From: a candidate division WOR-3 bacterium
GTDB lineage: Bacteria > Hydrothermota > Tepidihabitantia > B3-TA06
Reading direction: 5' to 3'
Length of the DNA: 64,000 nt
Assembly (NCBI GenBank): GCA_016934635.1
Contig: JAFGSK010000071.1
Span: 1,294-65,293 of the forward strand
In this document: positions 1 through 64,000 of the stretch, piece after piece
Position numbering within the stretch: the first letter of the stretch is position 1
Layout of the letters: each line of letters begins with the position of its first letter
Position numbers and translations under genes: made by a program
The notes under the pieces: model-generated
The model's input: the letters and a program-made list of their open reading frames with translations, nothing else
The model's database searches: none
Told to the model about the DNA's origin: nothing

Positions 1-447
1 GTCGGGAAGCGTCTGGATCGGATACCGGAAGGCAAGCGTCCCTGGTTGTTCGTTAGCGATCTATGGACGCCCTACGTCAAGGCTATCCGCAAGGCGTGCC
101 CTGATGCTGAGATAGTGGCGGACAGGTTCCACGTAATCAGGCTCCTGAATCTGGCTCTGGACAGGGTACGCAGGGCGGAGCAGAGCAGGCTGAAGGAAGG
201 CAACCGCAACAAGCTTTTCAGGGTAAAACACATCTTACTGAAGGCGCGGGAAAGGCTCGATAAAGATCAGCGAGAGCGGCTGCGCAGCGTTTTGAGGGCT
301 TATCCGCGTCCGGCCAGGGCCTACGGGCTTAAGCAGGCGTTCCGCCGCATCTATGAACGTTATACGAACAAGGAGGACTACGATAAGGCTTGTGCCGCAC
401 TGAGGGCTTGGTGCTTACTATGCTCGTGTATTGGAAAACCGGCTTGA
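1..447 (+). CDS. ISL3-family transposase, C-terminal fragment (5' partial at window edge)
   Basis: Frame 1 is open from nt 1. The translation ...SDLWTPYVKAIRKACPDAEIVADRFHVIRLLNLALDRVRRAE... resembles the conserved C-terminal region of ISL3 (DDE_Tnp_ISL3) transposases. Confidence 0.7.
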   Translation, partial: VGKRLDRIPEGKRPWLFVSDLWTPYVKAIRKACPDAEIVADRFHVIRLLNLALDRVRRAEQSRLKEGNRNKLFRVKHILLKARERLDKDQRERLRSVLRAYPRPARAYGLKQAFRRIYERYTNKEDYDKACAALRAWCLLCSCIGKPA

Positions 448-550
448 GACTGATGTAAAGTGAGGATTCAGCGAAAAGCGGTTTTCGCTGCATGAAGCGA
501 CGTTTACGTCAAACATGGTGCCTTTGGGAAAGCTTCACACTTAATGGTCA
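1..550 (+). mobile_element. Right-hand end of an ISL3-family insertion sequence (partial, continues upstream of window); boundary approximate
   Basis: Transposase ORF runs off the 5' edge of the window. A hairpin GCGAAAAGCGGTTTTCGC lies at about 467-484. A GGCTCTTGACC-like terminal sequence at about 545-555 is adjacent to the truncated kinase. Confidence 0.5.
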
Positions 551-1214
551 AGAGCCAAATATAATAACACCTGACTCGACTTCTGGATGCCCAACATAGC
601 TCCGCTCAGGATTTCGTATGCAATCACTCCCAGGGAGTAGATGTCCGCTGAAGGCGTTACCTGGCCTCCTGCAAAAAGCTCGGGTGCGGCATAAGCTATA
701 GTCGTACCTCTCACTTCAGACGTAGGACTCAAAACGAAATCCTCTGAAAAACCGAAGTCCAATAGCGCGGGCTCCCCGTTATCCTTGATCAACAGATTGG
801 CAGGCTTGATGTCTATATGAACTACACCATTGCCGTGTAATCTGGAAAGGGTGGAAGATATCTCCTGAAGTACTGTAAGAAATGTATCAATGAAATCCTT
901 ATCCTTGCGTCGCTTCGACATATACTCGGTTATCGGCTTACCTTCGATGAGGTTCATGGTGAAGTATTCACACCCCTCGTGTTCTCCGAACTCTTTGACC
1001 CTAATAATCCCGGGAACATCCAGGCGTTCGAGGATGGCGAACTCACGCTGCAGGCGGTGAGAGGGATCGGGACTTGTGGATTTCTTTAACGCAATACCTC
1101 GCCCGTACCCTCATGTATGACCGCCCATACGACGCTGTCAGAACCTTCCCCCAGTTTGCAGACCTTGGAAAAACCTGGAGGTAGATTACTCTCTATCCCA
1201 CGGTTGCTGCCCAT
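541..1214 (-). pseudogene. Ser/Thr protein kinase catalytic domain, disrupted: a 1-nt frameshift at about 1086-1100 and C-terminal truncation next to the IS end
   Basis: The upstream minus ORF (1086..1406) carries a Gly-loop KLGEGSDSVVWAV...HEGTGEV. The downstream frame continues ...ALKK, then HIDIKPANLL (catalytic loop), DFGFS and AAPELF. Joining the two frames with one inserted base restores GEVxALKK (the VAIK motif). Subdomains X-XI are missing before the stop at 541. Confidence 0.65.
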
Positions 1215-1289
1215 TTGCACAAGAATTCTAGCCGATGTAATACGAATGTCAACGTAACAATACCCCTGCAATGTTACTTTTGAGCCTAC

Positions 1290-1318
1290 TTGACATGCAC
1301 AAAAATCTTGTTTATACT
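1290..1318 (+). promoter_or_regulatory. Sigma70-like promoter, TTGACA-17-TATACT
   Basis: Perfect -35 TTGACA (1290-1295), 17-nt spacer, -10 TATACT (1313-1318). It lies upstream of the TPR gene that heads the signalling operon. Confidence 0.5.
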
Positions 1319-1511
1319 CAGTTTGAATAAGCGACAGATCGGAAAGAGTGGGAGCGGAGATGAGGGCGTGAATAAGATAAATCAATCTATTTAGCCTGGC
1401 CCTCACATTGGAGGAGGTTTGGTTTGTATCAGATAGTGGAGTACAGCGATGATAGGGGGATATAAAGTGTTGATCCGGATTCTGGATATTATATCGTATT
1501 CCCCAAGTTAA

Positions 1512-2870
1512 ATGGTAAGAGCTATGGCTGACGACAATATCAAGGATCTTGAGAAAAGACTGACAGGGCTTGATTTAGAGTCTGGAGAAAACACTACAGC
1601 CTGTGAAAAAGTGAAGGTGCTAAATGAATTGGCTTACGCCCTTTATCGTAGTGATCCCGAGAAGGCTGAAAGCTATTGCGGTCAAGGTCTTAGCTTGGCT
1701 GAGAGTCTCGGATACGAGAAAGGATGTGCGGAGAGTCAACTTATTTTGGGAATTACGTACTGGGTAAGAGGCGATTACAGCAAGGCCCTTGAATTTTATA
1801 CCGAATCTTTAAAAATTTGCGAAAAGATTGATGATAAAAAATGCGCTGCTAGTTGTTACAGTAACATTGGACTAGTTCACAAAAGTAGGGGGGATTATGA
1901 TAGGGCTTTGGAGTTCCATTATAAAGCCCTGAAAGCCAAGGAAGAAATTGATGATAAGTCGGGTATCGCGAAATGTTACAACAATATCGGGATTATTTAC
2001 GACGAGCGAAACGACTACGGTCAGGCTTTGGAATACTATATCAAGGCTTTAAATATCTTTACCGAGATAGATGATAAACAAGGAGTCGCATTTTCTTATA
2101 ACAATATTGGAATTATCTTTGAGACACGGAAGGAGTACGATCAGGCTCTTGCCTATTACCTGAAGTCTTTACGCATCAAGGAGGATATCGGAGATAAAAA
2201 CGGGATCGCAGATTCGTACGCCAACATCGGTGATATATACAGTGAGCGAGGAGATGAAAATCATGCGTTGAAGTATTATTTAAAAGCCCTGACGATATTT
2301 GAAGAGATAGACAACAAAAGGGAGATCGCCGATGTGAATAATAATATCGGATACGTATATACCTTGTTAGGGAAATACGATTCGGCTCTTACTTATCTAC
2401 TAAAGGGTTTACAAATAGCTGAGGAAATAGGAGTGAAACAGTTGGAAATAAGTAGCTGTAAGCACCTTTCTGGGTTATACGAAGCTCAGGCAGATTTCCA
2501 ACAAGCCCTTGCTTTCTTTAGGCGATACAGTGAACTTAAGGAGAAGGTTTTCAGTGAGGAGAGCGCCGAAAAGGTTGCTCAGATACAGGTGAAATATGAG
2601 ACTGAAAAGAATGAGTGGAAGGCTGAGATCTATCGTTTAAGGAACGTGGAACTCGAAGCCGAAATAGCCGAACGTAAAGAGACTGAAGATGCGTTACGCA
2701 GTAGTGTGTGTGATCTTAGCCGCTTTAATCATTTAGCGGTTAAACGGGAGCTGAGAATGATTGAACTTAAACACGAGGTCAACGAATTGCTGCGTTCTAA
2801 GGGCCTTGAGGAAAAATATAAAACCCCTATTCCTGAAGATATCGAAAGTGAAAAAGAGAATAAAAAATGA
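1512..2870 (+). CDS. Tetratricopeptide-repeat protein with C-terminal coiled coil
   Basis: About eight tandem ~40-aa TPR units (e.g. ALEFYTESLKICEKIDDKKCAASCYSNIG / ALEFHYKALKAKEEIDDKSGIAKCYNNIG). C-terminal heptad-rich segment. Stop overlaps the next start (ATGA). Confidence 0.8.
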   Translation: MVRAMADDNIKDLEKRLTGLDLESGENTTACEKVKVLNELAYALYRSDPEKAESYCGQGLSLAESLGYEKGCAESQLILGITYWVRGDYSKALEFYTESLKICEKIDDKKCAASCYSNIGLVHKSRGDYDRALEFHYKALKAKEEIDDKSGIAKCYNNIGIIYDERNDYGQALEYYIKALNIFTEIDDKQGVAFSYNNIGIIFETRKEYDQALAYYLKSLRIKEDIGDKNGIADSYANIGDIYSERGDENHALKYYLKALTIFEEIDNKREIADVNNNIGYVYTLLGKYDSALTYLLKGLQIAEEIGVKQLEISSCKHLSGLYEAQADFQQALAFFRRYSELKEKVFSEESAEKVAQIQVKYETEKNEWKAEIYRLRNVELEAEIAERKETEDALRSSVCDLSRFNHLAVKRELRMIELKHEVNELLRSKGLEEKYKTPIPEDIESEKENKK

Positions 2871-3247
2871 GATGGAACGAAAAAGAAATCTTGATAGGTA
2901 AGAATAAAATGCAAATTATAGAAGGTAACATAGTTCACATTACAGCGATTGGAGATATTGATGAAGAACTTACTAAAGAAATAATGAAACTCTATGAGGA
3001 GTTGATGGAAAGAATGGAGCAAGTAAAGATGCTTTTTGATCTCAATAGAGCGGGTAAGGTTTCACCACAGGCAAGAAAATTATTTACGGAATTGGCTAGG
3101 GATAAAAGGATTCTGAAGGTTGCTTCATTCGGCTTGCATCCTGTGGCAAGGGTAATTGCGACCTTCGGTATGGGTTCAGTGTACGGAAAAGGATTCGCAC
3201 GGTTCTTTAAAACCGAGGAGGAGGCGGTTGCATGGCTGAAAGAGTGA
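2867..3247 (+). CDS. STAS/SpoIIAA-like (DUF3478-type) small protein
   Basis: 126 aa. Pattern I.EGNIVHITAIGDID...LFDL...KVSPQARKLF...KVASFGLHP...FFKTEEEAVAWL is typical of SpoIIAA-like proteins encoded next to sensor kinases. Translationally coupled to the upstream TPR gene. Confidence 0.45.
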   Translation: MRWNEKEILIGKNKMQIIEGNIVHITAIGDIDEELTKEIMKLYEELMERMEQVKMLFDLNRAGKVSPQARKLFTELARDKRILKVASFGLHPVARVIATFGMGSVYGKGFARFFKTEEEAVAWLKE

Positions 3248-3273
3248 TCACAAAGGATTGATAAGATCGAAAG

Positions 3274-4743
3274 ATGGATGAGAAAGAACGTATATCTGAG
3301 ATGATTGATACTATCAGGAAGCTGGCACAGGGGGATTATTCTGCACAGGTTAAGCTTACTGGCAAGAACGATGAACTTGATGCTTTGGGTATGGGTTTGA
3401 ATATGATGATTGACGATATTAGATGCAATACCAAGGAGTTGAATGAAGCTCACCGCGCCTCACTTAATATTATGGAGGATTTAGAAAGGGAGAGGAAGGA
3501 ATTACGCGCTTTAACGCAACAACTTCAAGCCGAAATAACCGAGCGTAAACTGGCCGAAAAAAAAGAGAAAGAGTATATAAAAAATCTCAAGTTTTTATAC
3601 GATGCCGCCCTGGAGTTTGTTGAACTGGTACCTTTCAAGGCGCTATTCAAATACATTGGGGAAAAACTTTACCAGTTAATAGGATCGGTCATGGTAATAA
3701 CAGTTTCCTATGACGAAGATACCGGAAAATTTACAGCGCGGAGTGTTTCAGGGGCGAGTAGTAAAACCGAGGTTGTACTTAAATTCTTTAGCAAAAATCC
3801 GGTAGACCTAGAGTTTACAATACCACCTGTGGCTCAAGCTCAGCTGCATAGGGGTAAATTACAGAAGGTTCCGAACATTCTTGAAAAGGTCACCGATGTC
3901 AAAATTTCTGCGGAAATGGAAGCGGAACTGAAAAAAGATGTCGGTCTTGGAAACGTATATACAATGGGCCTTGCAAGAGGAGAAAGTCTGTTCGGATTTG
4001 TAATTGTGTTCATGCATGAAGGTGTCGAATTGATTAATAAAAGTGTTGTGGAGACATTTATCAATCAAGCGTCAATTGCACTGCAACGCGGCAAGATTGA
4101 GAAAGAACTAACCGCATCTCTTACAGAAAAGGAATTGCTTTTAAAGGAGATTCACCACCGGGTAAAAAATAACCTGCAAGTAATATCTTCCCTATTAAAC
4201 CTTCAAGCAAGATACGTAAATGATGAAGTGATGTTGAAGGTTTTTGCAAACAGTCAGAGCCGGATTGATTCTATGGCCCTTATTCACGAAAGGCTGTATA
4301 AATCCAAAGACCTGGCAAGGGTGAATTTTGAAGGTTACTTAAAGAGCCTTGTCCGTTCGCTATTTGAGTCCCACAATATCAGTTCCAGTAATGTTTCGTT
4401 AAAGTTGGATGTAAGTGGTGTTTCGTTGAGTATTGACAAAGCCATTCCTTTGGGGTTGATTATAAATGAATTGATAAGTAACTCGTTTGAGCACGGATTT
4501 CCTGAAGGCAGGAAAGGTGAGATAAGGATCTATTTAAGGAAGGCGGAAGATCGGGTTATGCTGACCGTTGCCGATAACGGCGTTGGTTTTCCTGAGGATC
4601 ATGATTTGAAATCGACGGATTCGTTCGGATTACGATTGATCAATATGCTGGTAGACCAGTTGAAGGGGAAGATAGAGCTTTGCAAGACCGATGGATCGAA
4701 ATTTAATATATCCTTCTCAGCTAGTAATAAGGATAACGACTAA
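3274..4743 (+). CDS. Cytoplasmic sensor histidine kinase, HisKA_2/HWE-type (HAMP-like segment, coiled coil, sensor module, HisKA_2, HATPase_c)
   Basis: [22 protein letters not shown]-box typical of HisKA_2. HATPase_c with DNGVGFP and GLRLI motifs. No TM segments. Confidence 0.85.
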
Positions 4744-7700
4744 TGTCAACTACTAAGATACTTATCGTTGAAGACGAAAAAATCGTCGCTATTGATCTCA
4801 GGGATCAACTCGAAGCTTTAAGTTATAAGGTTATCGGCATCGTCTCTTCCGGGGAGGAGGCCATAATAAAAGCGAGCCAGATACATCCTGATATTGTTAT
4901 TATGGATATTAAACTGGAGGGTCAGATGGACGGTATCGATGCCGCAGAAAAGATGCGCAACGAACTTGACATTCCAGTAGTATATCTTACTGCATACGCT
5001 GACGAGATTATCTTGGAGCGAGCCAAGGCTACGGAACCGTTCGGTTACATCCTTAAGCCATTTAAGCAGAGGACTCTCCAGGTGGCTATTGAGACCGCTC
5101 TGTACAAGCATAAGACAGAGCAGAGGTTAAAGGCAAGCGAGGAAAGTTTCAGGCAGATAGCTGAGAATATTCGGGAGGTTTTCTGGCTTACTGATTGGAC
5201 TGAAAACAAGGTCCTTTATGTGAGTCCTGCGTACGAGGAGGTTTGGGGACATTCATGCGAGAGTCTTATTGAGAAGCCAGGGAGTTGGGCTGAGGATATC
5301 CATCCTTCCGATCGTGATCGTGTATTTGAAGCTTTCAGAACCCTGGCGCCTATTGGACGCTACGATGAAACCTACCGGATCATCAGGTCAGACGGAAGCG
5401 TGCGCTGGATCCACGACAGGGCGTTTCCCATTCACGATAGGAACGGTAATGTGTGGCGCGTTGCCGGAATATCAGAAGATATTACCAAAGAAAAAGAAGC
5501 GGAGGAAATACTACGAAGGGCGCGTGATGAACTTGAGGCGCGTGTCAAGGATCGTACTGCGGAACTGCGAGAAGAAGTACTGGAACGCAAGCGTGCCGAG
5601 GAGGAGGTGAAGCGGCGGGCCGAGAATCTCGAAGCTGTCAACCAGTTGGTAATTGAATTATCCTCTGCCCCGTCAAATGTGGATTTACTGGAATTGATTA
5701 ACAGGAAGCTAAGGGAGATTACCGGGGCATTGGCTACCGGAATCACCGTCTACGATCCTGAAAGCCAGGAACTTGTCCTGAAACATCTTGCCGCACCTGG
5801 TGAGATTCTCCAGAAAGCGGCGAAGATCATAGATAAAAAGCTCGCTGGTATGCGTTTCCCGGTATCCGGGGATTTCCTTGAACGGATGAAGAGAGAGGTT
5901 GTAGCATCATTTGAGGATCCCTCCGAGCTTTCGCTGGGACAAATACCCAAACCTGTTGCCAGGACCATACAACACACATTCGGGATAGGCGAGGTAACCG
6001 GCTTCGCTCTGCATTACGACGGAAAGGTGGTTGGCGCTGCAGGGATTTTTATGCCTCAGGGAAAGCCGCCTTTGTCAAAAGATCTCCTGCATATCTTTGC
6101 GAACGTGGTTTCGGTTACGCTGCAGCGTAAGCGTGCCGAGGAGGAAGTTAAGCTCAGGGCCGAGTATTCCAATGCCGTAAATGAGTTTGCGATCGAGTTG
6201 GCAGCCGCTTCTTCGGATGTGAACCTTTACGAATTGATTGGCGAGAAGTTAAAGAAGATCACGGCTGCGTTGTCTACCGTTGTTACATCCTATGATAGCC
6301 AAACCGGTGAACTATCCATAAGGTATCTAGGGGTTCCAGAGGACGACCTGCTGCAGATTAATAGGCTTCTCAAGCGTCGGGCAGAAGGGATGCGGTTCCA
6401 GGTTGATGAGAAGATGTTTGAGAAGATGATTACCGAAGTGGTAGCCACGTTCACAGACCTTTCGGAGTTGACCTTCGGTGAGATCCCGAAGCCTGTTGCT
6501 TCCGTTATCCAGAAAACGTTTGGTGTGGGTGAGATAGCGGGATTTGTCTTACATCACAGGGGTGATATTATGGGTTCGGCAGCGATATTTATGCCCAAGG
6601 ATTCCCGTGGGCTGCCTCGCAATGAAATGCACATTATTGCGAATCTCTGTGCGTTAGCCCTGCGGCGAAAACAGGTTGAGGAAAAAGAACACATTCACAT
6701 CCGTAACCTGTCATTCCTGTCAAAGAGTGCAACGGAATTCGTGGCTCTTGTTGAAGATGCGGATGTTTTCGGCTACATCGCAGAACGACTCACCGAACTC
6801 GTGGAAGGCGGAATTGTGGTTTTGGTTTCGTACGATGAACACACTGATAAGTTTAGGGGTGAAAAGGTTCTTGGCTTAGGGGAAAAAACAGAGCAAGTAC
6901 TCAAGATCTTTGGGAAAACCTTAGTCGGAATATCCACTCAAGTAAGCGCTGAGACCAAATCGCGTCTACTCAGCGGTGAGTTGAAGGAATTTCCAGAAAC
7001 CCTTTATGAGATAACAGCAGGTGGGATTCCAGAGGGGGTAAGCAAGGCGCTTGAGAAGGTCATTAGTCCTGGCGCTAAATACTCGATGGGTTTTGTTCAG
7101 CAGGATAGATTGTTAGGTGCGGCTATTGTCGTATTACGCAATGCACTCAAGCTGCGAAACCCGGATACCGTAGAGGCGTTTATTAACCAGGCATCGGTTG
7201 CCTTGCAGCGTAAGAATGCCGAACAAGCGCTGCGTCAATCCGAAGAGCGGTTTCGACGCTTTGCCGGTACCGTCACTGACATGATTTACCGGTACGACAC
7301 CAGACGCTCCGATTACGATTTTATCTCGCCTTCCTGCGAATTGCTGACCGGATACAGTGTTGGAGCCTTCAGGTCTGATCCTGAACACTTCTGGGAAAGT
7401 CTTATCCATCCTGATGATTTTAAAAGGGTGCGAGAGGAAAGAAGACATCAGCTGAGTCAAGAGTCAGGTACATCGTTCAATCTCGATTTCCGCATAATTA
7501 GAAAAGACCGCAGGATGATCTTTGTTAACGAACGTGGGGATTTTGAGGTTGACTTAAATGGACGGATTACGAGCTTTAACGGGGTGGTTCGTGATATAAC
7601 CGAGCAAAAAGTTGCAGAGCAGCAGCTCAAGCGGAGGGCGGAAACAAGCACCGTTCTTGCCGCCCTGACCACTGAACTTTACAGCGCCGAATCCGTTCAG

Positions 7701-10121
7701 GAGGTCCTGGATGTAACAATAAAGCATCTTTCCCAGGTATTCGGCTTCTTTGTCAGTGTTAATTTGATAGACAAGAAAGGAACCAGACCAGTCCTCGCTC
7801 TTAAGGCCTATCATGTTGAATCCAGGATTCTCGGACTAGCTGAAAAATTACTCGGGAGAAGGATACTCGACTGGCCGATTCCACTCTACGAAGACACCGT
7901 AATATCGAGGACAATGCGAACCGGACACCCGACGGTTATTGGTCTGGACTTTGTTCCGGATGAGCCGGTTGTAGAAACCAGTATCAAGAGTATGCTGGAG
8001 TCAATGATTGAAGCTCACAGCCCGTTACTTCCAATAGCCAGGAAAATAGCCGAGCAGGCGGGGGACAAATCGCTGTTGGGGATCCCTTTTTCCAACGCCT
8101 CGGGTGAAATAATCGGTTCTTTAACGGTGGTGGCTGATTTCCGGTTCACCAGGGATGACTACAACCTTGTCAAGGTGACTTCGGATATCATCGGTCGAGC
8201 CATCGGACAGCTGATGCTGACCGAGGAATTGCAGGAATCGGAGGAACGCTACCGGAGCTTGCAGGCCAACGTTCCTGTTGGAATCTTCAGAACGACCCCG
8301 GAGGGGGATTTGCTTTCAGCTAATCCTGCGATGCTCAGGATGCTGGGTTATGCCTCGAAGGAGGAGTTCAAACCGGTACCGTTGGAAGATGTGTATGTTA
8401 ATCCCGAACAACGGGAGGAATTTGCAAAGCTAATGGAACAGGAGGATTCGGTAACAGGTTTTGAGGTTCAGCTTAGGCATAAGGACGGTTCGACTTTCTG
8501 GGCATCAATGAATGCTACTGCTATCAAAGACGAGAAGGGAAAGATACTTTACTTCGATGGAATCCTGGAAGATATTACCGAACGCAAGCAAGCTGAGGAT
8601 TCTCTTATGCGAGAACGCCAGGCTTTTTCCATCATTGCAGAAGCTGCGATTCACGCTAAAGGGATTCAGGATCTTTGTTATCGCGTTTTGTCTGGCCTGG
8701 TCAAGACTTTGGATTTCGATGTGGGCACTGTTCAACTGTACGATCCTGTCGATCGAACACTTACCCTGAAAGCGATGTCAGGGACTTGGGGTGACAAGAT
8801 ATACGATTACGATCCTCCACAGCATATAGACGATCCTGAATACGTGGGTGCAGTCGTAGCAAGGTCTCGTAATCCTATCTTTGCTCCTGACGTGACACAA
8901 CATCAGATCTATGATACCCATAAACAGAGGCTTGAGGAGAATCATATTCGAGCGCTCATTACATGGCCGATTCTAGGATCGAACGATGAACTCTTAGGGA
9001 TTATGCACCTTATGGATGAGAACACGAGGGAGATTCCTGAAAAAGATCGCGTTTTTTTCGAGACAGTAACAGATATGTTTGCCACTGTCCTTGAACGAAA
9101 GCAGGCTGAAGAGGAGTTGAGGATAAAAGACATTGCAATCCAAAGTTCTATTAGTGGTATTGCGCTTATGGATATTGACGGTAAACTTACCTATGTCAAC
9201 GATTCATGTCTTGCGATGTGGGGATATGAGGATACAAAAGAGGTTTTAGGTAAGCCTGGTGGAAAGTATTATAAAAATAAGCGAGATGTGGTTAAGATAA
9301 TGAAGTCTTTAAGGGATGAAGGTAGCTGGATAGGAGAAGCCGAAGGCTTGAGAAAAGACGGGGTAAGCTTTCCCGTCCATCTGGCCATAAGTCTTGTGAA
9401 GAATGAAACCGGTAAGCCTTTGTTTACGATGGCTTCGTTCGTTGATGTTACAGAACGTAGGCAAGCCGAAGATCGGATTAAGGCGGCTCTTAAAGAAAAA
9501 GAGGTTCTTCTCAAAGAGATTCACCACAGGGTGAAGAATAACTTGCAGGTAATCTCATCCCTACTAAATTTACAGGCAGAGCATATTACAGACGAAGAAA
9601 CATTAAAAGTTTTCACGGAGAGTCAGAGTAGGGTTCGCTCAATCGGCCTGATTCACGAAAAGCTGTATCAATCCCCTGATTTGGCTCACATCAATCTTGC
9701 CGAATACATCCGGGGTCTTGGTGATTATTTGTTAAGTATCTATAGGGTTAATACCAGTTTTGTCAGACTCAACATGGAAATGGATGACATATTAATCGAG
9801 TTGGATAAGGCGATCCCGTGTGCATTAATAGTTAACGAGTTCGTCTCCAATGCTCTGAAGTACGCCTTTCCACATACAAGGAAAGGTATGGTTCGTATCA
9901 GGTTGCACAGAGATGAGGATGACGTAGTTATGGTCGTTTCAGATAATGGTGTAGGTATGCCTCCTGATGTAGATTTTCGTAAGACAGAATCGTTGGGGTT
10001 GCAACTGGTTGGGATATTGGTCGATCAACTTGAAGGCAGCGTTGAGCTTGAACGGAAAGAAGGAACGATATTTACGGTAAGATTCCCCTTGGGAAATTCA
10101 GGGAGAAAGGCAGATGTCTAA
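4743..10121 (+). CDS. Giant multi-sensor hybrid histidine kinase: N-terminal REC, multiple PAS and GAF-like modules, C-terminal HisKA_2 + HATPase_c
   Basis: REC with D and K (IVIMDIKL, ILKPF). PAS modules (e.g. 5130-5500, 7240-7610, 8221-8600, 9110-9470). GAF-like modules. C-terminal [21 protein letters not shown] plus DNGVGMP/GLQLV ATPase motifs. Start overlaps the upstream stop (TAATG). Confidence 0.85.
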   Translation: MSTTKILIVEDEKIVAIDLRDQLEALSYKVIGIVSSGEEAIIKASQIHPDIVIMDIKLEGQMDGIDAAEKMRNELDIPVVYLTAYADEIILERAKATEPFGYILKPFKQRTLQVAIETALYKHKTEQRLKASEESFRQIAENIREVFWLTDWTENKVLYVSPAYEEVWGHSCESLIEKPGSWAEDIHPSDRDRVFEAFRTLAPIGRYDETYRIIRSDGSVRWIHDRAFPIHDRNGNVWRVAGISEDITKEKEAEEILRRARDELEARVKDRTAELREEVLERKRAEEEVKRRAENLEAVNQLVIELSSAPSNVDLLELINRKLREITGALATGITVYDPESQELVLKHLAAPGEILQKAAKIIDKKLAGMRFPVSGDFLERMKREVVASFEDPSELSLGQIPKPVARTIQHTFGIGEVTGFALHYDGKVVGAAGIFMPQGKPPLSKDLLHIFANVVSVTLQRKRAEEEVKLRAEYSNAVNEFAIELAAASSDVNLYELIGEKLKKITAALSTVVTSYDSQTGELSIRYLGVPEDDLLQINRLLKRRAEGMRFQVDEKMFEKMITEVVATFTDLSELTFGEIPKPVASVIQKTFGVGEIAGFVLHHRGDIMGSAAIFMPKDSRGLPRNEMHIIANLCALALRRKQVEEKEHIHIRNLSFLSKSATEFVALVEDADVFGYIAERLTELVEGGIVVLVSYDEHTDKFRGEKVLGLGEKTEQVLKIFGKTLVGISTQVSAETKSRLLSGELKEFPETLYEITAGGIPEGVSKALEKVISPGAKYSMGFVQQDRLLGAAIVVLRNALKLRNPDTVEAFINQASVALQRKNAEQALRQSEERFRRFAGTVTDMIYRYDTRRSDYDFISPSCELLTGYSVGAFRSDPEHFWESLIHPDDFKRVREERRHQLSQESGTSFNLDFRIIRKDRRMIFVNERGDFEVDLNGRITSFNGVVRDITEQKVAEQQLKRRAETSTVLAALTTELYSAESVQEVLDVTIKHLSQVFGFFVSVNLIDKKGTRPVLALKAYHVESRILGLAEKLLGRRILDWPIPLYEDTVISRTMRTGHPTVIGLDFVPDEPVVETSIKSMLESMIEAHSPLLPIARKIAEQAGDKSLLGIPFSNASGEIIGSLTVVADFRFTRDDYNLVKVTSDIIGRAIGQLMLTEELQESEERYRSLQANVPVGIFRTTPEGDLLSANPAMLRMLGYASKEEFKPVPLEDVYVNPEQREEFAKLMEQEDSVTGFEVQLRHKDGSTFWASMNATAIKDEKGKILYFDGILEDITERKQAEDSLMRERQAFSIIAEAAIHAKGIQDLCYRVLSGLVKTLDFDVGTVQLYDPVDRTLTLKAMSGTWGDKIYDYDPPQHIDDPEYVGAVVARSRNPIFAPDVTQHQIYDTHKQRLEENHIRALITWPILGSNDELLGIMHLMDENTREIPEKDRVFFETVTDMFATVLERKQAEEELRIKDIAIQSSISGIALMDIDGKLTYVNDSCLAMWGYEDTKEVLGKPGGKYYKNKRDVVKIMKSLRDEGSWIGEAEGLRKDGVSFPVHLAISLVKNETGKPLFTMASFVDVTERRQAEDRIKAALKEKEVLLKEIHHRVKNNLQVISSLLNLQAEHITDEETLKVFTESQSRVRSIGLIHEKLYQSPDLAHINLAEYIRGLGDYLLSIYRVNTSFVRLNMEMDDILIELDKAIPCALIVNEFVSNALKYAFPHTRKGMVRIRLHRDEDDVVMVVSDNGVGMPPDVDFRKTESLGLQLVGILVDQLEGSVELERKEGTIFTVRFPLGNSGRKADV

Positions 10122-13100
10122 AGCCAGCATTCTTGTTGTAGAAGATATCTCGGTGACCGCGCTGGATATAAAAAATCGGTTGTTGGAGTACGGATATTCA
10201 GTATGTGGGGTGGTGACTTCCGGAGAGGAAGCTTTGCTGGAAACTGAAAGATTAAGGCCTGATCTGGTACTTATGGATATTATATTACAAGGTAAAATAG
10301 ACGGGGTCGAGGCAGCAGAGAAGATTAAGGAGGAATTAAATATACCTGTTGTTTATCTCACGGCGCACATGGATAATGCCACCCTGGATAGAGCAAGACT
10401 AACCGAGCCGTTTGGTTATATCGTTAAACCATTTGAGACCAGGGAGATGGTTTCTACTTTGGAACTGGCGCTTTATAGACATAAGATTGAGCGGGCATTA
10501 AAGGAATCTGAGGAGCGTTACCGAAGCCTCCATTCCAACGTCCCGGTAGGCGTATTTCGTTCCACACCTTCGGGGGAGGTTCTTTCAGCTAATCCGGCCA
10601 TGGTAAGGATGATGGGCTATGATTCGGAAGATGAATACAAAACCGTCTCGATTCCTGACTTGTATCTTTATCCGCAGCAACGTGATAGGTTTGTCAAAAG
10701 GTTGAAAGATGATGGTGCGATTACTGAGTTTGAGGTTCAGCTTAGAAGAAAGAACCAGACCGTTTTCTGGGCGTCCCTGACCGCAAAGGCTGTTTCCGAT
10801 AACGAGGGAAAGATAGTACATTACGACGGTATCCTGGAAGACATTTCCGAACGCAAACAACGTGAGTTGCGTGGACAGATCAGGACTCAGCTTCTAGACA
10901 AGCTGCGAGGGGCAGAAACAATCCAGGGGTGTTTGCAGTTAGGTTGCGAGGCGGTACGAGACGCGGGTTTGTTCAAACGTGCGGTATTTACAACAAAGAA
11001 CGAGAAGGGCGAGACAACCAACGCCGGCTATGTTGGTGTGGATCGACAGATCGTTGAGGAGTTGAGGAAAAAACCGCCTGCAACACGTGAGATGTATGCC
11101 CGGATGTTGAAAGAAGATTTCAAGATAAGCCATTCCTACTTTTTACCGGTAGAGGCGGGTTTGGATATCTCCCAGACCGGTAGGTACGTTCTTCAAGACG
11201 TCTCCTCAGGGGAAGGCCCAGATGCATGGCAGCGGGGAGACGAGTTGCTTGTTCCCATGTTTTCCATGAGTGGTTTAGTGGAAAGCTGGCTCTCTGTGGA
11301 TACGCCCGTGGATGGGAAAAGACCTGACGAAGCAACAATTAATTACCTGGAGGATATCGTAGACATCGTCGCTCGTCAGATCAGAGAGATTAAAAACATC
11401 ACTGCGTTGCGAGAATCCGAAGAACGATACCGGAGTTTAACAGAAAGAGCCAGTGCCGGGGTATATATTTTCGGGCCTCAGGACCGATTTATTTTTGCAA
11501 ATCCCGCAATGGAAAAAATTACCGGTTATTCGCGTAAAGAACTGATTCATATGAATCCTTGGGACATAGTAGTTCCAGAAGACAAAGAAGGCGTACTGAA
11601 AGATCGAAGCCAGGCAAGAGTCAAAGGGGAGGAACTTGAGAGTTCTTATCGGATGCGGGTTATACGAAAGAATGGGGAGGAGGCAACACTCGAGATAAAA
11701 GCTACCCCGATTACGTATGAAGGAAAGCCTGCTCAGCTCGGACACTGTATCGATATAACAGAGAGTATCAAGAACGAGAAAAAGATCGAACATCTCAATT
11801 CTGTTCTCAGAGCCATACGGAATGTCAACCAATTGATCAGTCACGAGAGAGTGCCGGAGAAATTACTCGAAGGGATTTGCAGCAAGCTCGTAGAGACTCG
11901 TAGCTTCTACAGCGCTTGGGTCGTTCTTGTGGATGATTCCGGCAAAGTGGCGTTCATTGCCGAAGCGGGACTCAAGGACAAATTTGCGCCGATTTTAAAG
12001 CCGCTCAAACAAGGAAGACTTACGGATTGCGGTCTCAAGGCCCTGGAATGTGATGATATAATAGTAATCGATGATCCGGCAAACCTATGTCGAGATTGCC
12101 ATATTCTATCCGGAGAGATTGAATCGGGCATGATGTATACCAGATTGAAGTATGCAGAAAAGATCTTCGGTGTATTAGCCGTATCCTTATCTTCCGAACT
12201 CAGCCGTGAAACCGAGGAACAGGAGTTGTTCTGTGAAGTAGGAGGAGATATCGCGTTTGCACTGTACAGCATCGAGGCAGATGAGAAACGCAGGCAGGCG
12301 GAAGAGGCGCTGGAAAGGGAACACCGCGCTTTCAAGATAATCGCCGAAGCTTCAGTCCAGGCAAAGGATATTGCTGATTTATGTAAAAGGGTACTTGAAG
12401 GATTAGTAAAAGCTTTAGTTTTTGACGTGGGAACCTTCAGATTGTACGATGCGGATCACAAATTACTCAAGTTGTGGGCTTCTTTTGGCTTGAGTGAAGA
12501 AGAGATAAAGGATGCATCTGGGGCTCAACCGTTGAACGATCCCCGTTACGTTGCAGCTTTAACGGCACGCACTTCAGAACCAATAATCGCTCCTGATATC
12601 TACAGGACAGAAAGACTGCAACCCTTTATATCTAGACTAGAAAAATTCGAAGAGCGCTCCCTTATTTCCTGGCCTATCCTTGACGGACGGCAAGGCTTGC
12701 TCGGTGTATTACAACTCTGGTCCAAGAAAGAAGTAGATATCTCTGAAGGTGATAGGACATTTTTTGAAAGAGTGGCCGGGATGTTTGCCACTGTTTTGGA
12801 ACGCAAACGTACAGAGGAGGAACTTGATCGTCAGCACCAAAAAATAGAAGCATTGTTTGATAATGTCGATGTGCTGCTCTGGTCTATGCGAGAAGGAGAA
12901 GATGGGGAACTCTATTACGAACAGGTCAATTCTGCTTTTGCAGCTGTTGAAGGTTACTCCCCTGATTATTATAATGAGAAGACCATCTCTGAATTACATC
13001 CTCGTGAACAATGCAATGGTATCATGAATACTTATGCCTGGGTTAAGAATGACGGGATGCACGTTAATGATGTTCATTATAAGGGTAGACACTTTGTTAT

Positions 13101-15927
13101 GCGGTTCTTTCCCTTAAAAGATTTTGACGGCAGGATACGTGGATTCATCGGTTCAGGTATCGATATAACCGACCGTAAACGTGCCGAAGAAGGTATTAAA
13201 TCCCGTCTATTCTATGAAGAGAGTGTATCACACTGCTCTCAAATATTGGTAGAGATGGTGGATTTGGGTGAAGCACTTCAGCAGGTGACAGACGAGATGC
13301 TTTCGGTAGGAAAGGCCAGTCGTGCTTTTATATTCAAAAATCTTGACGGTCCGCAGGATGTTATATTCAGTCGTCTGATTAACGAGGCCGTTGCCGATGG
13401 TGTAGAGCCTCAGATTACGGATACCAGGTTTCAACACCTTGTTTTGCAAGAGGCGTCACAGGAGCTTTTCCAGAAACTTTCTTCCGGAAGACCTTATGGA
13501 GGATCTGTTAAGGAATTACCTTCAGAGGATAGAACGGCTCTTTTTTCACCTGAAACCCGTTCTGTTTTAATACTACCGATTCTTATAGAAGATAAATTCT
13601 GGGGATTTATTGGTTTTGAGGATCAGGTGAAAGAACGCAAGTGGACCCAGGAAGATATTCAACTCTTACGTACCCTAGGATCGCTGATTGGCTCTACGAT
13701 AGAAAGAAGGCGAGCAGAGGAGGGGTTACGTGAATCAGAGGAACGCTATCGGGCGTTTACCGAGGAAGCCCTGGTCGGCGTTTATATTTATCGTGAAAGA
13801 CGATTCCTTTTCGTAAACCGGGCCATGGAAGAAATCACCGGGTACTCCCGTGAAGAACTCCTCGCTATGGATACCGGGAAGCTGGTAATTGCCGAAGATC
13901 AAGCTATGTTAACGGCCAGATCCGAGGCGAGGGAAAGAGGCGAGGAGGTTCCTTCACAGTACAGTATGAGAATTGAAAGGAAGAACGGCCAGATAGCCGT
14001 TCTTGAGGTAAGAACCCGCCAGATAGTTTTTGCCGGACAAAAGGCTTATCTGGGCAACTGCGTGGATATTACCGAGATTCGGAGGGTCCAGGAGGCGTTA
14101 GAGAAATCAGAGGAGCGTTATCGGGTACTTACAGAGGAAGCTATGGTCGGTATTTATCTGACCGTGGGCAAGAATTTCGTTTTTCTTAATCCTGCGATGG
14201 AGAAGATAACCGGCTATACTCGTAATGAATTACTCAAGATAGATATGCATTCCATAGTTGTTTCGGAAGATGTAGAGATGATAACCGAAAGAAAAAAACA
14301 GCGAAAACCCGGACAGCCGGATCAATACACAATGCGCATAAAACGAAAGACCGGAGAGATTGCTACGTTGGAAGTCAGGGTTCGTCCTATTCCTTATCAG
14401 GATAAAGCGGCTTTCCTAGGTAACTGTGTTGACATTACCGAGATAATAAATAATAGGAAACAGATAGAACAGGCGAAAAGGGCCTGGGAGAGTACGTTTG
14501 ATTCTATCTCTGATCTCGTGATGATCCTGGATACTGAATATCGCATTATCCGGGCTAATCGTGCCGTAAAGGAGTATACCGGTATCGATTTCAACGATCT
14601 TTTAGGAAGAAATTATCTGGACGTATACAATTTGAACGAAGAAGATAAAGGCATGAAAGAAATACTAGGCAGAAAAGCCAAGCTTCCCGAACACTTCGAG
14701 ATCAAAGACTCGGTACGGGGCAGGATGTTTTCGGTATCGGTTTCTCCGTTGATCGATCCAGTAGGTGAGATAATAGCCACGGTTCACGTAGCGCGTGACA
14801 TCAGCGATATGCGGATGATGGAAGAGGCCTTGGCAGAATCTGAGGCGCAATTCAGGGGTTTGGCGGAGAGTGCAATGGATATTATATTCAGCGTGGAACT
14901 CGACGGAATGATCAGCTACGTCAATCCCAGCGTTGAGGAGATCCTGGGTGTCAATCCGGCGGTATTCATAGGAAGTAACCTCGGGAGTATGAAGGACTCG
15001 AGGCTTTTTACGGCTGAGGTTCGTAAAGTACTTAGCCGAAATCTTTCCTCAAATCTTGAAGAAAAAGATATACCGTTTTTCGAGATAGAGACCGAAGACG
15101 TGAAAGGGCGCAAGCATGTCATAGAGGTGTCTGCACGTAGATTATTTCATCGTATAGTAGGTATCGCACGCGACGTTACAGAACGGAATCTTATGCAACA
15201 GCAGTTGATCAAGGCTTCCAAACTGGCCTCGATCGGAGTCCTCGCTGCTGGGATAGCTCATCAGGTCAATAATCCGCTTGCTATACTTCTCGTACACTCT
15301 ACACTTCTTCGAACTATCTTTACAGATAGGGAGGAAATACCGTTGGAAGTAAAAGAAGAGGTATCAGAATATCTCGATACGATGGAGGAGCAGGTAGAAC
15401 GAACTCGTCGGGTAGTTTCAGGTCTTTTGGAGTTTACTCAACCTGAACGATCCGAACCGAAGCCTACTGACGTTAATCCAATCGTAAATCAAGCTGCAAA
15501 GTGGCTTTCTCAACGTTACTCTCTGGAGGAGTTGACGCTTGAGCTTTTTCTGGATAAAGCCTTGCCCCGAGCATTTCTCGATAAGGTAGCGTTGGAGCAG
15601 GTAATTATGAACGTTATCGAAAATGCATACGATGCCATGGAAGGCTCAGGCAAACTCTCAATCGAGACCATGCTTGTAAATCAGAGTACGGTTAGTATCC
15701 GGATCAGCGATACCGGCCCAGGTGTTCCTTCCGAGATTCGAGATGAGATTTTTGAACCTCTTTATACAACAAAGTCCGGCAAAAAGGGAACAGGATTAGG
15801 CTTGTCTCTTGCCTCAATGCTTTTAGAGCGTTTCGGAGGACGTATTTATCTTGCAGACACCAAAAACGAAGGTGCGAGTTTTGTAATAGAAGTTCCAGTA
15901 TACCAGGATAAGGTTGATGAATCTTAA
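10114..15927 (+). CDS. Giant multi-sensor hybrid histidine kinase: N-terminal REC, multiple PAS/GAF modules, classic HisKA + HATPase_c
   Basis: REC (LVLMDIILQ, IVKPF). At least six PAS-like and three GAF-like modules. H-box IAHQVNNPLAIL (HisKA). HATPase_c with DTGPGVP and GTGLGLSL. Start overlaps the upstream stop by 8 nt (ATGTCTAA). Confidence 0.85.
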   Translation: MSKASILVVEDISVTALDIKNRLLEYGYSVCGVVTSGEEALLETERLRPDLVLMDIILQGKIDGVEAAEKIKEELNIPVVYLTAHMDNATLDRARLTEPFGYIVKPFETREMVSTLELALYRHKIERALKESEERYRSLHSNVPVGVFRSTPSGEVLSANPAMVRMMGYDSEDEYKTVSIPDLYLYPQQRDRFVKRLKDDGAITEFEVQLRRKNQTVFWASLTAKAVSDNEGKIVHYDGILEDISERKQRELRGQIRTQLLDKLRGAETIQGCLQLGCEAVRDAGLFKRAVFTTKNEKGETTNAGYVGVDRQIVEELRKKPPATREMYARMLKEDFKISHSYFLPVEAGLDISQTGRYVLQDVSSGEGPDAWQRGDELLVPMFSMSGLVESWLSVDTPVDGKRPDEATINYLEDIVDIVARQIREIKNITALRESEERYRSLTERASAGVYIFGPQDRFIFANPAMEKITGYSRKELIHMNPWDIVVPEDKEGVLKDRSQARVKGEELESSYRMRVIRKNGEEATLEIKATPITYEGKPAQLGHCIDITESIKNEKKIEHLNSVLRAIRNVNQLISHERVPEKLLEGICSKLVETRSFYSAWVVLVDDSGKVAFIAEAGLKDKFAPILKPLKQGRLTDCGLKALECDDIIVIDDPANLCRDCHILSGEIESGMMYTRLKYAEKIFGVLAVSLSSELSRETEEQELFCEVGGDIAFALYSIEADEKRRQAEEALEREHRAFKIIAEASVQAKDIADLCKRVLEGLVKALVFDVGTFRLYDADHKLLKLWASFGLSEEEIKDASGAQPLNDPRYVAALTARTSEPIIAPDIYRTERLQPFISRLEKFEERSLISWPILDGRQGLLGVLQLWSKKEVDISEGDRTFFERVAGMFATVLERKRTEEELDRQHQKIEALFDNVDVLLWSMREGEDGELYYEQVNSAFAAVEGYSPDYYNEKTISELHPREQCNGIMNTYAWVKNDGMHVNDVHYKGRHFVMRFFPLKDFDGRIRGFIGSGIDITDRKRAEEGIKSRLFYEESVSHCSQILVEMVDLGEALQQVTDEMLSVGKASRAFIFKNLDGPQDVIFSRLINEAVADGVEPQITDTRFQHLVLQEASQELFQKLSSGRPYGGSVKELPSEDRTALFSPETRSVLILPILIEDKFWGFIGFEDQVKERKWTQEDIQLLRTLGSLIGSTIERRRAEEGLRESEERYRAFTEEALVGVYIYRERRFLFVNRAMEEITGYSREELLAMDTGKLVIAEDQAMLTARSEARERGEEVPSQYSMRIERKNGQIAVLEVRTRQIVFAGQKAYLGNCVDITEIRRVQEALEKSEERYRVLTEEAMVGIYLTVGKNFVFLNPAMEKITGYTRNELLKIDMHSIVVSEDVEMITERKKQRKPGQPDQYTMRIKRKTGEIATLEVRVRPIPYQDKAAFLGNCVDITEIINNRKQIEQAKRAWESTFDSISDLVMILDTEYRIIRANRAVKEYTGIDFNDLLGRNYLDVYNLNEEDKGMKEILGRKAKLPEHFEIKDSVRGRMFSVSVSPLIDPVGEIIATVHVARDISDMRMMEEALAESEAQFRGLAESAMDIIFSVELDGMISYVNPSVEEILGVNPAVFIGSNLGSMKDSRLFTAEVRKVLSRNLSSNLEEKDIPFFEIETEDVKGRKHVIEVSARRLFHRIVGIARDVTERNLMQQQLIKASKLASIGVLAAGIAHQVNNPLAILLVHSTLLRTIFTDREEIPLEVKEEVSEYLDTMEEQVERTRRVVSGLLEFTQPERSEPKPTDVNPIVNQAAKWLSQRYSLEELTLELFLDKALPRAFLDKVALEQVIMNVIENAYDAMEGSGKLSIETMLVNQSTVSIRISDTGPGVPSEIRDEIFEPLYTTKSGKKGTGLGLSLASMLLERFGGRIYLADTKNEGASFVIEVPVYQDKVDES

Positions 15928-15988
15928 CCCCGATTTAGATGTGAAAGGTTGGATCTTATGAGAGTTATCCTTCGGGGAATAGAAAGGA

Positions 15989-16729
15989 GTGGAGATGATG
16001 GCTAAGGCACGTATTCTTTTTGTTGATGATGAGCGCACGTTCGCTGACGCTATGTCCCAGTTACTTCGTATTAACGGTTATGAAGTTCAAGCAGCCTATT
16101 CCGGAAAACTTGCCATGGAGATATTCCAACCCGGGGAGTTTGACCTGGTGATTACCGACTTAAGCATGCCTACCATGGATGGAATTGAGTTGGTCCGTCA
16201 GATTAGAAAACTTAATTCCTATCAGAGGATTATTGTTGTTACAGGGTTTCCCTCCCAGCGTTCACAAGAACAGGCTTATAAGTTGGGTACATTGAATTAT
16301 ATAGCCAAGCCCTTTAAGCCTCAGCGGTTTCTTGAATTGGTTAACGATGCCCTGCGAGGTCAGGAGGAGGGTTTGCTTGGCGCTATAAAGCTTTCTCCTT
16401 CAGATCTTGTGCAGCTTTACAGCTATATGGGAAAGACAATTGTACTTGAAATACTTAAAGGCAAGAACGGAGAGGCGGGTCGAATATACTTCAGTAAAGG
16501 CCAGGTAGTTCACGCAGAAACCGAGCAACTTAAAGGCAAGGAAGCGTTTTACGAGATTCAAACGTGGTTTTCAGGTATATTTAAGACAGAGAAACCGCAG
16601 CCAGAATTTCCTCATACGATTGATGAGGATGTGGACGTGTTGCTTCTGGAAGCGGCACGCAGGCAGGATGAACAACCTTGGCCTGTTGTTAAAAGAGAGG
16701 AGTGTGAAGATAATGAAGACTCCGGTTGA
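15989..16729 (+). CDS. Response regulator: REC domain fused to DUF4388 (PATAN-like) domain
   Basis: REC motifs (ILFVDDE, LVITDLSMP, YIAKPF). C-terminal LSPSDLVQLYSYMGKTIVLEIL...GRIYFSKGQVVHAE...GKEAFYEIQTWFSGIF matches the DUF4388 consensus. Confidence 0.7.
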   Translation: MEMMAKARILFVDDERTFADAMSQLLRINGYEVQAAYSGKLAMEIFQPGEFDLVITDLSMPTMDGIELVRQIRKLNSYQRIIVVTGFPSQRSQEQAYKLGTLNYIAKPFKPQRFLELVNDALRGQEEGLLGAIKLSPSDLVQLYSYMGKTIVLEILKGKNGEAGRIYFSKGQVVHAETEQLKGKEAFYEIQTWFSGIFKTEKPQPEFPHTIDEDVDVLLLEAARRQDEQPWPVVKREECEDNEDSG

Positions 16730-16761
16730 TTGTAACTCCGGAGCTTGAAAGGTAATCTATT

Positions 16762-17664
16762 ATGAATGAGCGGGCAAGGATCCTTTTTGTAGACGATGAG
16801 CGTAAATTTGCCGATGCAATGGCAAAGGTGCTACGATACGGGGATTTTAACGTACAGACTGCGTATTCGGGAAGCCAGGCTCTTGATTTTTATCAAAGCG
16901 AAAGCTTTGACCTGGTTATCACTGATCTCAAGATGCCGGTAATGGACGGTATTGAATTGATTCGTCGAATAAAACAGATCAATCAAGATCAGTTAATACT
17001 GGTTATCACCGCATTTCCCACCCAGTGTATGCCATGGAACAGAAGGTTCTCAGAATCAGGCGCGCCAGAGCTGGATCTGGAAACGGTCAACTATCTGGTT
17101 AAGCCTTTTACACCCAAGCGTTTGATAGAGGTTGTTGAGAAAACCTTTCGTGAAAAAGATGTGGCTTTGGGCCGGAAGGTTTCAGTTGCCGAATCTGCAG
17201 ACGAAACACTCACTTCGGAAGAAGAGATGTTTTCCCATGAACCTGTAGCAGGGAAAACCAGCCAGAAAGTGGTGAAACCGACATCCGGAAACTTTATATC
17301 CAATGCTGCATTAGAGATTCTTGAAGAGTCCTCCGGGGCCGTGGGTGCACCGGCTGTATGTGCCCTGGTTGGTTTTGACGGGGTAACCATAGCTGAGGTG
17401 AATACCAGCGGTATGGGTAAGGATGCCTATTCAGGAAAGTTCGCAGACGCCATGAAGCTCTTACGGAAAACACTTGCCGAGGTTGGAAGCGGACATCTGA
17501 ACGAGGGGACACTCAAACTGGATAAACACTGGATTCTCGTCCGGTTCCTGGATCGAGCGAATTGTTACCTTTGTATAGTTGCTCTGCTCGGTGTTCCGAT
17601 CGGAACCCTGAGAACGGTTGCCAAAAAGACGGTTGAAGGGCTGAGCTCGGTCCTGGAGATGTAA
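16762..17664 (+). CDS. Response regulator: REC domain fused to Roadblock/LC7 (MglB-like) domain
   Basis: REC is a paralog of the preceding gene (ARILFVDDERKFADAMAKVL). C-terminal ALEILEESSGAVGAPAVCALVGFDGVTIAEV...CYLCIVALLGVPIGTLRTVAKKTVEGL fits the Roadblock/LC7 fold pattern. Confidence 0.6.
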   Translation: MNERARILFVDDERKFADAMAKVLRYGDFNVQTAYSGSQALDFYQSESFDLVITDLKMPVMDGIELIRRIKQINQDQLILVITAFPTQCMPWNRRFSESGAPELDLETVNYLVKPFTPKRLIEVVEKTFREKDVALGRKVSVAESADETLTSEEEMFSHEPVAGKTSQKVVKPTSGNFISNAALEILEESSGAVGAPAVCALVGFDGVTIAEVNTSGMGKDAYSGKFADAMKLLRKTLAEVGSGHLNEGTLKLDKHWILVRFLDRANCYLCIVALLGVPIGTLRTVAKKTVEGLSSVLEM

Positions 17665-17711
17665 GCGGGTGTAGGCGACGCAGTTGCCTTCAAAGAACAC
17701 AGAGCTTCATA

Positions 17712-17745
17712 TCAAATCTCAAATATCAAATCTGATAATTCAAAT
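17712..17745. repeat. Four TCAAAT hexamers (aTCAAATcTCAAATaTCAAATctgataatTCAAATtg)
   Basis: Direct reading of the intergenic sequence. Confidence 0.6.
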
Positions 17746-17816
17746 TGATTGGGTATGAGGTATGTGGCATGACTTTCTGTAGAGGCTTACAGCGAACCGC
17801 TCACAGCTGAGAGATT

Positions 17817-17855
17817 GAAACACAGAGGGCACAGAGAACACAGAGATAACAGGGG
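17817..17855. repeat. Tandem 9-nt periodic repeat: CACAGAG x3, plus a degenerate 4th unit
   Basis: CACAGAG at 17821, 17830 and 17839, with an exact 9-nt period, followed by taacagggg. Confidence 0.7.
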
Positions 17856-17938
17856 TTTAGGCTGATTACTTTTCTGTGATTCCAGTGTTGTAAAACCCAC
17901 TTTATGCAAATTCAAATGTTAAAATACGGCGTAACTTA

Positions 17939-17966
17939 CCACAAAGAACACAAAGCACACAAAGAT
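17939..17966. repeat. Tandem 9-nt periodic repeat: CACAAAG x3
   Basis: CACAAAG at 17940, 17949 and 17958, the same 9-nt period as the upstream CACAGAG array. Confidence 0.7.
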
Positions 17967-18063
17967 TCCTTTCAAAAATGAAGAATGAGATTTTCCCTTA
18001 CCTGTATCCTTCGGTGCCGCGGTTGCTTTTGGCTTTCATGCAATGACACTATCTACTTTTATG

Positions 18064-18091
18064 TTGACTACCGTCTGGTTCTGAATAGAGT
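18064..18091 (+). promoter_or_regulatory. Sigma70-like promoter, TTGACT-16-TAGAGT, upstream of the antiporter gene
   Basis: -35 TTGACT at 18064-18069, 16-nt spacer, -10 TAGAGT at 18086-18091. ATG at 18150. Confidence 0.4.
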
Positions 18092-18149
18092 AAGATATGG
18101 ATTGTTGGCAGCTTAAATCGATCTTGATCCTCAAAATGAGCAGAACCTT

Positions 18150-19196
18150 ATGGCGTGGCTGGTAGTTCAGTTCGCGATCTGCGTCGGTGTCATCGTTGCG
18201 GCAGGTTTTTTCCTGGTAAGGTTCGGAGATGCGCTTGCCGAGAAAACTAAGCTCGGACGTTTATGGGCTGGCGCTATACTCATCGCCACTGCCACGTCTT
18301 TACCTGAGCTTTTCACCGGGATAAGTTCGGTACTCATATTCGACGTTCCGGATTTGACGGTCGGAACCCTTTTAGGCTCGTGCGCCTTTAACCTTCTCCT
18401 TCTGGTCATGCTCGATATTCTTACGGGAAAACGATCTTTCTTCGACGGCGTCAACCCTGCCTATATCGTCGAGGCAGGATTTGCACTTTCCTTCACGACG
18501 ATAATGGCCCTGGGGCTTTTCTTCTCGGCGGAGTTCAAGGATTTCCCCTGGATTTGGCCTGGCAGCATACTTCTGCCCGCAGTCTACGTTCTTGCCGTAC
18601 ACATTACCATGCGCGAGGGTCGGTATCCTCCGTACGTCCAGGATTTGACCAAAGAGGAAGCCGAGGCTATGAAGGCGCGAGCGCGCAAGGTCAAAACCGG
18701 CAGGAAAAAGGAGAAGCCTCTGACCCTATGGCAGACGATCCTTGGGTACGCGGTTTCGGCGCTTCTTGTAATCGGCGCTTCTATATGGCTTCCAGGCGTC
18801 GCAGACAAGATAGCTGGACGGGTACCCTGGCTCGGAACGACGGTGATAGGCGGGATAGTGGTAGCCTTGACCACCTCGCTACCTGAGATAATAACGACTA
18901 TTGCCGCCTTCAAGCTCGGTGCGGTGGACATGGCGTTCTCGAACGTGGTAGGCTCGAACCTTTTCAACATCCTCATACTCGGCATAGACGACATGCTTTA
19001 CTTCAAGGGGCCGATAACCTCCCACGTGTCCGGTGTGAATCTCGGTACGGCGTTGATAGTCATGGGGATGACTGCGGTGGTCATTATCGCCCTGGCAATC
19101 AGGAGGCAGCGGAAATTCCTCAGGCTGTCCCTGGCAAGCTGGGCGCTGGTACTGTCCTTTATTGCCAACATCCTGCTAGTTTCGTTTCTCGCCTAG
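18150..19196 (+). CDS. Ca2+:cation antiporter (CaCA) family membrane protein, YrbG-like sodium/calcium exchanger
   Basis: Two alpha-repeat signatures, ATSLPELFTGISS and TTSLPEIITTIAA...GSNLFNILILG. About 10 predicted TM helices. Confidence 0.75.
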   Translation: MAWLVVQFAICVGVIVAAGFFLVRFGDALAEKTKLGRLWAGAILIATATSLPELFTGISSVLIFDVPDLTVGTLLGSCAFNLLLLVMLDILTGKRSFFDGVNPAYIVEAGFALSFTTIMALGLFFSAEFKDFPWIWPGSILLPAVYVLAVHITMREGRYPPYVQDLTKEEAEAMKARARKVKTGRKKEKPLTLWQTILGYAVSALLVIGASIWLPGVADKIAGRVPWLGTTVIGGIVVALTTSLPEIITTIAAFKLGAVDMAFSNVVGSNLFNILILGIDDMLYFKGPITSHVSGVNLGTALIVMGMTAVVIIALAIRRQRKFLRLSLASWALVLSFIANILLVSFLA

Positions 19197-19264
19197 CGGA
19201 GCGATTAAACGAAGTAACAGCTGTAGATTCCCTGCGTTTTTTTACTCACAATCCTGTGGTTACT

Positions 19265-19300
19265 TGCCGCTGTGAGCCGTCAGCTCAGAGCTGTGAGCTG
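19265..19300. repeat. Direct repeat of GCTGTGAGC(N)GTCAGC (x2) downstream of the antiporter; an inverted copy lies at 17795-17813
   Basis: ccgctgtgagccgtcagc tcaga gctgtgagctgtcagcgg. The upstream region has ccgctcacagctgagag, the reverse complement of the core. Confidence 0.6.
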
Positions 19301-19499
19301 TCAGCGGTTAGTTCTCCATCCTTGACATCACCGATCCTGTGACTATTATTATCCTCAATGTACGGCAATAAGGCGGTTGCATTCGCTACTGAACCAGGGG
19401 ATGCCTCCAGAAAAGACTCCAGACATGAATCGGACGCAGGTTTTTTTCGGGTTAACGGTCTATATAATGAGAAAGAAATTCCTTCGATCGGAGGTTTTA

Positions 19500-22358
19500 A
19501 TGTGGTCTAAGATGATTAGGGCTGCCATTGTGGGGTTGATACTTGCCGTGCCTGCGTCTGCGCAGTATTTCTACGGCAAGAACAAGGTGCAGCGGGAGGT
19601 TGAAGCAACCTATACCTACGAGACCGAGCATTGTACCATCTACATAGAAGAGGGCGGAGAGCCTCTTGCTAGGTTTGCTGCAGAGGCGGCAGAGGAGGCC
19701 TATAAGCAGCATGCCCAGGACTTCGGGTTCGAGATTCCTTTCAAGATTCCGGTCATCATCTATAAATCGCAGCCTGATTTTGCCGCAACCAACATTATAC
19801 TTGAACCTATCGAGGAATCGATAGGCGGCTTTGCAGAGATTTTCAAGAACCGCGCGGTAATTCCTTTTACCGGATCCTACGAGGATCTCAGGCACGTTAT
19901 CTTCCACGAACTGGTGCATATTTTCCAGTACGAGCTATACTACTCTTTGACTATGTCCAACCTTTTCTCCATCATACCCGGTTTTACACCGCCTCTGTGG
20001 ATAATGGAGGGCTGTGCAGAATTTTCGTCATCCCACGGAGGCGCGGACGAAGACGCCTTCATGCGCGATCTACTCCTGACCAACAATATCATTCCCCTGG
20101 AAGAGCTGGAGTATTGGCAGGGTTATATCGTTTACCGCCAGGGTGAGTCGGTATTCATGTTCATCGAGGATCGCTACGGTCGTGAAAAGGCCTTTGAACT
20201 CATGCACGCCATCAAGTTGAGGGGGAGCATGGACGGTGCGTTCGAGAAGGTTTTCGGGATGAGTGTCGAGGAGTTCGGCAAGGACTGGCTGAACTGGCTG
20301 CGCAAGAAGTATCTTCCCGAGATAGAAAAACTGGACAACCGCAAGATCCAGGCCAGGCTGCTAACAGACCATGAAAAGGACTTTTCGTACTACAACGGTA
20401 GTGTGGCCCTCTCGCCATCAGGTGCCAAGATAGCCTATGCTACCACCAAGGGAGACTATATCACGGTCAACGTGATCAGCGGGTTCGACGGCAAGCCTTT
20501 AAAGAAGCTGCTCAAGGCAGGTCGCTCGGCAACCTTTGAGAGGTTACCGCTTCTGCGCCGGACCCTTGCCTGGTCCGAAGATGAGACCTATCTTGCAGTA
20601 CTAGGATTTTCCCGCAACCAGCCGGTTCTTTTGTGGGTAAACTACTCCACAGGCAAGACCGAGAAAAGGTATCGGCTGAAGGTTGATGATGCATATGCAC
20701 CTGTCATATCACCTGACGGTAATCGCGTGGTTTACGTGGGTATCAAGGACGGCCAAAGCGATCTTTATTCGCTTGACCTGGGGTCGGGAAACGTTGAACG
20801 TTTAACCTACGACCTTTACGAGGAGCAGGACCCTTCTTTTAACGAAGGTTACGTGCTTTACGTGTGCGATAAGCCTGATCAAGACAGCGTATGGCGCGTA
20901 GGCAGCTACGCCGTATGGCAGCTATCAGCGTCAGGAAGGACCAAGCGCGTCTCACCGAGGTTCTCTGAACTTTCCTGCCCATATCGTATGGAAGATGAGA
21001 TTGTATTCATAGGTTCCGGATACAATCTTTACTCCTATGATCCGGAGGATTCCACCCTTATTCAGCTTACCGACTGGTTCGAGAAGATAGAGGAGTTTTC
21101 GCCTGCTTCAAGCGGGAAGGCTGCGATGATTATTTACACCAACTCGGGTTACGACGTGGCAATGCTTAACGGTACCCTCGAAGGTCTTACACCTGCCCAG
21201 GACAGCCTGGAGATAGCCCATGCCGATCTTTTCTCCTATGAGCCGGAAGAGGTGACCATAGAGGACCTTGAACCCTACAAGCCAGCCTTTTCGGCGGATT
21301 ACATCTACGGGTCAGGGGCTTACTCCTCCCTGTACGGGGCAACCGGCAATATCAGCCTGGCTATCAGCGATATGCTGGGAGATCACCGCATCTACATAGA
21401 CGCCAATCTCTACGGGGATATACTCTATTCGGATATAGTCGTATCCTACTGGTTCCTTAAACGCAGGGTAGATTATGCGGTTGGCGGTTTTCAACTTGGC
21501 GATTATTATCTGTATTTAACCTCGGATTCGTCGTTTTTGTACATCGAGCGTGCCCGGCGAGGATTGAGTACCCTGGTTTCAATGCCCTGGAGTAAGTTTT
21601 TCAGACTGGAAACCGGCCTTGACGGGATGGCGGTAACTCACCATGAGTATTACGACGGATACATTGACGAAACAGGCAACATAGTATTTGAGCATGATAC
21701 GATATACACCCAGCCTTTATTCCAAGCCAACGCCTGGCTTGTGTTCGACAATGCGATATGGAATTACTATACCCCGATGAACGGATTGCGGCTGAGGTTG
21801 GGTGGGTACAGTTCCTTTCTTTCTTCTACCCAATACCAGACCGTGATGACCGACCTCAGGGGCTATCTACCGATCACACGCAGAGCCTCGATTGCCCTTC
21901 GTACCTTTGGGGCTGCAAGTTTCGGTCAAGACAGGGAATACTTCTATCTGGCCGGAGGCGGATTCGGGGAGTACCGCGATTTCTTCTTCTTCGGCGGGCC
22001 GTACGAGGTTCGGGGCTACCAGTACTCCTCCTACGATGCGTTCGTCGGTTCAAAGGTTGCTTTTGCAAACCTTGAGCTCCGGGTTCCGTTCGTGGATCAG
22101 CTGAAGATGTCTTTTCCCCTGCCATTGAACCTGGGCGGGATTCGAGGGGTTGTTTTTACCGATGCCGGGTTCGTATGGGACGAAGAACTGCCTCGACTTT
22201 GGCAGGGCGGCAGACTCGAAGACCTCAAGGCCGGGTACGGGGTAGGAATTCGCTGGGTCTTCGGTTACTTTATGCTCAAGTTTGATTTTGCCAGGCCGTA
22301 TCAAACCGATGAGGAGAAACCATGGAAGTTTCATTTCCGGATAGGTGCGGATTTCTAA
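19500..22358 (+). CDS. Outer-membrane Omp85-family beta-barrel protein with N-terminal HEXXH metallopeptidase-like domain and PD40/TolB-like beta-propeller repeats
   Basis: RBS GGAGG 9 nt upstream of ATG 19500. Signal peptide MWSKMIRAAIVGLILAVPASAQ. HELVH zinc-binding motif. PD40-like repeats (ISPDGNRVVYV, SDLYSLDLGSG). C-terminal Omp85 barrel signatures: the VRGY loop-6 motif (GGPYEVRGYQY), GYGVGIRWVFGYFMLKFDFARP, terminal F. Confidence 0.6.
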   Translation: MWSKMIRAAIVGLILAVPASAQYFYGKNKVQREVEATYTYETEHCTIYIEEGGEPLARFAAEAAEEAYKQHAQDFGFEIPFKIPVIIYKSQPDFAATNIILEPIEESIGGFAEIFKNRAVIPFTGSYEDLRHVIFHELVHIFQYELYYSLTMSNLFSIIPGFTPPLWIMEGCAEFSSSHGGADEDAFMRDLLLTNNIIPLEELEYWQGYIVYRQGESVFMFIEDRYGREKAFELMHAIKLRGSMDGAFEKVFGMSVEEFGKDWLNWLRKKYLPEIEKLDNRKIQARLLTDHEKDFSYYNGSVALSPSGAKIAYATTKGDYITVNVISGFDGKPLKKLLKAGRSATFERLPLLRRTLAWSEDETYLAVLGFSRNQPVLLWVNYSTGKTEKRYRLKVDDAYAPVISPDGNRVVYVGIKDGQSDLYSLDLGSGNVERLTYDLYEEQDPSFNEGYVLYVCDKPDQDSVWRVGSYAVWQLSASGRTKRVSPRFSELSCPYRMEDEIVFIGSGYNLYSYDPEDSTLIQLTDWFEKIEEFSPASSGKAAMIIYTNSGYDVAMLNGTLEGLTPAQDSLEIAHADLFSYEPEEVTIEDLEPYKPAFSADYIYGSGAYSSLYGATGNISLAISDMLGDHRIYIDANLYGDILYSDIVVSYWFLKRRVDYAVGGFQLGDYYLYLTSDSSFLYIERARRGLSTLVSMPWSKFFRLETGLDGMAVTHHEYYDGYIDETGNIVFEHDTIYTQPLFQANAWLVFDNAIWNYYTPMNGLRLRLGGYSSFLSSTQYQTVMTDLRGYLPITRRASIALRTFGAASFGQDREYFYLAGGGFGEYRDFFFFGGPYEVRGYQYSSYDAFVGSKVAFANLELRVPFVDQLKMSFPLPLNLGGIRGVVFTDAGFVWDEELPRLWQGGRLEDLKAGYGVGIRWVFGYFMLKFDFARPYQTDEEKPWKFHFRIGADF

Positions 22359-23557
22359 CCAGGCGGATCTTTCCCTCGGTGTTTTTTGTGGGAGTGGTTC
22401 TTGTTCTCACCGGATGTGTGAATATCCTTAAGCCTCCCGAAGATATACTCTATGAAGATATCCCTGAGTATTCCTGGGAAACCCTTCTGCTTCAACATTC
22501 ATTCAATTTCAACTATAACAGCTACAGCGACGTTTTTTCATTCGAGGTTAGAGGTAAAGGGCAGGTTGTTATGCCTGATGCGCTGCGGTTTAAGGGCACC
22601 TGGAAGTTAGGTGAAGAAGAGCGAGTTCTCGACATGGCTGCAGCCGGGTCTTTTCAACTGGAGAAGGAGGGGGGGCAATGGGTAGCCCGTCAGCGAAGCG
22701 AGGAAACCAAGATAATTGACCAGGTTGACCAGGTTTTACGTTATTCACTTTTACGTAAGAAAGGAAAGGGGTTTGAACTGGTTGAAGATGAAGGTAAAGT
22801 GCTGAATTACTCATTTACACCCGCCCTGGCACACCTTGATCCGAAATTTGAAAAGGAGTTCGACGCGATATTAGTAATCGACGGCAGGACACTTCTGGCA
22901 AAGGAGATTCACGTTATTTCGGACGATGAGGAGGTAGGGTTTGATTTTGAAATATCAAGTGTAAATCGGGCAAAAAAGATCGGTCTTCCTTTTTCTGCAA
23001 ATTTTATGATTACGTACGATCACGAGTGGGGGAGTACGGGTAAGGCTACAAGGGGTTTAAAGAAGCGCTTGAAGGAGTTAGGTCGTGAATCTCGCATTCA
23101 CGTGCGGCAGGGTGAGATTGAAGTTAGGCTGGCCCTTCCTGTGGATGAGTCGATTGCCCGTGCATTGGGTGAACCGGGTCAGCTAACTATTCTTGGTTTG
23201 AACCTTGAAGGTTCGGGCCCAACGATTAACAAGAGGGGAGAGGTTTCAGATATCTTCCATGTGGCTGATACGGTGGCATGGCCTGTGGTAAAATCGGTTG
23301 AACTCGGGTTCGATTCGCTGAGCAGACCCTTACTTGAAACGGAACTCGTTAAGTCCGAGCCTTTATCCCGCTCATTTGACTATCTCGGTGTTGCAGTTGA
23401 CGGTGTGCTATATGAGGTTTTTGCGGTTGACAATCCCCTTGATTTGATTAGGATTTCAAATGTGGCTACCTATCAGGATGTCCTTGCGTTGGCATTGAAG
23501 CTGGAAAAAGACATGAGGGCAAAGATGAATTTTGTCGACCAGAAGCGTCTGAGGTAA
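22322..23557 (+). CDS. Hypothetical lipoprotein
   Basis: Signal peptide with lipobox LVLTGC. No recognizable catalytic motifs. Overlaps the 3' end of the Omp85-like gene. Confidence 0.5.
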   Translation: MEVSFPDRCGFLTRRIFPSVFFVGVVLVLTGCVNILKPPEDILYEDIPEYSWETLLLQHSFNFNYNSYSDVFSFEVRGKGQVVMPDALRFKGTWKLGEEERVLDMAAAGSFQLEKEGGQWVARQRSEETKIIDQVDQVLRYSLLRKKGKGFELVEDEGKVLNYSFTPALAHLDPKFEKEFDAILVIDGRTLLAKEIHVISDDEEVGFDFEISSVNRAKKIGLPFSANFMITYDHEWGSTGKATRGLKKRLKELGRESRIHVRQGEIEVRLALPVDESIARALGEPGQLTILGLNLEGSGPTINKRGEVSDIFHVADTVAWPVVKSVELGFDSLSRPLLETELVKSEPLSRSFDYLGVAVDGVLYEVFAVDNPLDLIRISNVATYQDVLALALKLEKDMRAKMNFVDQKRLR

Positions 23558-23848
23558 AGGTATGATTTCTAATCGTGATCCAGGTAGTGTTCTTTTGGGC
23601 AGGATAGTTGAGAGGCGGAATAGATTATAGAGGGAAGTTACAATATTATGAGAAACGGTACAAAAAGGAGTGTCTAGGAAGCTAATTGATCGTTCTATGA
23701 TCGATTCCAGACCGAGTAAAATCACGAGATTCCCTTGTAAAAAAGGGATACAAGACCAAGAGGTGTGCCGTATGAAAAAAGCGAATATAACCTATTATGA
23801 TAATTGTTGTTTGTATGTGGAGTATAGTAAGAAAACAAGGGGGATAGG

Positions 23849-26800
23849 TTGAGAAAAATAACAGCCCTTCTTTTTGCTTCATGGTCTTTAGCTTTGAGTC
23901 AGGTCAGCGTTACTTCAGCTATACCTGGCGAGGTAAAGATCAAGATTAGGGCGCCTGAGAGTGTAGACGCTTTAACCTCTCACAGCAAGTTAGATCTCGA
24001 GAATCTTTATCCAGGGACTAAGCTGGTCGCAGATACATCAGGTACAGTTTTACCTCAGTATGTAATTTATATTGGCGTACCTCCTCATGGAGAGGTTCGA
24101 GTTGATTTCCAGTTAGGTTCATCGCGTAATTTAAAAGGAATTCAGCTTGATGACCTGCACTGGCCTGCAGTCCTGGAGAAACCTGGTGACGAACCCAGGA
24201 TTAGTCACTGGGTGAGTAATGCATCCAGAGTTGACTACACCGTAAGCCGTTGGCGGGATTACCGGGTTGTAGTCATTAACGCAAGACCGATCTTCTACGA
24301 TACGACGACAAACACCCTAACATTATACAAGGAGATTGCAGTTGAGGTTTCTTTCAGCGAACCGCCTTACCAGACAGGTGAACCTATAACCAACAGCAAT
24401 CTTGAGTACATATATTCCTCATCGATAACGAATTACGAACAGTGTAAAGACTGGACAATACCTTTTGGAGAGGTAGCATCCAATCCTTTTAAAGGCACGG
24501 ATAATTGGATCAAAGTCAGGATTCCAGAGGACGGGGTTTACCGTATCAGCTTTCGGGATTTAAAGAAACTGGATATAGAGCCTGACAAGATAGACCCTAA
24601 GACCTTACGGTTAGTTTACGCGGGAGAACGCCTGATAGATGAGAATCTCCCGGATACATTGAAGGAATTACCGATCTATGTTCACGGAGAGATGGACGGA
24701 AGCTTTGATCGTGAGGATTACATCGTTTTCTTTGCCCGTGGAGCTAACCATTGGGATTTTACCCAGCGAAGGTTCGAAACGAACCCTTATGTTAATGAAA
24801 ACGTGTACTGGCTAACCTGGGGCGGGGCAAAGGGTATACGGAATCCTACACGTGCCGCATATCCATTGGTCAGGGAAGCGGAGCATTCAGCTCCTGGTAT
24901 ACTTCACTTTGAGGAGGATCACGAGTGTCCTGGTCGTGCAGGCTTCCTTTGGTTATGGGAAGAGATTACGAAGACAAATGTGGATGTTATACGAAAGGAT
25001 ACCTTTATACTTGATCTTTCAGGCGTAATAGCAGTGGATACCTTTACTATCAAGGCTTATACTACGACCAGACAGGCAGGTTTTCGCGTACTGGTAGACG
25101 AAGACACTCTTTACTCCATACCAGTTGCAGATGACAGCAGGTACCCACCTGATTACGTTTCTGTTTCTCCAGGATTTACTATTAAAGATGAGCTTCCTTT
25201 AGTTATCGAAGTATTCGGTCCTTCGGAGCAGAATCTATATCCAGATTGGATACGGATGGTTGCAACGCGGGAATTGTCATTTAAACATAACCCTTTCTGG
25301 GTAGAACTGGAACCTAATAAGGTATACGAGTTCGGTGGTGTCAGATCCGGTTCATATCTTTATGATTATAGCGATCCTGCAAATCCGGTTATCCTGACTG
25401 ATTGGCAGCTTAAAAACAGAAAGCTCGTGATGAGTACTCGAACAAAGGAGATTATACCGGTTTGGGTCGCTGCCGGGCAGGGACTTCTTATACCAGACCT
25501 TGAAATTGCAGAACCGGGGAAGCTTTGGGATGAGGATTGGAATGTCGATTACGTGATTCTTTCAACCAGCGAGAATTTCGAGGCTGCCAGTGAATTGAGC
25601 GAATACCGGTCGCAGAACCTCCAGATTCCAGGGGTAAGCACCCCAAGGGTAAAGGCTGTAGATTTAGCGGATATTGTTCGAGATTTCGGCTACGGATTAG
25701 CCGAACCACAGGCAATTCGTCATTTCCTTTCCTACGTATACAATAAAAGCGCGGGTAGAACCCTTTATGTACTGATCATGGGAGACGGATCATACGATTA
25801 CAAGAACAACCTGGGTTTTACGGGTAGGCCGGAGTATTTTCCAATTCATACTCAGGATACGATACTCGATCCTAACGTGTATACGGTGATTGCGGCAACG
25901 AAGGAAGCATGGTTCGTAGATTTTGACGATGACGGTGAACATAACCCTGAGATGTGCATTGCCAGGATAACTGCAAGAGGCCCGCGTGAAGCCTACGACG
26001 TTCTAGAGAAGATTAAGGCATACGAACAAGTTCCTGCCGAGGCATGGCAGAGTCGTGTCATCTTGCTTTCCGACGACTATTACGAAGGAAGTCCCTCCAT
26101 AAGAGATCCAATCTCCAATCATATACCTGCTAATGAGGAGTTAGCCAAAGATTACCTTTATCCTGAATTCGATCCTGTCAAGGTTTACCTGTCCGACTAT
26201 CCACTTATCGGTGGGAGAAAAGATGACGCCAAGAAAGCCTTAATCGATGCACTGAACAGAGGAGCGTTACTGTGGCAGTTCTTTGGACACGGTAATGGAA
26301 GCCAGCTTGCTCATGAAGAGGTTTTCTTGTACTCCGATGCCTCAGGATTGCAGAATGGAAGCAAGTTACCTCTGGCCTTGTTCTGTTCGTGTGGGGTAGG
26401 ACGCTTCGAGGATACACGGTGGGAATGCGTGGCCGAGGAGCTTTTACGAAATGAAAACGGAGGCGTGATTGCATCGATTGCCGCTACCAAAGGCACCGGG
26501 CCAGATGCCAATCAATATATGACCGATTCTCTTTTCAGTAAATACAGGGGGTTTAAAAACTCAAACCTAGGTGATCTCTTTTTCTCACTGGTTCCGGGCA
26601 ATTCAATTACTATCCTTTACGTTTTATTCGGTGACCCTGGGATGCGATTCTCGTTTCCTACCGCTCTGGAGGTTAGTTCGGCATCGGATTCTTTTGTTAC
26701 CGGCGACACTGCAGTGGTATTATTTAACGCTCCCGCAGAAGAGGGTGGATGGTTTGCATCTGCATACGGAAGTTGGGTTAAGAAAAAAGAGGTTGTCTAC

Positions 26801-27691
26801 GGTATTGGTTATGGTTTTAAAGGAGATTTACTTTATCGAGCGCGGGGCGAGCTCTCAGGTGAAGAGCAGATATTGAGGTTTATAGTGCCTCAAGGGGTTG
26901 CAGAAGGGGATTCTGCATACATACACTTGATGTGTGCAGACGATGATTCTATCTATACATATCGGATTGAACCGATCAAGGTCGTCACAGGTTCTGTTAC
27001 GTCGAGTGATTACCAAGGACCGACTGCAGGATTCTTGGTTAACGGTAAACCTGTTCTTGATGGGGATACCGTTCTTCCGTCTTTCACCCTGACAATCGAA
27101 CTCCAAGATCAGTCAGGGATAAACCTGGCAGGTAAAACAGGACTTCGAGGACCTGCCATAGGTCGCAAGTTCAGTCTAGAGATCAACGAATCAGATCCAG
27201 TCGACCTTTCTCCTTACTTTGAGTATGAGGTTTCTTCAGATGAACTGGCTACCAAAGGTGTTGCGAATCTGCCGATTTCGTTTGCACAGGAGGACAATAT
27301 CCTTACATTATACGCCGTAGATAACATGAGAAATACCTCCCAGTACGATCTCAACCTTTATACCGCCTTTGAACGCAATCTTGAAGTAGAGACGCCTTTA
27401 GTTTATCCCAATCCGGTTTCATCTACTGCAGAGTTTACGTTTGAGCTTAATGCAGCAGCAGATGTATCGGTTCTGATATTTTCGATAAGCGGTAGACTTG
27501 TTAGACGTCTGCCTGTCCTGTCTTATCCAGAAGGCTTTAGTTCCTATGCCTGGGATGGATTGGATGCCAGCGGTAGACCTCTGCCCAATGGCGTTTATAT
27601 CTATCGTTTAACGGCAGAAACAGGTCCTGAAGATGCCTGGTTGCCCAATGCACGCACCTCGGTAAACGAGAAGTTTATCGTGGTGCATTAG
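23849..27691 (+). CDS. Peptidase C25 (gingipain/PorU-like) family cysteine peptidase with C-terminal T9SS sorting domain
   Basis: TTG start with RBS AAGGGGGA. Signal peptide. Segment LLWQFFGHGNGSQ...LALFCSCGVGRF is compatible with the C25 His/Cys dyad region. C-terminus YPNPVSSTAEFTFEL...VSVLIFSISGRLVRRL...GVYIYRL matches the Por_Secre_tail CTD. Length 1280 aa is similar to PorU. Confidence 0.6.
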   Translation: MRKITALLFASWSLALSQVSVTSAIPGEVKIKIRAPESVDALTSHSKLDLENLYPGTKLVADTSGTVLPQYVIYIGVPPHGEVRVDFQLGSSRNLKGIQLDDLHWPAVLEKPGDEPRISHWVSNASRVDYTVSRWRDYRVVVINARPIFYDTTTNTLTLYKEIAVEVSFSEPPYQTGEPITNSNLEYIYSSSITNYEQCKDWTIPFGEVASNPFKGTDNWIKVRIPEDGVYRISFRDLKKLDIEPDKIDPKTLRLVYAGERLIDENLPDTLKELPIYVHGEMDGSFDREDYIVFFARGANHWDFTQRRFETNPYVNENVYWLTWGGAKGIRNPTRAAYPLVREAEHSAPGILHFEEDHECPGRAGFLWLWEEITKTNVDVIRKDTFILDLSGVIAVDTFTIKAYTTTRQAGFRVLVDEDTLYSIPVADDSRYPPDYVSVSPGFTIKDELPLVIEVFGPSEQNLYPDWIRMVATRELSFKHNPFWVELEPNKVYEFGGVRSGSYLYDYSDPANPVILTDWQLKNRKLVMSTRTKEIIPVWVAAGQGLLIPDLEIAEPGKLWDEDWNVDYVILSTSENFEAASELSEYRSQNLQIPGVSTPRVKAVDLADIVRDFGYGLAEPQAIRHFLSYVYNKSAGRTLYVLIMGDGSYDYKNNLGFTGRPEYFPIHTQDTILDPNVYTVIAATKEAWFVDFDDDGEHNPEMCIARITARGPREAYDVLEKIKAYEQVPAEAWQSRVILLSDDYYEGSPSIRDPISNHIPANEELAKDYLYPEFDPVKVYLSDYPLIGGRKDDAKKALIDALNRGALLWQFFGHGNGSQLAHEEVFLYSDASGLQNGSKLPLALFCSCGVGRFEDTRWECVAEELLRNENGGVIASIAATKGTGPDANQYMTDSLFSKYRGFKNSNLGDLFFSLVPGNSITILYVLFGDPGMRFSFPTALEVSSASDSFVTGDTAVVLFNAPAEEGGWFASAYGSWVKKKEVVYGIGYGFKGDLLYRARGELSGEEQILRFIVPQGVAEGDSAYIHLMCADDDSIYTYRIEPIKVVTGSVTSSDYQGPTAGFLVNGKPVLDGDTVLPSFTLTIELQDQSGINLAGKTGLRGPAIGRKFSLEINESDPVDLSPYFEYEVSSDELATKGVANLPISFAQEDNILTLYAVDNMRNTSQYDLNLYTAFERNLEVETPLVYPNPVSSTAEFTFELNAAADVSVLIFSISGRLVRRLPVLSYPEGFSSYAWDGLDASGRPLPNGVYIYRLTAETGPEDAWLPNARTSVNEKFIVVH

Positions 27692-27700
27692 TGAAGATTT

Positions 27701-28477
27701 ATGGCTAATCTGTTATGGCTTAAGCCGACCGCTGGGGGGAACCTTCCCCCAACCAGTATATTCTTGGCAACGAGGAGGGCAATTAATGCACTTTTTGTTC
27801 TTGGAAGCTTCAATCCGGTCCTGAGACCGAAGGCATACGAACGTTTAGTTACATTACTCTACGAACGTTTCAAGACACTTGGGTTGAATGATGTAAGGGT
27901 AGAGCATTCCCTGGAGTCCGGCAGGATTTTAGGTCAAGATTTACCTATCTACGTCGCTCTCAGGAGACCGAAGGACCTTTTGACTACTACTACCTTTTCC
28001 GAGATACTTGCCGAGCAGCAGATGCTTCACGAGGACTTGGAAAGGGAAGATGTCTTCAAGCTTCTTTATCAGGCGATCAACGGTGTCCAGCATATCTTGA
28101 CCGACACCGAAGCTGCATGGAAGCTTCTGTGCGAGGAGTGGGACTCCCTTGAGATTGAAAACGACGAGCCTTTTGCCGAACGTATATCACCTGAAGGGGA
28201 TTTATACCGCGTCAATCTCAGACCTGCCAAGGAACTTGCCCTAGATATGTCCAGGCTCTTCGAGGCGATGAAACGTTCAACCTTACTCCTCAGCGCTGGA
28301 TTCGAGCAACGTAAGACTCGACTTTTAGCCGCAGTGTCTTCAATTGGCGTCGAAGCGGATGAGGTTCCGGAACAACCTTTGAGGCATTCTGAGTCTTACA
28401 AGACCAGGGTACGTCCTGCATATCGGTTACTTCACGCTTCGGAGATCGCAGGGCTGTTGACTCCATCCGGTAAATAA
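27701..28477 (+). CDS. Hypothetical protein
   Basis: 258-aa ORF with no recognizable motifs. Tightly follows the C25 gene. Confidence 0.4.
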   Translation: MANLLWLKPTAGGNLPPTSIFLATRRAINALFVLGSFNPVLRPKAYERLVTLLYERFKTLGLNDVRVEHSLESGRILGQDLPIYVALRRPKDLLTTTTFSEILAEQQMLHEDLEREDVFKLLYQAINGVQHILTDTEAAWKLLCEEWDSLEIENDEPFAERISPEGDLYRVNLRPAKELALDMSRLFEAMKRSTLLLSAGFEQRKTRLLAAVSSIGVEADEVPEQPLRHSESYKTRVRPAYRLLHASEIAGLLTPSGK

Positions 28478-28510
28478 GGATTCGGCTTTGTAATAAACTA
28501 AGGAGGCGAA

Positions 28511-28855
28511 ATGTTGGTTCGCAGTATAACCGAGGTAAAACAAGACCAGGTGGAGACTGAAGGGGCCAGCGGTGTGAAGATTCGTTGGCTTATTTCAGCC
28601 GATGAGGGAGCACCGAACTTCGCCATGCGCGAATTCGAGATTGAACCTGGAGGGCACACACCTTATCATTCGCATGACTGGGAACATGAGGTTTTCGTGC
28701 TTTCAGGAGAGGGGACGGCGGTCAGCGAGGGAAAAGAGCACCCTATAAAAAAAGGGATGGTTGTTTTCGTTCCGGGAAGGGAAATGCACAACTTCAAGAA
28801 TACCGGGTCAGAAACGCTCAGGTTTCTGTGTTTAGTTCCCCATAAGAAGGATTAA
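28511..28855 (+). CDS. Cupin domain protein (cupin_2)
   Basis: RBS AAGGAGG. Motifs PYHSHDWEHEVFVLSGEG ... MHNFKNTG are typical of the small bicupin-fold metal-binding site. Confidence 0.7.
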   Translation: MLVRSITEVKQDQVETEGASGVKIRWLISADEGAPNFAMREFEIEPGGHTPYHSHDWEHEVFVLSGEGTAVSEGKEHPIKKGMVVFVPGREMHNFKNTGSETLRFLCLVPHKKD

Positions 28856-28869
28856 ATATTACTAGTCAT

Positions 28870-29166
28870 GTGGAGGCTTCCATGTCTAAAAGTCTTGAGG
28901 ATTCGTTGATTGAATTCTTTAAGCATACCACCGTTTCAGCCGCACTCCTGAAAACCTTTGATGCGGCAAATGAACCCCTGAAGTTCGATTCCTTGACAGA
29001 AGGCGTTAGCTTGAGAATAGGTAAGCGAATCCCGGATTATGCCCTCGAAGGGGTTGTGCGGAACTCCCTTCGGTTACTGAAGGCCTCGGGATGGGTTGTC
29101 AAGGAAGATGTCTGCTTCAAGCTGACCGAGTTAGGGCAGGAATTGGCAAAGAGGGTTTGTATCTAG
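28870..29166 (+). CDS. Hypothetical small protein
   Basis: 98-aa ORF directly downstream of the cupin gene. No motifs recognized. Confidence 0.35.
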   Translation: MEASMSKSLEDSLIEFFKHTTVSAALLKTFDAANEPLKFDSLTEGVSLRIGKRIPDYALEGVVRNSLRLLKASGWVVKEDVCFKLTELGQELAKRVCI

Positions 29167-29460
29167 TCGAAGACTAATCGGGACCAAACAACAGACTTAA
29201 ACTGGGATAGAATTATTATAGCTCATTTGCCACCTACATCACCTATCGGATTATTAAACCAAAAAGAAGACAAAAATATTGAGATCTCTAACCTCATCTT
29301 TACTTTAGATTCTACGGAACCAGAGTAAAAGAGAGCCTTAGATCAAACGATACTACTCATATCCGTCGATTAGCCTTAGCGTCATCTGCTGACCACAGAA
29401 GTAGACCGCGTCTTACGGAATAGGCGACACAAGGCAAGCAGACATAATCCTTAATCGAGC

Positions 29461-29488
29461 TTGACGCGGGTTTAATCGATACTAATAT
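29461..29488 (+). promoter_or_regulatory. Sigma70-like promoter, TTGACG-16-TAATAT, ending 9 nt before the ATG of the next gene (near-leaderless)
   Basis: TTGACG at 29461-29466, -10 TAATAT at 29483-29488, ATG at 29498. Confidence 0.4.
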
Positions 29489-29497
29489 CTTACTTGT

Positions 29498-29902
29498 ATG
29501 AATAAGCACATCATGACTACCGATCCTGAGTGGTTGGAGAAGGCGTTGCGTTGCTATCGGGATGCCGTAGGTTTTACTTTGGAAGACGATGCGGAATTCG
29601 GATTGCGGGAAGTTGACTTGAGGAGCGGGGTTTCTCTCGTAAAAGCGGCAAGCCGGAAGAGGATCACGGTTAAACAGATTGCCCAGATACTCACAGGCAT
29701 GGGTTTGGGAGCAGCAGGTATATGGATGGTGATCGCGGCGATAATCGATCCTGAGCCTACGAGTAAACTGGGACTCCTCATAGCAGGAGGTGTGATTTTG
29801 ACCCTTACAGGTGGTCTTGCCGTACTGCGTGCATTAGGCCAGCGCTGGAGAATCCGCGGTAAGCCGGGCGGAGTGTTCGATGTCGAGCCGGACAAGGATT
29901 GA
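29498..29902 (+). CDS. Hypothetical membrane protein (two C-terminal TM helices)
   Basis: 134-aa ORF with hydrophobic stretches GLGAAGIWMVIAAII and LLIAGGVILTLTGGLAVL. Preceded by an AT-rich 330-nt spacer. Confidence 0.4.
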   Translation: MNKHIMTTDPEWLEKALRCYRDAVGFTLEDDAEFGLREVDLRSGVSLVKAASRKRITVKQIAQILTGMGLGAAGIWMVIAAIIDPEPTSKLGLLIAGGVILTLTGGLAVLRALGQRWRIRGKPGGVFDVEPDKD

Positions 29903-29979
29903 CCGTATTCTGTCCAATCTCATTGACAGTCGGGTAATGAGAAGTAGACCGAAGTGATATAGGCAAGTTCTCAAGGGAT

Positions 29980-30201
29980 GTGTCATCGACTCTGACCGAA
30001 GTTTCCGTAATAACCGGGGTTTTTTTTCTTCTCATGTTTGTTGAAAGGGCAGGTTTTCCGTACAACTCCGAAGATCGGTATTTTGATTCTGTAGCAGGTA
30101 TAGTTTACCACAAACAAAGTGTCTTCGCTTACGGAGGCTTGACGGTTACTGGTTTCAGTAATACTCGGTTTTTTTGGATTCAGAAGGTCCAAGTTCAGTG
30201 A
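29980..30201 (+). CDS. Possible small membrane protein (uncertain)
   Basis: 73-aa ORF with one hydrophobic helix (VITGVFFLLMFV). No RBS evident. Confidence 0.15.
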   Translation: MSSTLTEVSVITGVFFLLMFVERAGFPYNSEDRYFDSVAGIVYHKQSVFAYGGLTVTGFSNTRFFWIQKVQVQ

Positions 30202-30245
30202 TAAGCTAGATCGGAAAATATGCAACAAGGCACAAGGTCGATAGG

Positions 30246-32273
30246 TTAACCTGATTTCTCTTTAGGCGGACGGGTCGCCTGCTTTAGTATATCTTTTTCT
30301 ATCTTGAGTTTTAATTCCCCGATACGATCCCGGTAGATAGCGGCCTGCTCGAAATCGAGCCTTTCTGCGGTCTGGCTCATCTCGCGTTTCAGTCGGTTGA
30401 TCAACGCGATGGTTTCTTCCTCGTCACGTGGATCGCGTCCAAGATCCATGTCTACTATAGATTTGTGACCGTCTGCGACGCCGGTTGTGGCCATCACCTG
30501 GTCGATAGATTTCCTGATGGTCTGGGGTGTTATCCCGTGTTCTTCATTGTATGTGTTCTGCTTGGAGCGTCTGCGTTCCGCCTCATTCATCGCCGCCTTG
30601 ATGGAGTTGGTCAACTTGTCGGCGTAAAGGATGACCTTACCCGAAATGTTCCGGGCGGCGCGTCCGGATGTCTGGATCAAAGACCGTGTATCCCTTAGGA
30701 AACCCTCCTTGTCCGCATCGAGCACGGCAACGAGCGAAACCTCGGGAAGGTCAAGACCCTCTCTTAAAAGGTTTATCCCAACCAGTACGTCGAACTCGCC
30801 CAGCCTCAATCCTCTTAAAATCTCCACCCGTTCGATCGCATTTACCTCGGAGTGCATGTACTTGACCCGAAGTCCCATCTCGGCAAGGTAGGTGGCAAGG
30901 TCCTCGGCCATCCTCTTGGTCAGGGTGGTTACGAGAGTTCGTTCATTGCGCTCGACCCTTATCCTTATCTCCTCTATCAAATCGTCGACCTGGTTATCAG
31001 TCGGTTTAATGACCATCTCAGGGTCCACCAGACCGGTTGGTCTGACAACAAGATCGATTATCCGATTTTTCGAGTTGATCCGCTCATACTCTCCGGGTGT
31101 TGCAGAGGTATATATGGTTTGTCCAACCAGGCTTTCGAACTCCGCAAACTTGAGTGGCCTGTTGTCTAATGCCGAAGGGAGTCTGAATCCGTGATTAACC
31201 AGGTTTTCCTTCCGGAATCGATCACCCTTATACATGCCGTCTATCTGAGGTATGCCGATGTGGGATTCGTCGATGATGGTCAAAAAATCCTTTGGGAAGT
31301 AGTCTAATAAACACCACGGCCTGGAGCCCGGCTGTCTGCCGGAAAGGTGGCGGGAATAGTTCTCGATCCCGGGGCAGTATCCTACCTCTCGCAGCATCTC
31401 GAGGTCATATTTCGTCCGGGTCTTGAGTCTCTGGGCCTCGAGCAGTTTGCCTTCGTTCTCGAACTCGGCCACCCTTTCTACCATCTCTTTCCTTATCGCT
31501 TCCAGCGCGTCTGTCAGAGAGTGTTCTGAGACCTGGAAATGCCTTGCCGGGAATATCATTACGTTAGCAGGTTCCTCATCGACCTTGCCAGATACAGGAT
31601 TGAACTTCTTTATCGACGTTACCTCGTCGCCGAAGAACTCCACCCTAAGGGCTATCTCGTCGTGGGCCGGCCATATCTCGACAACATCACCCTTGACCCT
31701 GAAAGCGGAGCGCCTCAACTCGTAATCGTTGCGCGAATACTGCTCGGAGACAAGATCTTCAAGCAACTCGTCGCGGTCCAACTCCTCACCCACCCTAATC
31801 ATCTTTATTCGGTTGGCGAACTCTTCGGGTTCGCCGATGTTGTAGATTGCGGAAACCGAAGCCACGATGATAACGTCCCTGCGGGATATGAGCGAAGCGG
31901 TTGCCTTAAGTCGGAGTCTCTCGATCTCTTCGTTGATGTCGGCCTCCTTCTCGATGTAAAGATCGTAGGCAGGCACGTACGCCTCAGGCTGGTAGTAGTC
32001 GTAGTATGAAATGAAGTACTCCACCGCGTTTTCCGGAAAGAACTGGCGATACTCGCCGTAAAGCTGGGCTGCAAGGGTTTTGTTAGGGCTCATCACAATG
32101 GTCGGCTTCTGTACTTGTTCTATTACGTTGGCCATCACGAAGGTCTTGCCCGACCCTGTCACCCCGAGAAGGGTCTGATGCTTGTCACCACGCTTTAGCC
32201 CTTCCACTAACTCAAGAATAGCCTGGGGCTGATCGCCTGCAGGCTTCATGTCAGATACGAGTTTGAAATCCAT
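30246..32273 (-). CDS. uvrB: Excinuclease ABC subunit B
   Basis: Walker A GVTGSGKT, beta-hairpin YYDYYQPEAYVP, helicase motifs, C-terminal UVR domain (QAAIYRDRIGELK). Confidence 0.95.
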   Translation of the reverse strand: MDFKLVSDMKPAGDQPQAILELVEGLKRGDKHQTLLGVTGSGKTFVMANVIEQVQKPTIVMSPNKTLAAQLYGEYRQFFPENAVEYFISYYDYYQPEAYVPAYDLYIEKEADINEEIERLRLKATASLISRRDVIIVASVSAIYNIGEPEEFANRIKMIRVGEELDRDELLEDLVSEQYSRNDYELRRSAFRVKGDVVEIWPAHDEIALRVEFFGDEVTSIKKFNPVSGKVDEEPANVMIFPARHFQVSEHSLTDALEAIRKEMVERVAEFENEGKLLEAQRLKTRTKYDLEMLREVGYCPGIENYSRHLSGRQPGSRPWCLLDYFPKDFLTIIDESHIGIPQIDGMYKGDRFRKENLVNHGFRLPSALDNRPLKFAEFESLVGQTIYTSATPGEYERINSKNRIIDLVVRPTGLVDPEMVIKPTDNQVDDLIEEIRIRVERNERTLVTTLTKRMAEDLATYLAEMGLRVKYMHSEVNAIERVEILRGLRLGEFDVLVGINLLREGLDLPEVSLVAVLDADKEGFLRDTRSLIQTSGRAARNISGKVILYADKLTNSIKAAMNEAERRRSKQNTYNEEHGITPQTIRKSIDQVMATTGVADGHKSIVDMDLGRDPRDEEETIALINRLKREMSQTAERLDFEQAAIYRDRIGELKLKIEKDILKQATRPPKEKSG

Positions 32274-32378
32274 GGAAGAAAATTATAGGCAAGGAAGAAC
32301 CGTTGTCAACTTTTGTTTTCAATTCCATTAAAAGTAATCTGCATCGATAACGTAAGTGTCTACTCGCTGGAGGGAAGG

Positions 32379-32630
32379 TCAGGTACGAAGAATCTCCAAC
32401 ACATCGTTTCTCGTTAAACCGGCTGCACGCAGGATCGCCTGTATGGTTCCCAAAGGGAGATCCTTGCGGTGATACGGAATCGATACACGTATGTGTTTTT
32501 CTTCATGGTGCATTATGACGTGGCTGCCGGAACGGTGGTCTTCGTGAAATCCGACCTTTCGCATAACCTTTATTAATCGGCGTGGTTTCAGCGGGGGGAG
32601 CCTACCCATCTTCCACCGTAATATCTTCAA
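32379..32630 (-). CDS. hicA: HicA-family toxin (mRNA interferase) of a type II toxin-antitoxin pair
   Basis: KPRRLIKVMRKVGFHEDHRSGSHVIMHH...VSIPYHRKDLPLGTIQAILRAAGL matches the HicA/YcfA consensus. Confidence 0.75.
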   Translation of the reverse strand: MKILRWKMGRLPPLKPRRLIKVMRKVGFHEDHRSGSHVIMHHEEKHIRVSIPYHRKDLPLGTIQAILRAAGLTRNDVLEILRT

Positions 32631-32826
32631 CCAGACAATCAGTATCGTCGCAGCATTCCTCGGCGTGTTCGGCCATGCATTTTAGGTGACAGCGGATGGC
32701 GTCTTCGATCATCTGTCTTGCTTCCTTAAGTGTCTCCCCGTACGATATGCATCCGGGAAGGGACGGTACAATCGCTGTGTAACCACCTTCAGGCTCGGGT
32801 CTGTAAAGAATCTTGAAACGCTTCAT
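32602..32826 (-). CDS. hicB: HicB-family antitoxin
   Basis: YTAIVPSLPGCISYGETLKEARQMIEDAI is the HicB/UPF0150 signature. Overlaps the hicA start by 29 nt. Confidence 0.7.
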   Translation of the reverse strand: MKRFKILYRPEPEGGYTAIVPSLPGCISYGETLKEARQMIEDAIRCHLKCMAEHAEECCDDTDCLVEDITVEDG

Positions 32827-32922
32827 CGAAAGCAGTATAGATTCAGCGCATTAGATGTCAACCTAATTGAATCAGAATATTCCAAGATGTTGACCTTTTT
32901 CGTCATCGGCTTAGAATAACGT

Positions 32923-33768
32923 ATGCACGATAAGGCTTTTAAAGAGGAAATAGCCGAGGTAGTCAGGATTGTTTTGAGCGAAGATATCGGTTCAGGCGAC
33001 GCCACGACGCTTGCGACCATCCCGGAGGAATCTTGCAATAAAGCCGTGATCCTGTGCAAACAGGAAGGTGTTTTCGCCGGTATGCCGGTAGTCGAAGAGG
33101 TTTTTTCTCAGGTTGAGGAGAGGATCGAGGTTGATTTCATGGTCAAGGACTCCGACGTTATATCTAAAGGTCAGGAGATTGCAAGGATTTCCGGCCCTGC
33201 GCGCGGCATCCTGACAGCTGAGCGAACAGCACTCAACTTCCTTCAGCGGCTTTCAGGTATTGCCACCTTGACTTCGAGATTCGTAGAGCGAGTCCAAGGA
33301 ACGAAGGCGAAGATACTCGATACCCGTAAGACCACGCCTGGTTTGCGTGTACTGGAGAAGTATGCGGTTCGATGCGGGGGCGGCTATAATCACCGGATGG
33401 GGCTTTACGATATGGTGATGATTAAGGACAACCATATCGCTGCCGCGGGTTCCATTACGAACGCCGTGAAGTCAGTCCTTGACACTCACTCCGACCTGAA
33501 AATCGAGGTTGAATGCAAGTCCTTGGATGAGGTGAAGGAGGCCTTAAGTGTCGGGGGCCTGGACCGCATCATGCTCGATAACATGTCCCTTGATACCATG
33601 AAGGAGGCTGTATCCCTGGTCTCAGGCAGGGTAGAGCTGGAGGCGTCGGGCGGGGTTACACTCGAAACGGTTGCAGGGATTGCGGCAACCGGGGTCGACT
33701 ACATCTCGGTAGGCGCGTTGACCCACTCGGCAAAGGCTTTGGATATATCACTCGAGATCGTTACGTAA
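32923..33768 (+). CDS. nadC: Nicotinate-nucleotide pyrophosphorylase (carboxylating) / quinolinate phosphoribosyltransferase
   Basis: ILDTRKTTPGLRVLEKYAVRCGGGYNHRMGLYDMVMIKDNH ... MLDNMS motifs. Confidence 0.9.
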   Translation: MHDKAFKEEIAEVVRIVLSEDIGSGDATTLATIPEESCNKAVILCKQEGVFAGMPVVEEVFSQVEERIEVDFMVKDSDVISKGQEIARISGPARGILTAERTALNFLQRLSGIATLTSRFVERVQGTKAKILDTRKTTPGLRVLEKYAVRCGGGYNHRMGLYDMVMIKDNHIAAAGSITNAVKSVLDTHSDLKIEVECKSLDEVKEALSVGGLDRIMLDNMSLDTMKEAVSLVSGRVELEASGGVTLETVAGIAATGVDYISVGALTHSAKALDISLEIVT

Positions 33769-33813
33769 CCTTTAACGTACTTTATGCTCTTTCAAGAGAG
33801 GAGGGTATTCTGT

Positions 33814-33841
33814 TTGACATGAATCGATGACCGGTTAGAAT
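33814..33841 (+). promoter_or_regulatory. Sigma70-like promoter, TTGACA-16-TAGAAT, ending 5 nt before the recJ ATG (leaderless transcript likely)
   Basis: TTGACA at 33814-33819, TAGAAT at 33836-33841, ATG at 33847. Confidence 0.45.
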
Positions 33842-33846
33842 CTCGA

Positions 33847-35571
33847 ATGCCGTTTCCTGATTACAATCGCAGAGAATGGGTGATCGAGGATGTCGAGGAG
33901 ATAAAGGTTAAGGCCCTTGCCGGTGAACTCAAGATGCCCTACCTTCCGGCTCTCATCCTTTGGAAGCGTGGATACCGTGACGCCTCATCGGTGGAGAAGT
34001 TTTTAAACCCCCGACTCGAAGACCTTTTTGATCCATTCCTGATACCAGATATGGACAAGGGTATAGAGAGGTTGCTGCAGGCAAAAGCCAGTGGAGAGAA
34101 GGTTCTCGTTCACGGCGACTACGACGTCGATGGGGTTTCGGCGACCGCCCTTCTGGTTAGGGGTTTTGAAAGACTCGGCATCAAAGCAGAGCCTTACCTC
34201 CCTCACAGGATACGTGAGGGATACGGACTGTCCGTGAAATCAATAGACAAAGCAAAAGAGACAGGGGCTTCGTTGATCCTGACTGTAGACTGCGGGACCA
34301 GCGCAATAGATGAGGCGAGCCAGGTCGAAGCATCAGGGCTTGATTTGATAGTTACCGACCACCACGAAGCAGGGGAAGTTTTACCAAAGGCCCTGGCTGT
34401 CATCAATCCAAAGAGAGAAGACAGCGAATACCCGTTTCCCGAACTTGCTGGCGTGGGTGTTGCGTACAAGCTTCTCAAGGGTTTGTATCAGAAAGCAGGA
34501 GAAAGCGCAGGCTCCGAGGACCTCGACCTTGTCGCCGTGGGCACCATAGCCGACGTGGTTCCATTGAGAGAAGAAAACCGTATACTTGCCTGGCACGGAC
34601 TCAAGCAACTCAAGCGAACTCGAAAGCCTGGGTTGAAGGCCTTGCTAGAGGCCTGCAGCGCGGGTGAGCGGATAACCTCCTACAACGTTGCGTTCGGTCT
34701 GGCTCCGAGGCTGAACGCGTCGGGCAGGATGGGTGATGCTAACCAGGCACTCGAGCTTCTTTTGACCGAAGATGATGCGCTGGCGGGGAGTTTGACACAC
34801 GAACTAACCGAATTGAACGAGGTGCGCAAGAAGGTAGAGGCTGAAATCCTTGATCAGGCAATCATCCTTGCCGAGCGTCAGGTCAATGAAGTCAACCCCC
34901 GTGTACTGGTTTGCCATGGTCAGGGGTGGCACGAGGGGGTTATCGGAATAGTTGCTTCGCGGCTGGTTGAGAGGTTCTTCCGACCGGTTGTCATGCTTGC
35001 GTCTTCGGAAGGGATGCTTAAAGGCTCCGCGCGAAGTATCCCAGGCTTCCATCTCCACGATGCCCTTGTAGCCACCAGTGAATTCTTCGAGGACTTCGGC
35101 GGGCACGAGGCCGCAGCCGGTATGGTCATGAACAAAATCAAGCTGAAGCCTTTTATCAAGGCCATCAACGAGTATGCCGAGAAAATACCTGCCGAGATTT
35201 TTCTGCCCAGGCTTCATCTTGATGCCAAGATTGAGCTTGCTGATATTAACGATGCTACAAGGGAATGCTTCGAGAGATTCAGGCCTTTCGGTGAAGGTAA
35301 TCCTGAACCCCTGCTTGCAACCTTTGGCCTTGAGGTCGTGGGGAATCCTCGCGTGCTTGGTCAGAAGCATCTGAAATTTACGGTAAGGAAGGACTCGAAG
35401 GTAGCTCCTGCCGTGGCCTTCGGTGCCTCGGAGTTGATTCTTGAACTGGAATCGGGAAAGAAGGATGCACTTGATCTGGCTTATCGGATAGACGAGGATA
35501 CCTACTGGGGAAAGAAGACCCTGAAGTTGATTGCCGAAGAAGTTCTTGTCAGAGAGAAGAAAGATGACTGA
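33847..35571 (+). CDS. recJ: Single-stranded-DNA-specific exonuclease RecJ
   Basis: DHH motifs VLVHGDYDVDGVSATALL, ILTVDCGTSA, DLIVTDHHE. DHHA1 region. Confidence 0.9.
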   Translation: MPFPDYNRREWVIEDVEEIKVKALAGELKMPYLPALILWKRGYRDASSVEKFLNPRLEDLFDPFLIPDMDKGIERLLQAKASGEKVLVHGDYDVDGVSATALLVRGFERLGIKAEPYLPHRIREGYGLSVKSIDKAKETGASLILTVDCGTSAIDEASQVEASGLDLIVTDHHEAGEVLPKALAVINPKREDSEYPFPELAGVGVAYKLLKGLYQKAGESAGSEDLDLVAVGTIADVVPLREENRILAWHGLKQLKRTRKPGLKALLEACSAGERITSYNVAFGLAPRLNASGRMGDANQALELLLTEDDALAGSLTHELTELNEVRKKVEAEILDQAIILAERQVNEVNPRVLVCHGQGWHEGVIGIVASRLVERFFRPVVMLASSEGMLKGSARSIPGFHLHDALVATSEFFEDFGGHEAAAGMVMNKIKLKPFIKAINEYAEKIPAEIFLPRLHLDAKIELADINDATRECFERFRPFGEGNPEPLLATFGLEVVGNPRVLGQKHLKFTVRKDSKVAPAVAFGASELILELESGKKDALDLAYRIDEDTYWGKKTLKLIAEEVLVREKKDD

Positions 35572-36295
35572 TGCCGACTGGGAGTTGATACAAAGGGGTT
35601 CGTTGAGGTTTTACGAGATGCACCCGGAGAAAGAAATTGATGTCTTTTTAACGACCAGGAATCTTGCGGACGGTGGCACTGATCACGACCTGGGTTTGGT
35701 AAAACAAGTCGAGACCCTGGGTCTGGAATCGAATCTGGTAGTCATGAAGCAGAGTCATTCGACCATGATCGAACGAGTTTGCACACCTGGAGGGATCGAA
35801 GCGGACGGGTGCTTTACTACGGAGTCGAACCTTGCGCTTTCGGTCAGGGTGGCGGACTGTGTACCAATATTTTTCTGGAGTGCCGATTCAGCACTCATCG
35901 GAGTCGTTCATGCGGGCTGGCGCGGTACCGTTAAAAAGATTGCACTGCGGTTTACAGAGAAGGTGGAAAGGGAAGAAGGTGTTGAACCGCACAGGTTGTT
36001 TTATTCTTTAGGTCCATCCATCGGGCTGTGCTGCTACAACGTCGGAAAAGAGGTGCTCGATGCGTTTTCCGAAACGTGGCCGAACGCCCGGGATTTCTTT
36101 ACCAGGCGCAGAGATATGACCTACCTCGATCTCAGGGCGGCAAATAGGTTTCTTTTGAACGCGGCAGGTGCCAGGGAAGGAACATCGCTTGACCTGTGCA
36201 CATCCTGTGAGCGCAGACGCTTCTACTCCCACCGCTCAGAACCGGGCAAGGGGAGGAATTGGGGGATAATAATCCACGAGGACAGGGCTTCTTGA
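35564..36295 (+). CDS. pgeF: YfiH/PgeF family (DUF152, polyphenol-oxidase-like) purine nucleoside phosphorylase / peptidoglycan editing factor
   Basis: ADCVPIFF...VHAGWRGT ... GPSIGLCCYNVG ... CTSCERRRFYSHR. Start ATGACTGA overlaps the recJ stop. Confidence 0.8.
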   Translation: MTDADWELIQRGSLRFYEMHPEKEIDVFLTTRNLADGGTDHDLGLVKQVETLGLESNLVVMKQSHSTMIERVCTPGGIEADGCFTTESNLALSVRVADCVPIFFWSADSALIGVVHAGWRGTVKKIALRFTEKVEREEGVEPHRLFYSLGPSIGLCCYNVGKEVLDAFSETWPNARDFFTRRRDMTYLDLRAANRFLLNAAGAREGTSLDLCTSCERRRFYSHRSEPGKGRNWGIIIHEDRAS

Positions 36296-36325
36296 CAACT
36301 GCCTTCCCATCCCTATTCTCCTGAC

Positions 36326-36979
36326 ATGGGTTCCTCGAGACCGCTGCTGTCCCGTGTTTCGCCGGTGATGCTGATCCTGGTAACGGTCGTTTTTGTAACT
36401 GTGGCGCCGTTCCTCTCAGTATGGATGGAGTTTGCAGGTGCCGGACTTTGCTGTTTCCTGCTTGCCTTACTCGCTGGCACCGGATGGAGGTTCTGGGGCA
36501 GGTACATAAAAATCGCATTGCCGCTCGTTGTAATTGCATTCGCCTTCAACTGGGTCAGCGACTGGATTATGGGCTGGATTTCAACCGGAGTCTTTGACAG
36601 GGAGGTTGCTTTAGCCGCAGTCTGGCCTGCCGTGATTATCGGCTTGCGCTTCAGCATCAGCATCTTCTTCTCACTCCTGCTCGTTCACGTTTGCAGCCAC
36701 GAGGAACTGGTATGGGGCCTGGCAAGGCTTTCGGACAGGATTTTCCGCACACCCGTGGTCGGTGAGGTCATAGCCCTGGCCGTGCTTTCAGTCCCTTTCT
36801 TTGCAGAGGCATTATCAAGGGTAAAGCGTTTCAGGGATATTCCGGCTGCCATTGCAGGTGTGTTTGCCGAATCCCAGCGTATCGTTTCTCATCCTGTAAA
36901 GATAGGCGCGAAAAAGCCGGGCTGGGTTCTTCTTTCCGCGAGTATCGTTGTATTAGCCGCGGCAGTGGTCATAAAATGA
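36326..36979 (+). CDS. CbiQ/EcfT-like transmembrane protein (energy-coupling-factor transporter T component family), tentative
   Basis: Polytopic membrane protein, 217 aa. Loop LRFSISIFFSLLLV...EELVWGLARL resembles the EcfT coupling region. Confidence 0.4.
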   Translation: MGSSRPLLSRVSPVMLILVTVVFVTVAPFLSVWMEFAGAGLCCFLLALLAGTGWRFWGRYIKIALPLVVIAFAFNWVSDWIMGWISTGVFDREVALAAVWPAVIIGLRFSISIFFSLLLVHVCSHEELVWGLARLSDRIFRTPVVGEVIALAVLSVPFFAEALSRVKRFRDIPAAIAGVFAESQRIVSHPVKIGAKKPGWVLLSASIVVLAAAVVIK

Positions 36980-37695
36980 CGAGATTGAAGATGACTGTCG
37001 AATACGACGGCGCCGATTTTTACGGCTGGCAGGTACAGCCTGATAAGGTCACTGTTCAGGGCAAGATAGAGGAGGCGCTCGCTCAAATAACAGGCAAGGA
37101 TATACGCGTCAAAGGGGCTGGCAGGACAGATGCAGGGGTTCATGCTGCGGGTCAGGTTGCCACGCTCGATTATGAAGGAAAGCTTTCATTAGAGAAACTT
37201 GCAGAGGCACTGAATTCGGTTCTTCCTGAAAGTGTTTTTATCAAGGAACTTATCAAAGTCTCACCTGCCTTTGATGTTCGGGCGGATTGTCTTTACAAGC
37301 TATACGTCTACCGGATTGTAACGGGAAAATCTCCACTCAGAAGGCGAACCTTCTGGGAATATCCGTATCCCCTTGACATATCGAGGATGCAGGTGGCCGC
37401 TCGTGCGCTCGAAGGCACTCACGACTATGCCGCGTTATGCGAGGTCGATGGGAAGAGTCCTGAGATAACTGTCGATTCGGTTGAAGTAGAACAACATAGA
37501 GACGAGATAACAATCAGGGTAGGGGGGAAAGGGTTCTTGTACAAGATGGTTCGCAGGATGGCCGGGATTATTGCGGATTGCGGGAGGGGAAAGATTACGC
37601 CTGAGATGATAGAGAGTTTGTTTTCCCGGAATAAGCCGGTGCAGACCGTTACTGCACCGGCACATGGGTTAACACTTGAAGTAATTAAATACTAA
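36976..37695 (+). CDS. truA: tRNA pseudouridine(38-40) synthase
   Basis: TVEYDGADFYGWQVQP ... GAGRTDAGVHAAGQV signature. Confidence 0.9.
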   Translation: MTRLKMTVEYDGADFYGWQVQPDKVTVQGKIEEALAQITGKDIRVKGAGRTDAGVHAAGQVATLDYEGKLSLEKLAEALNSVLPESVFIKELIKVSPAFDVRADCLYKLYVYRIVTGKSPLRRRTFWEYPYPLDISRMQVAARALEGTHDYAALCEVDGKSPEITVDSVEVEQHRDEITIRVGGKGFLYKMVRRMAGIIADCGRGKITPEMIESLFSRNKPVQTVTAPAHGLTLEVIKY

Positions 37696-37705
37696 AGGAG
37701 GATTC

Positions 37706-38365
37706 GTGCAGCTATATCTTGATACCGGCAACATAGACGAGATCAGAGAGATAGCCGGATGGGGCGTGGTGGACGGTGTGACGACCAATCCTTCGCTTTT
37801 GGCAAAAGAGGCGGGCCGAGGTGACTACCGGGCGCTTCTTAAGGAGATATGCGATGTCGTCAAAGGTCCTGTGTCCGCAGAGGTTACGGCAGAAGATGCG
37901 GAAGGCATGCTCAGACAGGCGAAAAGCCTGGTCAATATCTCCGAGCATATAGTCATCAAGGTTCCCTGCATCGCGGAAGGCCTGCGGGCAACTGCAATGA
38001 TGTTCGAGGAAGGCATCCGTGTTAACATGACCCTAGTATTTTCCGCGCTTCAGGCCATCCTGGCCGCAAATGCCGGTGCCGCCTACGTGTCCCCGTTCGT
38101 AGGTCGCCTCGACGATATAGGACACGAGGGCGTGGATGAGGTGGAAAAGATACGAGCCGTCTACGATAACTACGACATCGATACCCAGATCATCTTTGCA
38201 TCTACCCGCCATCCCGAGCACGCGCTCCAGGCCGCATTGATCGGTGCCGACATCTGTACCATGCCTGCAAAGGTGTTCAGGCAGATGGTTAAACACCCTT
38301 TAACCGATTCCGGGATTAAGAGATTTCTTGACGATTGGTCAAAAACCGGCTTTTCTATCGACTAA
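37706..38365 (+). CDS. tal: Transaldolase / fructose-6-phosphate aldolase family (short TalC/FSA type)
   Basis: MQLYLDTGNIDEIRE...VDGVTTNPSLL ... IKVP ... NMTLVFS, 219 aa. Confidence 0.85.
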   Translation: MQLYLDTGNIDEIREIAGWGVVDGVTTNPSLLAKEAGRGDYRALLKEICDVVKGPVSAEVTAEDAEGMLRQAKSLVNISEHIVIKVPCIAEGLRATAMMFEEGIRVNMTLVFSALQAILAANAGAAYVSPFVGRLDDIGHEGVDEVEKIRAVYDNYDIDTQIIFASTRHPEHALQAALIGADICTMPAKVFRQMVKHPLTDSGIKRFLDDWSKTGFSID

Positions 38366-38402
38366 TCTTGTCAGATAACTGATCAGTCGAGTAAACGGTG
38401 TA

Positions 38403-39569
38403 GTGAAAAGAGCTCTTTCCATATCACCCTGGCCTTCCGTGTGGTCCCAGGGAGAGGGAGGCGGCTCACCTTCTGAGGCTTATGCGATTCGTGCAATTCA
38501 GGAGGCAGGATTCAAGGTTACCCATCTTTCCCCTCTAACACCGGATCTCCCAAAAATCGAGGAATCCGAAGGGGTTGAATTCGTCCGAATCGCCAACCCG
38601 TTTCGTAAATACCAGGCCATTCTAAAGACAGGCATAGCCTTTGCCTACCGCCTGCCGTCTATCTTTGAATGGAGCGGACTCGTTTCAAGTTGGCTTCACA
38701 AGGCGCACCACTCATTTGATCTCGTTGTCGGCCATTCCTCCGAAACCGTATTCGCTTTAAGGCTTGCCTCACGCTACCTGAAAGTTCCTTCAATCTCAAG
38801 GCTCTACGGGATAAGTGCATCGATAGATTGCCTGCGCAGAGGCCTGCGGCGGGAGCTTTACTTCGATCTCATCTCACTTCTAAGGCATCCGCCAGACCAT
38901 ATCGTTTTAACCAACGACGGAACCTGCGGTGATGCAGCCATGCTAATGTTCGGCATCCAACCTGGTTCTCATGATTTTCTCTTTAACGGTTACGAACCCT
39001 CCTTATTGAAAATGAAGACCCTTGAAGCTTCCCCCGGTTACGTTCTCACCGCCTCGAGGCTGGTTGACTGGAAAAGGGTCGACAGGGTTATAAGGATCGC
39101 TTGTCTCTGCAGGAACGTCAGGTTTATCATACTGGGCGACGGACCCGAGCGCTGGACACTGGAAAGGCTAATCAAGAAGATGAACCTTGAGGAAACGGTT
39201 GAAATGAAAGGGGAGGTGTCTCGTGAAACCATGTACGAGTACCTTCGCGGCGCTTCTGCTGTTCTTGCTGCACAGGATCTCTCCAATCTCAACAATACCG
39301 TGCTTGAGGCAATGGTTTTAGCTAAGCCGGTGGTGACGTTTGATACCGGTTGCACCGCTCAATTGATAAGTCACGAAAAGACCGGGTTGCTTTACCCGGT
39401 TGATGACCTTGCGGGTGCAGCTTCCGGCATAGAAAGGCTGATGAAAGACAAATCTCTCAGGGTTTATTTGGGTAAGCAAGCCAAGACCTTGACTCAGGGA
39501 CTTCTTGACCCTTGGCCAGAGCGGATTGCGAGGGAGGCGTCGATCTACCGAAGGTTCGGTTCGATGTAG
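38403..39569 (+). CDS. Glycosyltransferase family 4
   Basis: C-terminal GT4 fold: SRLVDWKRVD...EAMVLAKPVVTFDTGC...EKTGLLYP. Confidence 0.75.
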   Translation: MKRALSISPWPSVWSQGEGGGSPSEAYAIRAIQEAGFKVTHLSPLTPDLPKIEESEGVEFVRIANPFRKYQAILKTGIAFAYRLPSIFEWSGLVSSWLHKAHHSFDLVVGHSSETVFALRLASRYLKVPSISRLYGISASIDCLRRGLRRELYFDLISLLRHPPDHIVLTNDGTCGDAAMLMFGIQPGSHDFLFNGYEPSLLKMKTLEASPGYVLTASRLVDWKRVDRVIRIACLCRNVRFIILGDGPERWTLERLIKKMNLEETVEMKGEVSRETMYEYLRGASAVLAAQDLSNLNNTVLEAMVLAKPVVTFDTGCTAQLISHEKTGLLYPVDDLAGAASGIERLMKDKSLRVYLGKQAKTLTQGLLDPWPERIAREASIYRRFGSM

Positions 39570-39635
39570 CTGTAAACATACGGAAGATCAATCCTTGTTC
39601 TTGTTCCAGATGAATCGGTGATGAGTACGTAGGGA

Positions 39636-40763
39636 TTACTTTTTGGCGAGCAGGTCTTCGTAATAGTCCTCAAGTGTTTTGGTGGTAACGCTCAGGTCAT
39701 GAAATTGCATCACATGCTTTCTGCTTCTTCGAGCTATCCTGGGCCAGTGCTTTCTGTCTGCAATCAGCTTTTTTATTACCATGGCGAGGTCGTGCGGTGA
39801 TGTCTCTTCAGCAAGGTAGGGGTAGGCTTGAGGCATTACGAACGGGATGTCCGCATGACGTGTAGCAACTACGGGCAGACCTCTTGCCTGTGCTTCGAGG
39901 ATGGTCGTCGGTGCACCTCCCTCTGTCTCACCCGTCGATGCGGTCCTGCTCGGGGCGAGAAAGAAGTCAGCCTTCTTGAATTCCTCAAGGTATCTGCGGT
40001 AGGTAAGGAAATCGAGGAAGGTAACTTTTTCTTCCAGGCGGTTCTCTTTAACAAAGAGCTTTGCTGATTTCCTCAAGGGACCGTCGCCAACGATACGCAG
40101 TGTTATTTTTATTCCCTGTTCAGTTAATAACTTTAGCGCCTGGAGAGTATCGAGGAGACCTTTCTTTTCAACCATCCTGCCGGCCCACAACGCCTGGATT
40201 GTTCCACCTCTTTTCCTTAAAGGCAAGTTGAACTCAATCTTCGAGACAGGTATACCGATTCGTTGGAGCCTGACCTTTTCTCGAGGCGCACCCAGGTTAA
40301 TTAACTCCTTCATCATGTGCGGTCCTTCCGCAAGGAAAAGGTCTGCCTCATGCCATAACCTTTTGAACCGGCTGAGCCACAGGCTTCGCCTGGGCAGCAT
40401 CGATATGTCCTGACCGTAGAAGGCAACAATCATTCCTACTCGCAGGGTTTTCTTTAAGGGAAGGGCATAGGAACCCCAGGTGCCGAAATGGGCGTGAAGG
40501 AGTCTGATCTGTTCGCGTCTGAAAAGCTCACGTGCTAGCTGTAGGGAGAAGTGGCGGAAAGGCCCAAGGAACTGCATCCCAGGTCGAGGGAGGTTAACTC
40601 CCACGTCGTAGATGGAACCGTTGGAAAGCGGAAATTCATCACGATTCCTTGATATTAAAGAAATGGCCACAGGCCGGTAGCGCTTAAGCGACGAGAGCTG
40701 ATGATAGATAAACGTCTCTGAACGTTCGAAGAAGCAGTAATGGAAATGACCTACTTTAATCAT
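39636..40763 (-). CDS. Glycosyltransferase family 4
   Basis: RIVGDGPLRK...FLAPSRTAS...EGGAPTTILEAQARGLPVVATRHADIP. Confidence 0.8.
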   Translation of the reverse strand: MIKVGHFHYCFFERSETFIYHQLSSLKRYRPVAISLISRNRDEFPLSNGSIYDVGVNLPRPGMQFLGPFRHFSLQLARELFRREQIRLLHAHFGTWGSYALPLKKTLRVGMIVAFYGQDISMLPRRSLWLSRFKRLWHEADLFLAEGPHMMKELINLGAPREKVRLQRIGIPVSKIEFNLPLRKRGGTIQALWAGRMVEKKGLLDTLQALKLLTEQGIKITLRIVGDGPLRKSAKLFVKENRLEEKVTFLDFLTYRRYLEEFKKADFFLAPSRTASTGETEGGAPTTILEAQARGLPVVATRHADIPFVMPQAYPYLAEETSPHDLAMVIKKLIADRKHWPRIARRSRKHVMQFHDLSVTTKTLEDYYEDLLAKK

Positions 40764-41674
40764 CTTCTGCGTCTGCGCAAGAAGTATGATGAGAAGACCT
40801 TTCGGGGTCCTAGCACGGTCAGGATATTTTCAACACTTGCCCCGAAGCCTTGCTTGAATCTTTCGACCCCTTCGAGTCCGGCACTCGGTCCGAAATCGTA
40901 GATGCTTACTCCGCGTTTGGCAAGATGATTCATGATCTGGTAGTGCAGAAAATGTGCAGATCCAGGTTCAGGATCGGCAATACTTGCACCGTGCCAGTAG
41001 ATGGCTCGAGAAGGTTCATAGAGAACGAGGGCACCAGCCTGAGGGATTTCATCCTTGTACGCCATGAAAAATCCTGCAGTGTCAGCTCGCAGCAGGTACT
41101 CGCGAACGGCGTCGAAGAACCGGGGTGGATAAATTCTTGACGGTTTCTTCCTCCATCGTTTTATCGATTCCTCGTAAGCCTCATTGTAAGCCTCGAAATC
41201 GGATTCGCGGCGTGCAGGAGTAACCCGGATTCCTGAAGCCTGGGCTTTCTTTATTAGTCTGCGGTGGTGTGGCCGCAACTTGCGCTCACGGTCCTTAATA
41301 TCCAGGACATAACTTGCGGTTATGATTTTCCTGAACGATGTTCTAGTAAATGGGGAGTCAGGTCTCAGGTGTATGAGGAATCTTCCTCTTGTTCTTTTTT
41401 CGAGTTCTTTCCAGTAGGCGTCGACTAAAGCCTCCTCAGGTTTCTTTTGAGCTATCGGCCCTGCAGGAACACCCGGGACAGATGATTCGAAACCCCTAAG
41501 TAACCCTTGAGCCAACCGAATCCTCGAAAGCGGGGTGATTATCGTTTCCCATTCGAAGGTTTCATCCCTTGACTCAATCGATTTAATAACAGCTTGCCAT
41601 AGGGGAGAGGTAAAGGCAGTGGCCCAAGGGCAGACCTCCCAGGTTTTTCTCCAGGCCGTTACGTCAACGGGCAT
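40760..41674 (-). CDS. GNAT-fold acetyltransferase of the FemAB-like (Acetyltransf_6/BioF2-like) family
   Basis: FFMAYKDEIPQAGALVLYEPSRAIYWHGASIADP...HFLHYQIMNHLAKRGVSIYDFGPSAG..ERFKQGFGA. Typically co-located with DegT aminotransferases. Confidence 0.5.
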   Translation of the reverse strand: MPVDVTAWRKTWEVCPWATAFTSPLWQAVIKSIESRDETFEWETIITPLSRIRLAQGLLRGFESSVPGVPAGPIAQKKPEEALVDAYWKELEKRTRGRFLIHLRPDSPFTRTSFRKIITASYVLDIKDRERKLRPHHRRLIKKAQASGIRVTPARRESDFEAYNEAYEESIKRWRKKPSRIYPPRFFDAVREYLLRADTAGFFMAYKDEIPQAGALVLYEPSRAIYWHGASIADPEPGSAHFLHYQIMNHLAKRGVSIYDFGPSAGLEGVERFKQGFGASVENILTVLGPRKVFSSYFLRRRRR

Positions 41675-42854
41675 AGTAGGTTAAAAGCTTCTCGCAAGCC
41701 TTGATAACGTCAGAAATGTCTATATCTTCCAAACCCGGTGAGATGGGAAGGGAAAGTGTACGCTCCGATACCTTGGCGGCGACAGGAAAATCCTGAGGTT
41801 TGTAGCCGAAGGTGTCGGCGTAGAAGGAGTGCAGGTGAAGGGAGATGAAGTGTATGCCTGCACCGATGCCTTCCGCTTTCAGGGCTTCGAGAAAGTGATC
41901 GCGGTCGATCTTAAGGTAATCCAGGACCAGACGTGCAGGGTAGAGGTGTCGGGCGTGCCTGCCATACACAGGTTCGGAAGGAATCTCAATCCCCTTCATC
42001 GATGAAAAGGCTTTCGAGTACTCGTTCCAGACTTGGGTTCTTCGTTCATAGCTTTCTTCAATCCTTTCCATCTGGTGCAGGGCCATCGCCGATTGAAGGT
42101 CGGTCAGGTTCAGCTTGTAACCAGGTGTAACCGTGTCGTAGAACTTGAAGCCCTTTTCTTGAAATCTGTTCCATGCGTTGCGAGTAACACCGTGCATGCG
42201 CAGAAGCCTGAGACGCTCAACCCAGTCCGCGCGGTTAGTAGTGATCATCCCGCCGTCGGCTGTGGTGATGTTTTTTGTGGCATAGAAGCTGAAACATGTC
42301 GCATCACCCAGAACCCCGACGTGCCTGTCCTTGCAAAGGGTTTCAGTCGCATGGGCTGCGTCGCTTATCACCACGATATTTTGCCCATCAGCGATGTCGA
42401 GTATCCTCTCCATATCTGCCGGATACCCGTGAAGGTGCACTGGTAATATCGCGCGAGTCCTGGGCGTTATTTTTTTAAAAATTTCGTCCGGGTCTATATT
42501 GCAACTATCCTCACAAATATCTGCAAACACCGCCTTAGCACCGTGGTGAAGAACGACGTTTGCAGTTGAAGGATAGGTCATCGGAGAGGTTATTACCTCG
42601 TCGTCCTGATCCAGGTTGAGCAGTCCCAACGAGAGGTACATTGCCGCGGTGCATGAGTTGACTGATACCGCATGTTCGGCCCCGGTGTATTCGGCAAACA
42701 TCCGCTCGAAGCGTTCGGTCTTCGGTCCGTGTCCTATCCAGCCCGAGCGCAGGGTGTCGACTACCTCGGCAATATCTGCTTCTCGAATGACCGGCTTGCC
42801 GAACACGAGGAAATCTTTTCTGACAGGCGTTCCACCCTCGATGGCAGGTTTCAT
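41664..42854 (-). CDS. DegT/DnrJ/EryC1/StrS-family PLP-dependent sugar aminotransferase
   Basis: AVSVNSCTAAMYLSL...ITSPMTYPSTAN...SFYATKNITTADGGMITTN (PLP-lysine region). Confidence 0.85.
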   Translation of the reverse strand: MKPAIEGGTPVRKDFLVFGKPVIREADIAEVVDTLRSGWIGHGPKTERFERMFAEYTGAEHAVSVNSCTAAMYLSLGLLNLDQDDEVITSPMTYPSTANVVLHHGAKAVFADICEDSCNIDPDEIFKKITPRTRAILPVHLHGYPADMERILDIADGQNIVVISDAAHATETLCKDRHVGVLGDATCFSFYATKNITTADGGMITTNRADWVERLRLLRMHGVTRNAWNRFQEKGFKFYDTVTPGYKLNLTDLQSAMALHQMERIEESYERRTQVWNEYSKAFSSMKGIEIPSEPVYGRHARHLYPARLVLDYLKIDRDHFLEALKAEGIGAGIHFISLHLHSFYADTFGYKPQDFPVAAKVSERTLSLPISPGLEDIDISDVIKACEKLLTYYAR

Positions 42855-42938
42855 TAAGGGATTTTATCCGGAATCGGGGTTCAGTCAACGGATTTCAATG
42901 CGGGTTGACTTCCTCTATAAAAAAACTAGTATTGTCAG

Positions 42939-45044
42939 GTGATCGGTTTCTTGCTGTGGGTATTTTCGGCGTGGGGCGCAGGTTCTCCGGATTTTACGGA
43001 TATGCCGGTACGCCGTTCTCCCTTATACTCCAGTAACTTTCAAATCCTGGACCGCTGGCCGTATGGTCCTGGGTTTTCAGTGCTCGTTAATACGGATACT
43101 ATCTTCTACGCCAACGGCGCCGTGCTTCAAATCGGCGAAATCAACGTACAAAGCGAGGTATCCTGGTTATCCGAGGTTGTCTTCTCAGGCCTTGCATATA
43201 CAATGGTTCGTTCAGGCGACAGGCTTTACGTTGCAGTAGACGACCAGGGGATTTCAATAGTTGATATTTCCTCGTTGGATTCACCAAAAGAGATATATCT
43301 ATTCCAGACCTCTGGACGAGTGTTTGGTCTTACTGTTCGTGGAGATACCCTTTATGCCACAATGGGTGAGGAAGGGCTCCGCATATACGACTGCAGCGAC
43401 CCTTACTGTCCGCAACTCCTCGGGTCCCTGTTCGGGTTTAACCTTCGCAGCCTTGAGATGGATGCTAATCTGGTTTATGCGACCGACGTAAGCATAGGGC
43501 TGATGATGATTGATGTTTCCGATCCCTCCAGCCCGGACTCAGTTTCAAGTTTGTCTCTTACAGGACAGCACTATGGACTGGCCTTGGATACCTTGCGTAA
43601 AGAGGCCTGGGTTTGTTCTTTTGACGGCTGGTTGAACGTAGTGGACGTTTCTGATACTTCTGACTTTGAACTCGTTTCTACCCTTCCGGTGTTTGCGGCC
43701 TGGGCGGTTGATATTGAATACCCTTATGCTTATGCGGTTTCATGGAACGATTCTATGTACGTGTTCGATGTTGAATCGCATGACGCGGTCAGCGTAATGA
43801 GTCTCGATACACTGGGTATTACTGGTGTATGGCCTTATTCGATCTCAGTTGAAGATAACTTGGCTGCAGTATCAGGATATCTTGGAGGATGGTGGGTTTT
43901 TGATTGCGAAGATCCGGCAAATCCTGAGGTTACCGACGGCAGATTGCATGGAGGTATTTCCCAGGAAGTGTCGGTTAATGAAGATTGGATAGTCCTGGGT
44001 TTGCAAGCAGGAAAGATTGAGCTATTTTCGAAAGTGGGGCATCTTGAATCCGAGGCTTCGCTTAACATCTTGGACTGGCCCCAGGATTTTATTATCCAAA
44101 ACGACAACCTCTTTGTTGCCGAGAGCTGGGCAGGGTTTTCCTGTTATCGATTACCGGGTCAGGATTCAGATACTATAGAGTTGATTTTTCGTAAAGGATT
44201 CACGAGGATATACGTAAATGCCTTAGCCATTGGTGATTCATGTGCATACCTGGCATGTCGGGATTCAGGCATCGTGGTTGTTGACATGAGCAACCCCATG
44301 TTACCCCAGGAAGTTTCCCGGCTCAACCTGGATGCAAGGGTCATTTCCGTTCTTTTAGCAGGGAACGTGCTTTATGCAGGACTTGACGGAGGCGGCGTGT
44401 GGGAGATAGACGTAACGAATCCGGCAGAACCTGTGACCGTTCGTCTGCACCCGAGCTCAGGCACCGTACTTGATATGAGTTTGCAAGATGATATGAATCA
44501 GCAAGATGGATTGCTCTTTCTGGCTCAAGCTAACGAAGGCGTGGCCATCTACGATATTACAGATGTAAACTGGCAGTTTTTATCAGCTATTTCTACCGAA
44601 AACGTAGCCTTCGCATTGGAGCTTCAAGATGAAGTGCTTTTCCTGGCCGAGGGTTCGGCAGGTGTATCAGCCTACGATGTGTCTTCCCCGAACTTGCCTT
44701 CAGAACTCGGACGGTTAAATACAGGCGGCAGCGCCAGGGACGTTGCTTTAATAGGAGATACGGTAATGGTAGCCGACGGGTATGATGGTCTGATGAAACT
44801 CAGGTTTGGAAATCAAGGTGTGGAGGAGATTGAATTACCTTCTCCATCAGTCAAGGCTTTATCTAATCCTTTTGCACGCGAACTTCGGTTCAACCAACCG
44901 ATAGACGCTAATCTTTACAATGCCTGCGGTAGAATCGAAGCGCACATCACCGGAGAAGTGTTTGACGGGAGTCATCTTTTGTCCGGGGTTTACTTCGTAA
45001 AAGGCCACAGGTTTTGTTTGAAGGTCGTTAAGGCAGGGATCTGA
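42939..45044 (+). CDS. LVIVD-repeat beta-propeller protein with T9SS C-terminal sorting domain
   Basis: Repeated YATDVSIGLMMIDVSDPSSP / LVVVDMSNPMLPQEV / WEIDVTNPAEP units. C-terminus SNPFARELRF...LLSGVYFVKGH...KVVKAGI is like a T9SS CTD. Confidence 0.6.
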   Translation: MIGFLLWVFSAWGAGSPDFTDMPVRRSPLYSSNFQILDRWPYGPGFSVLVNTDTIFYANGAVLQIGEINVQSEVSWLSEVVFSGLAYTMVRSGDRLYVAVDDQGISIVDISSLDSPKEIYLFQTSGRVFGLTVRGDTLYATMGEEGLRIYDCSDPYCPQLLGSLFGFNLRSLEMDANLVYATDVSIGLMMIDVSDPSSPDSVSSLSLTGQHYGLALDTLRKEAWVCSFDGWLNVVDVSDTSDFELVSTLPVFAAWAVDIEYPYAYAVSWNDSMYVFDVESHDAVSVMSLDTLGITGVWPYSISVEDNLAAVSGYLGGWWVFDCEDPANPEVTDGRLHGGISQEVSVNEDWIVLGLQAGKIELFSKVGHLESEASLNILDWPQDFIIQNDNLFVAESWAGFSCYRLPGQDSDTIELIFRKGFTRIYVNALAIGDSCAYLACRDSGIVVVDMSNPMLPQEVSRLNLDARVISVLLAGNVLYAGLDGGGVWEIDVTNPAEPVTVRLHPSSGTVLDMSLQDDMNQQDGLLFLAQANEGVAIYDITDVNWQFLSAISTENVAFALELQDEVLFLAEGSAGVSAYDVSSPNLPSELGRLNTGGSARDVALIGDTVMVADGYDGLMKLRFGNQGVEEIELPSPSVKALSNPFARELRFNQPIDANLYNACGRIEAHITGEVFDGSHLLSGVYFVKGHRFCLKVVKAGI

Positions 45045-45103
45045 CATTAGTCAAGATTCACAACAATCGTATATACGTTACTCGAAAACCGGCTTCTACT
45101 AAC

Positions 45104-45131
45104 TTGACAAGCAGCTTAAAATCTATACTAT
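45104..45131 (+). promoter_or_regulatory. Sigma70-like promoter, TTGACA-16-TACTAT, upstream of the first paralog
   Basis: TTGACA at 45104-45109, -10 TACTAT at 45126-45131. RBS AAGGAGG before ATG 45191. Confidence 0.4.
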
Positions 45132-45190
45132 TTAGTTACAGATTAGTAAAGTACGAGAGGAATTATTAACGTAACCCCAAGGAGGTCTTT

Positions 45191-46894
45191 ATGAAAAGAT
45201 GGGTAAGTGTCTTACTCATGGCAGGTGTTACGATTGCATTCGGGCAAGCATGGTATATCGAAACTGTAGACAGCGGTGGAGCGGCTCTTAACGACGTTGG
45301 TCAGTATACATCCTTGGCTATTGACAATCAAAACTACCCTCACATTGCATATTATGACGTAACCAACCAGCTTCTCAAATATGCAACATGGAATGGAGCT
45401 GTATGGGAAATTGAGACCGTAGACAGCACCGAGGTCCCTGGTATGGTTGGTGAGTATGCGAACCTTGCCTTAAGCCCGGCAAACCAACGCCCCCAGATCG
45501 GGTATTACGATGCCGAGGAAGGCCATCTTAAGTGGGCAAGACTAAACTCAGCAGGTGATTGGGAAGTCGGTATTCCAGACGGTAATCCTTCGAACGATGT
45601 AGGCAGGGGATGCGACATCGTAATTGGCGCGGACGATTATCCTCACTTCTCTTATTACGATGCAACCGCATATTACCTTATGTATGCCCGTTCCCTTGGA
45701 GGGACATGGAACCGTGATACAGTGGATACGGTCGGCGTGCCAGCTGACTTCTGTTCTTCGATACTTCTCGACGGCTCGGGTGTTCCTCATATCGCATACT
45801 ACGTTATGGAAGGTGACACGGGTTATCTGAAGTATGCCCATCTCGTTTCAGGAAACTGGGTTATAGATACGGTTGAACTCAGGCCGAGTGAGGATATCGG
45901 TCTCTATCCCGATCTGGTTCTTGCGGCTAACGGTTCACCATATATTTCCTACTTCGATCGCACAAACGGGTACTTCAAATATGCGCGCTGGGCCAATGGT
46001 CAGTGGAACATAGATATCATCGATAATGCGACAAACGTAGGAGCATGGGGCAAGCAAGTTCTCGGTTCAACCTATGTGAGTTACTACGACGGCACTAACA
46101 TGGACGTGAAGTACGGTTATACAAGCGACTACCTGTCATGGCATACCGAGTCGGTCGACGGTCCGGATAACGTAGGTGAGTACACTTCGATTGCCTTGAG
46201 CAAGAAGGGCGAAATAAACTTTCCCCACATCTCATACTACGATGCGACTAACGGTGATCTGAAGTACGCAACAAAGATTCTTAAAGACGTTCAGCCAACG
46301 GTCGTAGTGGAGCCCAAGGGAACCGTGTACAAGGATACTTCGTATACACCTCGAGTTACGATCGTCAACAACGGAAATGCTCCGGTTGCCTGCGATGTCC
46401 GCTTTGAGATTAAGCACGGCCCTTCGGGTCTGCTTCGTTACTCTCAAACTTACGCCATGCCGTCTCTGGGAGTTGATCAAGAGACCGAGTTGGTTTACTC
46501 TACAGATTGGACAGTAGAAGACAGCCTTTGCTGGTTCTATATTACTGTTGAGACATTGCTTCCGGATGACTCGGTACCTAATAACGACTTGCTTCTTGAT
46601 TCGGTCTGGTCAGATACGATCCATGAGAATGCTTTTGAGGAAATCGTTCTTCCTGTTGCATATAATCTAACGGTTTCCGGAAACAGCATCAATTTGGCTC
46701 TGCCGCGTGCAGTTTCGGGCGAGCTTTGCGTTATGGATGTTACCGGAAGCCGCAGGTTGACCTTAGCAGAAGGGGATTTAACACAAGGCACCCATACCTA
46801 TACGATAGATGCGGATTTGCCTAACGGAATCTACTTTATCAGATTCGTGTGCCCTGATAGAAGCATGATACGCAAGACGGTTCTTGTGCGATAA
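45191..46894 (+). CDS. Secreted repeat protein, paralog 1: signal peptide, seven ~50-aa propeller-like repeats with motif P-H-I-[AS]-Y-Y-D-x-x-N-G-x-L-K-Y-A, T9SS C-terminal domain
   Basis: MKRWVSVLLMAGVTIAFGQA signal. Repeats HIAYYDVTNQLLKYATW, QIGYYDAEEGHLKWARL, HISYYDATNGDLKYATK. C-terminus GIYFIRFVCPDRSMIRKTVLVR. Confidence 0.65.
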   Translation: MKRWVSVLLMAGVTIAFGQAWYIETVDSGGAALNDVGQYTSLAIDNQNYPHIAYYDVTNQLLKYATWNGAVWEIETVDSTEVPGMVGEYANLALSPANQRPQIGYYDAEEGHLKWARLNSAGDWEVGIPDGNPSNDVGRGCDIVIGADDYPHFSYYDATAYYLMYARSLGGTWNRDTVDTVGVPADFCSSILLDGSGVPHIAYYVMEGDTGYLKYAHLVSGNWVIDTVELRPSEDIGLYPDLVLAANGSPYISYFDRTNGYFKYARWANGQWNIDIIDNATNVGAWGKQVLGSTYVSYYDGTNMDVKYGYTSDYLSWHTESVDGPDNVGEYTSIALSKKGEINFPHISYYDATNGDLKYATKILKDVQPTVVVEPKGTVYKDTSYTPRVTIVNNGNAPVACDVRFEIKHGPSGLLRYSQTYAMPSLGVDQETELVYSTDWTVEDSLCWFYITVETLLPDDSVPNNDLLLDSVWSDTIHENAFEEIVLPVAYNLTVSGNSINLALPRAVSGELCVMDVTGSRRLTLAEGDLTQGTHTYTIDADLPNGIYFIRFVCPDRSMIRKTVLVR

Positions 46895-46954
46895 TTGAAA
46901 ATTAGAGGACGAGAATGATTCGTATGGAATCACTCGTCAATAAGAGTTGATGCT

Positions 46955-46977
46955 CGGGCCGCTCGAAGGGCGGCCCG
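46955..46977 (+). terminator. GC-rich hairpin (CGGGCCGC-loop-GCGGCCCG) after paralog 1; weak U-tract
   Basis: 8-bp perfect stem with a 7-nt loop, followed by UAUCGUUUAA. Confidence 0.4.
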
Positions 46978-47097
46978 TATCGTTTAAGAGGAAAAAAAAA
47001 GGTAATTGTAATTACCGTGATAAACGAACAGAATCCTTAAGGTTTATTGAGGATTCGATGGTTCAACGGAAAAGAAGACTAATCCTGGAGGTCTTTA

Positions 47098-48864
47098 ATG
47101 AAGAAATGGGTAAGTGTATTGCTTGCCGTAGGGATAATAGTAGCATTCGGTCAGGTATGGCAAATTGAAGTAGTGGATTCGAACGCTAATTCGGGAATGT
47201 TCGCTTCCCTCGGTATCGATTCCTATAATCTTCCTCACATAGCATACCTTTACGCTTTTCCAGTCCCTACTTCGGTCTCCTCAACCATGATGCCTCAGAT
47301 AAACGGCGAACTGAGATATGCACACTACAACGGCACGAATTGGATTACCGAAGTAGTCGACGACAACAACGGCGACGGTGAGGTCGGAGCTTTTTGTGGG
47401 CTGGCCATTAGCCCTAAAACAGATCGCCCTCACGTTGCCTATTTCGACGCCTACAACGGCGATCTTAAGTGGGCAAGATTGAACGCGAACGGCTCATGGA
47501 CAATCGGTATACCTGATCCCAATCCCACCGATGTAGTGGGAGTTGCTTCCAGTATAGCGGTTGACGAGGCTGATAATGCCCACATAGCTTACTGGAATGC
47601 TGATTCAATGATTCTACTTTACACCACTCCTGACGGCGGGGGCGGCTGGCTTATAGATACGGTTGATTATTCCGATCCTGTGATGTCCATGTTTACAAGA
47701 ACGTCCATTACCTTGGATGATATGGGTAACCCTCATATAGCGTATTGCGTGGCCGATACCGTTACACAAACAGTCTTTTTGAAGCACGCCAAGCTAATTA
47801 CCGGAACCTGGATTATCGATACCGTGGAATACCGGGTTGGCGATATCGTGGGTTTCTGGCCTGATATCGAGATCGGTCCCACGTCTAACAACCTGCCCTA
47901 CATAAGCTACTTCGATGACGCAAACGGTTACATGAAGTACGCCCGGTACAATTCTATTTCGGACAGCTGGGCGCTCGGTGTAGTTGAAAATACCCCTGGT
48001 ACAGGTTCATTCGGTTCGCAGGTTCTTGGTTCTTCTCATGCTAGCTATTACGATGAGAACAACGGCCACCTGAAGTACGCCTATACCGACGATTATCTGG
48101 GATGGAACTCAGAAATTGTGGATAATTCCGGTGATGTCGGTATGTTTTCTTCAATAGATTTAAGTAATAAAGGTGACATGGTCTTTCCTCACATTGCCTA
48201 CTTCGACAGCGACAACGGTCATCTAAAGTACGCCACCAAGATTCTCAAGGATATGTTACCGGTATCCATAGACAATCCACCTCGACATGTTTATCCTGAT
48301 TCTACCTATCCTCTCGAGGCGACGATTCGTAACCAGGGTAATTCTGTTTGCGCCTGTTCGGTGTCATGCAGGATAAGGTTGGGAACGGATGATGTATACA
48401 TAGGTAAGGCGTACACCGGGGCTTTAAACGTTGACGAGGGAATACCTGTTATCTTCGATCCTCCAACATGGACGGCAATCAGCGGTTACAATAACGTCTG
48501 GTATCACATTCAGGTAGAAACGGAACTTTCGGACGATTCAGTACCTGATAACGACGTCCTAATAGATTCGATATTCGCTTCCGATACATTCACGAGTGAA
48601 GTCGTTGAAGGGATCGATATCGCCAGTTTCAATCTCAAGGTTTCCTCGGACCAGGTAAAGCTGACCTTACCTGTAGCGACCGATGCTGGACTATACTTAG
48701 TTGATGTTTCCGGTCGTTGCTGTCTCACCCTTCACGAGGGTTTTCTAGAAGCCGGTATCTATGACTTTACGGTTGATACAAATGCGTTATCTTCGGGCGT
48801 TTACTTCGTAAGATTCAGGTCACCAGCGACTAACGTGACGAGGAAGACTATCTTGGTAAGGTAA
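47098..48864 (+). CDS. Secreted repeat protein, paralog 2 (same architecture; T9SS CTD)
   Basis: MKKWVSVLLAVGIIVAFGQV. About 80% identical to paralog 3 over the N-terminal two-thirds. C-terminus GVYFVRFRSPATNVTRKTILVR. Confidence 0.65.
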   Translation: MKKWVSVLLAVGIIVAFGQVWQIEVVDSNANSGMFASLGIDSYNLPHIAYLYAFPVPTSVSSTMMPQINGELRYAHYNGTNWITEVVDDNNGDGEVGAFCGLAISPKTDRPHVAYFDAYNGDLKWARLNANGSWTIGIPDPNPTDVVGVASSIAVDEADNAHIAYWNADSMILLYTTPDGGGGWLIDTVDYSDPVMSMFTRTSITLDDMGNPHIAYCVADTVTQTVFLKHAKLITGTWIIDTVEYRVGDIVGFWPDIEIGPTSNNLPYISYFDDANGYMKYARYNSISDSWALGVVENTPGTGSFGSQVLGSSHASYYDENNGHLKYAYTDDYLGWNSEIVDNSGDVGMFSSIDLSNKGDMVFPHIAYFDSDNGHLKYATKILKDMLPVSIDNPPRHVYPDSTYPLEATIRNQGNSVCACSVSCRIRLGTDDVYIGKAYTGALNVDEGIPVIFDPPTWTAISGYNNVWYHIQVETELSDDSVPDNDVLIDSIFASDTFTSEVVEGIDIASFNLKVSSDQVKLTLPVATDAGLYLVDVSGRCCLTLHEGFLEAGIYDFTVDTNALSSGVYFVRFRSPATNVTRKTILVR

Positions 48865-48888
48865 AAAACGACAACTCACAAATAATTA

Positions 48889-48918
48889 TAGCCGCTCTGA
48901 AAGGGGCGGCTTTATTTC
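48889..48918 (+). terminator. Rho-independent terminator (AGCCGCUC-loop-GGGCGGCU + UUUAUUUC)
   Basis: Stem-loop followed by a U-rich tract immediately after the paralog 2 stop. Confidence 0.6.
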
Positions 48919-48938
48919 AAATCGGCAATTATTGATGC

Positions 48939-48966
48939 TTGACAAGGGGCGAAAATTCCTTAGTAT
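48939..48966 (+). promoter_or_regulatory. Sigma70-like promoter, TTGACA-16-TAGTAT, upstream of paralog 3
   Basis: TTGACA at 48939-48944, TAGTAT at 48961-48966. Confidence 0.4.
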
Positions 48967-58968: not shown

Positions 58969-59252
58969 AAAAAAATTTCGGCCGTGCGACACCTTCGTTC
59001 AGGTCCGCGAGGGCTGTCAGAACAAACAGGCTCCAACCAGGCACTCTCGGCACCGTAATCACGTCCGTGTACCGTTGCTTCCTTCCGGACCTGGCGGGGT
59101 TGGCGGTGTGCTGCGAGCCAAGACCCAATCTTCATTGCTTGCTTCCTCTTGCAGTGATCCTCACTTTCCTGATCTCACGGTGTCCTTCAGCCTCGCGTAT
59201 GGCGGGTTTCGAGTCCAGGAGACCGCCAACCTCCCGCTTAGCACGGCCGACA
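58969..59252 (-). ncRNA. ffs: Signal recognition particle RNA, long (Bacillus-type, Alu-domain-containing) form
   Basis: The minus strand reads 5'-GUCGGCCGUGCUAAGCGGGAGGUUGGCGGU... (an Alu-domain 5' end like B. subtilis scRNA). It contains the invariant helix-8 motif CCAGGUCCGGAAGGAAGCA (plus-strand GCTTCCTTCCGGACCTGG at about 59077-59094). The 3' segment GCACGGCCGA pairs with the 5' end, followed by a U7 terminator. Conserved position immediately upstream of dnaX. Confidence 0.85.
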
Positions 59253-59256
59253 TTCA

Positions 59257-60291
59257 CTATTCAGCTAGGTCTTTTTGTTCAAAGAATACACCTAATTCAT
59301 CAAGGTTAGGGCTTGTTTGGATAACCCCGAATATCTCAAGACGATCAGAAAGGTCCTGTAGATCATAAGGGTTAATGGCAAGCGGCAGGAAGTATTCCGG
59401 AATCTTGATACGAGTGGTTACCTGTGGATCATCGATTCCTAATACACTTCCCAAAAAAAGCCCTAGAGAGTCTGAAGCCGCTAGGTCGATTTCCCGGACT
59501 ACTTGTTTCATAGCAAGATGCATTCTTATCACGCCAGTTTTGTTTTCAGCATAGTACTTGGAGGTCGTAAATATCCCTGCAGAATGATATGGTGAACCGA
59601 TCCAGTTAGGCAGAAACCCGCCTCCGGCAAAAGGTTCGCTGATGTGTGTTCTTGCCTGGGTGAAGCAGGGTTCAATTGCCAAAACCAGGTCCATCTCACC
59701 AGACTCAAGGGCGGAAAGTAGTTCCTGAGGAGGATATACCTGGATAATTACATCGGCAGGATCGATGCCCAGTGCGGCAAGGGCGACCTTAAAAGAAAAC
59801 TCAGTACCGGAGGTTACACCTATTTTTTTGTTCTCAAGATCGGTTATCTTGTTGAACTTGAGACCCTGTTTCGGGAAAAGGCCTTCTACCGGTCGACTTT
59901 CCCTGAACTCAACCGAGAGCAAACATCGCAGAGTGTCGGTTGGGTGTTCGCTCATCCAAAGTAGTACATCAGGCCAAGGCAGTACGGCAAATTGGACTTC
60001 CCCCTGGATCAGGGCTTCGATTGCTTTGCTTGGATTTAATTCTTCTTCTACTGTTACCTCGAGCTTGACCTCATTGCGTGTAAAAACATCACCTTTTTGG
60101 ATGGTGTCAGCCGGGGTTCGAGCCCATGAATCGTATGATTTTGCGAAGTATACAGGCAGTGAAGAAACAGAATGCTCGACCAGTACCTTTACCTCCGTAG
60201 GCTTGGACATTTTGACCAGGGGGATGATAATGATTGTTGCAAGGACTCCTGCCAGGACGATAATTACTGCAGTCAGGATGTGTTTCTTCAT
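59257..60291 (-). CDS. Periplasmic substrate-binding protein, NMT1/SsuA/TauA-like (ABC transporter)
   Basis: Signal anchor. LENKKIGVTSGTEFSFKVALAALGIDPADVIIQVYPPQELLSALESGEMDLVLAIEP matches the NMT1/SsuA fold pattern. Confidence 0.55.
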   Translation of the reverse strand: MKKHILTAVIIVLAGVLATIIIIPLVKMSKPTEVKVLVEHSVSSLPVYFAKSYDSWARTPADTIQKGDVFTRNEVKLEVTVEEELNPSKAIEALIQGEVQFAVLPWPDVLLWMSEHPTDTLRCLLSVEFRESRPVEGLFPKQGLKFNKITDLENKKIGVTSGTEFSFKVALAALGIDPADVIIQVYPPQELLSALESGEMDLVLAIEPCFTQARTHISEPFAGGGFLPNWIGSPYHSAGIFTTSKYYAENKTGVIRMHLAMKQVVREIDLAASDSLGLFLGSVLGIDDPQVTTRIKIPEYFLPLAINPYDLQDLSDRLEIFGVIQTSPNLDELGVFFEQKDLAE

Positions 60292-61622
60292 CTACTTCCT
60301 CCTTCTTTTTGCGCCTGGTCTTTTTCTTTGTAGAAAGCGTACCACTTTTGGTGCTCCTTGACCCACTTATCCTTGTTAGCTTGATCGAAATTCGCTCTTT
60401 CTTCGTAGAGACCTGCCAGGTAATAGTAAGGTTCAGGATTTTCAGGATCCATCTCTTTTGCCCTTGTAAAAAGGTTGTGAGCTTCCTCAAAGTCAGGAGG
60501 ATCTTTCCCTAGGTAGCATAGCCCCAGGTATATGGTAGAGAAATAGTCTGCTTCTCCGGGAGTTTTTTCATCGTATTTGCGGAAGCCCATAATGGCTTCA
60601 TCGTACTTCTTCAACCTGTACTTGGCTACACTCCCATCCCATAACACGTTGAGGTTGCCGGGATTAAGTTTGTTTGCCTCGGTGAAGATTACGTCAGCTA
60701 AGGAATCCTTCTTTTGTTCAAGGTATATCCTTCCAATGTAATAGTATACGTTTGCTATTTGGGTCTTTTTTCCGTTATATCCCTTAAGCCAGTCAAGGAA
60801 TTGCATCGCTTTGGGCTCGTCGAGGTTAACCCTTTCGGAAAGTAGGGCTAACTTATCTTCCAGGGTAGGTTCAGGATCTCTTTGTTGAAGGCTGTCCAGT
60901 GCTGTTAACAGAATGGGAATCTGATTCGCATCCAGTTTCAGAGGTTTGGCTACATTAACTTGAAGCTGGGTTAGCTGATCATTGTATCTTTCAACTGCCA
61001 GATTATAGTTATCCATGGCCTGGGTATACTTGGCTTCCCTTAGTTCTGTAGAATCCAGGCTTAACGCTTCGGTATGAAAAGTTCGTCCTTTCATATACGG
61101 GGCATCGGGCGACAAAGAATCATTGGCTTCAATCTCAGCGGCTACGCTTAATGCAGAGTCTATTAAACCTTCCTCAAGGAAGAAGTAGCCTAGTAGGATA
61201 AGATTCCTTTCCACTCCTGGTTTTAACTCGAGCGCTGTCCTTAAGAAGATTACTACAGTGTCCGGGTTCCCACGGTTTTTTATTAATTCGTTGGCGCCGT
61301 TGTATAATGTAATCTGAGCGAGCTGGGAACCTTCTGGATCTAGCTTAATCATTTCCTCTCCCGCAGGTCCTGTCTCTAAGACCTTAAGGAAAGCCCTGCC
61401 CCCTTCAACGTAATTCTCCAATCTAACGCTTGCCTTTCCGTGCCAGAAGGTAGCCTCGGTAACGGCAAGTTTCTGTTTTATAGATTCAAGAAAAAGGCTA
61501 TCAGCTCTCTCGAATCTCTGATCACGGTAATGTACGATGCCGCCGTTCAATAGATGGCTTCCCTTGGCGGATAATACCGTACATGCCAGCGCTATCCCTA
61601 AAAGACCAACCAAACGCTTCAT
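60288..61622 (-). CDS. Secreted tetratricopeptide-repeat protein
   Basis: Signal peptide MKRLVGLLGIALACTVLSA. Multiple TPR-like helical pairs (YYYIGRIYLEQKKDSLADVIFTEANKLNPGN...). Confidence 0.65.
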   Translation of the reverse strand: MKRLVGLLGIALACTVLSAKGSHLLNGGIVHYRDQRFERADSLFLESIKQKLAVTEATFWHGKASVRLENYVEGGRAFLKVLETGPAGEEMIKLDPEGSQLAQITLYNGANELIKNRGNPDTVVIFLRTALELKPGVERNLILLGYFFLEEGLIDSALSVAAEIEANDSLSPDAPYMKGRTFHTEALSLDSTELREAKYTQAMDNYNLAVERYNDQLTQLQVNVAKPLKLDANQIPILLTALDSLQQRDPEPTLEDKLALLSERVNLDEPKAMQFLDWLKGYNGKKTQIANVYYYIGRIYLEQKKDSLADVIFTEANKLNPGNLNVLWDGSVAKYRLKKYDEAIMGFRKYDEKTPGEADYFSTIYLGLCYLGKDPPDFEEAHNLFTRAKEMDPENPEPYYYLAGLYEERANFDQANKDKWVKEHQKWYAFYKEKDQAQKEGGSR

Positions 61623-61652
61623 TTTTCCTCCTAATCAATTACGTGTATTCTA

Positions 61653-62513
61653 CTACGTTAGTTTATCTCCATCGGGCAAATTGTCAAGCATTTGGTCCTC
61701 AGTCGTTCCTTTTCCTGTATTTGGGTAGGGTTTTGCCAAATCGGCAAAAACAACATAAACGGTATGAGAGACCATCCTTTCAGAAGGTCTTGATCCCTGA
61801 GGACGTATTAACATCTCACGCAGAAAAATTTCCTCTGCCTCAAAACGTGTGAAGCCGTGGGTATCTAAAGCTTCACGGGTTTTTTGAAGTTGTTCTGTTG
61901 TAGGGGAAATTGAAACCCAACGTCCACCTTTCGCAAGACATTGGGCTGCATGGGGAACTATAGTCCATGGCTCAGGTACATCAACTATACATACATCTAT
62001 ATCCCGGATGCCGTATCCATGCTCGGCTACATCACGCAACTGAAACGTTACAGCCTCGCAAGCGTTAAGCTTGGCAAGATTCTTCTGGGCAAGTTCGAGG
62101 AATTCAGGCCGTCGTTCAAAACTATAGACATGGCCTTGGGGCTGAACGTACCGTGTCAGTACAAAGGTTAACGCCCCTGATCCTGAGCCGACTTCGGCAA
62201 CCTTTACCCCGGGCACAATGGATGCTCGTAAGAGGATGTAGCCTAGATCCTTCGGATAAGCAATGGTTGTCAGACGACGCACCCCGATCATCAGATCGGC
62301 AAGTGAAGGACGAAGTATGAAAAAACGAACACCCAGGTGTGTAGCAACTTCATCTCCATATTCGAGGTTATGTATATCTGTCCAAGGTATATTGCCTTTT
62401 TTGCAACAAAAGTCACCCTTTTCCAGAACGCGGCGCAGATAGGTGAGACGACCTCGTCGAGAAGGATGGTAGTAATGAAATAAGACGTAGTCCCCGGGTT
62501 CTATTCGTGCCAT
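61653..62513 (-). CDS. trmI: tRNA (adenine(58)-N1)-methyltransferase TrmI/Gcd14 family
   Basis: SAM-binding VAEVGSGSGALTFVLTRYVQPQGHVYSFERR and the TrmI-type N-terminal beta domain. Confidence 0.75.
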   Translation of the reverse strand: MARIEPGDYVLFHYYHPSRRGRLTYLRRVLEKGDFCCKKGNIPWTDIHNLEYGDEVATHLGVRFFILRPSLADLMIGVRRLTTIAYPKDLGYILLRASIVPGVKVAEVGSGSGALTFVLTRYVQPQGHVYSFERRPEFLELAQKNLAKLNACEAVTFQLRDVAEHGYGIRDIDVCIVDVPEPWTIVPHAAQCLAKGGRWVSISPTTEQLQKTREALDTHGFTRFEAEEIFLREMLIRPQGSRPSERMVSHTVYVVFADLAKPYPNTGKGTTEDQMLDNLPDGDKLT

Positions 62514-63691
62514 ATCGGTAGAGTTATTGAAAAAACGGTATGACCGGGTCGAGTTGCTTTGAGTTTGAGTTTACCGTGATGAAGTTGTCGGATCACTCTT
62601 CGTGAGAGAGCAAGTCCGATTCCCCAACCGTGTTTTTTGGTTGAGAACCCGGTACGAAAGATGTCTCGAATATGTTTGCTCGATACACCAGTTCCGGTGT
62701 CGATTACGGTAATTACGTAATATTTGTTATTGGGCAATATTTCTCCGATTACGGTGATAGTACCGGATTTTCGACCTATTGCATCGATACCGTTGCGTAT
62801 CAGGTTTTCAAGCACCCACGAGATAAGGGTAGGGTCTATCAGTAACTGGGCATCCTGTAAAGTTTCGGCATTGAATTCGATACGGGATGGGGCTCGGTGT
62901 TTCATAAAATCGATCGTCCTCTGAATCAGGGGTTTAATTTCGTGCGGCTCGCGGTGAGGTCTGTCTCCTATTCGTGCAAAGCGGTCGAGTATATCCCTGA
63001 TTCGATTCAAATCCTCATCAATTTCCGCTGCCGCATCCTTCTTGATTCTTGGCCGGATCAGTTCATGCCACCCCAGCAGGGATGATATGGGGGTGCCTAG
63101 TTGGTGAGCCGCTTCTCTTGCAAGGGCGACCCAGAGCCTGTCCTGTGCCCTGCGTGCGGAAAAGAAGATGAACACGAACCCCAGTACGATAAACAGGGCA
63201 ATAAACGTAGTTTGAATAAGAGGGAAATACTGCAGCATCGACCACGATTCAGGAAGGCCGTAATGCAGGATATTGAGGGTTACAGTATCCAGACCGGCTG
63301 AGTCTCCGGTAACAGAGTCTATCTTGGGGATTTCCGCACGAATTGGTATCGGTTTGCTCTGTCTATCTAATTGAGTTATCGCTTGAAGTATCGATTCGGT
63401 GGATGTGTCTTGTTCCGGAAGATTACGGAAGGTTATCGGGGAGCCTGAGGTATCGGTGATGATTACCGGGAAATCGATCTTGCTTACGACTTCTTCGAAA
63501 AGGAGATTTTCTAAAAGCATCCCGCCTTCCTGGAAACCTGCGGCTTCGATGTAACTTGCATAAAGGCGTGACCGGAACAAGGTTTCTTGCTGAAGTTTCT
63601 TTAGCAAACGTTGGGAATAGAAGGCCCAAAAGACGGCCAACACCAATAATCCGGCTACAGCATATATCTGAAGAAACCTGCGGACATTCAC
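62501..63691 (-). CDS. Membrane-bound sensor histidine kinase (HisKA + HATPase_c)
   Basis: Two TM helices flank a periplasmic segment. H-box AHQLGTPISSLLGW. N-box LIRNGIDA, DTGTGV, GWGIGLALS. Confidence 0.85.
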   Translation of the reverse strand: MNVRRFLQIYAVAGLLVLAVFWAFYSQRLLKKLQQETLFRSRLYASYIEAAGFQEGGMLLENLLFEEVVSKIDFPVIITDTSGSPITFRNLPEQDTSTESILQAITQLDRQSKPIPIRAEIPKIDSVTGDSAGLDTVTLNILHYGLPESWSMLQYFPLIQTTFIALFIVLGFVFIFFSARRAQDRLWVALAREAAHQLGTPISSLLGWHELIRPRIKKDAAAEIDEDLNRIRDILDRFARIGDRPHREPHEIKPLIQRTIDFMKHRAPSRIEFNAETLQDAQLLIDPTLISWVLENLIRNGIDAIGRKSGTITVIGEILPNNKYYVITVIDTGTGVSSKHIRDIFRTGFSTKKHGWGIGLALSRRVIRQLHHGKLKLKATRPGHTVFSITLPIWHE

Positions 63692-63761
63692 GGCTTATCC
63701 TGGTCTCAAAAATAAAAATGTGACGTCATTCACCTATCCCTATCTGTCCTCGATTCTTAAA

Positions 63762-64000
63762 TCAACGAGAAGGACCTGCAATGGCCTGTTCAATAGCGGT
63801 CGGGGAAGGACTCGATGTTCGAATGACTTGCTTCACGAACGGAGAGGGCGGAAGCTCGGGTCCTTCCTCTTTTTCCGGTATAACCAGTATCGAAGGCGTT
63901 CCGACCAGGTAAGACAACTCAAAACCGCGATCCATTTTCCCGACGTACAAAGCCGCAGAGGTAAACAGGGCCGCCATTAGATTGGAAGGTTCGTCTTCCC
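63762..64000 (-). CDS. Hypothetical protein, C-terminal part (gene start lies beyond the window end)
   Basis: Open minus-strand frame running to the window edge. Stop at 63762-63764. No motif recognized. Confidence 0.3.
   Translation of the reverse strand, partial: EDEPSNLMAALFTSAALYVGKMDRGFELSYLVGTPSILVIPEKEEGPELPPSPFVKQVIRTSSPSPTAIEQAIAGPSR

Follow-up and report, generated by a model that had tools for sequence, protein, structure and literature searches.

In Myxococcus xanthus, the Roadblock protein MglC bridges the response regulator RomR and the GTPase-activating protein MglB (PMC10329633). In the cyanobacterial PatA family (PatA, PixE, PixG and PilG-like regulators), the PATAN domain (DUF4388) is a protein-binding output domain. 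In Synechocystis, PilB1 is bound by the PATAN domain on its own, which reverses phototaxis, and fusions of PATAN to GspE_N domains are noted by the same authors (10.1101/2021.06.11.447907). PATAN and Roadblock have indeed been linked to MglA-type systems in the literature, as assumed in the original prediction for the locus described here: PATAN genes are reported close to some mglA groups (PMC4316618), MglB homologues near PATAN genes are attributed to Makarova 2006 in PMC4316618, and PATAN/MglB/mglA gene neighbourhoods are also described in 10.1101/2021.06.11.447907. In the Streptomyces conservon, a histidine kinase (CvnA) and a Roadblock-family protein (CvnB) are encoded together with CvnC and the GTPase CvnD (PMC4316618). 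The kinase is membrane-bound, the Roadblock protein stands alone, the GTPase is MglA-like, and neither receivers nor PATAN domains occur.

The present locus lies in a 64-kb stretch of DNA (the window) from a WOR-3 bacterium, a candidate phylum, and consists of seven open reading frames, g1 to g7, on the + strand (Table 1). The genes were found where they had been predicted, and their junctions also proved to be as claimed: g1 and g2 share an ATGA overlap at 2867, the stop codon of g3 overlaps the start codon of g4 (TAATG at 4743), g4 and g5 overlap in ATGTCTAA at 10114, and short gaps follow g2, g5 and g6. The 243-aa NCBI product of g6 (P0015) and a GGAG 10 nt upstream point to ATG 15998 as the probable true start of this gene; the g5–g6 gap would then comprise 70 nt. 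Terminator-like sites were found in none of the intergenic gaps of g1–g7. Since the total of promoter-like sites was not above that of shuffled sequence, the site upstream of g1 is regarded only as a candidate promoter. Fragments of transposase and kinase genes occupy the upstream flank of g1. None of the seven proteins has a membrane-type hydrophobic segment, and Pfam detected no Hpt domain in them. On balance, we lean towards reading the locus as a cytoplasmic, layered two-component operon, in which g5 would signal to the paired regulators g6 and g7, g4 would act upstream of g5, and the target would be a protein.

Table 1. Positions of genes and other features of the operon in the window.
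Feature	Position	Strand	Description
Candidate promoter	1290..1318	+	sigma-70-like, TTGACA-17-TATACT, 11/12; ~190 nt upstream of g1; best + strand match
g1	1512..2870	+	452-aa TPR protein, coiled-coil-like C-terminus
g2	2867..3247	+	126-aa STAS/SpoIIAA-like protein
g3	3274..4743	+	soluble histidine kinase (HisKA_2)
Unrecognised sensor-type module of g3 (residues 100-287)	3571..4134	+	39% identical to third g4 copy, E 7e-37
g4	4743..10121	+	1,792-aa REC-first kinase
Three tandem unrecognised modules of g4	5595-6128, 6150-6692, 6705-7238 (5595..7238)	+	
HisKA_2-HATPase_c core of g4	9516..10094	+	kinase half of proposed g4-to-g5 joint
g5	10114..15927	+	1,937-aa REC-first kinase
N-terminal REC of g5	10129..10461	+	receiver half of proposed g4-to-g5 joint
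g6	15989..16729	+	REC-PATAN (DUF4388) response regulator
PATAN domain of g6	about 16391-16675	+	
g7	16762..17664	+	response regulator: REC, disordered linker, Roadblock
Roadblock domain of g7 (residues 177-300)	17290..17661	+	MglC/MglB-like

In g6, Pfam recovered the expected Response_reg (4.7e-28) and DUF4388 (7.6e-16) domains. In g7, it recovered Response_reg (7.4e-22), a receiver with an invariant PWNRR insert, but the Roadblock domain claimed for this protein gave no match to Robl_LC7, even at E ≤ 10. Nevertheless, a profile of this domain matched M. xanthus MglC (7ct3, E 1.6e-5). When an AF2 model of the domain (pLDDT 94.9, pTM 0.88; the whole protein was also modelled) was used for Foldseek, the best 50 matches were all Roadblock/LC7 proteins, with TM values of 0.82–0.88 for MglB. 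According to the profile match and the predicted structure, the C-terminus of g7 has a Roadblock fold, and the claim stands to this extent.

Besides the entry of the window itself (P0001), thirteen full-length homologues of g7 were found, and its Roadblock subtype comprises 163 representative clusters in an exhaustive profile search of 1.84 billion proteins. Among 73 matches of at least 180 aa to the Roadblock domain, DUF4388/PATAN was present in 58 and REC in 27. One REC-PATAN-Roadblock fusion (P0023) is 52% identical to g6 over REC and PATAN and ends with a canonical Robl_LC7, and three further proteins (P0133, P0135 and P0140) correspond in linear order to g6 and then to the Roadblock domain of g7, which is 34% identical to theirs. 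Because PATAN and Roadblock reside in one protein in so many of these relatives, g6 and g7 look like a split REC-PATAN-Roadblock unit, i.e. the two-gene equivalent of such proteins of other bacteria. Their output domains may act jointly as one protein-binding unit; since each of the two genes has its own receiver, phosphorylation could control each half separately.

The target of this pair would be a protein and not a promoter, putatively a motor component of type IV pili or an MglA-like GTPase/NTPase encoded elsewhere. No DNA-binding regulator was detected in the operon or in the window scanned by Pfam to 55.6 kb, and its lack, like that of a GTPase in the operon, had been correctly predicted. 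The lack of transcriptional output is peculiar to the lineage of the window: within the module of two related loci there is a sigma-54 regulator of the NtrC type. The original prediction of a branched, multi-input phosphorelay, whose two regulators control an MglA-like small GTPase in polarity or motility with Roadblock as GAP or adaptor, appears rather doubtful to us. The MglB/MglC fold of g7, the reported gene neighbourhoods and the connection of RomR to MglB by MglC are in line with it. However, the closest solved sequence relative is MglC, which according to the literature is not itself a GAP. Moreover, no MglA-like gene was found in the whole 64-kb window (tblastn with an MglA query sequence), no GTPase gene was found by Pfam in the window to 55.6 kb (the last 8 kb being covered by the MglA probe only), and seven related contigs have no MglA-like or small GTPase gene up to about 10 kb from the module. 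A GTPase partner is an assumption.

It is likewise unlikely that the output is the motor of a type IV pilus or a related secretion ATPase, with the PATAN domain of g6 binding PilB or PilC upon a change in receiver phosphorylation, as in PixE- or PatA-type regulators of cyanobacteria, and g7 modulating or localising this binding. The PilB1 interaction in Synechocystis and the GspE_N fusions would fit, but the domain order of g6 is opposite to that of PatA, type IV pili in this WOR-3 genome are an assumption, and neither PilB, PilC, PilT nor other pilus or GspE-type genes were found in the Pfam-scanned window to 55.6 kb or in the related flanks.

As predicted, both giant kinases begin with a receiver. 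The g4 protein consists of REC (residues 6–116), PAS (134–249), three unrecognised modules (285–832), PAS (835–954), GAF (985–1154), PAS (1168–1280), GAF (1307–1452), PAS (1460–1571), HisKA_2 (1592–1667) and HATPase_c (about 1689–1784). In g5, REC (6–116) and PAS (134–246) are followed by an unassigned 190-aa stretch (247–436), PAS (437–550), two GAF (581–717 and 752–897), PAS (909–1020), GAF (1036–1198), four PAS (1210–1690), HisKA (1710–1778) and HATPase_c (1823–1930). The operon thus possesses about 21 sensor modules: 11 PAS (4 in g4 and 7 in g5, all over Pfam thresholds), 5 GAF (2 in g4 and 3 in g5, the one at 581–717 of g5 being counted at 28.1 bits versus a cut-off of 28.6), four copies of an unrecognised module of about 175 aa (three in g4 and one in g3) and the unassigned stretch of g5. 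This total is close to the 22 expected, but the expected split of about 14 PAS and about 8 GAF was not recovered. Copies 1 and 2 of the unrecognised module in g4 are 46% identical, and copy 3 matches both (E about 1e-9). The copy in g3 had no match in Pfam, the PDB or a local GAF profile; the module also occurs in giant kinases of three related loci (L095, L096 and L097). The H-box is kept in both kinase types, and the acidic pair, phospho-acceptor Asp, Thr and Lys are kept in all four receivers. The kinase core of g4 is 51% identical to that of g3, and the receivers form two paralogue pairs (g4/g5 52%, g6/g7 49% identity) with 24–30% identity between the pairs.

All seven related contigs contain a triad in the order giant PAS/GAF kinase, REC-PATAN and a g7 homologue (38–50% identical). 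The kinase next to the regulator pair has in each case a single core of the HisKA type of g5 (54–61% identical), and a HisKA_2 core as in g4 was found in none of these seven giant kinases. In one contig (L097/L098), genes for a STAS protein and a HAMP/PAS-HisKA_2 kinase are followed, after a TGATG overlap, by a single REC-first kinase of 3,097 aa, REC-PATAN and REC-Roadblock. At its N-terminus, this kinase (L097) matches residues 30–470 of g4 (57%), whereas the last 1,505 aa correspond to residues 432–1937 of g5 (52%); its middle matches the PAS/GAF arrays of g4 and g5 alike, and only its two ends have a clear counterpart. It contains neither an internal HisKA_2 core nor a second REC. A single kinase that spans g4 and g5 but lacks the core of the one and the receiver of the other suggests that g4 passes phosphate to g5, and it favours a layered cascade over two parallel giant kinases. 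A fission in the lineage of the window or a fusion in the relative may have led to this difference.

REC-first hybrid kinases that are autoregulated by their receivers are common, and N-terminal receivers of hybrid kinases can serve as intramolecular sinks or autoregulators. The receivers of g4 and g5 could be self-regulatory or sinks for their own cores, with g3, g4 and g5 each independently phosphorylating g6 and/or g7, and in two REC-first orthologues (L096 and L097), which are single proteins, the receiver could be intramolecular. We consider such an arrangement improbable, as HisKA_2 cores are restricted to loci that have an N-terminal REC of the g4/g5 type, a HisKA core of the g5 type always accompanies the regulator pair, the receivers belong to two distinct paralogue pairs, and L097 carries the g4-like and g5-like sensor arrays covalently in series. 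The REC-first layout of g5 is not conserved: three complete orthologues (L001, L004 and L095) have no N-terminal REC, and no co-directional HisKA_2 kinase gene lies immediately upstream of them, a covariation that comprises only five informative loci, the window included.

The remaining genes form the upstream part of the operon, and Pfam recovered the TPR, STAS-like and kinase domains predicted for them. The g1 protein matched TPR_12 (5e-52), its C-terminal 123 aa had no Pfam match, and it is not conserved, since L098, the sole relative that retains the rest of the operon, has no counterpart. The g2 protein matched PF11964 (SpoIIAA-like/STAS, 4.9e-9) and DUF7793 (3.5e-7). Its orthologue in L098 (69% identical) lies directly upstream of the g3 orthologue (55% identical, a HAMP/PAS-HisKA_2 kinase), and a homologue in an unrelated locus (L099, 51% identical) lies directly upstream of a HAMP kinase gene. 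The g3 protein, which has no hydrophobic segment, consists of HAMP (1.5e-5), a coiled coil, the unrecognised module, HisKA_2 (9.2e-31; H-box HHRVKNNL) and HATPase_c (3.2e-11). That g1, and possibly g2 and g3, are accidental neighbours of a system made up of g4/g5 to g7 only is very unlikely: the lack of g1 in L098, the triad without g1–g3 in L001, L004 and L095 and the gene fragments just upstream, which suggest a rearrangement, would agree with it, but the ATGA overlap couples g1 and g2, the order g2–g3 and the stop/start overlap into the giant kinase are kept in L098, and the gaps are free of terminator-like sites.

In the layered cascade that we favour, the conserved core is formed by the last three genes, with g5 most likely phosphorylating the paralogous regulators g6 and g7. 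In an upstream tier, the STAS-like g2 may partner the soluble kinase g3, which would phosphorylate the N-terminal receiver of g4. The HisKA_2 core of g4, a paralogue of the g3 core, would then phosphorylate the receiver at the N-terminus of g5, which is paralogous to that of g4. In this lineage, one ancestral giant kinase was apparently cut into g4 and g5, joined by this putative phosphotransfer step, and the sensor modules would control the final kinase at one level after another. We infer each of these phosphotransfer steps from synteny, fusion and paralogy, and the partnership of g6 and g7 as well as the identity of the target are likewise inferred. The original prediction holds for the operon, the REC-first kinases and both regulator types, but conservation and paralogy point to a layered cascade that has a single conserved pair as its output, and not to a branched relay.

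In comparison to the M. xanthus module, g7 shares the Roadblock fold of MglB and MglC, with MglC as the best solved sequence relative and MglB as the best structural matches, and its receiver is functionally joined to a Roadblock domain as in the RomR/MglC/MglB complex. In contrast to this myxococcotal system, the WOR-3 operon combines both domains in one polypeptide, escapes recognition of the latter by Robl_LC7, has g7 paired with a gene for REC-PATAN and with a giant kinase dedicated to them, and has no MglA, MglB, RomX or RomY genes nearby. As in the PatA-type regulators, g6 has a bona fide PATAN domain beside a receiver, but in the order REC then PATAN instead of PATAN then REC, with an obligate REC-Roadblock neighbour and with a soluble giant PAS/GAF kinase in place of a chemotaxis-like CheA system. 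The conservon likewise encodes a histidine kinase together with a Roadblock-family protein, yet no GTPase was found in the window. Like multi-kinase phosphorelay networks, the operon unites several kinases, N-terminal receivers on kinases and stand-alone receivers; unlike them, it has no Hpt domain detectable by Pfam, and the proposed series link, supported by the relative with both kinases as one protein, would lead from a kinase core to the N-terminal receiver of the next kinase. The uncharacterised REC-PATAN-Roadblock and PATAN-Roadblock fusions are like g6 plus the g7 Roadblock domain in domain order, but their unit is here split over two genes, each with a receiver. The operon does not represent a new kind of system but a variant, and an uncommon one, of a known kind.

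As had been predicted, the ORF list contains seven ORFs on the + strand between positions 1512 and 17664 (g1 to g7, see table), and the junctions also proved to be as described: ATGA at 2867 (g1/g2, 4 nt shared), TAATG at 4743 (g3/g4, 1 nt) and ATGTCTAA at 10114 (g4/g5, 8 nt). The other genes are separated by gaps of 26 nt (g2-g3), 61-70 nt depending on the start of g6 (g5-g6), and 32 nt (g6-g7). It is more likely that g6 starts at the ATG at 15998, because the NCBI product (P0015) comprises 243 aa and begins with MAKARILF, and a GGAG is located 10 nt upstream of this codon. In a consensus scan, no terminator-like site was found in any intergenic gap from g1 to g7. The highest-scoring + strand promoter-like site of the same type of scan (11/12) is located at 1290-1318, 5' of g1; the overall number of promoter-like sites did not exceed that in shuffled sequence. 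Since the genes share one strand, have overlapping or closely spaced stop and start codons and enclose no terminators, co-transcription is predicted.

Features of the operon and of its 5' border in the window
Feature	Position	Strand	Remark
ISL3-type transposase fragment and truncated Ser/Thr protein kinase domain	46-447; 541-957; 1086-1406	+; -; -	just 5' of g1
g1	1512-2870	+	TPR protein
g2	2867-3247	+	STAS-like protein
g3	3274-4743	+	HAMP/HisKA_2 kinase
~175-aa module, fourth copy	3571-4134	+	in g3
g4	4743-10121	+	REC-first HisKA_2 kinase
~175-aa module, three tandem copies	5595-7238	+	within a 580-aa gap of g4
g5	10114-15927	+	REC-first HisKA kinase
g6	15989-16729	+	REC-PATAN (DUF4388)
g7	16762-17664	+	REC-Roadblock

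The TPR protein g1 (Pfam, 5e-52) has the weakest claim to membership of the signalling system, because it has no counterpart in the related contig L098 and because transposase and Ser/Thr kinase fragments lie immediately 5' of it. These fragments, which cover positions 58-176 of 240 of the ISL3 transposase profile and 99-198 of 263 of the Ser/Thr kinase profile, suggest a rearranged, pseudogenised border. On the other side, the 485-nt gap 3' of g7 contains three clusters of 9-nt-periodic (A/G)ACACA(G/A)AG repeats (17691-17705, 17819-17852 and 17942-17965) and a tandem pair of ATATCAAATCT (17709-17736). A search of window positions 1-24000 against Rfam yielded no family, these repeats included.

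Pfam recognised only the REC domain in the whole g7 protein, and its C-terminus (residues 177-300, also 126-300) matched no family including Robl_LC7 (PF03259), even at E ≤ 10. The assignment of g7 as a Roadblock protein therefore rests on profile comparison with the PDB and on structure. Beside the entry of the window itself, 13 full-length homologues with identities of 36-62% were obtained, one of which is named CheY-like plus Roadblock/LC7/MglB by JGI. While a profile of the whole protein matched only receiver domains in the PDB, a profile of the C-terminus built from the 13 homologues matched MglC of M. xanthus (7ct3, E 1.6e-5, 107 of 123 positions) and, as a third and weak match, an Asgard Roadblock protein (7yh1). 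The AF2 model of the C-terminal domain (pLDDT 94.9, pTM 0.88) has the order H-E-E-H-E-E-E-H; the Roadblock fold is alpha-beta-beta-alpha-beta-beta-beta(-alpha). All of the best 50 Foldseek matches of this model in the PDB were Roadblock/LC7/LAMTOR proteins (TM up to 0.88), among them MglB of Thermus and Myxococcus (E ~2e-7, TM 0.82-0.88), Asgard Roadblock proteins and LAMTOR/p14-MP1. Thus, the Roadblock call of the original prediction was correct. The Pfam search by which it was to be checked did recover DUF4388 in g6 (PF14332, residues 135-229, 58.7 bits with a cut-off of 25, E 7.6e-16), confirming the predicted REC-DUF4388 architecture, but it missed the Roadblock domain of g7 and, used alone, would have led to a wrong rejection.

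The receiver of g7 carries an insertion (residues ~88-110, window 17023-17091) at the usual position of helix alpha-4, which is modelled with low pLDDT (~52-58) and does not occur in g6. Within it, P91-W92-N93-R94-R95 is invariant in 14 of 14 homologues.

When 1.84 billion representative proteins were searched exhaustively with an HMM of the g7 Roadblock domain, only 163 clusters were obtained at E ≤ 1e-3 and six at E ≤ 1e-30. Among the 73 relatives of at least 180 aa, DUF4388/PATAN was present in 58 and REC in 27, and Robl_LC7 (PF03259) was recognised in 34. Three homologous proteins (P0133, P0135 and P0140) align to g6 across REC and PATAN and to g7 across the Roadblock domain, and another one (P0023, 52% identity to g6) ends with a canonical Roadblock domain. 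Furthermore, g6 and g7 have paralogous receivers (49% identity). Taken together, these data are most simply explained if g6 and g7 represent a two-gene form of a REC-PATAN-Roadblock protein in which the receiver was duplicated, and these domain fusions suggest that the PATAN and Roadblock domains might work together. In an uncultured bacterium (L005), a 373-aa REC-DUF4388 protein (9899-11020) has an extra C-terminal region of ~140 aa, and four small unknown ORFs come after it; the opposite strand carries a canonical Robl_LC7 gene (3505-3933, 1.3e-18) at a distance of 6 kb.

Seven related contigs encode g7 homologues with identities of 38-50%. In all seven, a giant PAS/GAF kinase is followed by a REC-PatA_N protein and by the g7 homologue as the final gene, which points to g5-g6-g7 as the functional core of the system. 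The giant kinases comprise 1,744 to 3,753 aa where complete. Their kinase core is always of the g5 type (54-61% identity), and a HisKA_2 core was not found within any of them. Since three complete orthologues lack a receiver at the N-terminus, such a receiver does not define this kinase family. Two of the contigs (L001 and L096) encode an NtrC-type sigma-54 regulator inside the module and an ORF of 107-108 aa, which is situated between REC-PATAN and REC-Roadblock (9562-9885 and 9497-9823, respectively), has no Pfam match and does not occur in the window. In 80 loci obtained with the full-length g7 alignment, almost all of them receiver-only matches, a local HMM scan revealed no further g7-type domain apart from the canonical stand-alone Roadblock gene of L005; an unrelated MglA homologue was detected in another locus (L053). 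A metagenome scan with g7 provided short contigs only and no new synteny.

The tier upstream of this core is also found in one 16.45-kb contig (L097/L098), which encodes both a g2 homologue (P0122, 69% identity) and a g7 homologue (P0008). Here, an unrelated 444-aa gene is followed by a STAS gene, a HAMP/PAS-HisKA_2 kinase gene (55% identity to g3) and, across a TGATG overlap that keeps the g3/g4-type stop/start arrangement, the genes of a 3,097-aa REC-first kinase, REC-PATAN and REC-Roadblock. The N-terminus of this large kinase (REC, PAS and the ~175-aa module) corresponds to residues 30-470 of g4 (57% identity) and its last 1,505 residues correspond to 432-1937 of g5 (52% identity); the middle matches the PAS/GAF arrays of g4 and g5 alike. 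An internal HisKA_2 core and a second receiver are both absent from it. Within the window, the kinase core of g4 is 51% identical to that of g3, and the receiver of g5 is 52% identical to that of g4. The pair g4 and g5, overlapping by 8 nt, thus appears to be the counterpart of one kinase, here interrupted by a duplicated core and a duplicated receiver, and this interruption argues for signalling from the g4 core to the g5 receiver. In addition, the three complete orthologues without an N-terminal receiver (in L001, L004 and L095) have no co-directional HisKA_2 kinase gene immediately upstream. This fits, for the five informative loci only, with a g3-type kinase that would act on the N-terminal receiver of the giant kinase.

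Among the kinases, Pfam identified HAMP, HisKA_2 and HATPase_c in g3, and it confirmed that g4 and g5 start with REC, followed by PAS/GAF domains and by HisKA_2 and HATPase_c in g4 or HisKA and HATPase_c in g5. The His box reads HHRVKNNL in g3 and g4 and AHQVNNPL in g5, and HATPase_c occurs in all three kinases. In an alignment with E. coli CheY, each of the receivers of g4, g5, g6 and g7 (Response_reg, 3.4e-18 to 4.7e-28) has retained the acidic pair, the phospho-acceptor Asp, the Thr and the Lys. With a self-trained HMM, four PAS domains were detected in g4 and seven in g5, and each of the 11 also scores above the Pfam curated cut-offs. GAF domains are present at residues 985-1154 and 1307-1452 of g4 and at 581-717 (28.1 bits, below the cut-off of 28.6), 752-897 and 1036-1198 of g5. 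Hence, the original prediction of about 14 PAS and about 8 GAF modules was close in its total of about 22, but wrong in the split, as 11 PAS and five GAF domains were found beside four copies of the ~175-aa module and one unassigned stretch in g5 (residues 247-436). As none of the seven proteins contains a membrane-type hydrophobic segment, the whole system is cytoplasmic.

The ~175-aa module is shared by g4 and g3 (table). Identity amounts to 46% between copies 1 and 2 and to 39% (E 7e-37) between copy 3 and the copy of g3. No match was obtained in Pfam (E ≤ 1) or among PDB sequences, and an hhalign comparison with the five GAF domains of g4 and g5 gave a probability of 0.7%, so that a similarity to GAF was not found. 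The module also occurs in the giant kinases of L095, L096 and L097, to which a large protein search added only one protein (P0274). It may represent an undescribed sensor domain.

The STAS-like protein g2 matched SpoIIAA-like (PF11964, 4.9e-9) and also DUF7793. STAS proteins that take part in partner switching of the SpoIIAA/RsbV type can be phosphorylated on a Ser within a DSSG-like motif, and they act together with a cognate Ser kinase or PP2C phosphatase. No DSSG-like motif was seen in g2 by eye, and no gene for an RsbW-type kinase or a PP2C is present in the operon. The conserved neighbour of the g2-type gene is a HAMP histidine kinase gene, and in an unrelated locus (L099), too, a STAS-like gene lies immediately before a HAMP kinase gene.

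From the parts detected and their conservation, we infer the following order of phosphotransfer. The kinase g3, modulated by g2, would phosphorylate the receiver of g4, the g4 core would pass phosphate to the receiver of g5, and the g5 core would phosphorylate g6 and g7, of which the PATAN-Roadblock pair might then bind a protein target. Two candidate target classes, the pilus and MglA, are taken from the literature: PATAN serves cyanobacterial PatA-type regulators as their output domain, which binds PilB1 (10.1101/2021.06.11.447907), and MglB and MglC, both of the Roadblock type, act on or around MglA, where MglC forms the bridge from the receiver protein RomR to MglB (PMC10329633). Moreover, PATAN genes have been reported close to some mglA groups, and homologues of MglB close to PATAN genes (PMC4316618; 10.1101/2021.06.11.447907). 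Neither target class was detected in those parts of the window that were analysed or in the related flanks (the window represents 64 kb of a 112-kb contig annotated as candidate division WOR-3 bacterium); seven minus-strand ORFs at 55586-63691 were covered by the MglA tblastn search alone. This search gave nothing below E 0.5 in the window, and no small Ras-like GTPase was found in the window or within ~10 kb of the module in the seven related contigs.

A 1,280-aa C25 (gingipain-type) peptidase of the window (23849-27691) has FlgD_ig at its C-terminus. Around the module in related loci there are likewise proteins that end in Por_Secre_tail or FlgD_ig, which fits an FCB-type secretion background. 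Three consecutive + strand ORFs (567, 588 and 587 aa; 45191-50785), located 3' of a 701-aa LVIVD-repeat protein, had no Pfam match at E ≤ 1e-5.

A more far-reaching reading is offered as a speculative and, as a whole, rather unlikely model. In WOR-3/FCB-type bacteria, REC-PATAN and REC-Roadblock would form a phosphorylation-controlled heteromeric switch that has no linked MglA-type GTPase and regulates a cellular machine, be it for polarity, a pilus or another NTPase-driven apparatus. At the same time, g4 and g5 would be a giant sensor kinase that is breaking into a two-step cascade through an inserted duplicated core and receiver, and the ~175-aa repeat would represent a new family of sensor domains.

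The architecture of g1-g7 is well supported, and its component families (REC, PATAN, Roadblock, HisKA, HisKA_2, PAS, GAF, STAS and TPR) are known; none is new except the unassigned sensor module. This module, the triad of giant kinase, REC-PATAN and REC-Roadblock, the MglC-like Roadblock domain that is mostly fused to PATAN, and the putative split of the kinase appear to be undescribed in the literature searched, in which no paper treating DUF4388 and Roadblock together was found. Compared with its single-protein relative, the g4/g5 pair would be a natural experiment on the division of very large multi-sensor kinases into kinase-to-kinase cascades. Roadblock and PATAN domains are recurring and poorly understood outputs of bacterial signalling, which are best known from polarity in Myxococcus and phototaxis in cyanobacteria; beside these, the PATAN-Roadblock pair with its dedicated giant kinase and two paralogous receivers is a compact and testable system for target binding and its control by phosphorylation.

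Follow-up and report, generated by a model that had tools for sequence, protein, structure and literature searches.

K1, a cytoplasmic hybrid multi-sensor histidine kinase of 1792 aa from a candidate division WOR-3 bacterium, carries three consecutive cassettes (A, B and C), each made of a linker helix and a predicted GAF-fold domain. The explanation we prefer is that A and B arose by in-frame tandem duplication and that the three cassettes signal along a helical spine; we give this explanation as a whole a probability of roughly 0.6. The modules are members of a large family of predicted GAF domains, divergent in sequence, which standard domain libraries miss.

Cassette organisation of K1 and K0

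The window (the whole stretch of DNA analysed, 64,000 nucleotides) contains K1 and, directly upstream, the kinase K0, whose stop codon overlaps the K1 start. Their features, in window coordinates, are:

3274..4743, + strand: K0, a 489-aa kinase with a partial HAMP, one C-type module, HisKA_2 and HATPase_c
3541..4080, + strand: K0 module (K0 aa 90-269), C/K0 subtype, Glu at family column 127
4743..10121, + strand: K1
5580..6119, + strand: module A (aa 280-459), linker helix and predicted GAF-fold domain, A/B subtype, Ala at family column 127
6120..6659, + strand: module B (aa 460-639), a paralogue of A of equal length, without indels
6660..7202, + strand: module C (aa 640-820), C/K0 subtype, Ser at column 127, where 60% of the subtype has Cys
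7596..8216, + strand: region D (K1 aa 952-1158), a more ordinary GAF (Pfam GAF, E 5.9e-6)

K1 (NCBI MBN2380673.1) is labelled 'PAS domain S-box protein' in the database. From the N- to the C-terminus it consists of REC, PAS, A-B-C, PAS, weak GAF, PAS, GAF_2, PAS, HisKA_2 and HATPase_c, and the linker motif is present at nine of its domain boundaries. Its Pfam-positive GAFs are region D, the first half of which matches the module profile weakly (i-E 8.5e-4), and aa 1307-1451.

Judged from their alignment, A and B are homologous, collinear modules of equal length. Each is exactly 180 aa long, beginning with LERKRAEEEV (aa 280, nt 5580) in A and LQRKRAEEEV (aa 460, nt 6120) in B, a spacing of exactly 540 nt; A ends at aa 459 and B begins at aa 460, so the two are directly adjacent and in frame. 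In BLASTP, 87 of 179 residues are identical (48.6%, 70% positives, 0 gaps, E 3e-63). C is 22% identical to A (E 1.7e-10) and 25% identical to B (E 2.2e-10); its identity to the K0 module is higher, 39% across 179 aa (E 2.5e-38). Against an HMM trained exclusively on modules from other proteins, A, B, C and the K0 module reach 191, 175, 204 and 190 bits, respectively (family median 191). Both A and B have most probably been kept intact under purifying selection since the duplication.

These alignments bear out most of the preliminary description, in which A and B start nearly identically, stay collinear for about 180 residues and are followed by a third, more distant copy, itself a homologue of the sensor module in the HisKA_2 kinase upstream. 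Its span for A and B (5581-6663) was right to within 1-4 nt of ours (5580-6659), but the K0 module starts at 3541 when the linker is included, rather than at 3574. By sequence comparison, C is not specifically a copy of the K0 module, because many modules from other organisms match it equally closely (38-42%, against 39% for the K0 module); the nearest relative of the K0 module is P0045 (54%).

Age of the A/B duplication

At the DNA level, A and B are 55.9% identical without gaps, compared with 31% ± 8% at the other in-frame 540-nt offsets of the gene. The only long exact DNA repeat between them is a 17-mer in the linker, which occurs exactly twice in the window:

5589..5605, + strand: 17-nt exact repeat AAGCGTGCCGAGGAGGA, codons of KRAEEE, with its partner exactly 540 nt downstream
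6129..6145, + strand: second copy of the 17-nt exact repeat

The blastn alignment of A and B is limited to the first 160 nt (69%). Identity at codon positions 1, 2 and 3 is 58, 74 and 36%, and synonymous-site identity is 12/20 within the first 60 nt versus 52/160 elsewhere (32.5% outside the linker). We obtained a dN of 0.43, while the NG86 (Nei-Gojobori) dS was undefined through saturation. A third-position identity of only 36% and a saturated dS indicate that much neutral time has elapsed and, on this substitution pattern, the A/B duplication is ancient. The nucleotide similarity that had been noted earlier is thus present, but it is weak beyond the 17-mer and consists mostly of conserved linker codons. 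Tandem Repeats Finder did not detect the 540-nt repeat, because it is too diverged and lies above the maximum period.

Duplication in place or cassette shuffling

Module-level duplication within the gene, as originally claimed, stands insofar as A and B are homologous and adjacent; that they were duplicated within K1 itself we infer as the most parsimonious reading only, since the bootstrap for A and B as sisters in the neighbour-joining tree is 11%. Both modules resemble the lone module that a K2-like kinase carries in other WOR-3 assemblies (57-60% each) more than they resemble one another. This nearest relative of both (L001p/P0010) sits on a scaffold that is K2-like rather than K1-like (identity to K2 is 54% in the C-terminal 624 aa and 51% across K2 residues 112-560), so the giant kinases are mosaics whose cassettes do move between paralogues. 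Quartet counts for AB/LO, AL/BO and BL/AO are similar across nine outgroups, favouring no topology, and the site patterns comprise 14 positions where A equals B but not L001, 31 where A equals L001 but not B, and 32 where B equals L001 but not A. Among 199 modules, A and B rank 4th and 3rd in each other's hits. Scans of genomes and metagenomes for K1 orthologues yielded none carrying one to three modules; what they did return was the L001/P0010 type with its single module. At the B/C junction two different family subtypes meet, and B and C rank only 142nd and 184th among each other's hits, so this pair is not a recent duplication.

These data leave room for a different history, in which A and B originated in two separate paralogues of the kinase gene and in-frame recombination at the conserved linker motif brought them together, making them homologous without any duplication inside K1. 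We regard this as plausible but on balance unlikely. It would fit the presence of one A/B-type module on the otherwise K2-like scaffold of L001p/P0010, the 58.5% identity between a K1 PAS cassette (aa 1163-1285) and aa 129-251 of K2, the 46% identity between the K0 and K1 transmitters, and the trichotomy of A, B and L001, for which neither neighbour-joining nor quartet counts favour a branching order. Likewise, 6 of the 13 adjacent pairs in the family, including B/C of K1, are distant relatives with a mutual rank beyond 10th. However, A and B share a rare subtype (about 35 of the 199 modules) and are mutual top 3-4 hits, and no donor paralogue with an A/B-type module is found elsewhere within the 64-kb window. 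In several other members, too, neighbouring modules are each other's best hits or nearly so, evidence that local duplication takes place in this family.

Two further readings differ from ours in the timing or the very nature of the similarity. If A and B had duplicated in tandem only recently and then diverged very fast under positive selection, with the L001 module evolving slowly, this would account for their exactly equal, indel-free lengths and for the greater similarity of each to the L001 module than to the other. A rough calculation from the pairwise identities agrees with this reading, giving long branches of about 25% for A and for B and a short one of about 16% for L001. We nevertheless consider it very improbable given the third-position identity and saturated dS described above; moreover, the 180-aa length is a family-wide constant and hence no sign of recency. 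That the resemblance is a coiled-coil or low-complexity artefact of the repeated RKRAEEE linkers, rather than domain homology, is almost certainly wrong. It is true that the charged linker contains the peptide most obviously shared and the one long stretch of identical DNA, but the alignment runs ungapped over 179 aa with its E of 3e-63 adjusted for composition, includes the beta-sheet core (GMRF, IPKPVA, FG(I/V)GE), and both modules match an independent family HMM from end to end. The full-length alignment and the independent HMM match also rule out chance.

Under the tandem-duplication reading, unequal recombination within conserved linker-coding sequence would have produced the in-frame copy in an ancestral WOR-3 kinase gene. 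This event would date from about the time when the other sampled WOR-3 lineages split off, or from earlier, and C would be an older module of a different subtype placed beside A/B. Module duplication itself is true and of a known kind, being the ordinary route by which multi-sensor kinases grow.

Fold and domain-library status

The fold of the A, B, C and K0 modules is GAF according to structure prediction. The predicted model has a central antiparallel beta-sheet packed against helices, with the N- and C-terminal helices on one face, and its closest structural counterparts are ligand-binding GAFs. The fold had been guessed to be GAF- or PAS-like; similarity to solved GAF domains supports the former, and a PAS fold is rejected. 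A single continuous helix is predicted across the A/B boundary:

6078..6206, + strand: predicted single continuous helix (residues 167-209 of the A+B model), fusing the last helix of A to the linker helix of B and carrying LQRKRAEEEV

The A+B model is a monomer AF2 model with a pTM of 0.63, and its inter-domain geometry is only indicative.

Sequence libraries do not return this fold. Pfam gave no match for A, B, C or the K0 module even at E<=10, and NCBIfam at the same cutoff gave nothing relevant, so that in both libraries some 540 K1 residues and the K0 sensor domain are blank. Neither a single sequence nor a profile of 32 sequences found anything meaningful among PDB sequences; the best match was Cas9 (E 0.099), which we take as chance. 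Of 32 diverse family members, 3 are touched by PF01590, but none significantly (lowest E 0.0046). Alignment of the family profile by hhalign was insignificant both against the DrBphP GAF (probability 4%) and against the window's own Pfam-positive GAFs (probability 5%), so the GAF homology is without proof at the sequence level and the assignment rests on predicted structure. Matches to PF24820 (Diguanyl_cycl_sensor) occur in 11 of the 69 full-length members and in 0 of 32 isolated modules; this Pfam family hence does not correspond to the module.

Family distribution and significance

An exhaustive search of representatives, with clusters defined at 50% identity, places at least 3885 representative clusters in the family at E<=1e-3 and 2201 at E<=1e-10. 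They span bacteria and methanogens, including WOR-3, Zixibacteria, Methanoregulaceae and others. In the 69 members scanned, the accompanying domains were PAS (55), HATPase_c (40), HisKA (25), REC (12) and HisKA_2 (10). The linker consensus of the cassette is TERKxAEE, and the GAF core is conserved across bacteria and archaea (SYD, G-M-x-F-P and I-P motifs; G152 in 93%). The period is strictly 180 aa, and successive modules are joined directly (gap 0) or stand exactly one PAS length (about 126 aa) apart. Directly adjacent modules occur in 12 of the 150 best representatives, with gap 0 at 10 junctions; identities within such head-to-tail pairs range from 23 to 77%, the highest being 77% (P0077) and 65% (P0002), and two pairs are reciprocal best hits. 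At column 127, in the helix corresponding to the phytochrome chromophore site, half of the family has a Cys.

As an under-annotated domain family whose module folds confidently as a phytochrome-like GAF in the predicted models, this group is of modest interest. Its practical value lies in annotation, since a dedicated profile would cover a sensor domain that is common in anaerobic bacteria and methanogens. K1 exemplifies how such kinases grow: cassettes are duplicated and shuffled at the conserved linker helices. The half-conserved chromophore-site Cys also provides a testable cofactor hypothesis for the members that bear it. A more far-reaching idea, which we consider speculative and quite unlikely to be correct as it stands, is that the cassette represents an unrecognised, very large branch of phytochrome-related GAFs that ancestrally bound a tetrapyrrole (heme or bilin) via this Cys. 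The Cys-less A/B subtype would then be derived, having switched to non-covalent binding or another signal, and tandem duplication at the linker would be a routine source of new specificities.

Possible role in signalling

In the proposed mechanism, the last helix of each GAF would continue into the next linker helix, so that the GAFs sit like beads on one helical spine. K1 would be expected to form a parallel dimer, in which a ligand or redox change in any GAF passes along the spine to the downstream PAS and GAF domains and on to the HisKA_2/HATPase core. Diverged duplicates would add or split input specificities. Both the dimeric spine signalling and ligand binding by the modules are inferred.

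Alternatively, the modules could be no ligand sensors at all but serve passively, as structural spacers or for dimerisation, and so fix how long the helical spine from the REC/PAS inputs to the kinase core is and in what phase it runs. We find this doubtful. The strict 180-aa period and the joins at gap 0 or one PAS length are what spacers would give, and known ligand-binding motifs are missing: the NKFDE motif of cNMP-binding GAFs (regex NK.{3,30}F.{3}DE) occurs in 0 of 199 family modules, and the window copies (A, B, C and K0) have neither a DIP motif nor a Cys at column 127. However, conservation across bacteria and archaea extends beyond the helices to the GAF core, the predicted structure is closest to ligand-binding GAFs, and the module pairs of P0019 and P0027 are retained position-specifically, suggesting a distinct role for each copy.

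Comparison with known GAF systems

The window copies have neither the residues nor the PAS-GAF-PHY core of a phytochrome chromophore-binding GAF. A search for bilin-attachment residues found no Cys at all in A and only Cys177, in the last helix, in B. The column aligned with His260 of DrBphP holds Ala in A and B, Ser in C and Glu in K0, in an alignment that is itself weak (the 4% probability above). Going by these residues, covalent tetrapyrrole binding by the window copies is unlikely, because the half-conserved Cys of the family is missing there.

Molitor and colleagues (2013) are reported to have found that the methanogen sensor MsmS binds heme covalently through Cys656 in its second GAF domain. 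The family also occurs in methanogens (Methanoregulaceae) and has Cys at the chromophore-site helix in half of its members, in contrast to the window copies. MsmS (MA4561) and RdmS are kinases of Methanosarcina acetivorans with multiple PAS/GAF domains. MsmS is a predicted phytochrome-like sensor that carries a c-type heme (PMC8396549), and both MsmS and RdmS lack an H-box (PMC11784639), whereas K1 has a normal HisKA_2 H-box (HHRVKNNLQ).

The tandem GAF-A/GAF-B domains of cyclic-nucleotide phosphodiesterases (PDE2/5/6) and of the adenylyl cyclases CyaB1/2 from cyanobacteria are only 11-14% identical to the modules, and the output of K1 is a HisKA_2 kinase. The Pfam GAF families (PF01590 GAF, PF13185 GAF_2 and PF13492 GAF_3) share with our modules the predicted fold and the type of host, namely PAS/GAF multi-sensor kinases, although A, B, C and the K0 module do not reach the Pfam GAF gathering threshold. 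Pfam searches returned no GAF for the window copies and no PHY (PF00360) for K1 or the 32 modules.

In its two-domain shape, the A+B model resembles the GAF-PHY unit of phytochromes (bacteriophytochromes, Cph1 and plant phy). Unlike PHY, B is a full copy of A without a tongue insertion, and K1 has neither the N-terminal knotted PAS nor the PHY tongue; the modules come from a candidate division WOR-3 bacterium and lie in the order REC-PAS-A-B-C-PAS. By analogy, the helical spine proposed for K1 may be likened to those of phytochrome GAF-PHY and phosphodiesterase GAF-A/GAF-B.

Tandem sensor modules in kinase K1

The genes at 1512-17664 make up a signalling operon in which stops and starts overlap, running from a TPR protein through a STAS-like protein and three consecutive kinases (K0, K1 and K2) to two response regulators. 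Given its N-terminal REC domain and the lack of a predicted membrane anchor, K1 is probably a cytoplasmic hybrid kinase. Pfam finds additional PAS matches in K1 besides those listed here, and assigns no domain to residues 280-820.

1512-2870, TPR protein
2867-3247, STAS/SpoIIAA-like protein
3274-4743, K0 (MBN2380672.1, exact look-up)
4743-10121 (+), K1, 5379 nt, 1792 aa (MBN2380673.1, 'PAS domain S-box protein', candidate division WOR-3, 112-kb contig; exact look-up)
10114-15927, K2, 1937 aa
15989-16729, response regulator, REC+DUF4388
16762-17664, response regulator, REC protein
K1 aa 6-116, REC (Pfam)
K1 aa 158-243, PAS (Pfam)
K1 aa 640-820 (nt 6660-7202), module C
K1 aa about 1168-1280, PAS (Pfam)
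K1 aa 1307-1451, GAF_2 (Pfam)
K1 aa 1592-1667, HisKA_2 (Pfam)
K1 aa 1694-1784, HATPase_c (Pfam)

Elsewhere in the window, a full-length bacterial large SRP RNA (RF01854, 102.6 bits) lies at 58982-59246 (-); no tRNA gene turned up anywhere in the 64 kb. Two further genes point to a diderm bacterium that secretes proteases: 19377-22358 encodes an Omp85-family protein whose N-terminal region is peptidase-MA-like and PD40, and 23849-27691 a C25 (gingipain-type) peptidase of 1280 aa with an FlgD-Ig-like domain at its C-terminus.

The preliminary description proposed an internal duplication of a sensor module in K1, and at the protein level we could reproduce it. The near-identical opening peptides LERKRAEEEV (aa 280, nt 5580) and LQRKRAEEEV (aa 460, nt 6120) start exactly 540 nt apart, and the modules they open (A, 280-459; B, 460-639) are collinear over about 180 residues, as described (BLASTP: 48.6% identity, 87/179, 70% positives, no gaps, E 3e-63). 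The more distant third copy, C, shares 22% identity with A (E 1.7e-10) and 25% with B (E 2.2e-10); its proposed homology to the K0 module also held (39% identity, E 2.5e-38). All elements were found, with positions deviating by 1-4 nt.

The nucleotide similarity reported alongside is present too. The quoted 17-mer exists, occurring only at 5589 and 6129, but the DNA signal is far weaker than the protein signal: ungapped identity is 55.9% (31 ± 8% at other in-frame 540-nt offsets of the K1 gene), the blastn alignment covers just the first 160 nt, and Tandem Repeats Finder did not detect the repeat. Identity at codon positions 1, 2 and 3 is 58, 74 and 36%, with a Nei-Gojobori dN of 0.43 and dS undefined through saturation.

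An AlphaFold2 model of A+B (pLDDT 88.7, input alignment of 13 natural tandem pairs) contains the same secondary structure twice, with A's last helix and B's linker helix predicted as one helix (residues 167-209). K1 carries the linker motif [LIV]-x-[ER]-[RK]-K-x-A-E-E nine times, each at a domain boundary (nt 5580, 6120, 6660, 7203, 7596, 8217, 8574, 9090 and 9447). A and B share a larger fraction of synonymous sites within their first 60 nt (12/20) than over the remainder (52/160), which in this small sample is compatible with the linker being a site of recombination or conversion. This motif region may be a hotspot for such events in K1.

A large family of sensor modules

None of A, B, C and the K0 module matched Pfam or NCBIfam, even at E<=10, or any sequence in the PDB. 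Searching exhaustively with HMMER, using a profile of these four copies and keeping one representative per 50%-identity cluster, gave 3885 representatives at E<=1e-3, 2201 at E<=1e-10 and 281 at E<=1e-30. Members that carry a name belong to WOR-3, Zixibacteria, unclassified bacteria and Methanoregulaceae archaea, and every one is annotated only as 'PAS domain S-box protein' or 'sensor histidine kinase'. Among 69 full-length members scanned, we found PAS (55), HATPase_c (40), HisKA (25), REC (12), HisKA_2 (10), HisKA_3 (7), GerE (6) and HD (3), and any Pfam GAF in only 11. Just 3/32 isolated modules touched PF01590 (best E 0.0046). Profile comparison was not significant against either the DrBphP GAF domain (probability 4%; query 100% identical to 5k5b_A residues 150-335) or the window's own Pfam-positive GAFs (5%). 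With an HMM trained exclusively on modules from other proteins, the four copies score 175-204 bits against a family median of 191, indicating that all are intact members. The cassette family is large and, in its predicted structure, phytochrome-like, and was missed by the Pfam, NCBIfam and PDB sequence searches tested.

One possible ligand clue is alignment column 127, in the helix preceding the final beta-hairpin, where 50% of 199 modules have a Cys (75/124 of the C subtype, 3/35 of the A/B subtype). In a weak hhalign alignment it matches DrBphP His260; the position directly before that one is where the Cph1/plant type has its bilin-binding Cys. In MsmS, heme is reportedly attached to a Cys in the second GAF domain. 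Members that bear the Cys may attach a tetrapyrrole covalently at column 127. Covalent binding by the window copies is unlikely: they carry Ala (A, nt 5958-5960; B, nt 6498-6500), Ser (C, about nt 7041-7043) and Glu (K0). The NKFDE motif is absent from all 199 modules and the DIP motif from the window copies.

Origin and age of the A/B pair

A and B share a minority subtype (Asn at column 21, ~35/199 modules) and rank 4th and 3rd in each other's hits among the 199. However, each is 57-60% identical to the single A/B-type module of K2-like kinases from other WOR-3 assemblies (P0010/L001p), and only 48.6% to the other. Neighbour-joining bootstraps are 11% for A+B, 8% for A+L001 and 9.5% for B+L001, and quartet site patterns with nine outgroups prefer no topology (14 sites where A equals B but not L001; 31 and 32 for the alternatives). 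Elsewhere, P0010/L001p are K2-like (54% over the C-terminal 624 aa), a divergence about the same as that of their module from A and B, so A and B separated no later than these lineages did.

These closest relatives, at L001 571-7053 (JAGMDF010000038.1, a WOR-3 MAG) and L003 5974-11535, are K2-like kinases of 1849-2160 aa without a REC domain. Their A/B-type module lies at the extreme N-terminus (aa 20-199), and this kinase type also carries one C-type module (aa 1056-1236). A single A/B-type module on a K2-like scaffold implies that cassettes moved between paralogous giant kinases, which are mosaics of exchanged modules. A PAS cassette of K1 (aa 1163-1285, nt 8229-8597) is 58.5% identical to one in K2 (aa 129-251, nt 10498-10866) and 55% to L001p, and the HisKA_2/HATPase cores of K0 (aa 247-485) and K1 (aa 1545-1785) are 46% identical. 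Cassette shuffling could also have brought A and B together. Scans of genome and metagenome collections yielded no orthologue of K1 in which the modules are arranged A-B-C.

Tandem pairs recur across the family. In the 150 best representatives, successive modules are separated by 0 aa (10 junctions), 4-9 aa (4), ~122-131 aa, or one PAS (24), and ~245 aa (5); spacing is quantised at 0, ~126 or ~245 aa. Adjacent pairs occur in 12 of these proteins at 23%-77% identity: in two pairs the modules are reciprocal best hits, A/B is among several near-best pairs, and B/C is among six distant ones. Together, these spacings, identities and ranks indicate that in-frame tandem duplication is a recurrent process in this family. 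The pairs in P0019 and P0027 correspond position for position, so some were kept through speciation. Much younger duplications also occur, in P0077 (aa 29-398, 77% identity) and as a three-copy array with an exact 180-aa period in P0002 (aa 361-900, 65%). A/B is most parsimoniously explained by in-frame tandem duplication, and the event is ancient.

Possible function and wider context

The GAF and PAS modules of K1 would be strung along continuous helices through which, in the usual parallel dimer, a conformational change in any of them could reach the HisKA_2 dimerisation/histidine-phosphotransfer (DHp) domain. Half of the positions of A and B have diverged, yet both remain intact, a pattern more in keeping with sub- or neo-functionalised inputs than with redundancy; perhaps they instead act as passive spacers. 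The A/B pair is a genuine duplication, of ancient date, of a cassette with a predicted GAF fold within a multi-sensor kinase; neither this type of event nor this type of protein is new. The duplication itself is ordinary; less so is the cassette's family, which is large and goes unrecognised by the libraries searched.

Follow-up and report, generated by a model that had tools for sequence, protein, structure and literature searches.

Two giant kinase genes in a two-component cluster

Two adjacent, same-strand genes, g6 and g7, occupy the centre of a two-component cluster in the window (the whole 64,000-nucleotide stretch of contig JAFGSK010000071.1, from a candidate division WOR-3 bacterium, that was analysed), in the order STAS, HAMP-HisKA_2 kinase, g6, g7, REC-PatA_N and REC (Table 1). 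Both giant genes, together with the peptide strings quoted for them in the original prediction, are present in the open reading frames and their translations. The N-terminal receivers exceed the Pfam Response_reg cut-off of 30.2, at 71.0 bits in g6 and 66.3 bits in g7, and their motifs contain the phospho-acceptor aspartate (DIVIMDIKL and DLVLMDIIL in the g6 and g7 translations, respectively). The catalytic cores differ, with HisKA_2 in g6 (Pfam, 100.9 bits with an H-box; HATPase_c, 56.4 bits) versus HisKA in g7 (Pfam, 36.1 bits with the motif AHQVNNPL; HATPase_c, 78.5 bits). An 8-nt overlap joins the end of g6 to the beginning of g7, and the two genes are predicted to encode translationally coupled hybrid sensor histidine kinases.

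Table 1. Genes, modules and the window-specific block, with positions in the window
Feature	Positions	Strand	Description
HAMP-HisKA_2 kinase upstream of g6	3274-4743	+	stop overlaps g6 start by 1 nt
g6	4743-10121	+	predicted hybrid sensor histidine kinase, 1792 aa, MBN2380673.1; basis: ORF, translation, Pfam
REC6, receiver of g6	4743-5117	+	Pfam
rep modules of g6	5595-7202	+	three in tandem, ~180 aa each; no Pfam match
preA	7638-8219	+	weak GAF directly upstream of PAS(A6); Pfam GAF E = 4.8e-6
PAS(A6)	8220-8606	+	g6 aa 1160-1288
Window-specific block	8599-10867	+	2269 nt; linker, GAF(G6), PAS, HisKA_2, HATPase, stop/start, REC7, PAS(A7)
GAF(G6)	8619-9128	+	g6 aa 1293-1462; Pfam GAF_2
g7	10114-15927	+	predicted hybrid sensor histidine kinase, 1937 aa, MBN2380674.1; basis: ORF, translation, Pfam
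REC7, receiver of g7	10114-10488	+	Pfam
PAS(A7)	10489-10875	+	g7 aa 126-254
X	10876-11403	+	176-aa module directly downstream of PAS(A7); no Pfam match
PAS(B1) of g7	11404-11778	+	51-52% identical to B2 and B3
GAF(G7)	12325-12834	+	g7 aa 738-907; Pfam GAF_2
PAS(B2) of g7	13696-14073	+	55% identical to B3, dS saturated
PAS(B3) of g7	14074-14454	+	51-55% protein identity to the other B units
REC-PatA_N response regulator	15989-16729	+	downstream of g7; syntenic in L099 and L015
REC response regulator	16762-17664	+	downstream of g7; syntenic in L099 and L015

Module composition of g6 and g7

The g6 protein is composed of REC, a PAS domain, the three rep modules, a second PAS, the GAF-like preA, PAS(A6), GAF(G6), a further PAS, HisKA_2 and HATPase; g7 comprises REC, PAS(A7), X, PAS(B1), a GAF-like module Y, GAF(G7), a PAS and a second GAF, after which follow PAS(B2), PAS(B3), two more PAS domains, HisKA and HATPase. 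The PAS and GAF modules named in the original prediction were recovered with slightly different boundaries on remeasurement, and the three PAS units of g7 that it had called paralogous are so related, with pairwise protein identities of 51-55%. The best-scoring stretches for both Pfam PAS and PAS_9, above the gathering cut-offs, are A6 (g6 aa 1168-1280) and A7 (g7 aa 134-246), which cover positions 1-113 of the PAS profile and 1-103 of PAS_9. G6 matches GAF_2 (Pfam accession: PF13185; cut-off, 28.6 bits) over g6 aa 1307-1451 with 54.0 bits, and G7 is the best GAF_2 stretch of g7 (aa 751-896), for which the 90.6 bits obtained are the whole-protein sum over three stretches.

Two further similarities were absent from the original prediction: the receivers REC6 and REC7 are shared between the genes (51% protein identity; 56% DNA identity), and g6 contains its internal ~180-aa repeats, of which rep1 and rep2 are 46% identical and rep3 is ~25% identical to both. 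Profile-profile tests for GAF-likeness of X and the rep modules gave a weak signal (best P ~2e-4, probability <=49%), and a PDB sequence search with G6 and A6 matched no solved structure.

Divergence of the shared modules

The shared PAS and GAF modules, described in the original prediction as near-identical, are collinear across whole modules (tblastn E values of 4e-51 for PAS and 4e-47 for GAF) at far lower identities, with only 56-58.5% of protein positions (58.5% over 123 aa) and 66-68% of DNA positions identical between A6 and A7, and 49% and 51%, respectively, between G6 and G7. Synonymous divergence is near saturation for the PAS pair (dS ~1.4-1.5) and saturated for the GAF and REC pairs.

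Recent gene conversion, one of two origins offered in the original prediction for the supposed near-identity, or concerted evolution of the two genes would be compatible with the full-length collinearity of the modules in adjacent same-strand genes and with a slight excess of identical codons in the PAS pair (39 of 73, against 27.9 expected from codon usage; z = 2.9). This excess indicates either that the PAS pair arose somewhat later than the others or that its codon choice is constrained. Overall identities of only 49-58% in protein and 51-68% in DNA argue against conversion, however, as does the observation that the modules are not mutual nearest relatives (see below). No tract is elevated above its flanks; within g6-g7 none exceeds ~71% DNA identity (best blastn match, 67.7% over 375 nt), exact DNA repeats are limited to short motif-coding stretches of 18-41 nt, and third-position identity in sliding comparison reaches at most 0.67. 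DNA matches of g6-g7 to L100, a paralogue locus in the same genome, likewise remain at <=72%. With no tract above ~71% and synonymous divergence saturated or nearly so, recent gene conversion is excluded, leaving it a negligible probability. The modules that the two genes share (REC, PAS(A) and GAF(G)) are predicted to be old paralogues, neither recent copies nor subject to homogenisation.

The opposite reading, that the modules resemble one another only in generic PAS/GAF consensus positions and have no specific evolutionary relationship, draws on PAS domains from unrelated phyla (P0012, P0006 and P0010) that are 50-56% identical to A6 and A7, and on a Thorarchaeota GAF that is 44-46% identical to G6 and G7. 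The identity within the g6/g7 pairs nevertheless extends beyond the motifs over the whole module; other PAS units in g6 and g7 reach no more than 22-34% identity with PAS(A). The GAF(G) family is small and distinct: 1.84 billion proteins contain 465 representatives of it at E <= 1e-3, and a protein often has two to four copies. A purely generic similarity is thus very improbable.

Nearest relatives of each module

Exclusive pairing of the g6 and g7 copies is rare or absent in neighbour-joining bootstraps (A6 with A7 in 2/200, G6 with G7 in 0/200, REC6 with REC7 in 2/200), and the partner in the other gene is outscored by 40 domains for G6, 22 for G7, four for A6 and two for A7. The nearest relative of G6 is P0126, from the same contig (58%); those of G7 are P0194/L015 (63%) and P0165 (61%). 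For A7, the top-scoring relatives are P0296 and P0012, with A6 third, and A6 is 69% identical to the single PAS(A) of locus L099 and 68% identical to that of L015. The two GAFs are of different sub-types, each with its own usual neighbours: GAFs of the G6 type adjoin HisKA_2 cores and those of the G7 type occur in HisKA kinases and HDIG proteins. Each module has closer relatives in other proteins, and the shared modules were not swapped directly between g6 and g7; the module shuffling of the original prediction holds in the broad sense, in that all relatives appear in module painting as mosaics from one module repertoire and that the PAS(A) copies enclose a block which the one-gene locus L099 lacks (see below).

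The neighbour-joining trees were built from short modules (126-170 columns), with poor support for deep nodes; those of preA, X, PAS(A), REC and HK2 show clear shallow groupings and deep nodes without support. A word-indexed search for PAS(A), using a 303-aa PAS-GAF query from g6, returned only proteins of up to ~530 aa, and neither g6 nor g7; long proteins were sampled only through the GAF search and a full-length g7 search. In a scan of genome contigs with g6, the best loci were from Thermoanaerobaculia and contained no orthologues of the shared modules, sharing only REC and the N-terminal region (46%), plus the HisKA_2 core of a neighbouring kinase (52%). A metagenome contig scan with the PAS(A)-X-PAS(B) alignment, in which generic S-box peptides were used, yielded generic PAS at 80/80 loci, none with X or preA.

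A one-gene counterpart and the window-specific block

Among related loci, L099 carries one 3097-aa gene with a single PAS(A) in place of g6 and g7. Synteny is conserved on both sides, with identities of 69% for STAS, 55% for the upstream kinase (588 aa), 63% for REC-PatA_N and 44% for REC. Because all relatives are metagenomic contigs, synteny is the one line of evidence for the presumed orthology of the window and its relatives.

The L099 gene is collinear with g6 aa 1-1288 and then with g7 aa 255-1937; in module painting it begins with REC6 and P6a, passes later through preA (72%), A (71%) and X (70%), and ends in HK1. Across L099 and L015 together, the counterparts of preA and X are 72-73% and 70% identical, respectively, to those of the window. 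The modules preA, PAS(A) and X are contiguous in L099, L015, P0278 and P0200, and in L099, L015 and P0278 the sites resemble g6 as far as the C-terminal end of PAS(A) and g7 from there on. The two PAS(A) copies, in register at a spacing of 2269 nt, frame the window-specific block (Table 1), which is missing from the single-gene relatives; by blastn, window positions 7614-8598 and 10503-11390 map to overlapping stretches of L099 (6333-7317 and 6953-7840). Together, g6/g7 and the L099 gene constitute a gene fission/fusion pair.

Modules of the block are 55-58% identical to same-genome paralogues, and the orthologous G, HK and REC modules of the window and L099/L015 are equally diverged (53-63%). 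An origin of the block as a copy of the junction between the upstream kinase end and the g6 start was also considered and ruled out, A7 being only ~30% identical to the first PAS of g6.

Fission or fusion at the PAS(A) boundary

The presence of two PAS(A) repeats in the window, and of one joining g6-like to g7-like sequence in L099, suggests that a single recombination event at the PAS(A) boundary would separate the two-gene from the one-gene form. This event may have been the insertion of a kinase-end/receiver-start block (fission) or the deletion of the stretch between the PAS(A) repeats (fusion). Direct repeats can bring about gene fusion or fission through deletion or unequal recombination, a general mechanism that the locus resembles in the in-register repeats 2269 nt apart and in a one-gene form with exactly one repeat, left-type upstream and right-type downstream; it differs in that the repeats are only ~68% identical in DNA today and in that the event is old.

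In the case of fission, an L099-like ancestor would have acquired the GAF-PAS-HisKA_2-HATPase/REC-PAS(A) block from a paralogous two-gene locus by recombination at PAS(A), a reading that falls a little short of an even chance. It is consistent with the contiguous preA-PAS-X of the more distant homologues P0278 (53-61%) and P0200 (45-55%), the closest pairing being that of the window with L099/L015 (70-73%), with the shared junction pattern of L099, L015 and P0278, and with the relationship of block modules to the same-genome pair P0126/P0297: G6 has its nearest relative there, REC7 (56%) is closest or among the closest to it, and HK2 is 55% identical to the P0126 core, yet is not grouped with it in the tree. 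This pair also has an 8-nt stop/start overlap. An insertion nevertheless requires two in-register junctions, no donor above 60% identity was found, and the PAS that comes first in P0297 belongs to a type other than A; with no more than 56% identity to A6, and 51% to the PAS(A) of L099, A7 is hence not a post-split copy of A6.

In the case of fusion, the two-gene form would be ancestral, and the L099/L015 lineage would have lost the stretch between the in-register PAS(A6) and PAS(A7), joining the N-terminal part of g6 to the C-terminal part of g7; this reading is judged as probable as fission. The window, L100, L096 and L097 all show a HisKA_2 gene whose stop overlaps the start of a REC...HisKA gene behind it, the C-terminal half of g6 has collinear counterparts in the paralogue P0126 and in the end of P0143 (A-G-PAS-HisKA_2), and the split between A6 and A7 is older than that between the window and L099. 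One deletion of 2269 nt yields exactly the in-frame junction that is seen, although it would by coincidence recreate the preA-PAS-X adjacency of the more distant P0278 and P0200, and the divergence between A6 and A7 had probably gone too far by then for homologous recombination to be efficient.

Whichever the direction, each kinase may phosphorylate the N-terminal receiver of the next, and on such a cascade reading the event would add or remove one tier of the kinase cascade.

Module exchange across the family

A tract of 1586 nt (preA-A-X) is common to L015 and L099 at 92.4% DNA identity, the remainder of the loci being mostly ~64-70% identical; with a third-position identity of mostly 0.8-0.95, this tract serves as a positive control for the conversion test. 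L015 also has an apparent frameshift at about 13564-13612. The cassette of 92% identity indicates that module exchange does occur in this family, though not recently in the window. P0126 and P0297 are both encoded on the same 112-kb contig and, in addition to the block modules described above, resemble HK1 (57%), in a different module order. The shared modules probably derive from a lineage-expanded repertoire, recombined many times at module boundaries. Taken as a whole, the explanation put forward here, of coupled kinases, old paralogous modules and an event at the PAS(A) boundary linking the two-gene and one-gene forms, is held with considerable confidence.

Relation to known systems and implications

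Lineage-specific expansion of histidine kinases with domain shuffling has been described, for example, in Desulfovibrio (Alm et al. 2006, PMC1630713), and g6/g7 is a case of this known kind of event. As in that expansion, paralogous kinases of the same genome share cores or sensor modules while their PAS and GAF domains vary in number and arrangement, and new combinations of existing signalling domains arise with no transposon implicated at the junctions (PMC1630713). The present proteins differ in being unusually large (1.8-3.1 thousand aa, 11-19 modules), in having shared modules on two core families, HisKA_2 and HisKA, and in that comparison with a syntenic one-gene locus places one specific rearrangement at the end of a single PAS module. 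Features of the multi-PAS/GAF hybrid kinases annotated as 'PAS domain S-box protein' (TIGR00229-type; PF00989, PF13426, PF08447, PF13185) are likewise evident, including the S-box N-cap ESEERYR, DIT-ERK-AEE linkers at PAS ends, and REC, HisKA or HisKA_2, and HATPase_c above Pfam cut-offs, whereas several of the ~180-aa modules of g6 and g7 (X, rep) have no Pfam family and A6 and G6 have no sequence-detectable solved structure in the PDB.

No new kind of system is represented, and the impression of near-identical or converting modules is corrected. The locus provides a concrete rearrangement of giant multi-sensor kinases mapped to one PAS module boundary, with two coupled kinases in one form and one 3097-aa kinase in the other. 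Such a case is useful in the study of sensor-array and kinase-cascade rewiring, and to protein engineers in search of sites where nature tolerates the fusion of PAS, GAF and kinase modules. It is further conceivable, though unlikely, that the conserved PAS boundary linkers (S-box N-cap and DIT-ERK-AEE C-cap) act as preferred recombination joints for swaps of whole sensor cassettes from one giant kinase gene to another and for gain or loss of kinase tiers over short evolutionary timescales in WOR-3-type bacteria, in which case the 1.6-kb cassette of L015/L099 may be a recent exchange and the PAS(A)-bracketed block an older one; if true, signal input in these organisms would be diversified by cassettes and not by sporadic domain shuffling.

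Gene organisation and neighbourhood

The adjacent giant kinase genes g6 and g7, which overlap by 8 nt, both encode hybrid sensor histidine kinases with an N-terminal receiver and numerous PAS and GAF units, and differ in their catalytic cores, with HisKA_2 and HATPase_c at the end of g6 versus HisKA and HATPase_c at the end of g7 (Pfam). Together with the neighbouring TPR, STAS/SpoIIAA-like, HAMP-HisKA_2 kinase, REC-PatA_N and REC genes they make up a signalling cluster on a 112-kb contig of a candidate division WOR-3 MAG, with identical sequence contained in Logan run SRR13394437; the features at the left window edge follow the gene calls of the matching Logan contig. Conserved sensor modules of ∼180 aa, namely X (176 aa, directly downstream of the g7 PAS(A) copy, A7) and the g6 tandem modules rep1–3 (rep1 and rep2 46% identical; third copy about 25%), matched no Pfam family. 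Profile–profile comparison gave weak links to GAF-like neighbours (X versus the g7 GAF-like module Y, P = 1.7e-4; rep versus preA, the weak GAF domain directly upstream of the g6 PAS(A) copy, A6, P = 2.9e-4), and these modules are probably divergent GAF-like domains.

Features of the window and identities of shared modules (aa, protein coordinates; last column, identity of the flanking counterpart at locus L099 to the window gene)
Feature	Coordinates	Strand	Details	L099 flank
ISL3-family transposase gene	46-447	+	3' part; start outside window	
Ser/Thr protein kinase-like ORF	541-957	-	short	
TPR protein	1512			
STAS/SpoIIAA-like protein	2867			69%
HAMP-HisKA_2 kinase	3274-4743		stop overlaps g6 start	55%
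g6	4743-10121	+	ORF, 1792 aa, MBN2380673.1	
REC6, receiver of g6	4743-5117			
rep1–3	5595-7202			
Window-specific block	8599-10867		2269 nt; GAF(G6)-PAS-HisKA_2-HATPase, stop/start overlap, REC7, PAS(A7)	
g7	10114-15927	+	ORF, 1937 aa, MBN2380674.1	
X	10876-11403			
REC-PatA_N	15989			63%
REC	16762			44%
993-aa protein	19377-22358		peptidase MA-like region, PD40 repeat and Omp85 domain together	
1280-aa protein	23849-27691		C25 (gingipain-like) peptidase with Por_Secre_tail (type IX secretion) sorting domain	
PAS(A) pair	g6 aa 1160-1288; g7 aa 126-254		protein 56-58.5%, DNA 66-68%	
GAF(G) pair	g6 aa 1293-1462; g7 aa 738-907		protein 49%, DNA 51%	
REC pair of g6/g7			protein 51%, DNA 56%; absent from the original prediction	
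PAS(B) units of g7			protein 51-55%, pairwise	

Relatedness of the shared modules

The PAS and GAF modules shared by the two genes had been described as near-identical; the peptides and coordinates quoted for them are correct, and these are genuine, specifically related modules, collinear across their entire lengths (tblastn E = 4e-51 for the PAS pair, 4e-47 for the GAF pair), but near-identity was an overstatement, with protein identities of 49–58.5% and DNA identities of 51–68%. The similarity is not confined to generic PAS/GAF consensus positions, and generic consensus as its sole cause is ruled out by the 22–34% identity of PAS(A) to the remaining PAS units of g6 and g7 and by the narrow distribution of GAF(G): an HMMER scan of all 1.84 billion representative proteins with the g6 GAF copy, G6, yielded just 465 matching proteins at a threshold of E <= 1e-3, of which 88 reached E <= 1e-30, with 2–4 copies in many of the 465, indicating a small, specific family. 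PAS(A) is part of a broader S-box subfamily, with members in other phyla up to 50–56% identical. No solved structure was detectable by sequence for PAS(A6) or GAF(G6).

Of the proposed alternatives of module shuffling or gene conversion, shuffling is borne out, while conversion and direct exchange between g6 and g7 are not. Synonymous divergence (Nei–Gojobori) is saturated and not computable for the GAF, REC, rep and most PAS(B) pairs, and dS is about 1.4–1.5 for the PAS(A) pair; identical residues share their codon as often as codon usage predicts, save in PAS(A) (39/73 versus 27.9 expected, z = 2.9). The top DNA self-match inside g6–g7 is A6 versus A7 (67.7% over 375 nt), exact repeats there are short motif-coding stretches only, and no high-identity tract was found between g6–g7 and the same-genome paralogous kinase locus L100. 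At this level of sequence divergence, recent conversion between the two genes is excluded.

Closer relatives elsewhere also led to rejection of the module pairs as direct copies of each other. G6 is nearest to P0126 (MBN2380739.1, same contig; 58%) and to P0140 and P0138 (54–55%), with 40 domains outscoring the g7 copy, G7; the nearest relatives of G7 are P0194 (63%), P0165 (61%), P0172 (59%) and P0199 (58%), the last from another WOR-3 MAG, and 22 domains outscore G6. The two GAF types differ in their neighbours: HisKA_2 cores adjoin the G6 type, and the G7 type, found in HDIG proteins and HisKA kinases, has B-type and P6b-type PAS units next to it. A6 is closest to the PAS(A) of L099, L015, P0281 and P0282 (68–69%), and P0296 and P0012 score slightly above A6 as relatives of A7. 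In bootstrapped NJ trees, exclusive pairing of the window's two copies was recovered in 2/200 (PAS), 0/200 (GAF) and 2/200 (REC) replicates. Painting of 27 relatives with the full set of 24 g6 and g7 modules showed every one of them to be a mosaic from a single repertoire, with varying order and copy number; most end in a fairly constant PAS-PAS-PAS-HisKA tail.

The PAS(A) junction

At L099 (Logan SRR33089659), where both flanks are syntenic with the window, the intervening space is filled by one gene encoding a 3097-aa protein, P0277, in the order REC6-like, P6a (a further PAS unit; 71%), ..., preA (72%), PAS(A) (71% to A6), X (70%), ..., G7 (56%), ..., HisKA. Both receiver genes that lie downstream of g7 in the window are also present at L015 (JGI 3300040952), together with a single, frameshift-split giant gene with the same preA-A-X junction. 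The reading frame of this L015 gene changes at L015:13564-13612, and gene calling divided it into two overlapping genes (1264 aa and 834 aa); the cause is either a genuine frameshift, making the gene a pseudogene, or an error in sequencing. The preA-PAS-X order is likewise contiguous in the more distant P0278 and P0200. In alignment, L099, L015 and P0278 are g6-like up to and through PAS(A) and g7-like from the DGI..DI.ERK motif on. Window positions 7614-8598 and 10503-11390 match overlapping L099 stretches (blastn), which delimits the window-specific block; from its limits, the two PAS(A) copies are the in-register repeats at a fission/fusion junction.

REC6 is only 53% identical to the syntenic L099 receiver (L099:3855-4226), the adjacent PAS being 71% identical, and is closer (59–60%) to the receivers of P0283, P0288 and P0289, which suggests that one lineage has replaced its receiver module as well.

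Fission or fusion

Fission, by insertion of the block in the window's lineage, has about an even chance of being correct. It is favoured by the contiguous preA-PAS-X of P0278 and P0200, by the mutual closeness of the window and L099/L015 (preA 72–73% versus 45–53%), and by the same-genome pair P0126/P0297 of L100, closest to G6 and among the closest to REC7, whose stop and start likewise overlap by 8 nt and which precedes a sigma-54 response regulator. The HisKA_2 core of g6 is 55% identical to that of P0126, yet the two do not group in the tree. The 8-nt overlaps are similar in sequence (window 10114-10121, ATGTCTAA; L100:5640-5647, GTGGCTAA); corresponding overlaps are 4 nt at L096 and 1 nt at L097.

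Fusion, by deletion in L099/L015, is an evenly balanced prospect too. A single deletion suffices; L100, L096 and L097 repeat the template in which a REC...HisKA kinase gene comes after a HisKA_2 kinase gene; P0126 is collinear with the C-terminal half of g6; and A7, with 56% identity to A6 and only 51% to L099 PAS(A), is an old paralogue rather than a post-split copy of A6. In Thermoanaerobaculia MAGs (L002, L003, L004), a ∼480-aa HisKA_2 kinase gene and, directly after it, the gene for a REC-led hybrid kinase of 1171 aa form a conserved pair, with sensor modules unrelated to those of g6/g7, and the kinase-then-REC-kinase template is thus widespread.

Cassette exchange and possible implications for signalling

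Between L015 and L099, from different samples, a 1586-nt preA-A-X tract (L015:11129-12714, L099:6297-7882) has 92.4% DNA identity, third-position identity mostly of 0.8–0.95 and sharp edges, versus mostly about 64–70% outside it. This pattern suggests a recent event between giant kinase genes that had diverged, either transfer of a cassette or gene conversion, and indicates that cassette-scale exchange occurs in this kinase family, though not in the window.

Lineage-specific expansion with domain shuffling has been described by Alm et al. 2006 (PMC1630713), and the module history of g6/g7 is a further instance of an already known kind of event. The evidence relating to the function of g6 and g7 consists of domain content, from which the stop/start-coupled series, running from the upstream kinase through the REC-g6 and REC-g7 kinases to the two receivers, resembles a phosphotransfer chain of several tiers, and the event bounded by PAS(A) would add one tier to it or take one away.

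Follow-up and report, generated by a model that had tools for sequence, protein, structure and literature searches.

The locus described here lies within a 64-kb window, which is the whole stretch of DNA that was analysed, and contains two adjacent response regulator genes on the + strand. Both open reading frames are present where an earlier sequence-only reading of this DNA had placed them, and their translations match the peptides quoted there. Gene A (15998..16729; GenBank MBN2380675.1) encodes a 243-amino acid REC-PATAN response regulator with a receiver (REC) domain at residues ~6-115 (nt 16013-16342) and a PATAN/DUF4388 domain at residues ~132-226 (nt 16391-16675). The ATG at 15995 or 15998 is more likely to be the start of this gene than the GTG at 15989, because an AGGAG Shine-Dalgarno site precedes these two ATG codons. 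Gene B (16762..17664; GenBank MBN2380676.1) encodes a 300-amino acid REC-Roadblock response regulator, as defined by its translation, Pfam REC and AlphaFold. Its REC domain (16780..17136, residues 7-125, delimited by Pfam and ortholog alignment) is followed by a predicted disordered linker (17194..17292, residues ~145-177), which has pLDDT <50 at residues 148-176 and is variable among orthologues, and then by an MglC-like Roadblock/LC7-fold domain (17293..17652, residues 178-297).

Upstream on the same strand, Pfam searches identify HK2 (10114..15927), a 1937-amino acid hybrid sensor kinase with an N-terminal REC domain, multiple PAS and GAF domains, and HisKA and HATPase_c domains. Farther upstream lie genes for a TPR protein (1512-2870), a STAS/SpoIIAA-like protein (2867-3247), a HAMP-HisKA_2 kinase that we call HK0 (3274-4743) and a REC-PAS/GAF-HisKA_2 kinase that we call HK1 (4743-10121). 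The genes between 1512 and 10121 share one strand, have ends that abut or overlap, and are probably co-transcribed. The previous description of ‘giant sensor kinases’ upstream of A and B is borne out by Pfam, given that two kinases with a REC-PAS/GAF-kinase layout reach 1792 and 1937 amino acids.

The REC domains of A and B are paralogues, as had been claimed, with 49% identity over 133 amino acids (E = 4e-42); their identity to the receivers of the two kinases upstream is only 25-27%. Both score far above the gathering cut-off of the PF00072 profile (30.2 bits), at 98.1 bits for A (E 4.5e-28) and 78.1 bits for B (E 7.4e-22). As read from alignments, the phospho-switch residues are kept in A (D10/D11, D54, T82, Y101 and K104) and in B (D11/D12, the phospho-acceptor D55, T83, Y111 and K114). 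The A-type and B-type receivers form sister clades that are each monophyletic and 53% identical to one another, and their alpha1 segments (FADAM) are near-identical. One feature unique to B is a nine-residue insertion between beta4 and beta5, in the alpha4 region, that contains the signature Q88-x-x-P91-W92-N93-R94-R95 (17023..17046). Alignment of B-type orthologues reveals that this signature is invariant in all seven of them, and alignment comparison found no such PWNRR insertion in A-type receivers or in the receivers of the fused REC-PATAN-Roadblock proteins described below. The insertion loop is poorly modelled by AlphaFold (pLDDT 56-65). We also considered a recent origin of B from a REC-PATAN-Roadblock protein through loss of the PATAN domain. 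This origin is unsupported, because the A and B receivers are each other's closest relatives, with only 32-34% identity to fused-type REC domains, and because a PATAN HMM finds no match in the linker of B.

The earlier assignments of both output domains, DUF4388/PATAN in A and Roadblock/LC7 in B, prove to be correct. In A, the PATAN profile (PF14332) scores 58.7 bits at residues 132-226 (cut-off 25; E 7.6e-16), and both REC and PATAN are conserved in A orthologues from five other lineages. A search of the PDB with the PATAN profile yielded no related solved structure. Protein A does not have the layout of PatA-type regulators, since its domain order is REC-PATAN rather than PATAN-REC, and no CheA, CheW or MCP genes surround it; its neighbours are PAS/GAF histidine kinases as judged by Pfam. 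We entertained the idea that the acidic, Trp-containing C-terminal tail of A imitates the C-terminal helix with which RomR contacts the KRR surface of MglC, and rejected it because A-type orthologues show no conservation of this tail.

The Roadblock assignment for B needed indirect proof, because its C-terminus (127-155 amino acids; residues 146-300 or 174-300) has no Pfam match at E <= 1. The Pfam model PF03259 is insensitive for the Roadblock/LC7 superfamily (PMC4316618). A word-indexed homologue search with the C-terminus of B returned no relatives, and an exhaustive HMMER search with the C-terminal domain returned 50. PF03259 (Robl_LC7) is matched by 37 of the 51 sequences in the B-domain family set. 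Among solved structures, the family profile matches MglC best (1.4e-14), followed by an Asgard Roadblock protein (1.2e-10), CvnB5 (1.4e-4) and MglB (6.7e-4), with matches to the Roadblock proteins 9jue/7yh1/7f8m in the range of 1e-10 to 5e-9. An AlphaFold model built from the single sequence of B reaches a pLDDT of only 36, and the model based on a multiple sequence alignment reaches 85.9, with values above 90 in a C-terminal domain of a-b-b-a-b-b-b-a topology. Profile searches and structure prediction, the checks proposed with the original assignment, thus establish that the output domain of B truly adopts the Roadblock fold, within an MglC-like family, and not an unrelated one.

Comparison of gene neighbourhoods, another check that had been suggested, demonstrates that HK2, A and B constitute a three-gene cassette that has been inherited together in six lineages. 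The REC-PATAN gene lies directly 5' of the REC-Roadblock gene in all 12 B-type loci (six lineages, 215 kb), and every B-type locus whose DNA reaches upstream has an orthologue of the HK2 kinase core. The last 330 amino acids of HK2 are 53-60% identical to the kinase immediately 5' of the gene pair in L001, L002, L003, L005, L006 and L008. HK1 and HK0 are only 23-28% identical to those kinases. Because the kinases that precede A and B elsewhere have cores that are not orthologous to those of HK1 and HK0, the latter two fall outside the cassette, as do all the genes from 1512 to 10121, which are specific to the window. In every lineage the genes that flank the cassette are different. The PATAN and Roadblock motifs are both retained across the six lineages.

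Paired receivers behind one kinase raise the question of whether one of them acts chiefly as a sink or competitor for phosphate, thereby tuning the other, such that the output domain of the first would be of minor importance. CheY paralogues of some chemotaxis systems provide a precedent for such sinks, and the near-identical kinase-recognition segments of the two receivers are compatible with the idea. Furthermore, two reports describe antagonistic paired response regulators in pilus polarity systems (PMC10519157, PMC11181946). However, the conservation of both output domains in all six lineages speaks against this explanation, and PATAN and Roadblock domains are fused to each other in other lineages, which argues that the two output domains are cooperative and that neither is dispensable. 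We therefore judge a phosphate-sink role to be highly improbable.

These fusions are also central to the question of GTPase linkage. Among the 50 relatives of the B domain, about 14-17 have the architecture REC-PATAN-Roadblock and six have PATAN-Roadblock, a natural fusion of about 250 amino acids, and a rough background of 80 generic receiver loci retrieved by REC motifs contained no Roadblock domain of the B family. The sequence-only reading held that no GTPase is encoded nearby, and indeed no Ras/Arf/Roc/MglA-type Pfam match occurs among window ORFs of at least 100 amino acids, nor does a local MglA HMM match any window ORF of at least 60-70 amino acids. Flanking DNA of up to 10 kb retrieved around orthologous loci likewise encodes no small GTPase, and a GTPase, an MglB-like protein or a further Roadblock gene is found in none of the 12 B-type loci. 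The orphan position of B is not unusual in itself, because 328 of 749 MglB homologues do not adjoin mglA (PMC4719450). The proposed link of PATAN and Roadblock domains to Ras-like GTPase modules is evident in the relatives. Of the PATAN-Roadblock loci, every one with sufficient DNA upstream (seven of seven) carries an MglA-Robl-[PATAN-Robl]-Robl operon, and the GTPase that heads these operons is a true MglA (3.5e-54 to PDB 3t12_A). At locus L009, a REC-PATAN-Roadblock fusion is encoded ~1.4-2 kb upstream of an MglB-like/MglA-like pair, although MglA is nearby in only one of nine REC-PATAN-Roadblock loci. The relatives that carry the MglA link are ~25-35% identical to B in the Roadblock domain, and the link for B rests on these more distant proteins because its own 12 loci are without a GTPase.

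It seems appropriate, then, to ask whether the output might operate without any GTPase, with phosphorylated PATAN/Roadblock regulators acting directly on a cellular machine such as a PilB-type ATPase of type IV pili or type II secretion. The PATAN domain of cyanobacterial PixE is enough both for binding to PilB1 and PilC, at their N-terminal domains, and for reversing phototaxis, in an account that involves no GTPase (bioRxiv 10.1101/2021.06.11.447907), and the absence of GTPase and additional Roadblock genes from the 12 B-type loci, together with the absence of a nearby MglA from eight of nine fused loci, fits this alternative. However, neither in the window nor at any orthologous locus does the cassette have a pilus, secretion-ATPase or motility gene linked to it, the Roadblock family of B is tightly coupled to MglA in the PATAN-Roadblock operons, and most Roadblock-superfamily proteins that have been characterised serve as regulators or scaffolds of NTPases (PMC4316618). 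On balance, direct action of this kind strikes us as somewhat unlikely. A related scenario, which we consider unlikely, is that the cassette is a self-contained device whose ancestral GTPase has been lost, in a phylum that lacks MglA. If this were true, phosphorylating the sister receivers would cause a PATAN-Roadblock hetero-complex to form or come apart, this complex would act on a cellular machine without an intermediary, and the cassette would represent a bacterial Roadblock platform run by phosphorylation rather than by a GTPase cycle.

If a GTPase is involved, the kind of Roadblock protein that B represents becomes critical. The sequence-only reading labelled the domain an MglB-type GAP, and suggested in the first place phosphorylation-gated control of a GTPase encoded elsewhere. 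The label is not supported by profile comparison, in which the family scores 57.1 bits with MglC (7ct3) and 22.7 bits with MglB (6h5b), matching the preference in E-values given above. As a single sequence, B finds MglC as its sole Roadblock match, at a non-significant E of 1.3. A comparison of the C-terminal domain alone with NCBIfam, including the MglB model NF052242, gave no match at E <= 1, in contrast to the 146-amino acid MglB-like neighbour at L009, which matches that model at 5.6e-20. The Roadblock domain of B ends with the core fold and has no C-terminal extension, and coupling to mglA within about four genes, as for MglB, is found neither in the 64-kb window nor at any of the 12 B-type loci.

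MglC itself is a Roadblock adaptor reported to be without measurable GAP activity (PMC10329633), and its interaction surfaces are called FDI (F25, D26 and I28) and KRR (K104, R106 and R110) (PMC4719450, PMC10329633). The segment F205-D206-G207-V208 of B aligns with the FDI surface, and T282/R284/K288 align with the KRR surface, such that R284 and K288 of B occupy two of the three KRR positions and a non-basic residue (T282) occupies the first. Across 47 sequences of the B-domain family, the aligned positions hold D in 43, R in 45 and K/R in 26, and no polar residues of the family are more conserved than the equivalents of D26 and R106. The FDI-surface match is only suggestive, because the D-G motif, which sits in the turn between beta1 and beta2, may have a partly structural role. 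The same surface, with F205/D206/V208, corresponds to the MglA-contacting face of MglB (PMC4719450), which could be read in favour of a GAP, and IMG calls the B orthologues ‘predicted regulator of Ras-like GTPase activity’. In addition to the profile evidence, the extra stand-alone Roadblock proteins in the MglA operons of the family could supply GAP activity; single-sequence PDB searches with two of these (130 and 123 amino acids) assigned neither an MglB-like nor an MglC-like class. Judged by sequence, the B domain is nearer to the non-GAP adaptor MglC than to MglB, and B is more likely to be an adaptor than a GAP. A phosphorylation-gated GAP is, in our estimation, improbable. One departure from the stand-alone MglC type of ~120 amino acids, which goes together with a group-1 MglA in the genome, is that the Roadblock domain of B is fused to a REC domain.

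Given these observations, we propose that a single kinase phosphorylates both receivers and that the two outputs jointly adapt a putative, remotely encoded polarity module of the MglA type, a model that we regard as having about an even chance of being right. HK2 would stand at the head of a branched two-component pathway by phosphorylating both A and B. We infer this phosphotransfer from adjacency only; two more kinases are encoded in the same apparent operon of the window. Phosphorylation would then alter the contacts that the two output domains, neither of which is enzymatic in this model, make with one another and with their partners, and the alpha4-beta5-alpha5 face, where the PWNRR insertion of B is located, probably transmits the change. 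The PATAN and Roadblock domains may be viewed as one adaptor unit because they are fused in single polypeptides elsewhere. This unit would recruit or release parts of a putative polarity or motility switch of the MglA/MglB type, whose genes would lie elsewhere in the genome. The template is Myxococcus xanthus, in which RomR, a response regulator, and MglB, a GAP, are connected through MglC.

The M. xanthus polarity module (RomR, MglC, MglB and MglA) resembles the proposed arrangement in that a REC regulator works with an MglC-type Roadblock protein. Moreover, MglC is the best solved-structure match of the B family, residues F205/D206/V208, R284 and K288 of B align with its FDI and KRR surfaces, and relatives of the B domain occur in operons headed by a true MglA. 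In contrast, the REC-Roadblock connection is covalent in B, whereas RomR binds MglC through an acidic C-terminal helix; MglA, MglB, RomX and RomY are not near A and B; B is paired with a PATAN regulator; a giant PAS/GAF kinase, instead of the Frz chemosensory system, provides the input; and the host is an uncultured WOR-3 bacterium. Cyanobacterial PatA-type PATAN-REC proteins (PatA, PixG, PixE, PilG and LsiR) share with A the combination of PF14332 and PF00072 and the use of PATAN as an output that acts through protein-protein contact. Unlike A, with its reversed domain order, obligate Roadblock-bearing paralogue as a neighbour and no linked pilus genes, they bind PilB1/PilC and function in Tax/Pil systems, which resemble chemotaxis systems and use CheA-type kinases.

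The REC-PATAN-Roadblock and PATAN-Roadblock fusions (P0010-P0050, L092-L113) offer the same three domains, with a Roadblock domain of the B family (E 1e-8 to 1e-16), and some fused genes (L094, L095 and L099) likewise have a PAS/GAF hybrid kinase gene and a distinct REC-PATAN gene ahead of them. The window differs by splitting the domains over two proteins with one receiver each, by having the disordered linker of B where the fusions have PATAN, and by receivers that form a clade of their own, with the PWNRR insertion unique to the REC domain of B. The Streptomyces conservon (CvnA kinase, CvnB Roadblock, CvnC and the MglA-like GTPase CvnD) also couples a histidine-kinase-type sensor genetically to a Roadblock protein, and CvnB5 is a detectable relative of the B family, but conservons have no receivers and no PATAN, and the GTPase is always in the operon (PMC4316618). 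By domain layout, the archaeal REC-NitrOD3 proteins (Galperin et al. 2018, PMC5847659) are likewise similar in fusing a receiver to a Roadblock/LC7-related output, although they are Thaumarchaeota-specific and have no PATAN partner described (PMC5847659).

The linkage of PATAN, REC and Roadblock domains has been known since 2006, when it was noted by Makarova et al., to go by the citation in PMC4316618, and PATAN genes near those for MglA/MglB were also reported earlier (PMC4316618). B orthologues already carry a Roadblock-type regulator label in IMG. New here are the HK2-A-B cassette, the occurrence of the B family in REC-PATAN-Roadblock and PATAN-Roadblock proteins, the MglA operons and the nearness to MglC. 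The practical weight of the finding is limited by the uncultured organism and by the previously known domain associations. However, the recurrent fusions give a functional hint for PATAN/DUF4388, in that they point to MglC-like Roadblock domains as its partner. The action of the Frz response regulators on the Myxococcus polarity module has been described as unknown (PMC10329633), and two-component input into bacterial Ras-like GTPase/Roadblock polarity switches is still unclear. The cassette provides a simpler natural system for this problem, in which phosphorylation-dependent interactions between Roadblock and PATAN domains could be reconstituted from three proteins.

The two response regulator genes that close the same-strand run encode receivers joined to different output domains. 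Gene A (15989 or 15998 to 16729, + strand) specifies a REC-PATAN protein and gene B, which adjoins it (16762-17664, +), a REC-Roadblock protein. Both translations contain the peptides quoted in the sequence-only reading, and both genes are preceded by a Shine-Dalgarno-like sequence, which for A points to a start at an ATG (15995 or 15998) rather than at the GTG at 15989. Identical public records exist on a contig of 112 kb (MBN2380675.1 and MBN2380676.1), each titled ‘response regulator [candidate division WOR-3 bacterium]’, a lineage currently named Caldifarciminota. Pfam divides A into REC (4.5e-28) and, as had been proposed, DUF4388 (7.6e-16), an entry (PF14332) that corresponds to the PATAN domain (bioRxiv 10.1101/2021.06.11.447907).

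The receivers are indeed paralogs of each other, since A and B share 49% identity over 133 residues (BLASTP, E = 4e-42), versus only 25-27% between A and the receivers of the two upstream kinases. In a neighbour-joining tree built from REC domains, A-type and B-type sequences form two monophyletic sister clades that are 53% identical to each other; receivers of these clades are only 32-34% identical to those of REC-PATAN-Roadblock proteins, in which both output domains are fused. Alignments reveal that the acidic pocket, the phospho-acceptor aspartate (D54 in A, D55 in B) and the Thr/Tyr/Lys switch residues are intact in both receivers. That one of the two paralogs acts as a phosphate sink seems to us very improbable. 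The B receiver also carries a Q-x-x-P-W-N-R-R motif (17023-17046, +; residues 88-95) that is invariant in all seven aligned B-type receivers. The motif lies within a 9-residue insertion between beta4 and beta5, in the alpha4 region, and is thereby placed on the alpha4-beta5-alpha5 face, which is the usual output surface of receivers.

In B, Pfam sees only REC; its C-terminal 127-155 residues yield no Pfam match even at E <= 1, and a word-indexed protein search returned no relatives of this region. When residues 159-300 were searched exhaustively with HMMER against 1.84 billion representative proteins, 50 relatives emerged at E <= 1e-3, including nine at E <= 1e-10. Among the resulting 51 sequences, B included, Pfam recognizes Robl_LC7 in 37, REC in 24 and DUF4388 in 23. 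A profile built from the trimmed domain alignment matches the solved structures of MglC (7ct3, 1.4e-14), other Roadblock/LC7 proteins (9jue, 7yh1 and 7f8m, 1e-10 to 5e-9), CvnB5 (1.4e-4) and MglB (about 7e-4), with weak matches to dynein Roadblock and LAMTOR3. The Roadblock/LC7 assignment made from the sequence was therefore right.

However, the accompanying label of ‘MglB-type GAP’ is unsupported. By profile comparison, the family of B's domain is much closer to MglC (57 bits) than to MglB (23 bits), and B's domain on its own yields no NCBIfam match, whereas an MglB-like protein from a related locus (L009) matches the NCBIfam MglB model at 5.6e-20. Like MglC (120 aa), B ends three residues past the last core helix. 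MglC is an adaptor that shows no measurable GAP activity, and it binds MglB through F25/D26/I28 and RomR through K104/R106/R110 (PMC4719450, PMC10329633). In the family-profile alignment these residues correspond to F205-D206-(G207)-V208 and T282/R284/K288 of B, and the most conserved family positions are D206 (43/47), G207 (47/47) and R284 (45/47). This likeness is no more than suggestive, since structure may partly account for the D-G turn. Given these comparisons, we judge it improbable that B is a true GAP.

In the window, A and B are the final genes of a run with abutting or overlapping ends that also encodes a TPR protein (1512-2870), a STAS-like protein (2867-3247), the HAMP-HisKA_2 kinase HK0 (3274-4743), the 1792-aa REC-PAS/GAF-HisKA_2 kinase HK1 (4743-10121) and the 1937-aa REC-PAS/GAF-HisKA kinase HK2 (10114-15927), all on the + strand. 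No terminator-like site was found in 15800-18300, and the next gene, beyond a 486-bp gap, encodes a Na/Ca exchanger. The surrounding DNA holds several other features. An ISL3-family transposase fragment (46-447, +) adjoins a truncated Ser/Thr kinase (541-957, -) retaining only Pkinase profile positions 99-198, which suggests insertion-related gene decay at the window start. A 993-aa protein with Peptidase_MA_2, a PD40 repeat and a C-terminal Omp85 barrel (19377-22358, +) and a 1280-aa gingipain-like Peptidase_C25 with a Por_Secre_tail/FlgD_ig C-terminus characteristic of type IX secretion cargo (23849-27691, +) point to a putative type IX secretion system. Three paralogous ORFs lie in tandem (45191-46894, 47098-48864 and 49022-50785, +; 567, 588 and 587 aa, 43-75% mutual identity) and match no Pfam family except for one weak CARDB hit. 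An AAA_15/AAA_21 (OLD/AbiEii-like) ATPase is apparently split into a 107-aa N-terminal ORF (53207-53530) and a 424-aa C-terminal ORF (53627-54901, both +), which could be due to a frameshift, to pseudogene formation or to misassembly.

Orthologous pairs occur in 12 loci from six lineages (215 kb in total, window included), where the REC-Roadblock proteins form six clusters of 283-300 aa with 31-50% identity over the matched Roadblock stretch. Wherever a locus contains enough DNA, the REC-Roadblock gene directly follows a REC-PATAN gene, and the kinase encoded immediately before the pair is an ortholog of HK2 (kinase cores 53-60% identical), not of HK1 or HK0. The kinase cores of the latter two are 46% identical, which indicates a local duplication. 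Flanking genes vary by lineage (radical SAM, HinfI restriction-modification, S8 peptidase or Na/Ca exchanger), and the conserved unit is a three-gene cassette of HK2-type kinase, REC-PATAN and REC-Roadblock. One locus (L008) has an extra 107-aa ORF between the pair (9562-9885, +) that matches our local PATAN HMM but not Pfam. Furthermore, a sigma54-dependent (NtrC-type) response regulator gene lies directly 5' of PATAN/Roadblock genes in three architectures, B-type, fused and PATAN-Roadblock (L008 6836-8230, L009 8563-9912 and L010 2879-4372), and may be a transcriptional arm that recurs in this pathway.

As the sequence-only reading had stated, no cognate small GTPase is nearby: Pfam and local HMMs detect no Ras/Arf/Roc/MglA-type GTPase, and no further Roadblock or PATAN domain, among the ORFs of the 64-kb window. 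Local HMMs likewise find no GTPase or additional Roadblock gene in any of the 12 loci. This absence favours the main rival explanation, a GTPase-independent output such as direct binding of a PilB-like ATPase, which a cyanobacterial PATAN domain has been shown to do (bioRxiv 10.1101/2021.06.11.447907). Yet these loci also lack any pilus or motor gene, and we therefore consider such an output rather unlikely.

The link to GTPase modules proposed earlier is supported through relatives. Besides B-type proteins, the family includes REC-PATAN-Roadblock proteins (about 14-17), PATAN-Roadblock proteins (6) and stand-alone Roadblock proteins of ~120 aa (about 17). Scanning metagenomes with the fused-type subgroup yielded a further 22 loci, on which a local HMM census was run. 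In all seven PATAN-Roadblock loci that reach far enough upstream, the gene lies in an operon encoding MglA (197 aa), Roadblock (130 aa), PATAN-Roadblock and Roadblock (123 aa). This arrangement, with a PATAN-Roadblock protein of about 250 aa, recurs in JGI metagenome contigs (L102-L110; e.g. L107 3029-5167). Pfam recognizes none of its three Roadblock domains. By sequence similarity the GTPase qualifies as a bona fide MglA (3.5e-54 to Thermus thermophilus MglA, 1.5e-52 to Myxococcus xanthus MglA). REC-PATAN-Roadblock genes often have an independent REC-PATAN gene and a divergently oriented REC-GAF-PAS kinase gene upstream (L094, L095 and L099), and only one of nine such loci (L009) has an MglB-like and MglA-like pair nearby. 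These architectures form a series from GTPase-coupled PATAN-Roadblock operons through REC-PATAN-Roadblock fusions to the split pair of the window, along which two-component kinase coupling rises and MglA linkage falls.

Parts of this picture have precedents. A link of PATAN to REC and Roadblock domains, and to the neighbourhoods of MglA/MglB genes, was reportedly made by Makarova et al. in 2006, and Wuichet and Sogaard-Andersen described it anew in 2014 (PMC4316618). Orphan MglB homologs are common (328/749; PMC4719450), and archaeal receiver-Roadblock-like regulators are already catalogued (PMC5847659). Two B orthologs bear the COG-based IMG label ‘CheY-like / predicted regulator of Ras-like GTPase activity’. 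In the literature searched, we found no description of the conserved split cassette together with the giant kinase dedicated to it, the sister relationship of the receivers, the PWNRR insertion, the MglC-like (not MglB-like) nature of B's domain or the four-gene MglA operon.

Starting from the domain identities, the intact switch residues, the cassette, the sister receivers, the PATAN-Roadblock fusions and the MglA linkage of fused relatives, we propose that HK2 would phosphorylate both A and B, whose PATAN and MglC-like Roadblock domains would jointly serve as protein-binding adaptors. By analogy with the RomR-MglC-MglB system of M. xanthus, their target may be a polarity or motility switch of the MglA/MglB type whose genes lie elsewhere in the genome. 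We give this pathway, from HK2 through paired adaptors to a remote GTPase switch, about an even chance of being correct.

Follow-up and report, generated by a model that had tools for sequence, protein, structure and literature searches.

The 1280-residue C25 cysteine peptidase encoded in the 64-kb stretch of DNA analysed here (the window) is probably the PorU orthologue of a WOR-3 (Caldifarciminota / 'Stahlbacteria') bacterium and not a gingipain-like cargo protein, judging from sequence comparisons and a predicted structure. PorU acts at the cell surface, where it trims T9SS-exported proteins and anchors them; in P. gingivalis it keeps its own C-terminal domain (CTD) uncleaved, whereas gingipains are cargo proteins from which PorU removes the CTD. 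The sequence-only reading had offered both identities. Three observations favor the first and count against the second: (i) the protein passes the PorU equivalog HMM, (ii) it is colinear with PorU over its full length and (iii) it is orthologous, by position and phylogeny, to the porV-linked PorUs of the phylum. Weighing against the PorU assignment are the lack of an adjoining porV, the 14-bit margin of the HMM score, the replacement of Arg722 by Lys881 and a zymogen-type prodomain.

The coding sequence agrees exactly with the ORF list, as had been claimed (Table 1), and an identical protein from a WOR-3 MAG is present in NCBI (P0001). The TTG codon is the earliest start codon after the upstream stop in our reading of the sequence, and its use is supported by homologues whose N-termini (MRRI...) coincide with it in alignment; the strong ribosome-binding site described earlier was also found. 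The putative signal peptide has an n-region, a hydrophobic region and a cleavage-like site (ALS/Q), a layout shared by homologues.

Table 1. Window coordinates of the PorU-type gene, its neighbors and the candidate cargo genes
Feature	Coordinates	Strand	Remarks
PorU-type C25 cysteine peptidase gene	23849..27691	+	ORF list; 1280 aa plus stop; TTG start
Ribosome-binding site AGGGGGA	23838..23844	+	4 nt before TTG start; read from sequence
Predicted Sec signal peptide	23849..23899	+	aa 1-17, MRKITALLFASWSLALS followed by Q; inferred from sequence
Gingipain-type prodomain	23903..24448	+	aa ~19-200
PorU N-terminal domain cluster	24464..25528	+	aa ~206-560; aligns with 6za2 from residue 24 onward
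C25 catalytic domain	25541..26668	+	aa 565-940
His814 codon	26288-26290	+	C25 catalytic domain
Cys848 codon	26390-26392	+	C25 catalytic domain
Lys881 codon	26489-26491	+	position of P. gingivalis Arg722
Two Ig-like beta-sandwich domains	26681..27388	+	aa ~945-1180; all-beta in AF2 model
Type A T9SS C-terminal domain	27401..27688	+	aa 1185-1280; TIGR04183, FlgD_ig, alignment with PorU CTD
Omp85-family barrel + HExxH (MA-clan) peptidase-like domain + beta-propeller (Omp85-MA)	19377..22358	+	Pfam and NCBIfam matches
411-aa lipoprotein	22322..23557	+	profile A4 against PDB: 3aqo_A, E 1e-6; AF2 + Foldseek
258-aa protein	27701..28477	+	no Pfam or NCBIfam match; starts 10 nt past PorU stop
LVIVD protein, candidate T9SS cargo	42939-45044	+	TIGR04183 14.8 bits, cut-off 23
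Paralogue 1, candidate T9SS cargo	45191-46894	+	TIGR04183 19.7 bits, cut-off 23
Paralogue 2, candidate T9SS cargo	47098-48864	+	TIGR04183 27.5 bits, cut-off 23, isolated tail
Paralogue 3, candidate T9SS cargo	49022-50785	+	TIGR04183 20.9 bits, cut-off 23

Domain architecture and relation to PorU and the gingipains

From its N-terminus onward, the protein comprises a predicted signal peptide, a prodomain of gingipain type, the N-terminal cluster of PorU, the C25 catalytic domain, a pair of Ig-like domains and a type A CTD. Pfam identifies Propeptide_C25 (PF08126; residues 135–198, 27.8 bits against a cut-off of 22), Peptidase_C25 (residues 568–933, E = 2e-59) and FlgD_ig (residues 1192–1259, 44.9 bits), and the C25-like His/Cys region noted earlier is located within the second of these matches (GHGNGSQ at residues 813–819 and CSCGVG at residues 846–851). 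The claim of a canonical Por_Secre_tail C-terminus holds in part: the protein ends in a type A CTD and scores 28.5 bits with TIGR04183, above the cut-off of 23, but the Pfam Por_Secre_tail model gives 22, below its cut-off of 27. The N-terminal cluster, which covers NF033707 profile positions 4 onward, is beta-rich and confidently predicted in the AF2 model (pLDDT 79 and pTM 0.71 for the 1280-residue protein). The Ig-like pair is colinear with PorU chain residues 790–1060, and the local IGL HMM matches PorU homologues from every phylum sampled.

The NCBIfam equivalog model for PorU (NF033707, T9SS_sortase) matches with 433.9 bits against a cut-off of 420, a small margin of only 14 bits, over positions 4–737 plus a second stretch; it also matches 18 of 18 aligned relatives. 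No gingipain model matched the protein in the NCBIfam search. PorU2 (NF052324, a putative second T9SS sortase) is rejected as the identity of the protein because the score, 138.5 bits, is far below the cut-off of 450, although the C25 core is common to both. When the single sequence was used to query the PDB with phmmer, PorU (6za2) was the sole C25 match and no gingipain chain appeared at E < 0.01. Alignment to PorU and RgpB/Kgp and structure prediction, two of the checks suggested in the sequence-only reading, both place the protein closest to PorU. Positions 203–1271 of the family profile align with residues 24–1153 of the 6za2 chain in one unbroken alignment (E = 4.3e-126), whereas RgpB (9e-22) and Kgp (2e-12) align through the catalytic core only, at profile positions 662–958. 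Foldseek with the AF2 model ranks 6za2 first (E = 3e-43, ~1110 columns), compared with ~520 columns for the gingipains.

Like P. gingivalis PorU (PG0026, PDB 6za2), to which it is about 15–22% identical in sequence, the WOR-3 protein has the N-terminal cluster, the catalytic dyad, two Ig-like domains and a type A CTD. It differs in an extra 180-residue gingipain-type prodomain at the N-terminus, in the Lys at the Arg722 position, in a next gene that is not porV and in its host phylum, which lies outside the FCB group in NCBI taxonomy.

If the protein were instead T9SS cargo, it would be a gingipain-like zymogen, secreted or surface-anchored, that degrades protein, with a CTD cut by another enzyme and a prodomain removed on activation. 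RgpB and Kgp are indeed zymogens with an N-terminal prodomain (PDB 4ief, 5mun, 1cvr, 4rbm), and the presence of such a prodomain, a type A CTD as found in cargo and the separation from porV are all consistent with that role. Gingipains, however, have no second Ig-like domain and no counterpart of the ~350-residue N-terminal cluster of PorU. In a gingipain-type order the catalytic domain comes right after the prodomain; here the PorU-specific cluster lies between them, and this cluster and both Ig-like domains are colinear with PorU. A Pfam search of the 1280-residue protein found no gingipain IgSF or adhesin domain, and the PorU model is passed. The same prodomain is present in PorV-linked PorUs of many phyla, the gene is the positional orthologue of a PorV-linked WOR-3 PorU and seven related MAGs each have one porU-type locus by a pattern scan that may miss paralogues (the collection scanned does not contain the window's own MAG, and its best match is 58% identical). 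We consider a cargo role very unlikely.

Catalytic residues and prodomain

The conserved C25 catalytic His and Cys, on which the sequence-only reading had made its proposal depend, are present as H814 and C848. In alignments these residues match the GHG and ATC motifs of 6za2; neither varies among 18 sequences that include a named Polaribacter PorU, and both are conserved in 49 of 49 aligned homologues of a wider alignment. We take the P. gingivalis PorU dyad to be H657/C690. The C690 numbering agrees with the placement of Arg722 32 residues past the Cys (PMC4560394).

Arg722 was proposed by Gorasia et al. (2015) as a sortase-like residue that sets PorU apart from gingipains (PMC4560394). The protein studied here does not have this conserved Arg, its position being occupied by Lys881, and in other PorV-linked homologues Thr, Gly, Asp or Gln is found; Arg is kept in Bacteroidota, Ignavibacteria, Chlorobiota and Caldithrix/KSB1. 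As judged from these alignments, Arg722 is not universal among PorV-linked PorUs, and the position does not discriminate because Arg is also missing in homologues adjoining porV. In Gram-positive sortase A (C60), a Cys thioester intermediate is resolved by an amine (PMC4560394, PMC10202324). The chemistry proposed for PorU is analogous, but the fold is unrelated and the conserved Arg of the sortase has no Arg counterpart here. The finding at the Arg722 position questions the use of this residue as an argument for sortase-like chemistry.

Prodomains are a usual feature of secreted zymogens. Residues 19–200 share homology with the prodomains of Kgp and RgpB, and the family profile matches 5mun_A and 4ief_A; within this region, residues 102–124 are of low confidence. 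This element is absent from P. gingivalis and Flavobacteriia PorU, and most PorV-linked PorUs outside Bacteroidota carry it; at the sequence level, the gingipain-style prodomain sets the WOR-3 PorU apart from studied PorU. Latency of P. gingivalis PorU is achieved via a dimer beta-hairpin, and the prodomain suggests a second, gingipain-like means of holding the sortase latent. We found no account of a PorU with a prodomain in the literature searched.

Relatives, porV and the neighboring genes

In 25 fetched loci, a gene with the five-part architecture of the window protein, including the prodomain, has porV at its end or immediately beyond it (within ~0.5 kb); among these loci are L015, L018, L022 and L035 from WOR-3. 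PorV-linked PorUs of other WOR-3, Krumholzibacteria, Eisenbacteria and Melioribacteraceae (L015–L072) share this architecture with the window protein, but porV is the next gene there and not in the window clade. In an NJ tree, the clade of the window protein has 100/100 bootstrap support; it is sister to the porV-followed WOR-3 PorUs, and the group formed by the window clade and the other WOR-3 PorUs is also supported at 100/100.

Although porV is usually found directly downstream of porU, this arrangement is not obligatory. Neither porV nor core T9SS genes were found in the window or within ≤10 kb on each side of the window-clade loci (the seven related MAGs plus L001/L002), and ~2.7 kb and ~6 kb of extra DNA beyond the window ends contained no T9SS genes. 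Because the core genes of a T9SS usually lie dispersed over the genome, their absence from 64 kb is expected. The same absence could be read as the mark of a relic, a PorU gene that has outlived the T9SS of its lineage and is now non-functional or repurposed. Against this, the full-length ORF is conserved at 46–58% identity across at least 14 relatives with the dyad and CTD invariant, and CTD-bearing candidate cargo genes are present in the same window. A relic seems to us extremely unlikely.

Proteins that NCBI names as PorV/PorQ family are common in WOR-3 among the matches listed, which are the best 120 of 452 obtained with a WOR-3 PorV query against 5.8 billion proteins. Two of those listed (P0141 and P0127) are from other WOR-3 MAGs, not the window clade, and their loci have the arrangement Omp85-MA, lipoprotein, GT2, PorV.

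The general WOR-3 gene order is Omp85-MA, lipoprotein, (GT2), PorU, (PorV). The Omp85-MA gene is the first of this conserved cluster and is found upstream of PorU throughout WOR-3. Its true start is likely Met46 at 19512; a promoter-like site precedes the gene (19322–19349, 11 of 12 positions matching), and an HELVH motif at residue 177 is conserved in orthologues. In WOR-3 the lipoprotein gene is always flanked by the Omp85 gene on one side and by PorU (or GT2) on the other. The C-terminal half of its product resembles the SecDF P1 domain, and the N-terminal half resembles LolA/LprG/RseB, with low model confidence. Sister WOR-3 lineages have Omp85-MA, lipoprotein, PorU and PorV in sequence, and at two loci (L086/L087) the Omp85-MA module is followed directly by PorV. 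The Omp85 family adjoins porU–porV in WOR-3, Melioribacteraceae and Cytophagales, and a module of Omp85-MA, lipoprotein and usually GT2 genes looks linked to porU/porV across three phyla on the basis of gene order. The Omp85-MA family numbers 798 clusters at E ≤ 1e-30. A jackhmmer match of the Omp85 family to L021 was discarded as a TolB-like false positive.

The 258-residue protein gene follows PorU only in the window clade, where it fills the place that porV has in other WOR-3 lineages. We rejected both immediate neighbors as divergent PorVs: the 411-residue protein is a lipoprotein whose two halves resemble LolA and SecD-P1, and it has no beta-barrel, and the 258-residue protein has neither a beta-barrel nor a signal peptide.

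The unrelated gene in the porV place, the tight and conserved link to the Omp85-MA and lipoprotein genes, the Lys at the Arg722 position and an identity of ~32% to other WOR-3 PorUs could indicate a PorU-derived paralogue or diverged orthologue with an altered role. It might then be a C-terminal signal peptidase that lacks transpeptidase activity, or an enzyme partnered by the Omp85/lipoprotein module instead of PorV. Arg is also missing in homologues that do adjoin porV, however, and the same Omp85 module occurs beside porU–porV pairs in other lineages. The gene tree follows phylum (100/100), and the catalytic dyad and CTD are intact. We regard an altered role as unlikely and favor a PorU orthologue.

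Candidate cargo, proposed mechanism and significance

Where six T9SS-CTD proteins within about 27 kb had been suggested, we found five with type-A-like tails (the PorU gene product, the LVIVD protein and three paralogues), and only two of the five, the PorU gene product and the isolated tail of paralogue 2, reach the TIGR04183 cut-off. TIGR04183 is the top or only match on each of the four candidate cargo tails, at the C-terminus, and the tails align with common GVYF...K.VLVR motifs. An HMM built from PorU CTDs did not recognize the cargo tails in the window, whereas the general TIGR04183 model matched them.

In the mechanism that we propose, PorU would cross the inner membrane via Sec, and its own CTD would then direct its export by the T9SS. 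On the cell surface it would retain this CTD intact, attached to a PorV-type barrel whose gene would lie elsewhere in the genome. The prodomain would block the active site until it is removed at the surface, an intramolecular, gingipain-style latency that may replace or supplement the dimer beta-hairpin mechanism of P. gingivalis PorU. Cys848 would attack the bond preceding the CTD of cargo, e.g. the three paralogues at 45–51 kb, and the resulting thioester could be resolved by water or by an amine on an envelope glycolipid. It is possible that the Omp85-MA, lipoprotein and GT2 proteins supply or position a lipid-linked acceptor in place of PorZ/PorQ. The joint proposal that a prodomain-bearing PorU is ancestral outside Bacteroidota and that the neighboring genes are unrecognized T9SS attachment accessories is a tentative one, and we hold it to be rather doubtful.

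No account of a T9SS in WOR-3 was found in the literature searched, and PMC11285876 does not name the phylum in its list of those with a T9SS. WOR-3 now has a cultured member, strain sy37, and published WOR-3 genome studies do not mention secretion.

Our reading of the locus is that the 1280-residue protein is probably machinery, the sortase, and that the downstream CTD-tailed paralogues are likely substrates. It would place a complete PorU in WOR-3, a phylum missing from the T9SS lists in reviews, and the Omp85/lipoprotein/GT2 module offers concrete candidates for parts of the attachment complex outside Bacteroidota. If the prodomain form is ancestral and common outside Bacteroidota, the T9SS sortase would as a rule be a zymogen in the gingipain style, and the dimer hairpin that keeps P. 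gingivalis PorU latent would be a later substitute.

Identity of the C25 peptidase

Four independent lines of evidence favor PorU rather than a T9SS cargo as the identity of the 1280-aa C25 peptidase: a curated family model, colinearity with a known PorU, the active site and orthology. The open reading frame is as described from the sequence alone, with a ribosome-binding site ahead of a TTG that is the first start codon past the upstream stop and coincides with the aligned start residue of homologues. An identical NCBI protein on a 112-kb contig is named 'T9SS type A sorting domain-containing protein [candidate division WOR-3 bacterium]'. The C-terminal tail passes TIGR04183 (28.5 bits, cut-off 23), and the Pfam Por_Secre_tail match is sub-threshold.

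The PorU equivalog model NF033707 matches the target at 433.9 bits (cut-off 420) and all 18 of its 18 aligned relatives, and no gingipain model matched the target in the curated HMM scan. PorU2 was considered as a separate identity and rejected (138 bits, cut-off 450).

The sequence-only reading had left the choice between sortase and gingipain-like cargo to alignment and structure prediction, and both point to PorU. The family profile aligns with the Porphyromonas gingivalis PorU crystal chain, 6za2, in one unbroken stretch (E 4.3e-126) that pairs profile positions 203–1271 with chain residues 24–1153, the whole mature PorU, whereas the matches to RgpB (9e-22) and Kgp (2e-12) are both confined to positions 662–958. 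This chain is also the only C25 chain found in a PDB search with the single target sequence, and it is the top Foldseek hit (E 3e-43, ~1110 columns, versus ~520 for gingipains) of an AF2 model covering residues 20–1190 (pLDDT 79, pTM 0.71). The catalytic His and Cys expected of a C25 peptidase are present: H814 and C848 are invariant in the family alignment, including a named Polaribacter PorU, and align with the PorU GHG and ATC motifs.

Features of the target gene and other window genes
Feature	Location	Strand	Details
Ribosome-binding site	4 nt 5′ of target TTG	+	AGGGGGA; sequence
Target (C25 peptidase)	23849–27691	+	1280 aa
Propeptide_C25	target aa 135–198		Pfam, 27.8 bits (cut-off 22)
Peptidase_C25	target aa 568–933		Pfam, E 2e-59
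GHGNGSQ	target aa 813–819		sequence
CSCGVG	target aa 846–851		sequence
FlgD_ig	target aa 1192–1259		Pfam
Omp85-MA	19377–22358	+	Omp85 barrel, HExxH (HELVH, aa 177) MA-clan peptidase-like domain, TolB/Tricorn-like propeller
Lipoprotein	22322–23557	+	411 aa; lipobox LTGC; no Pfam/NCBIfam family
258-aa protein	27701–28477	+	starts 10 nt past target stop; no family, no signal peptide
Cupin gene	28511–28855	+	next after 258-aa protein
Giant hybrid sensor kinases	4743–15927	+	1792 and 1937 aa, adjacent
Tandem paralogues (three)	45191–50785	+	567–588 aa

Orthology, Arg722 and porV

The genome scan, with one genome per species, gave 78 loci, most of which share the target's five-part architecture (local HMMs). 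In 25 of them, including the WOR-3 loci L015, L018, L022 and L035, porV lies at or immediately past the end of the PorU gene, within ~0.5 kb. The target and its close relatives (46–58% full-length identity) form a clade with 100/100 support in an NJ tree, and the union of this clade with the other WOR-3 PorUs has the same support. Gene order is shared across the phylum: Omp85-MA, a 400-aa lipoprotein, (GT2), PorU and (PorV). Loci L086 and L087, from other WOR-3 MAGs, have the same upstream module followed directly by PorV. Taken together, tree and gene order make the target an orthologue of PorV-linked PorU by both position and phylogeny.

The target resembles PorU in most of the tests of membership but departs from it at Arg722 and in porV adjacency, neither of which is universal among PorV-linked PorU homologues. 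Arg722 was reported as a conserved PorU residue that gingipains lack (Gorasia et al. 2015, PMC4560394); the target has Lys881 at this position. This proposed sortase-like hallmark is, however, not conserved across the PorV-linked PorUs of several phyla. The column holds Thr in other WOR-3, Gly in Krumholzibacteria, Asp in Eisenbacteria and Gln in Latescibacteria, and it is also not conserved in Marinimicrobia (alignment of loci L015–L076); retention of Arg is confined to Bacteroidota, Ignavibacteria, Chlorobiota and Caldithrix/KSB1.

No porV was found in the window or in the fetched flanks (up to 10 kb each side) of the clade's loci, where the 258-aa protein and cupin pair stands in its place, an arrangement seen in this clade only. 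Core T9SS genes were likewise not found in the 64-kb window or short contig extensions. Proteins that NCBI names PorV/PorQ abound in WOR-3, a separate phylum outside the FCB group in NCBI taxonomy; a literature search found no paper linking WOR-3 to the T9SS, although PorV already appears by name in database annotation for the phylum. Beside PorU in L018, PorV (8214–9692) has a ~110-aa insertion near its N-terminus (a 493-aa ORF, versus ~371 aa in close relatives).

The upstream module

The genes upstream look functionally tied to porU and porV. Omp85-MA, which no named family fits, lies directly upstream of PorU (or PorV) throughout WOR-3, and its HExxH peptidase-like domain is conserved. Its relatives at E ≤ 1e-30 fall into 798 clusters at 50% identity. 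Full-length homologues also neighbor porU-porV in two other groups: in Cytophagales the gene is placed divergently, about 2.5 kb upstream, and in Melioribacteraceae porU and porV are followed by the gene for a T9SS-dependent M6-like protein and then, after a 3-nt gap, by Omp85-MA.

The position of the lipoprotein is constant, with the Omp85 gene on one side and PorU or GT2 on the other. The search found only 15 homologues, none with a functional name (all 'hypothetical' or unnamed) and all from WOR-3 or unnamed metagenome sequences; the three with a named source belong to WOR-3 MAGs or to unclassified metagenome bacteria. The C-terminal half of the lipoprotein resembles the SecDF P1 periplasmic domain (E 1e-6), and a low-confidence model suggests a LolA-, LprG- or RseB-like fold for the N-terminal half. 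In most relatives a ~500-aa, Glyco_transf_21-like GT2 separates the lipoprotein from PorU/PorV (8/8 sequenced relatives in the clade, plus the WOR-3 loci L086 and L087 and locus L030); the corresponding interval of the window (23558–23848) is intergenic, and tblastn found no copy anywhere in the window. A role for the module in cargo attachment is speculation.

Elsewhere in the window, each of the two giant kinases combines a receiver domain with many PAS/GAF modules; the pair is flanked by a third kinase (HisKA_2) upstream and by two response regulators downstream.

Prodomain, candidate substrates and predicted mechanism

The prodomain is found in most non-Bacteroidota PorU homologues, PorV-linked ones included, whereas those of Flavobacteriia, Cytophagales, Chlorobiota and Marinimicrobia lack it. 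No publication on a prodomain-bearing PorU turned up in a literature search; what appears new here is a putative PorU that has a gingipain-type prodomain and is unlinked from porV.

Several variants were seen. Loci L060, L070 and L080 (Chloroflexota MAGs) and L082 (Thermoplasmata MAG) have the prodomain, PorU N-terminal cluster and catalytic domain without Ig-like domains, CTD or PorV, which points either to mis-binning of the contigs or to a CTD-less branch of the family outside the T9SS phyla. L028, which carries a complete porU-porV pair under a Hyphomicrobiales label, is probably mis-binned. At the KSB1-type MAG loci L020 and L024, porV is lacking and two PorU-like genes of full length stand in tandem. 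Cloacimonadota MAGs (L046/L085, L052/L083 and L062/L077) have two PorU-like loci each, one being a short form (~614–645 aa) without prodomain and N-terminal cluster.

The likely substrates within the window are the three paralogues and the LVIVD protein. With the target, these make five CTD proteins, where six had been counted from sequence alone. TIGR04183 is the top or sole match on the four candidate cargo tails (27.5, 20.9, 19.7 and 14.8 bits), three of which score below the cut-off of 23; in the paralogues the type-A-like CTD tail is the sole recognizable domain. Predicted signal peptides of the paralogues and the target end in AFG or ALS followed by Gln, the +1 residue of the 'Bacteroidetes Q-rule', which is reported not to be valid for the whole FCB group (PMC5837995).

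The proposed mechanism rests on the target's domain order and intact dyad, with its steps drawn from established T9SS knowledge (PMC10202324, PMC5445135). The target would be exported via Sec, with its signal peptide cleaved after Ser17, then by the T9SS through its own CTD, and would be retained on the surface by a PorV-type barrel. The prodomain would impose latency until removed. Cys848 would then attack the bond before a cargo CTD, forming a thioester that water or a glycolipid amine could resolve. The target is predicted to work like PorU.
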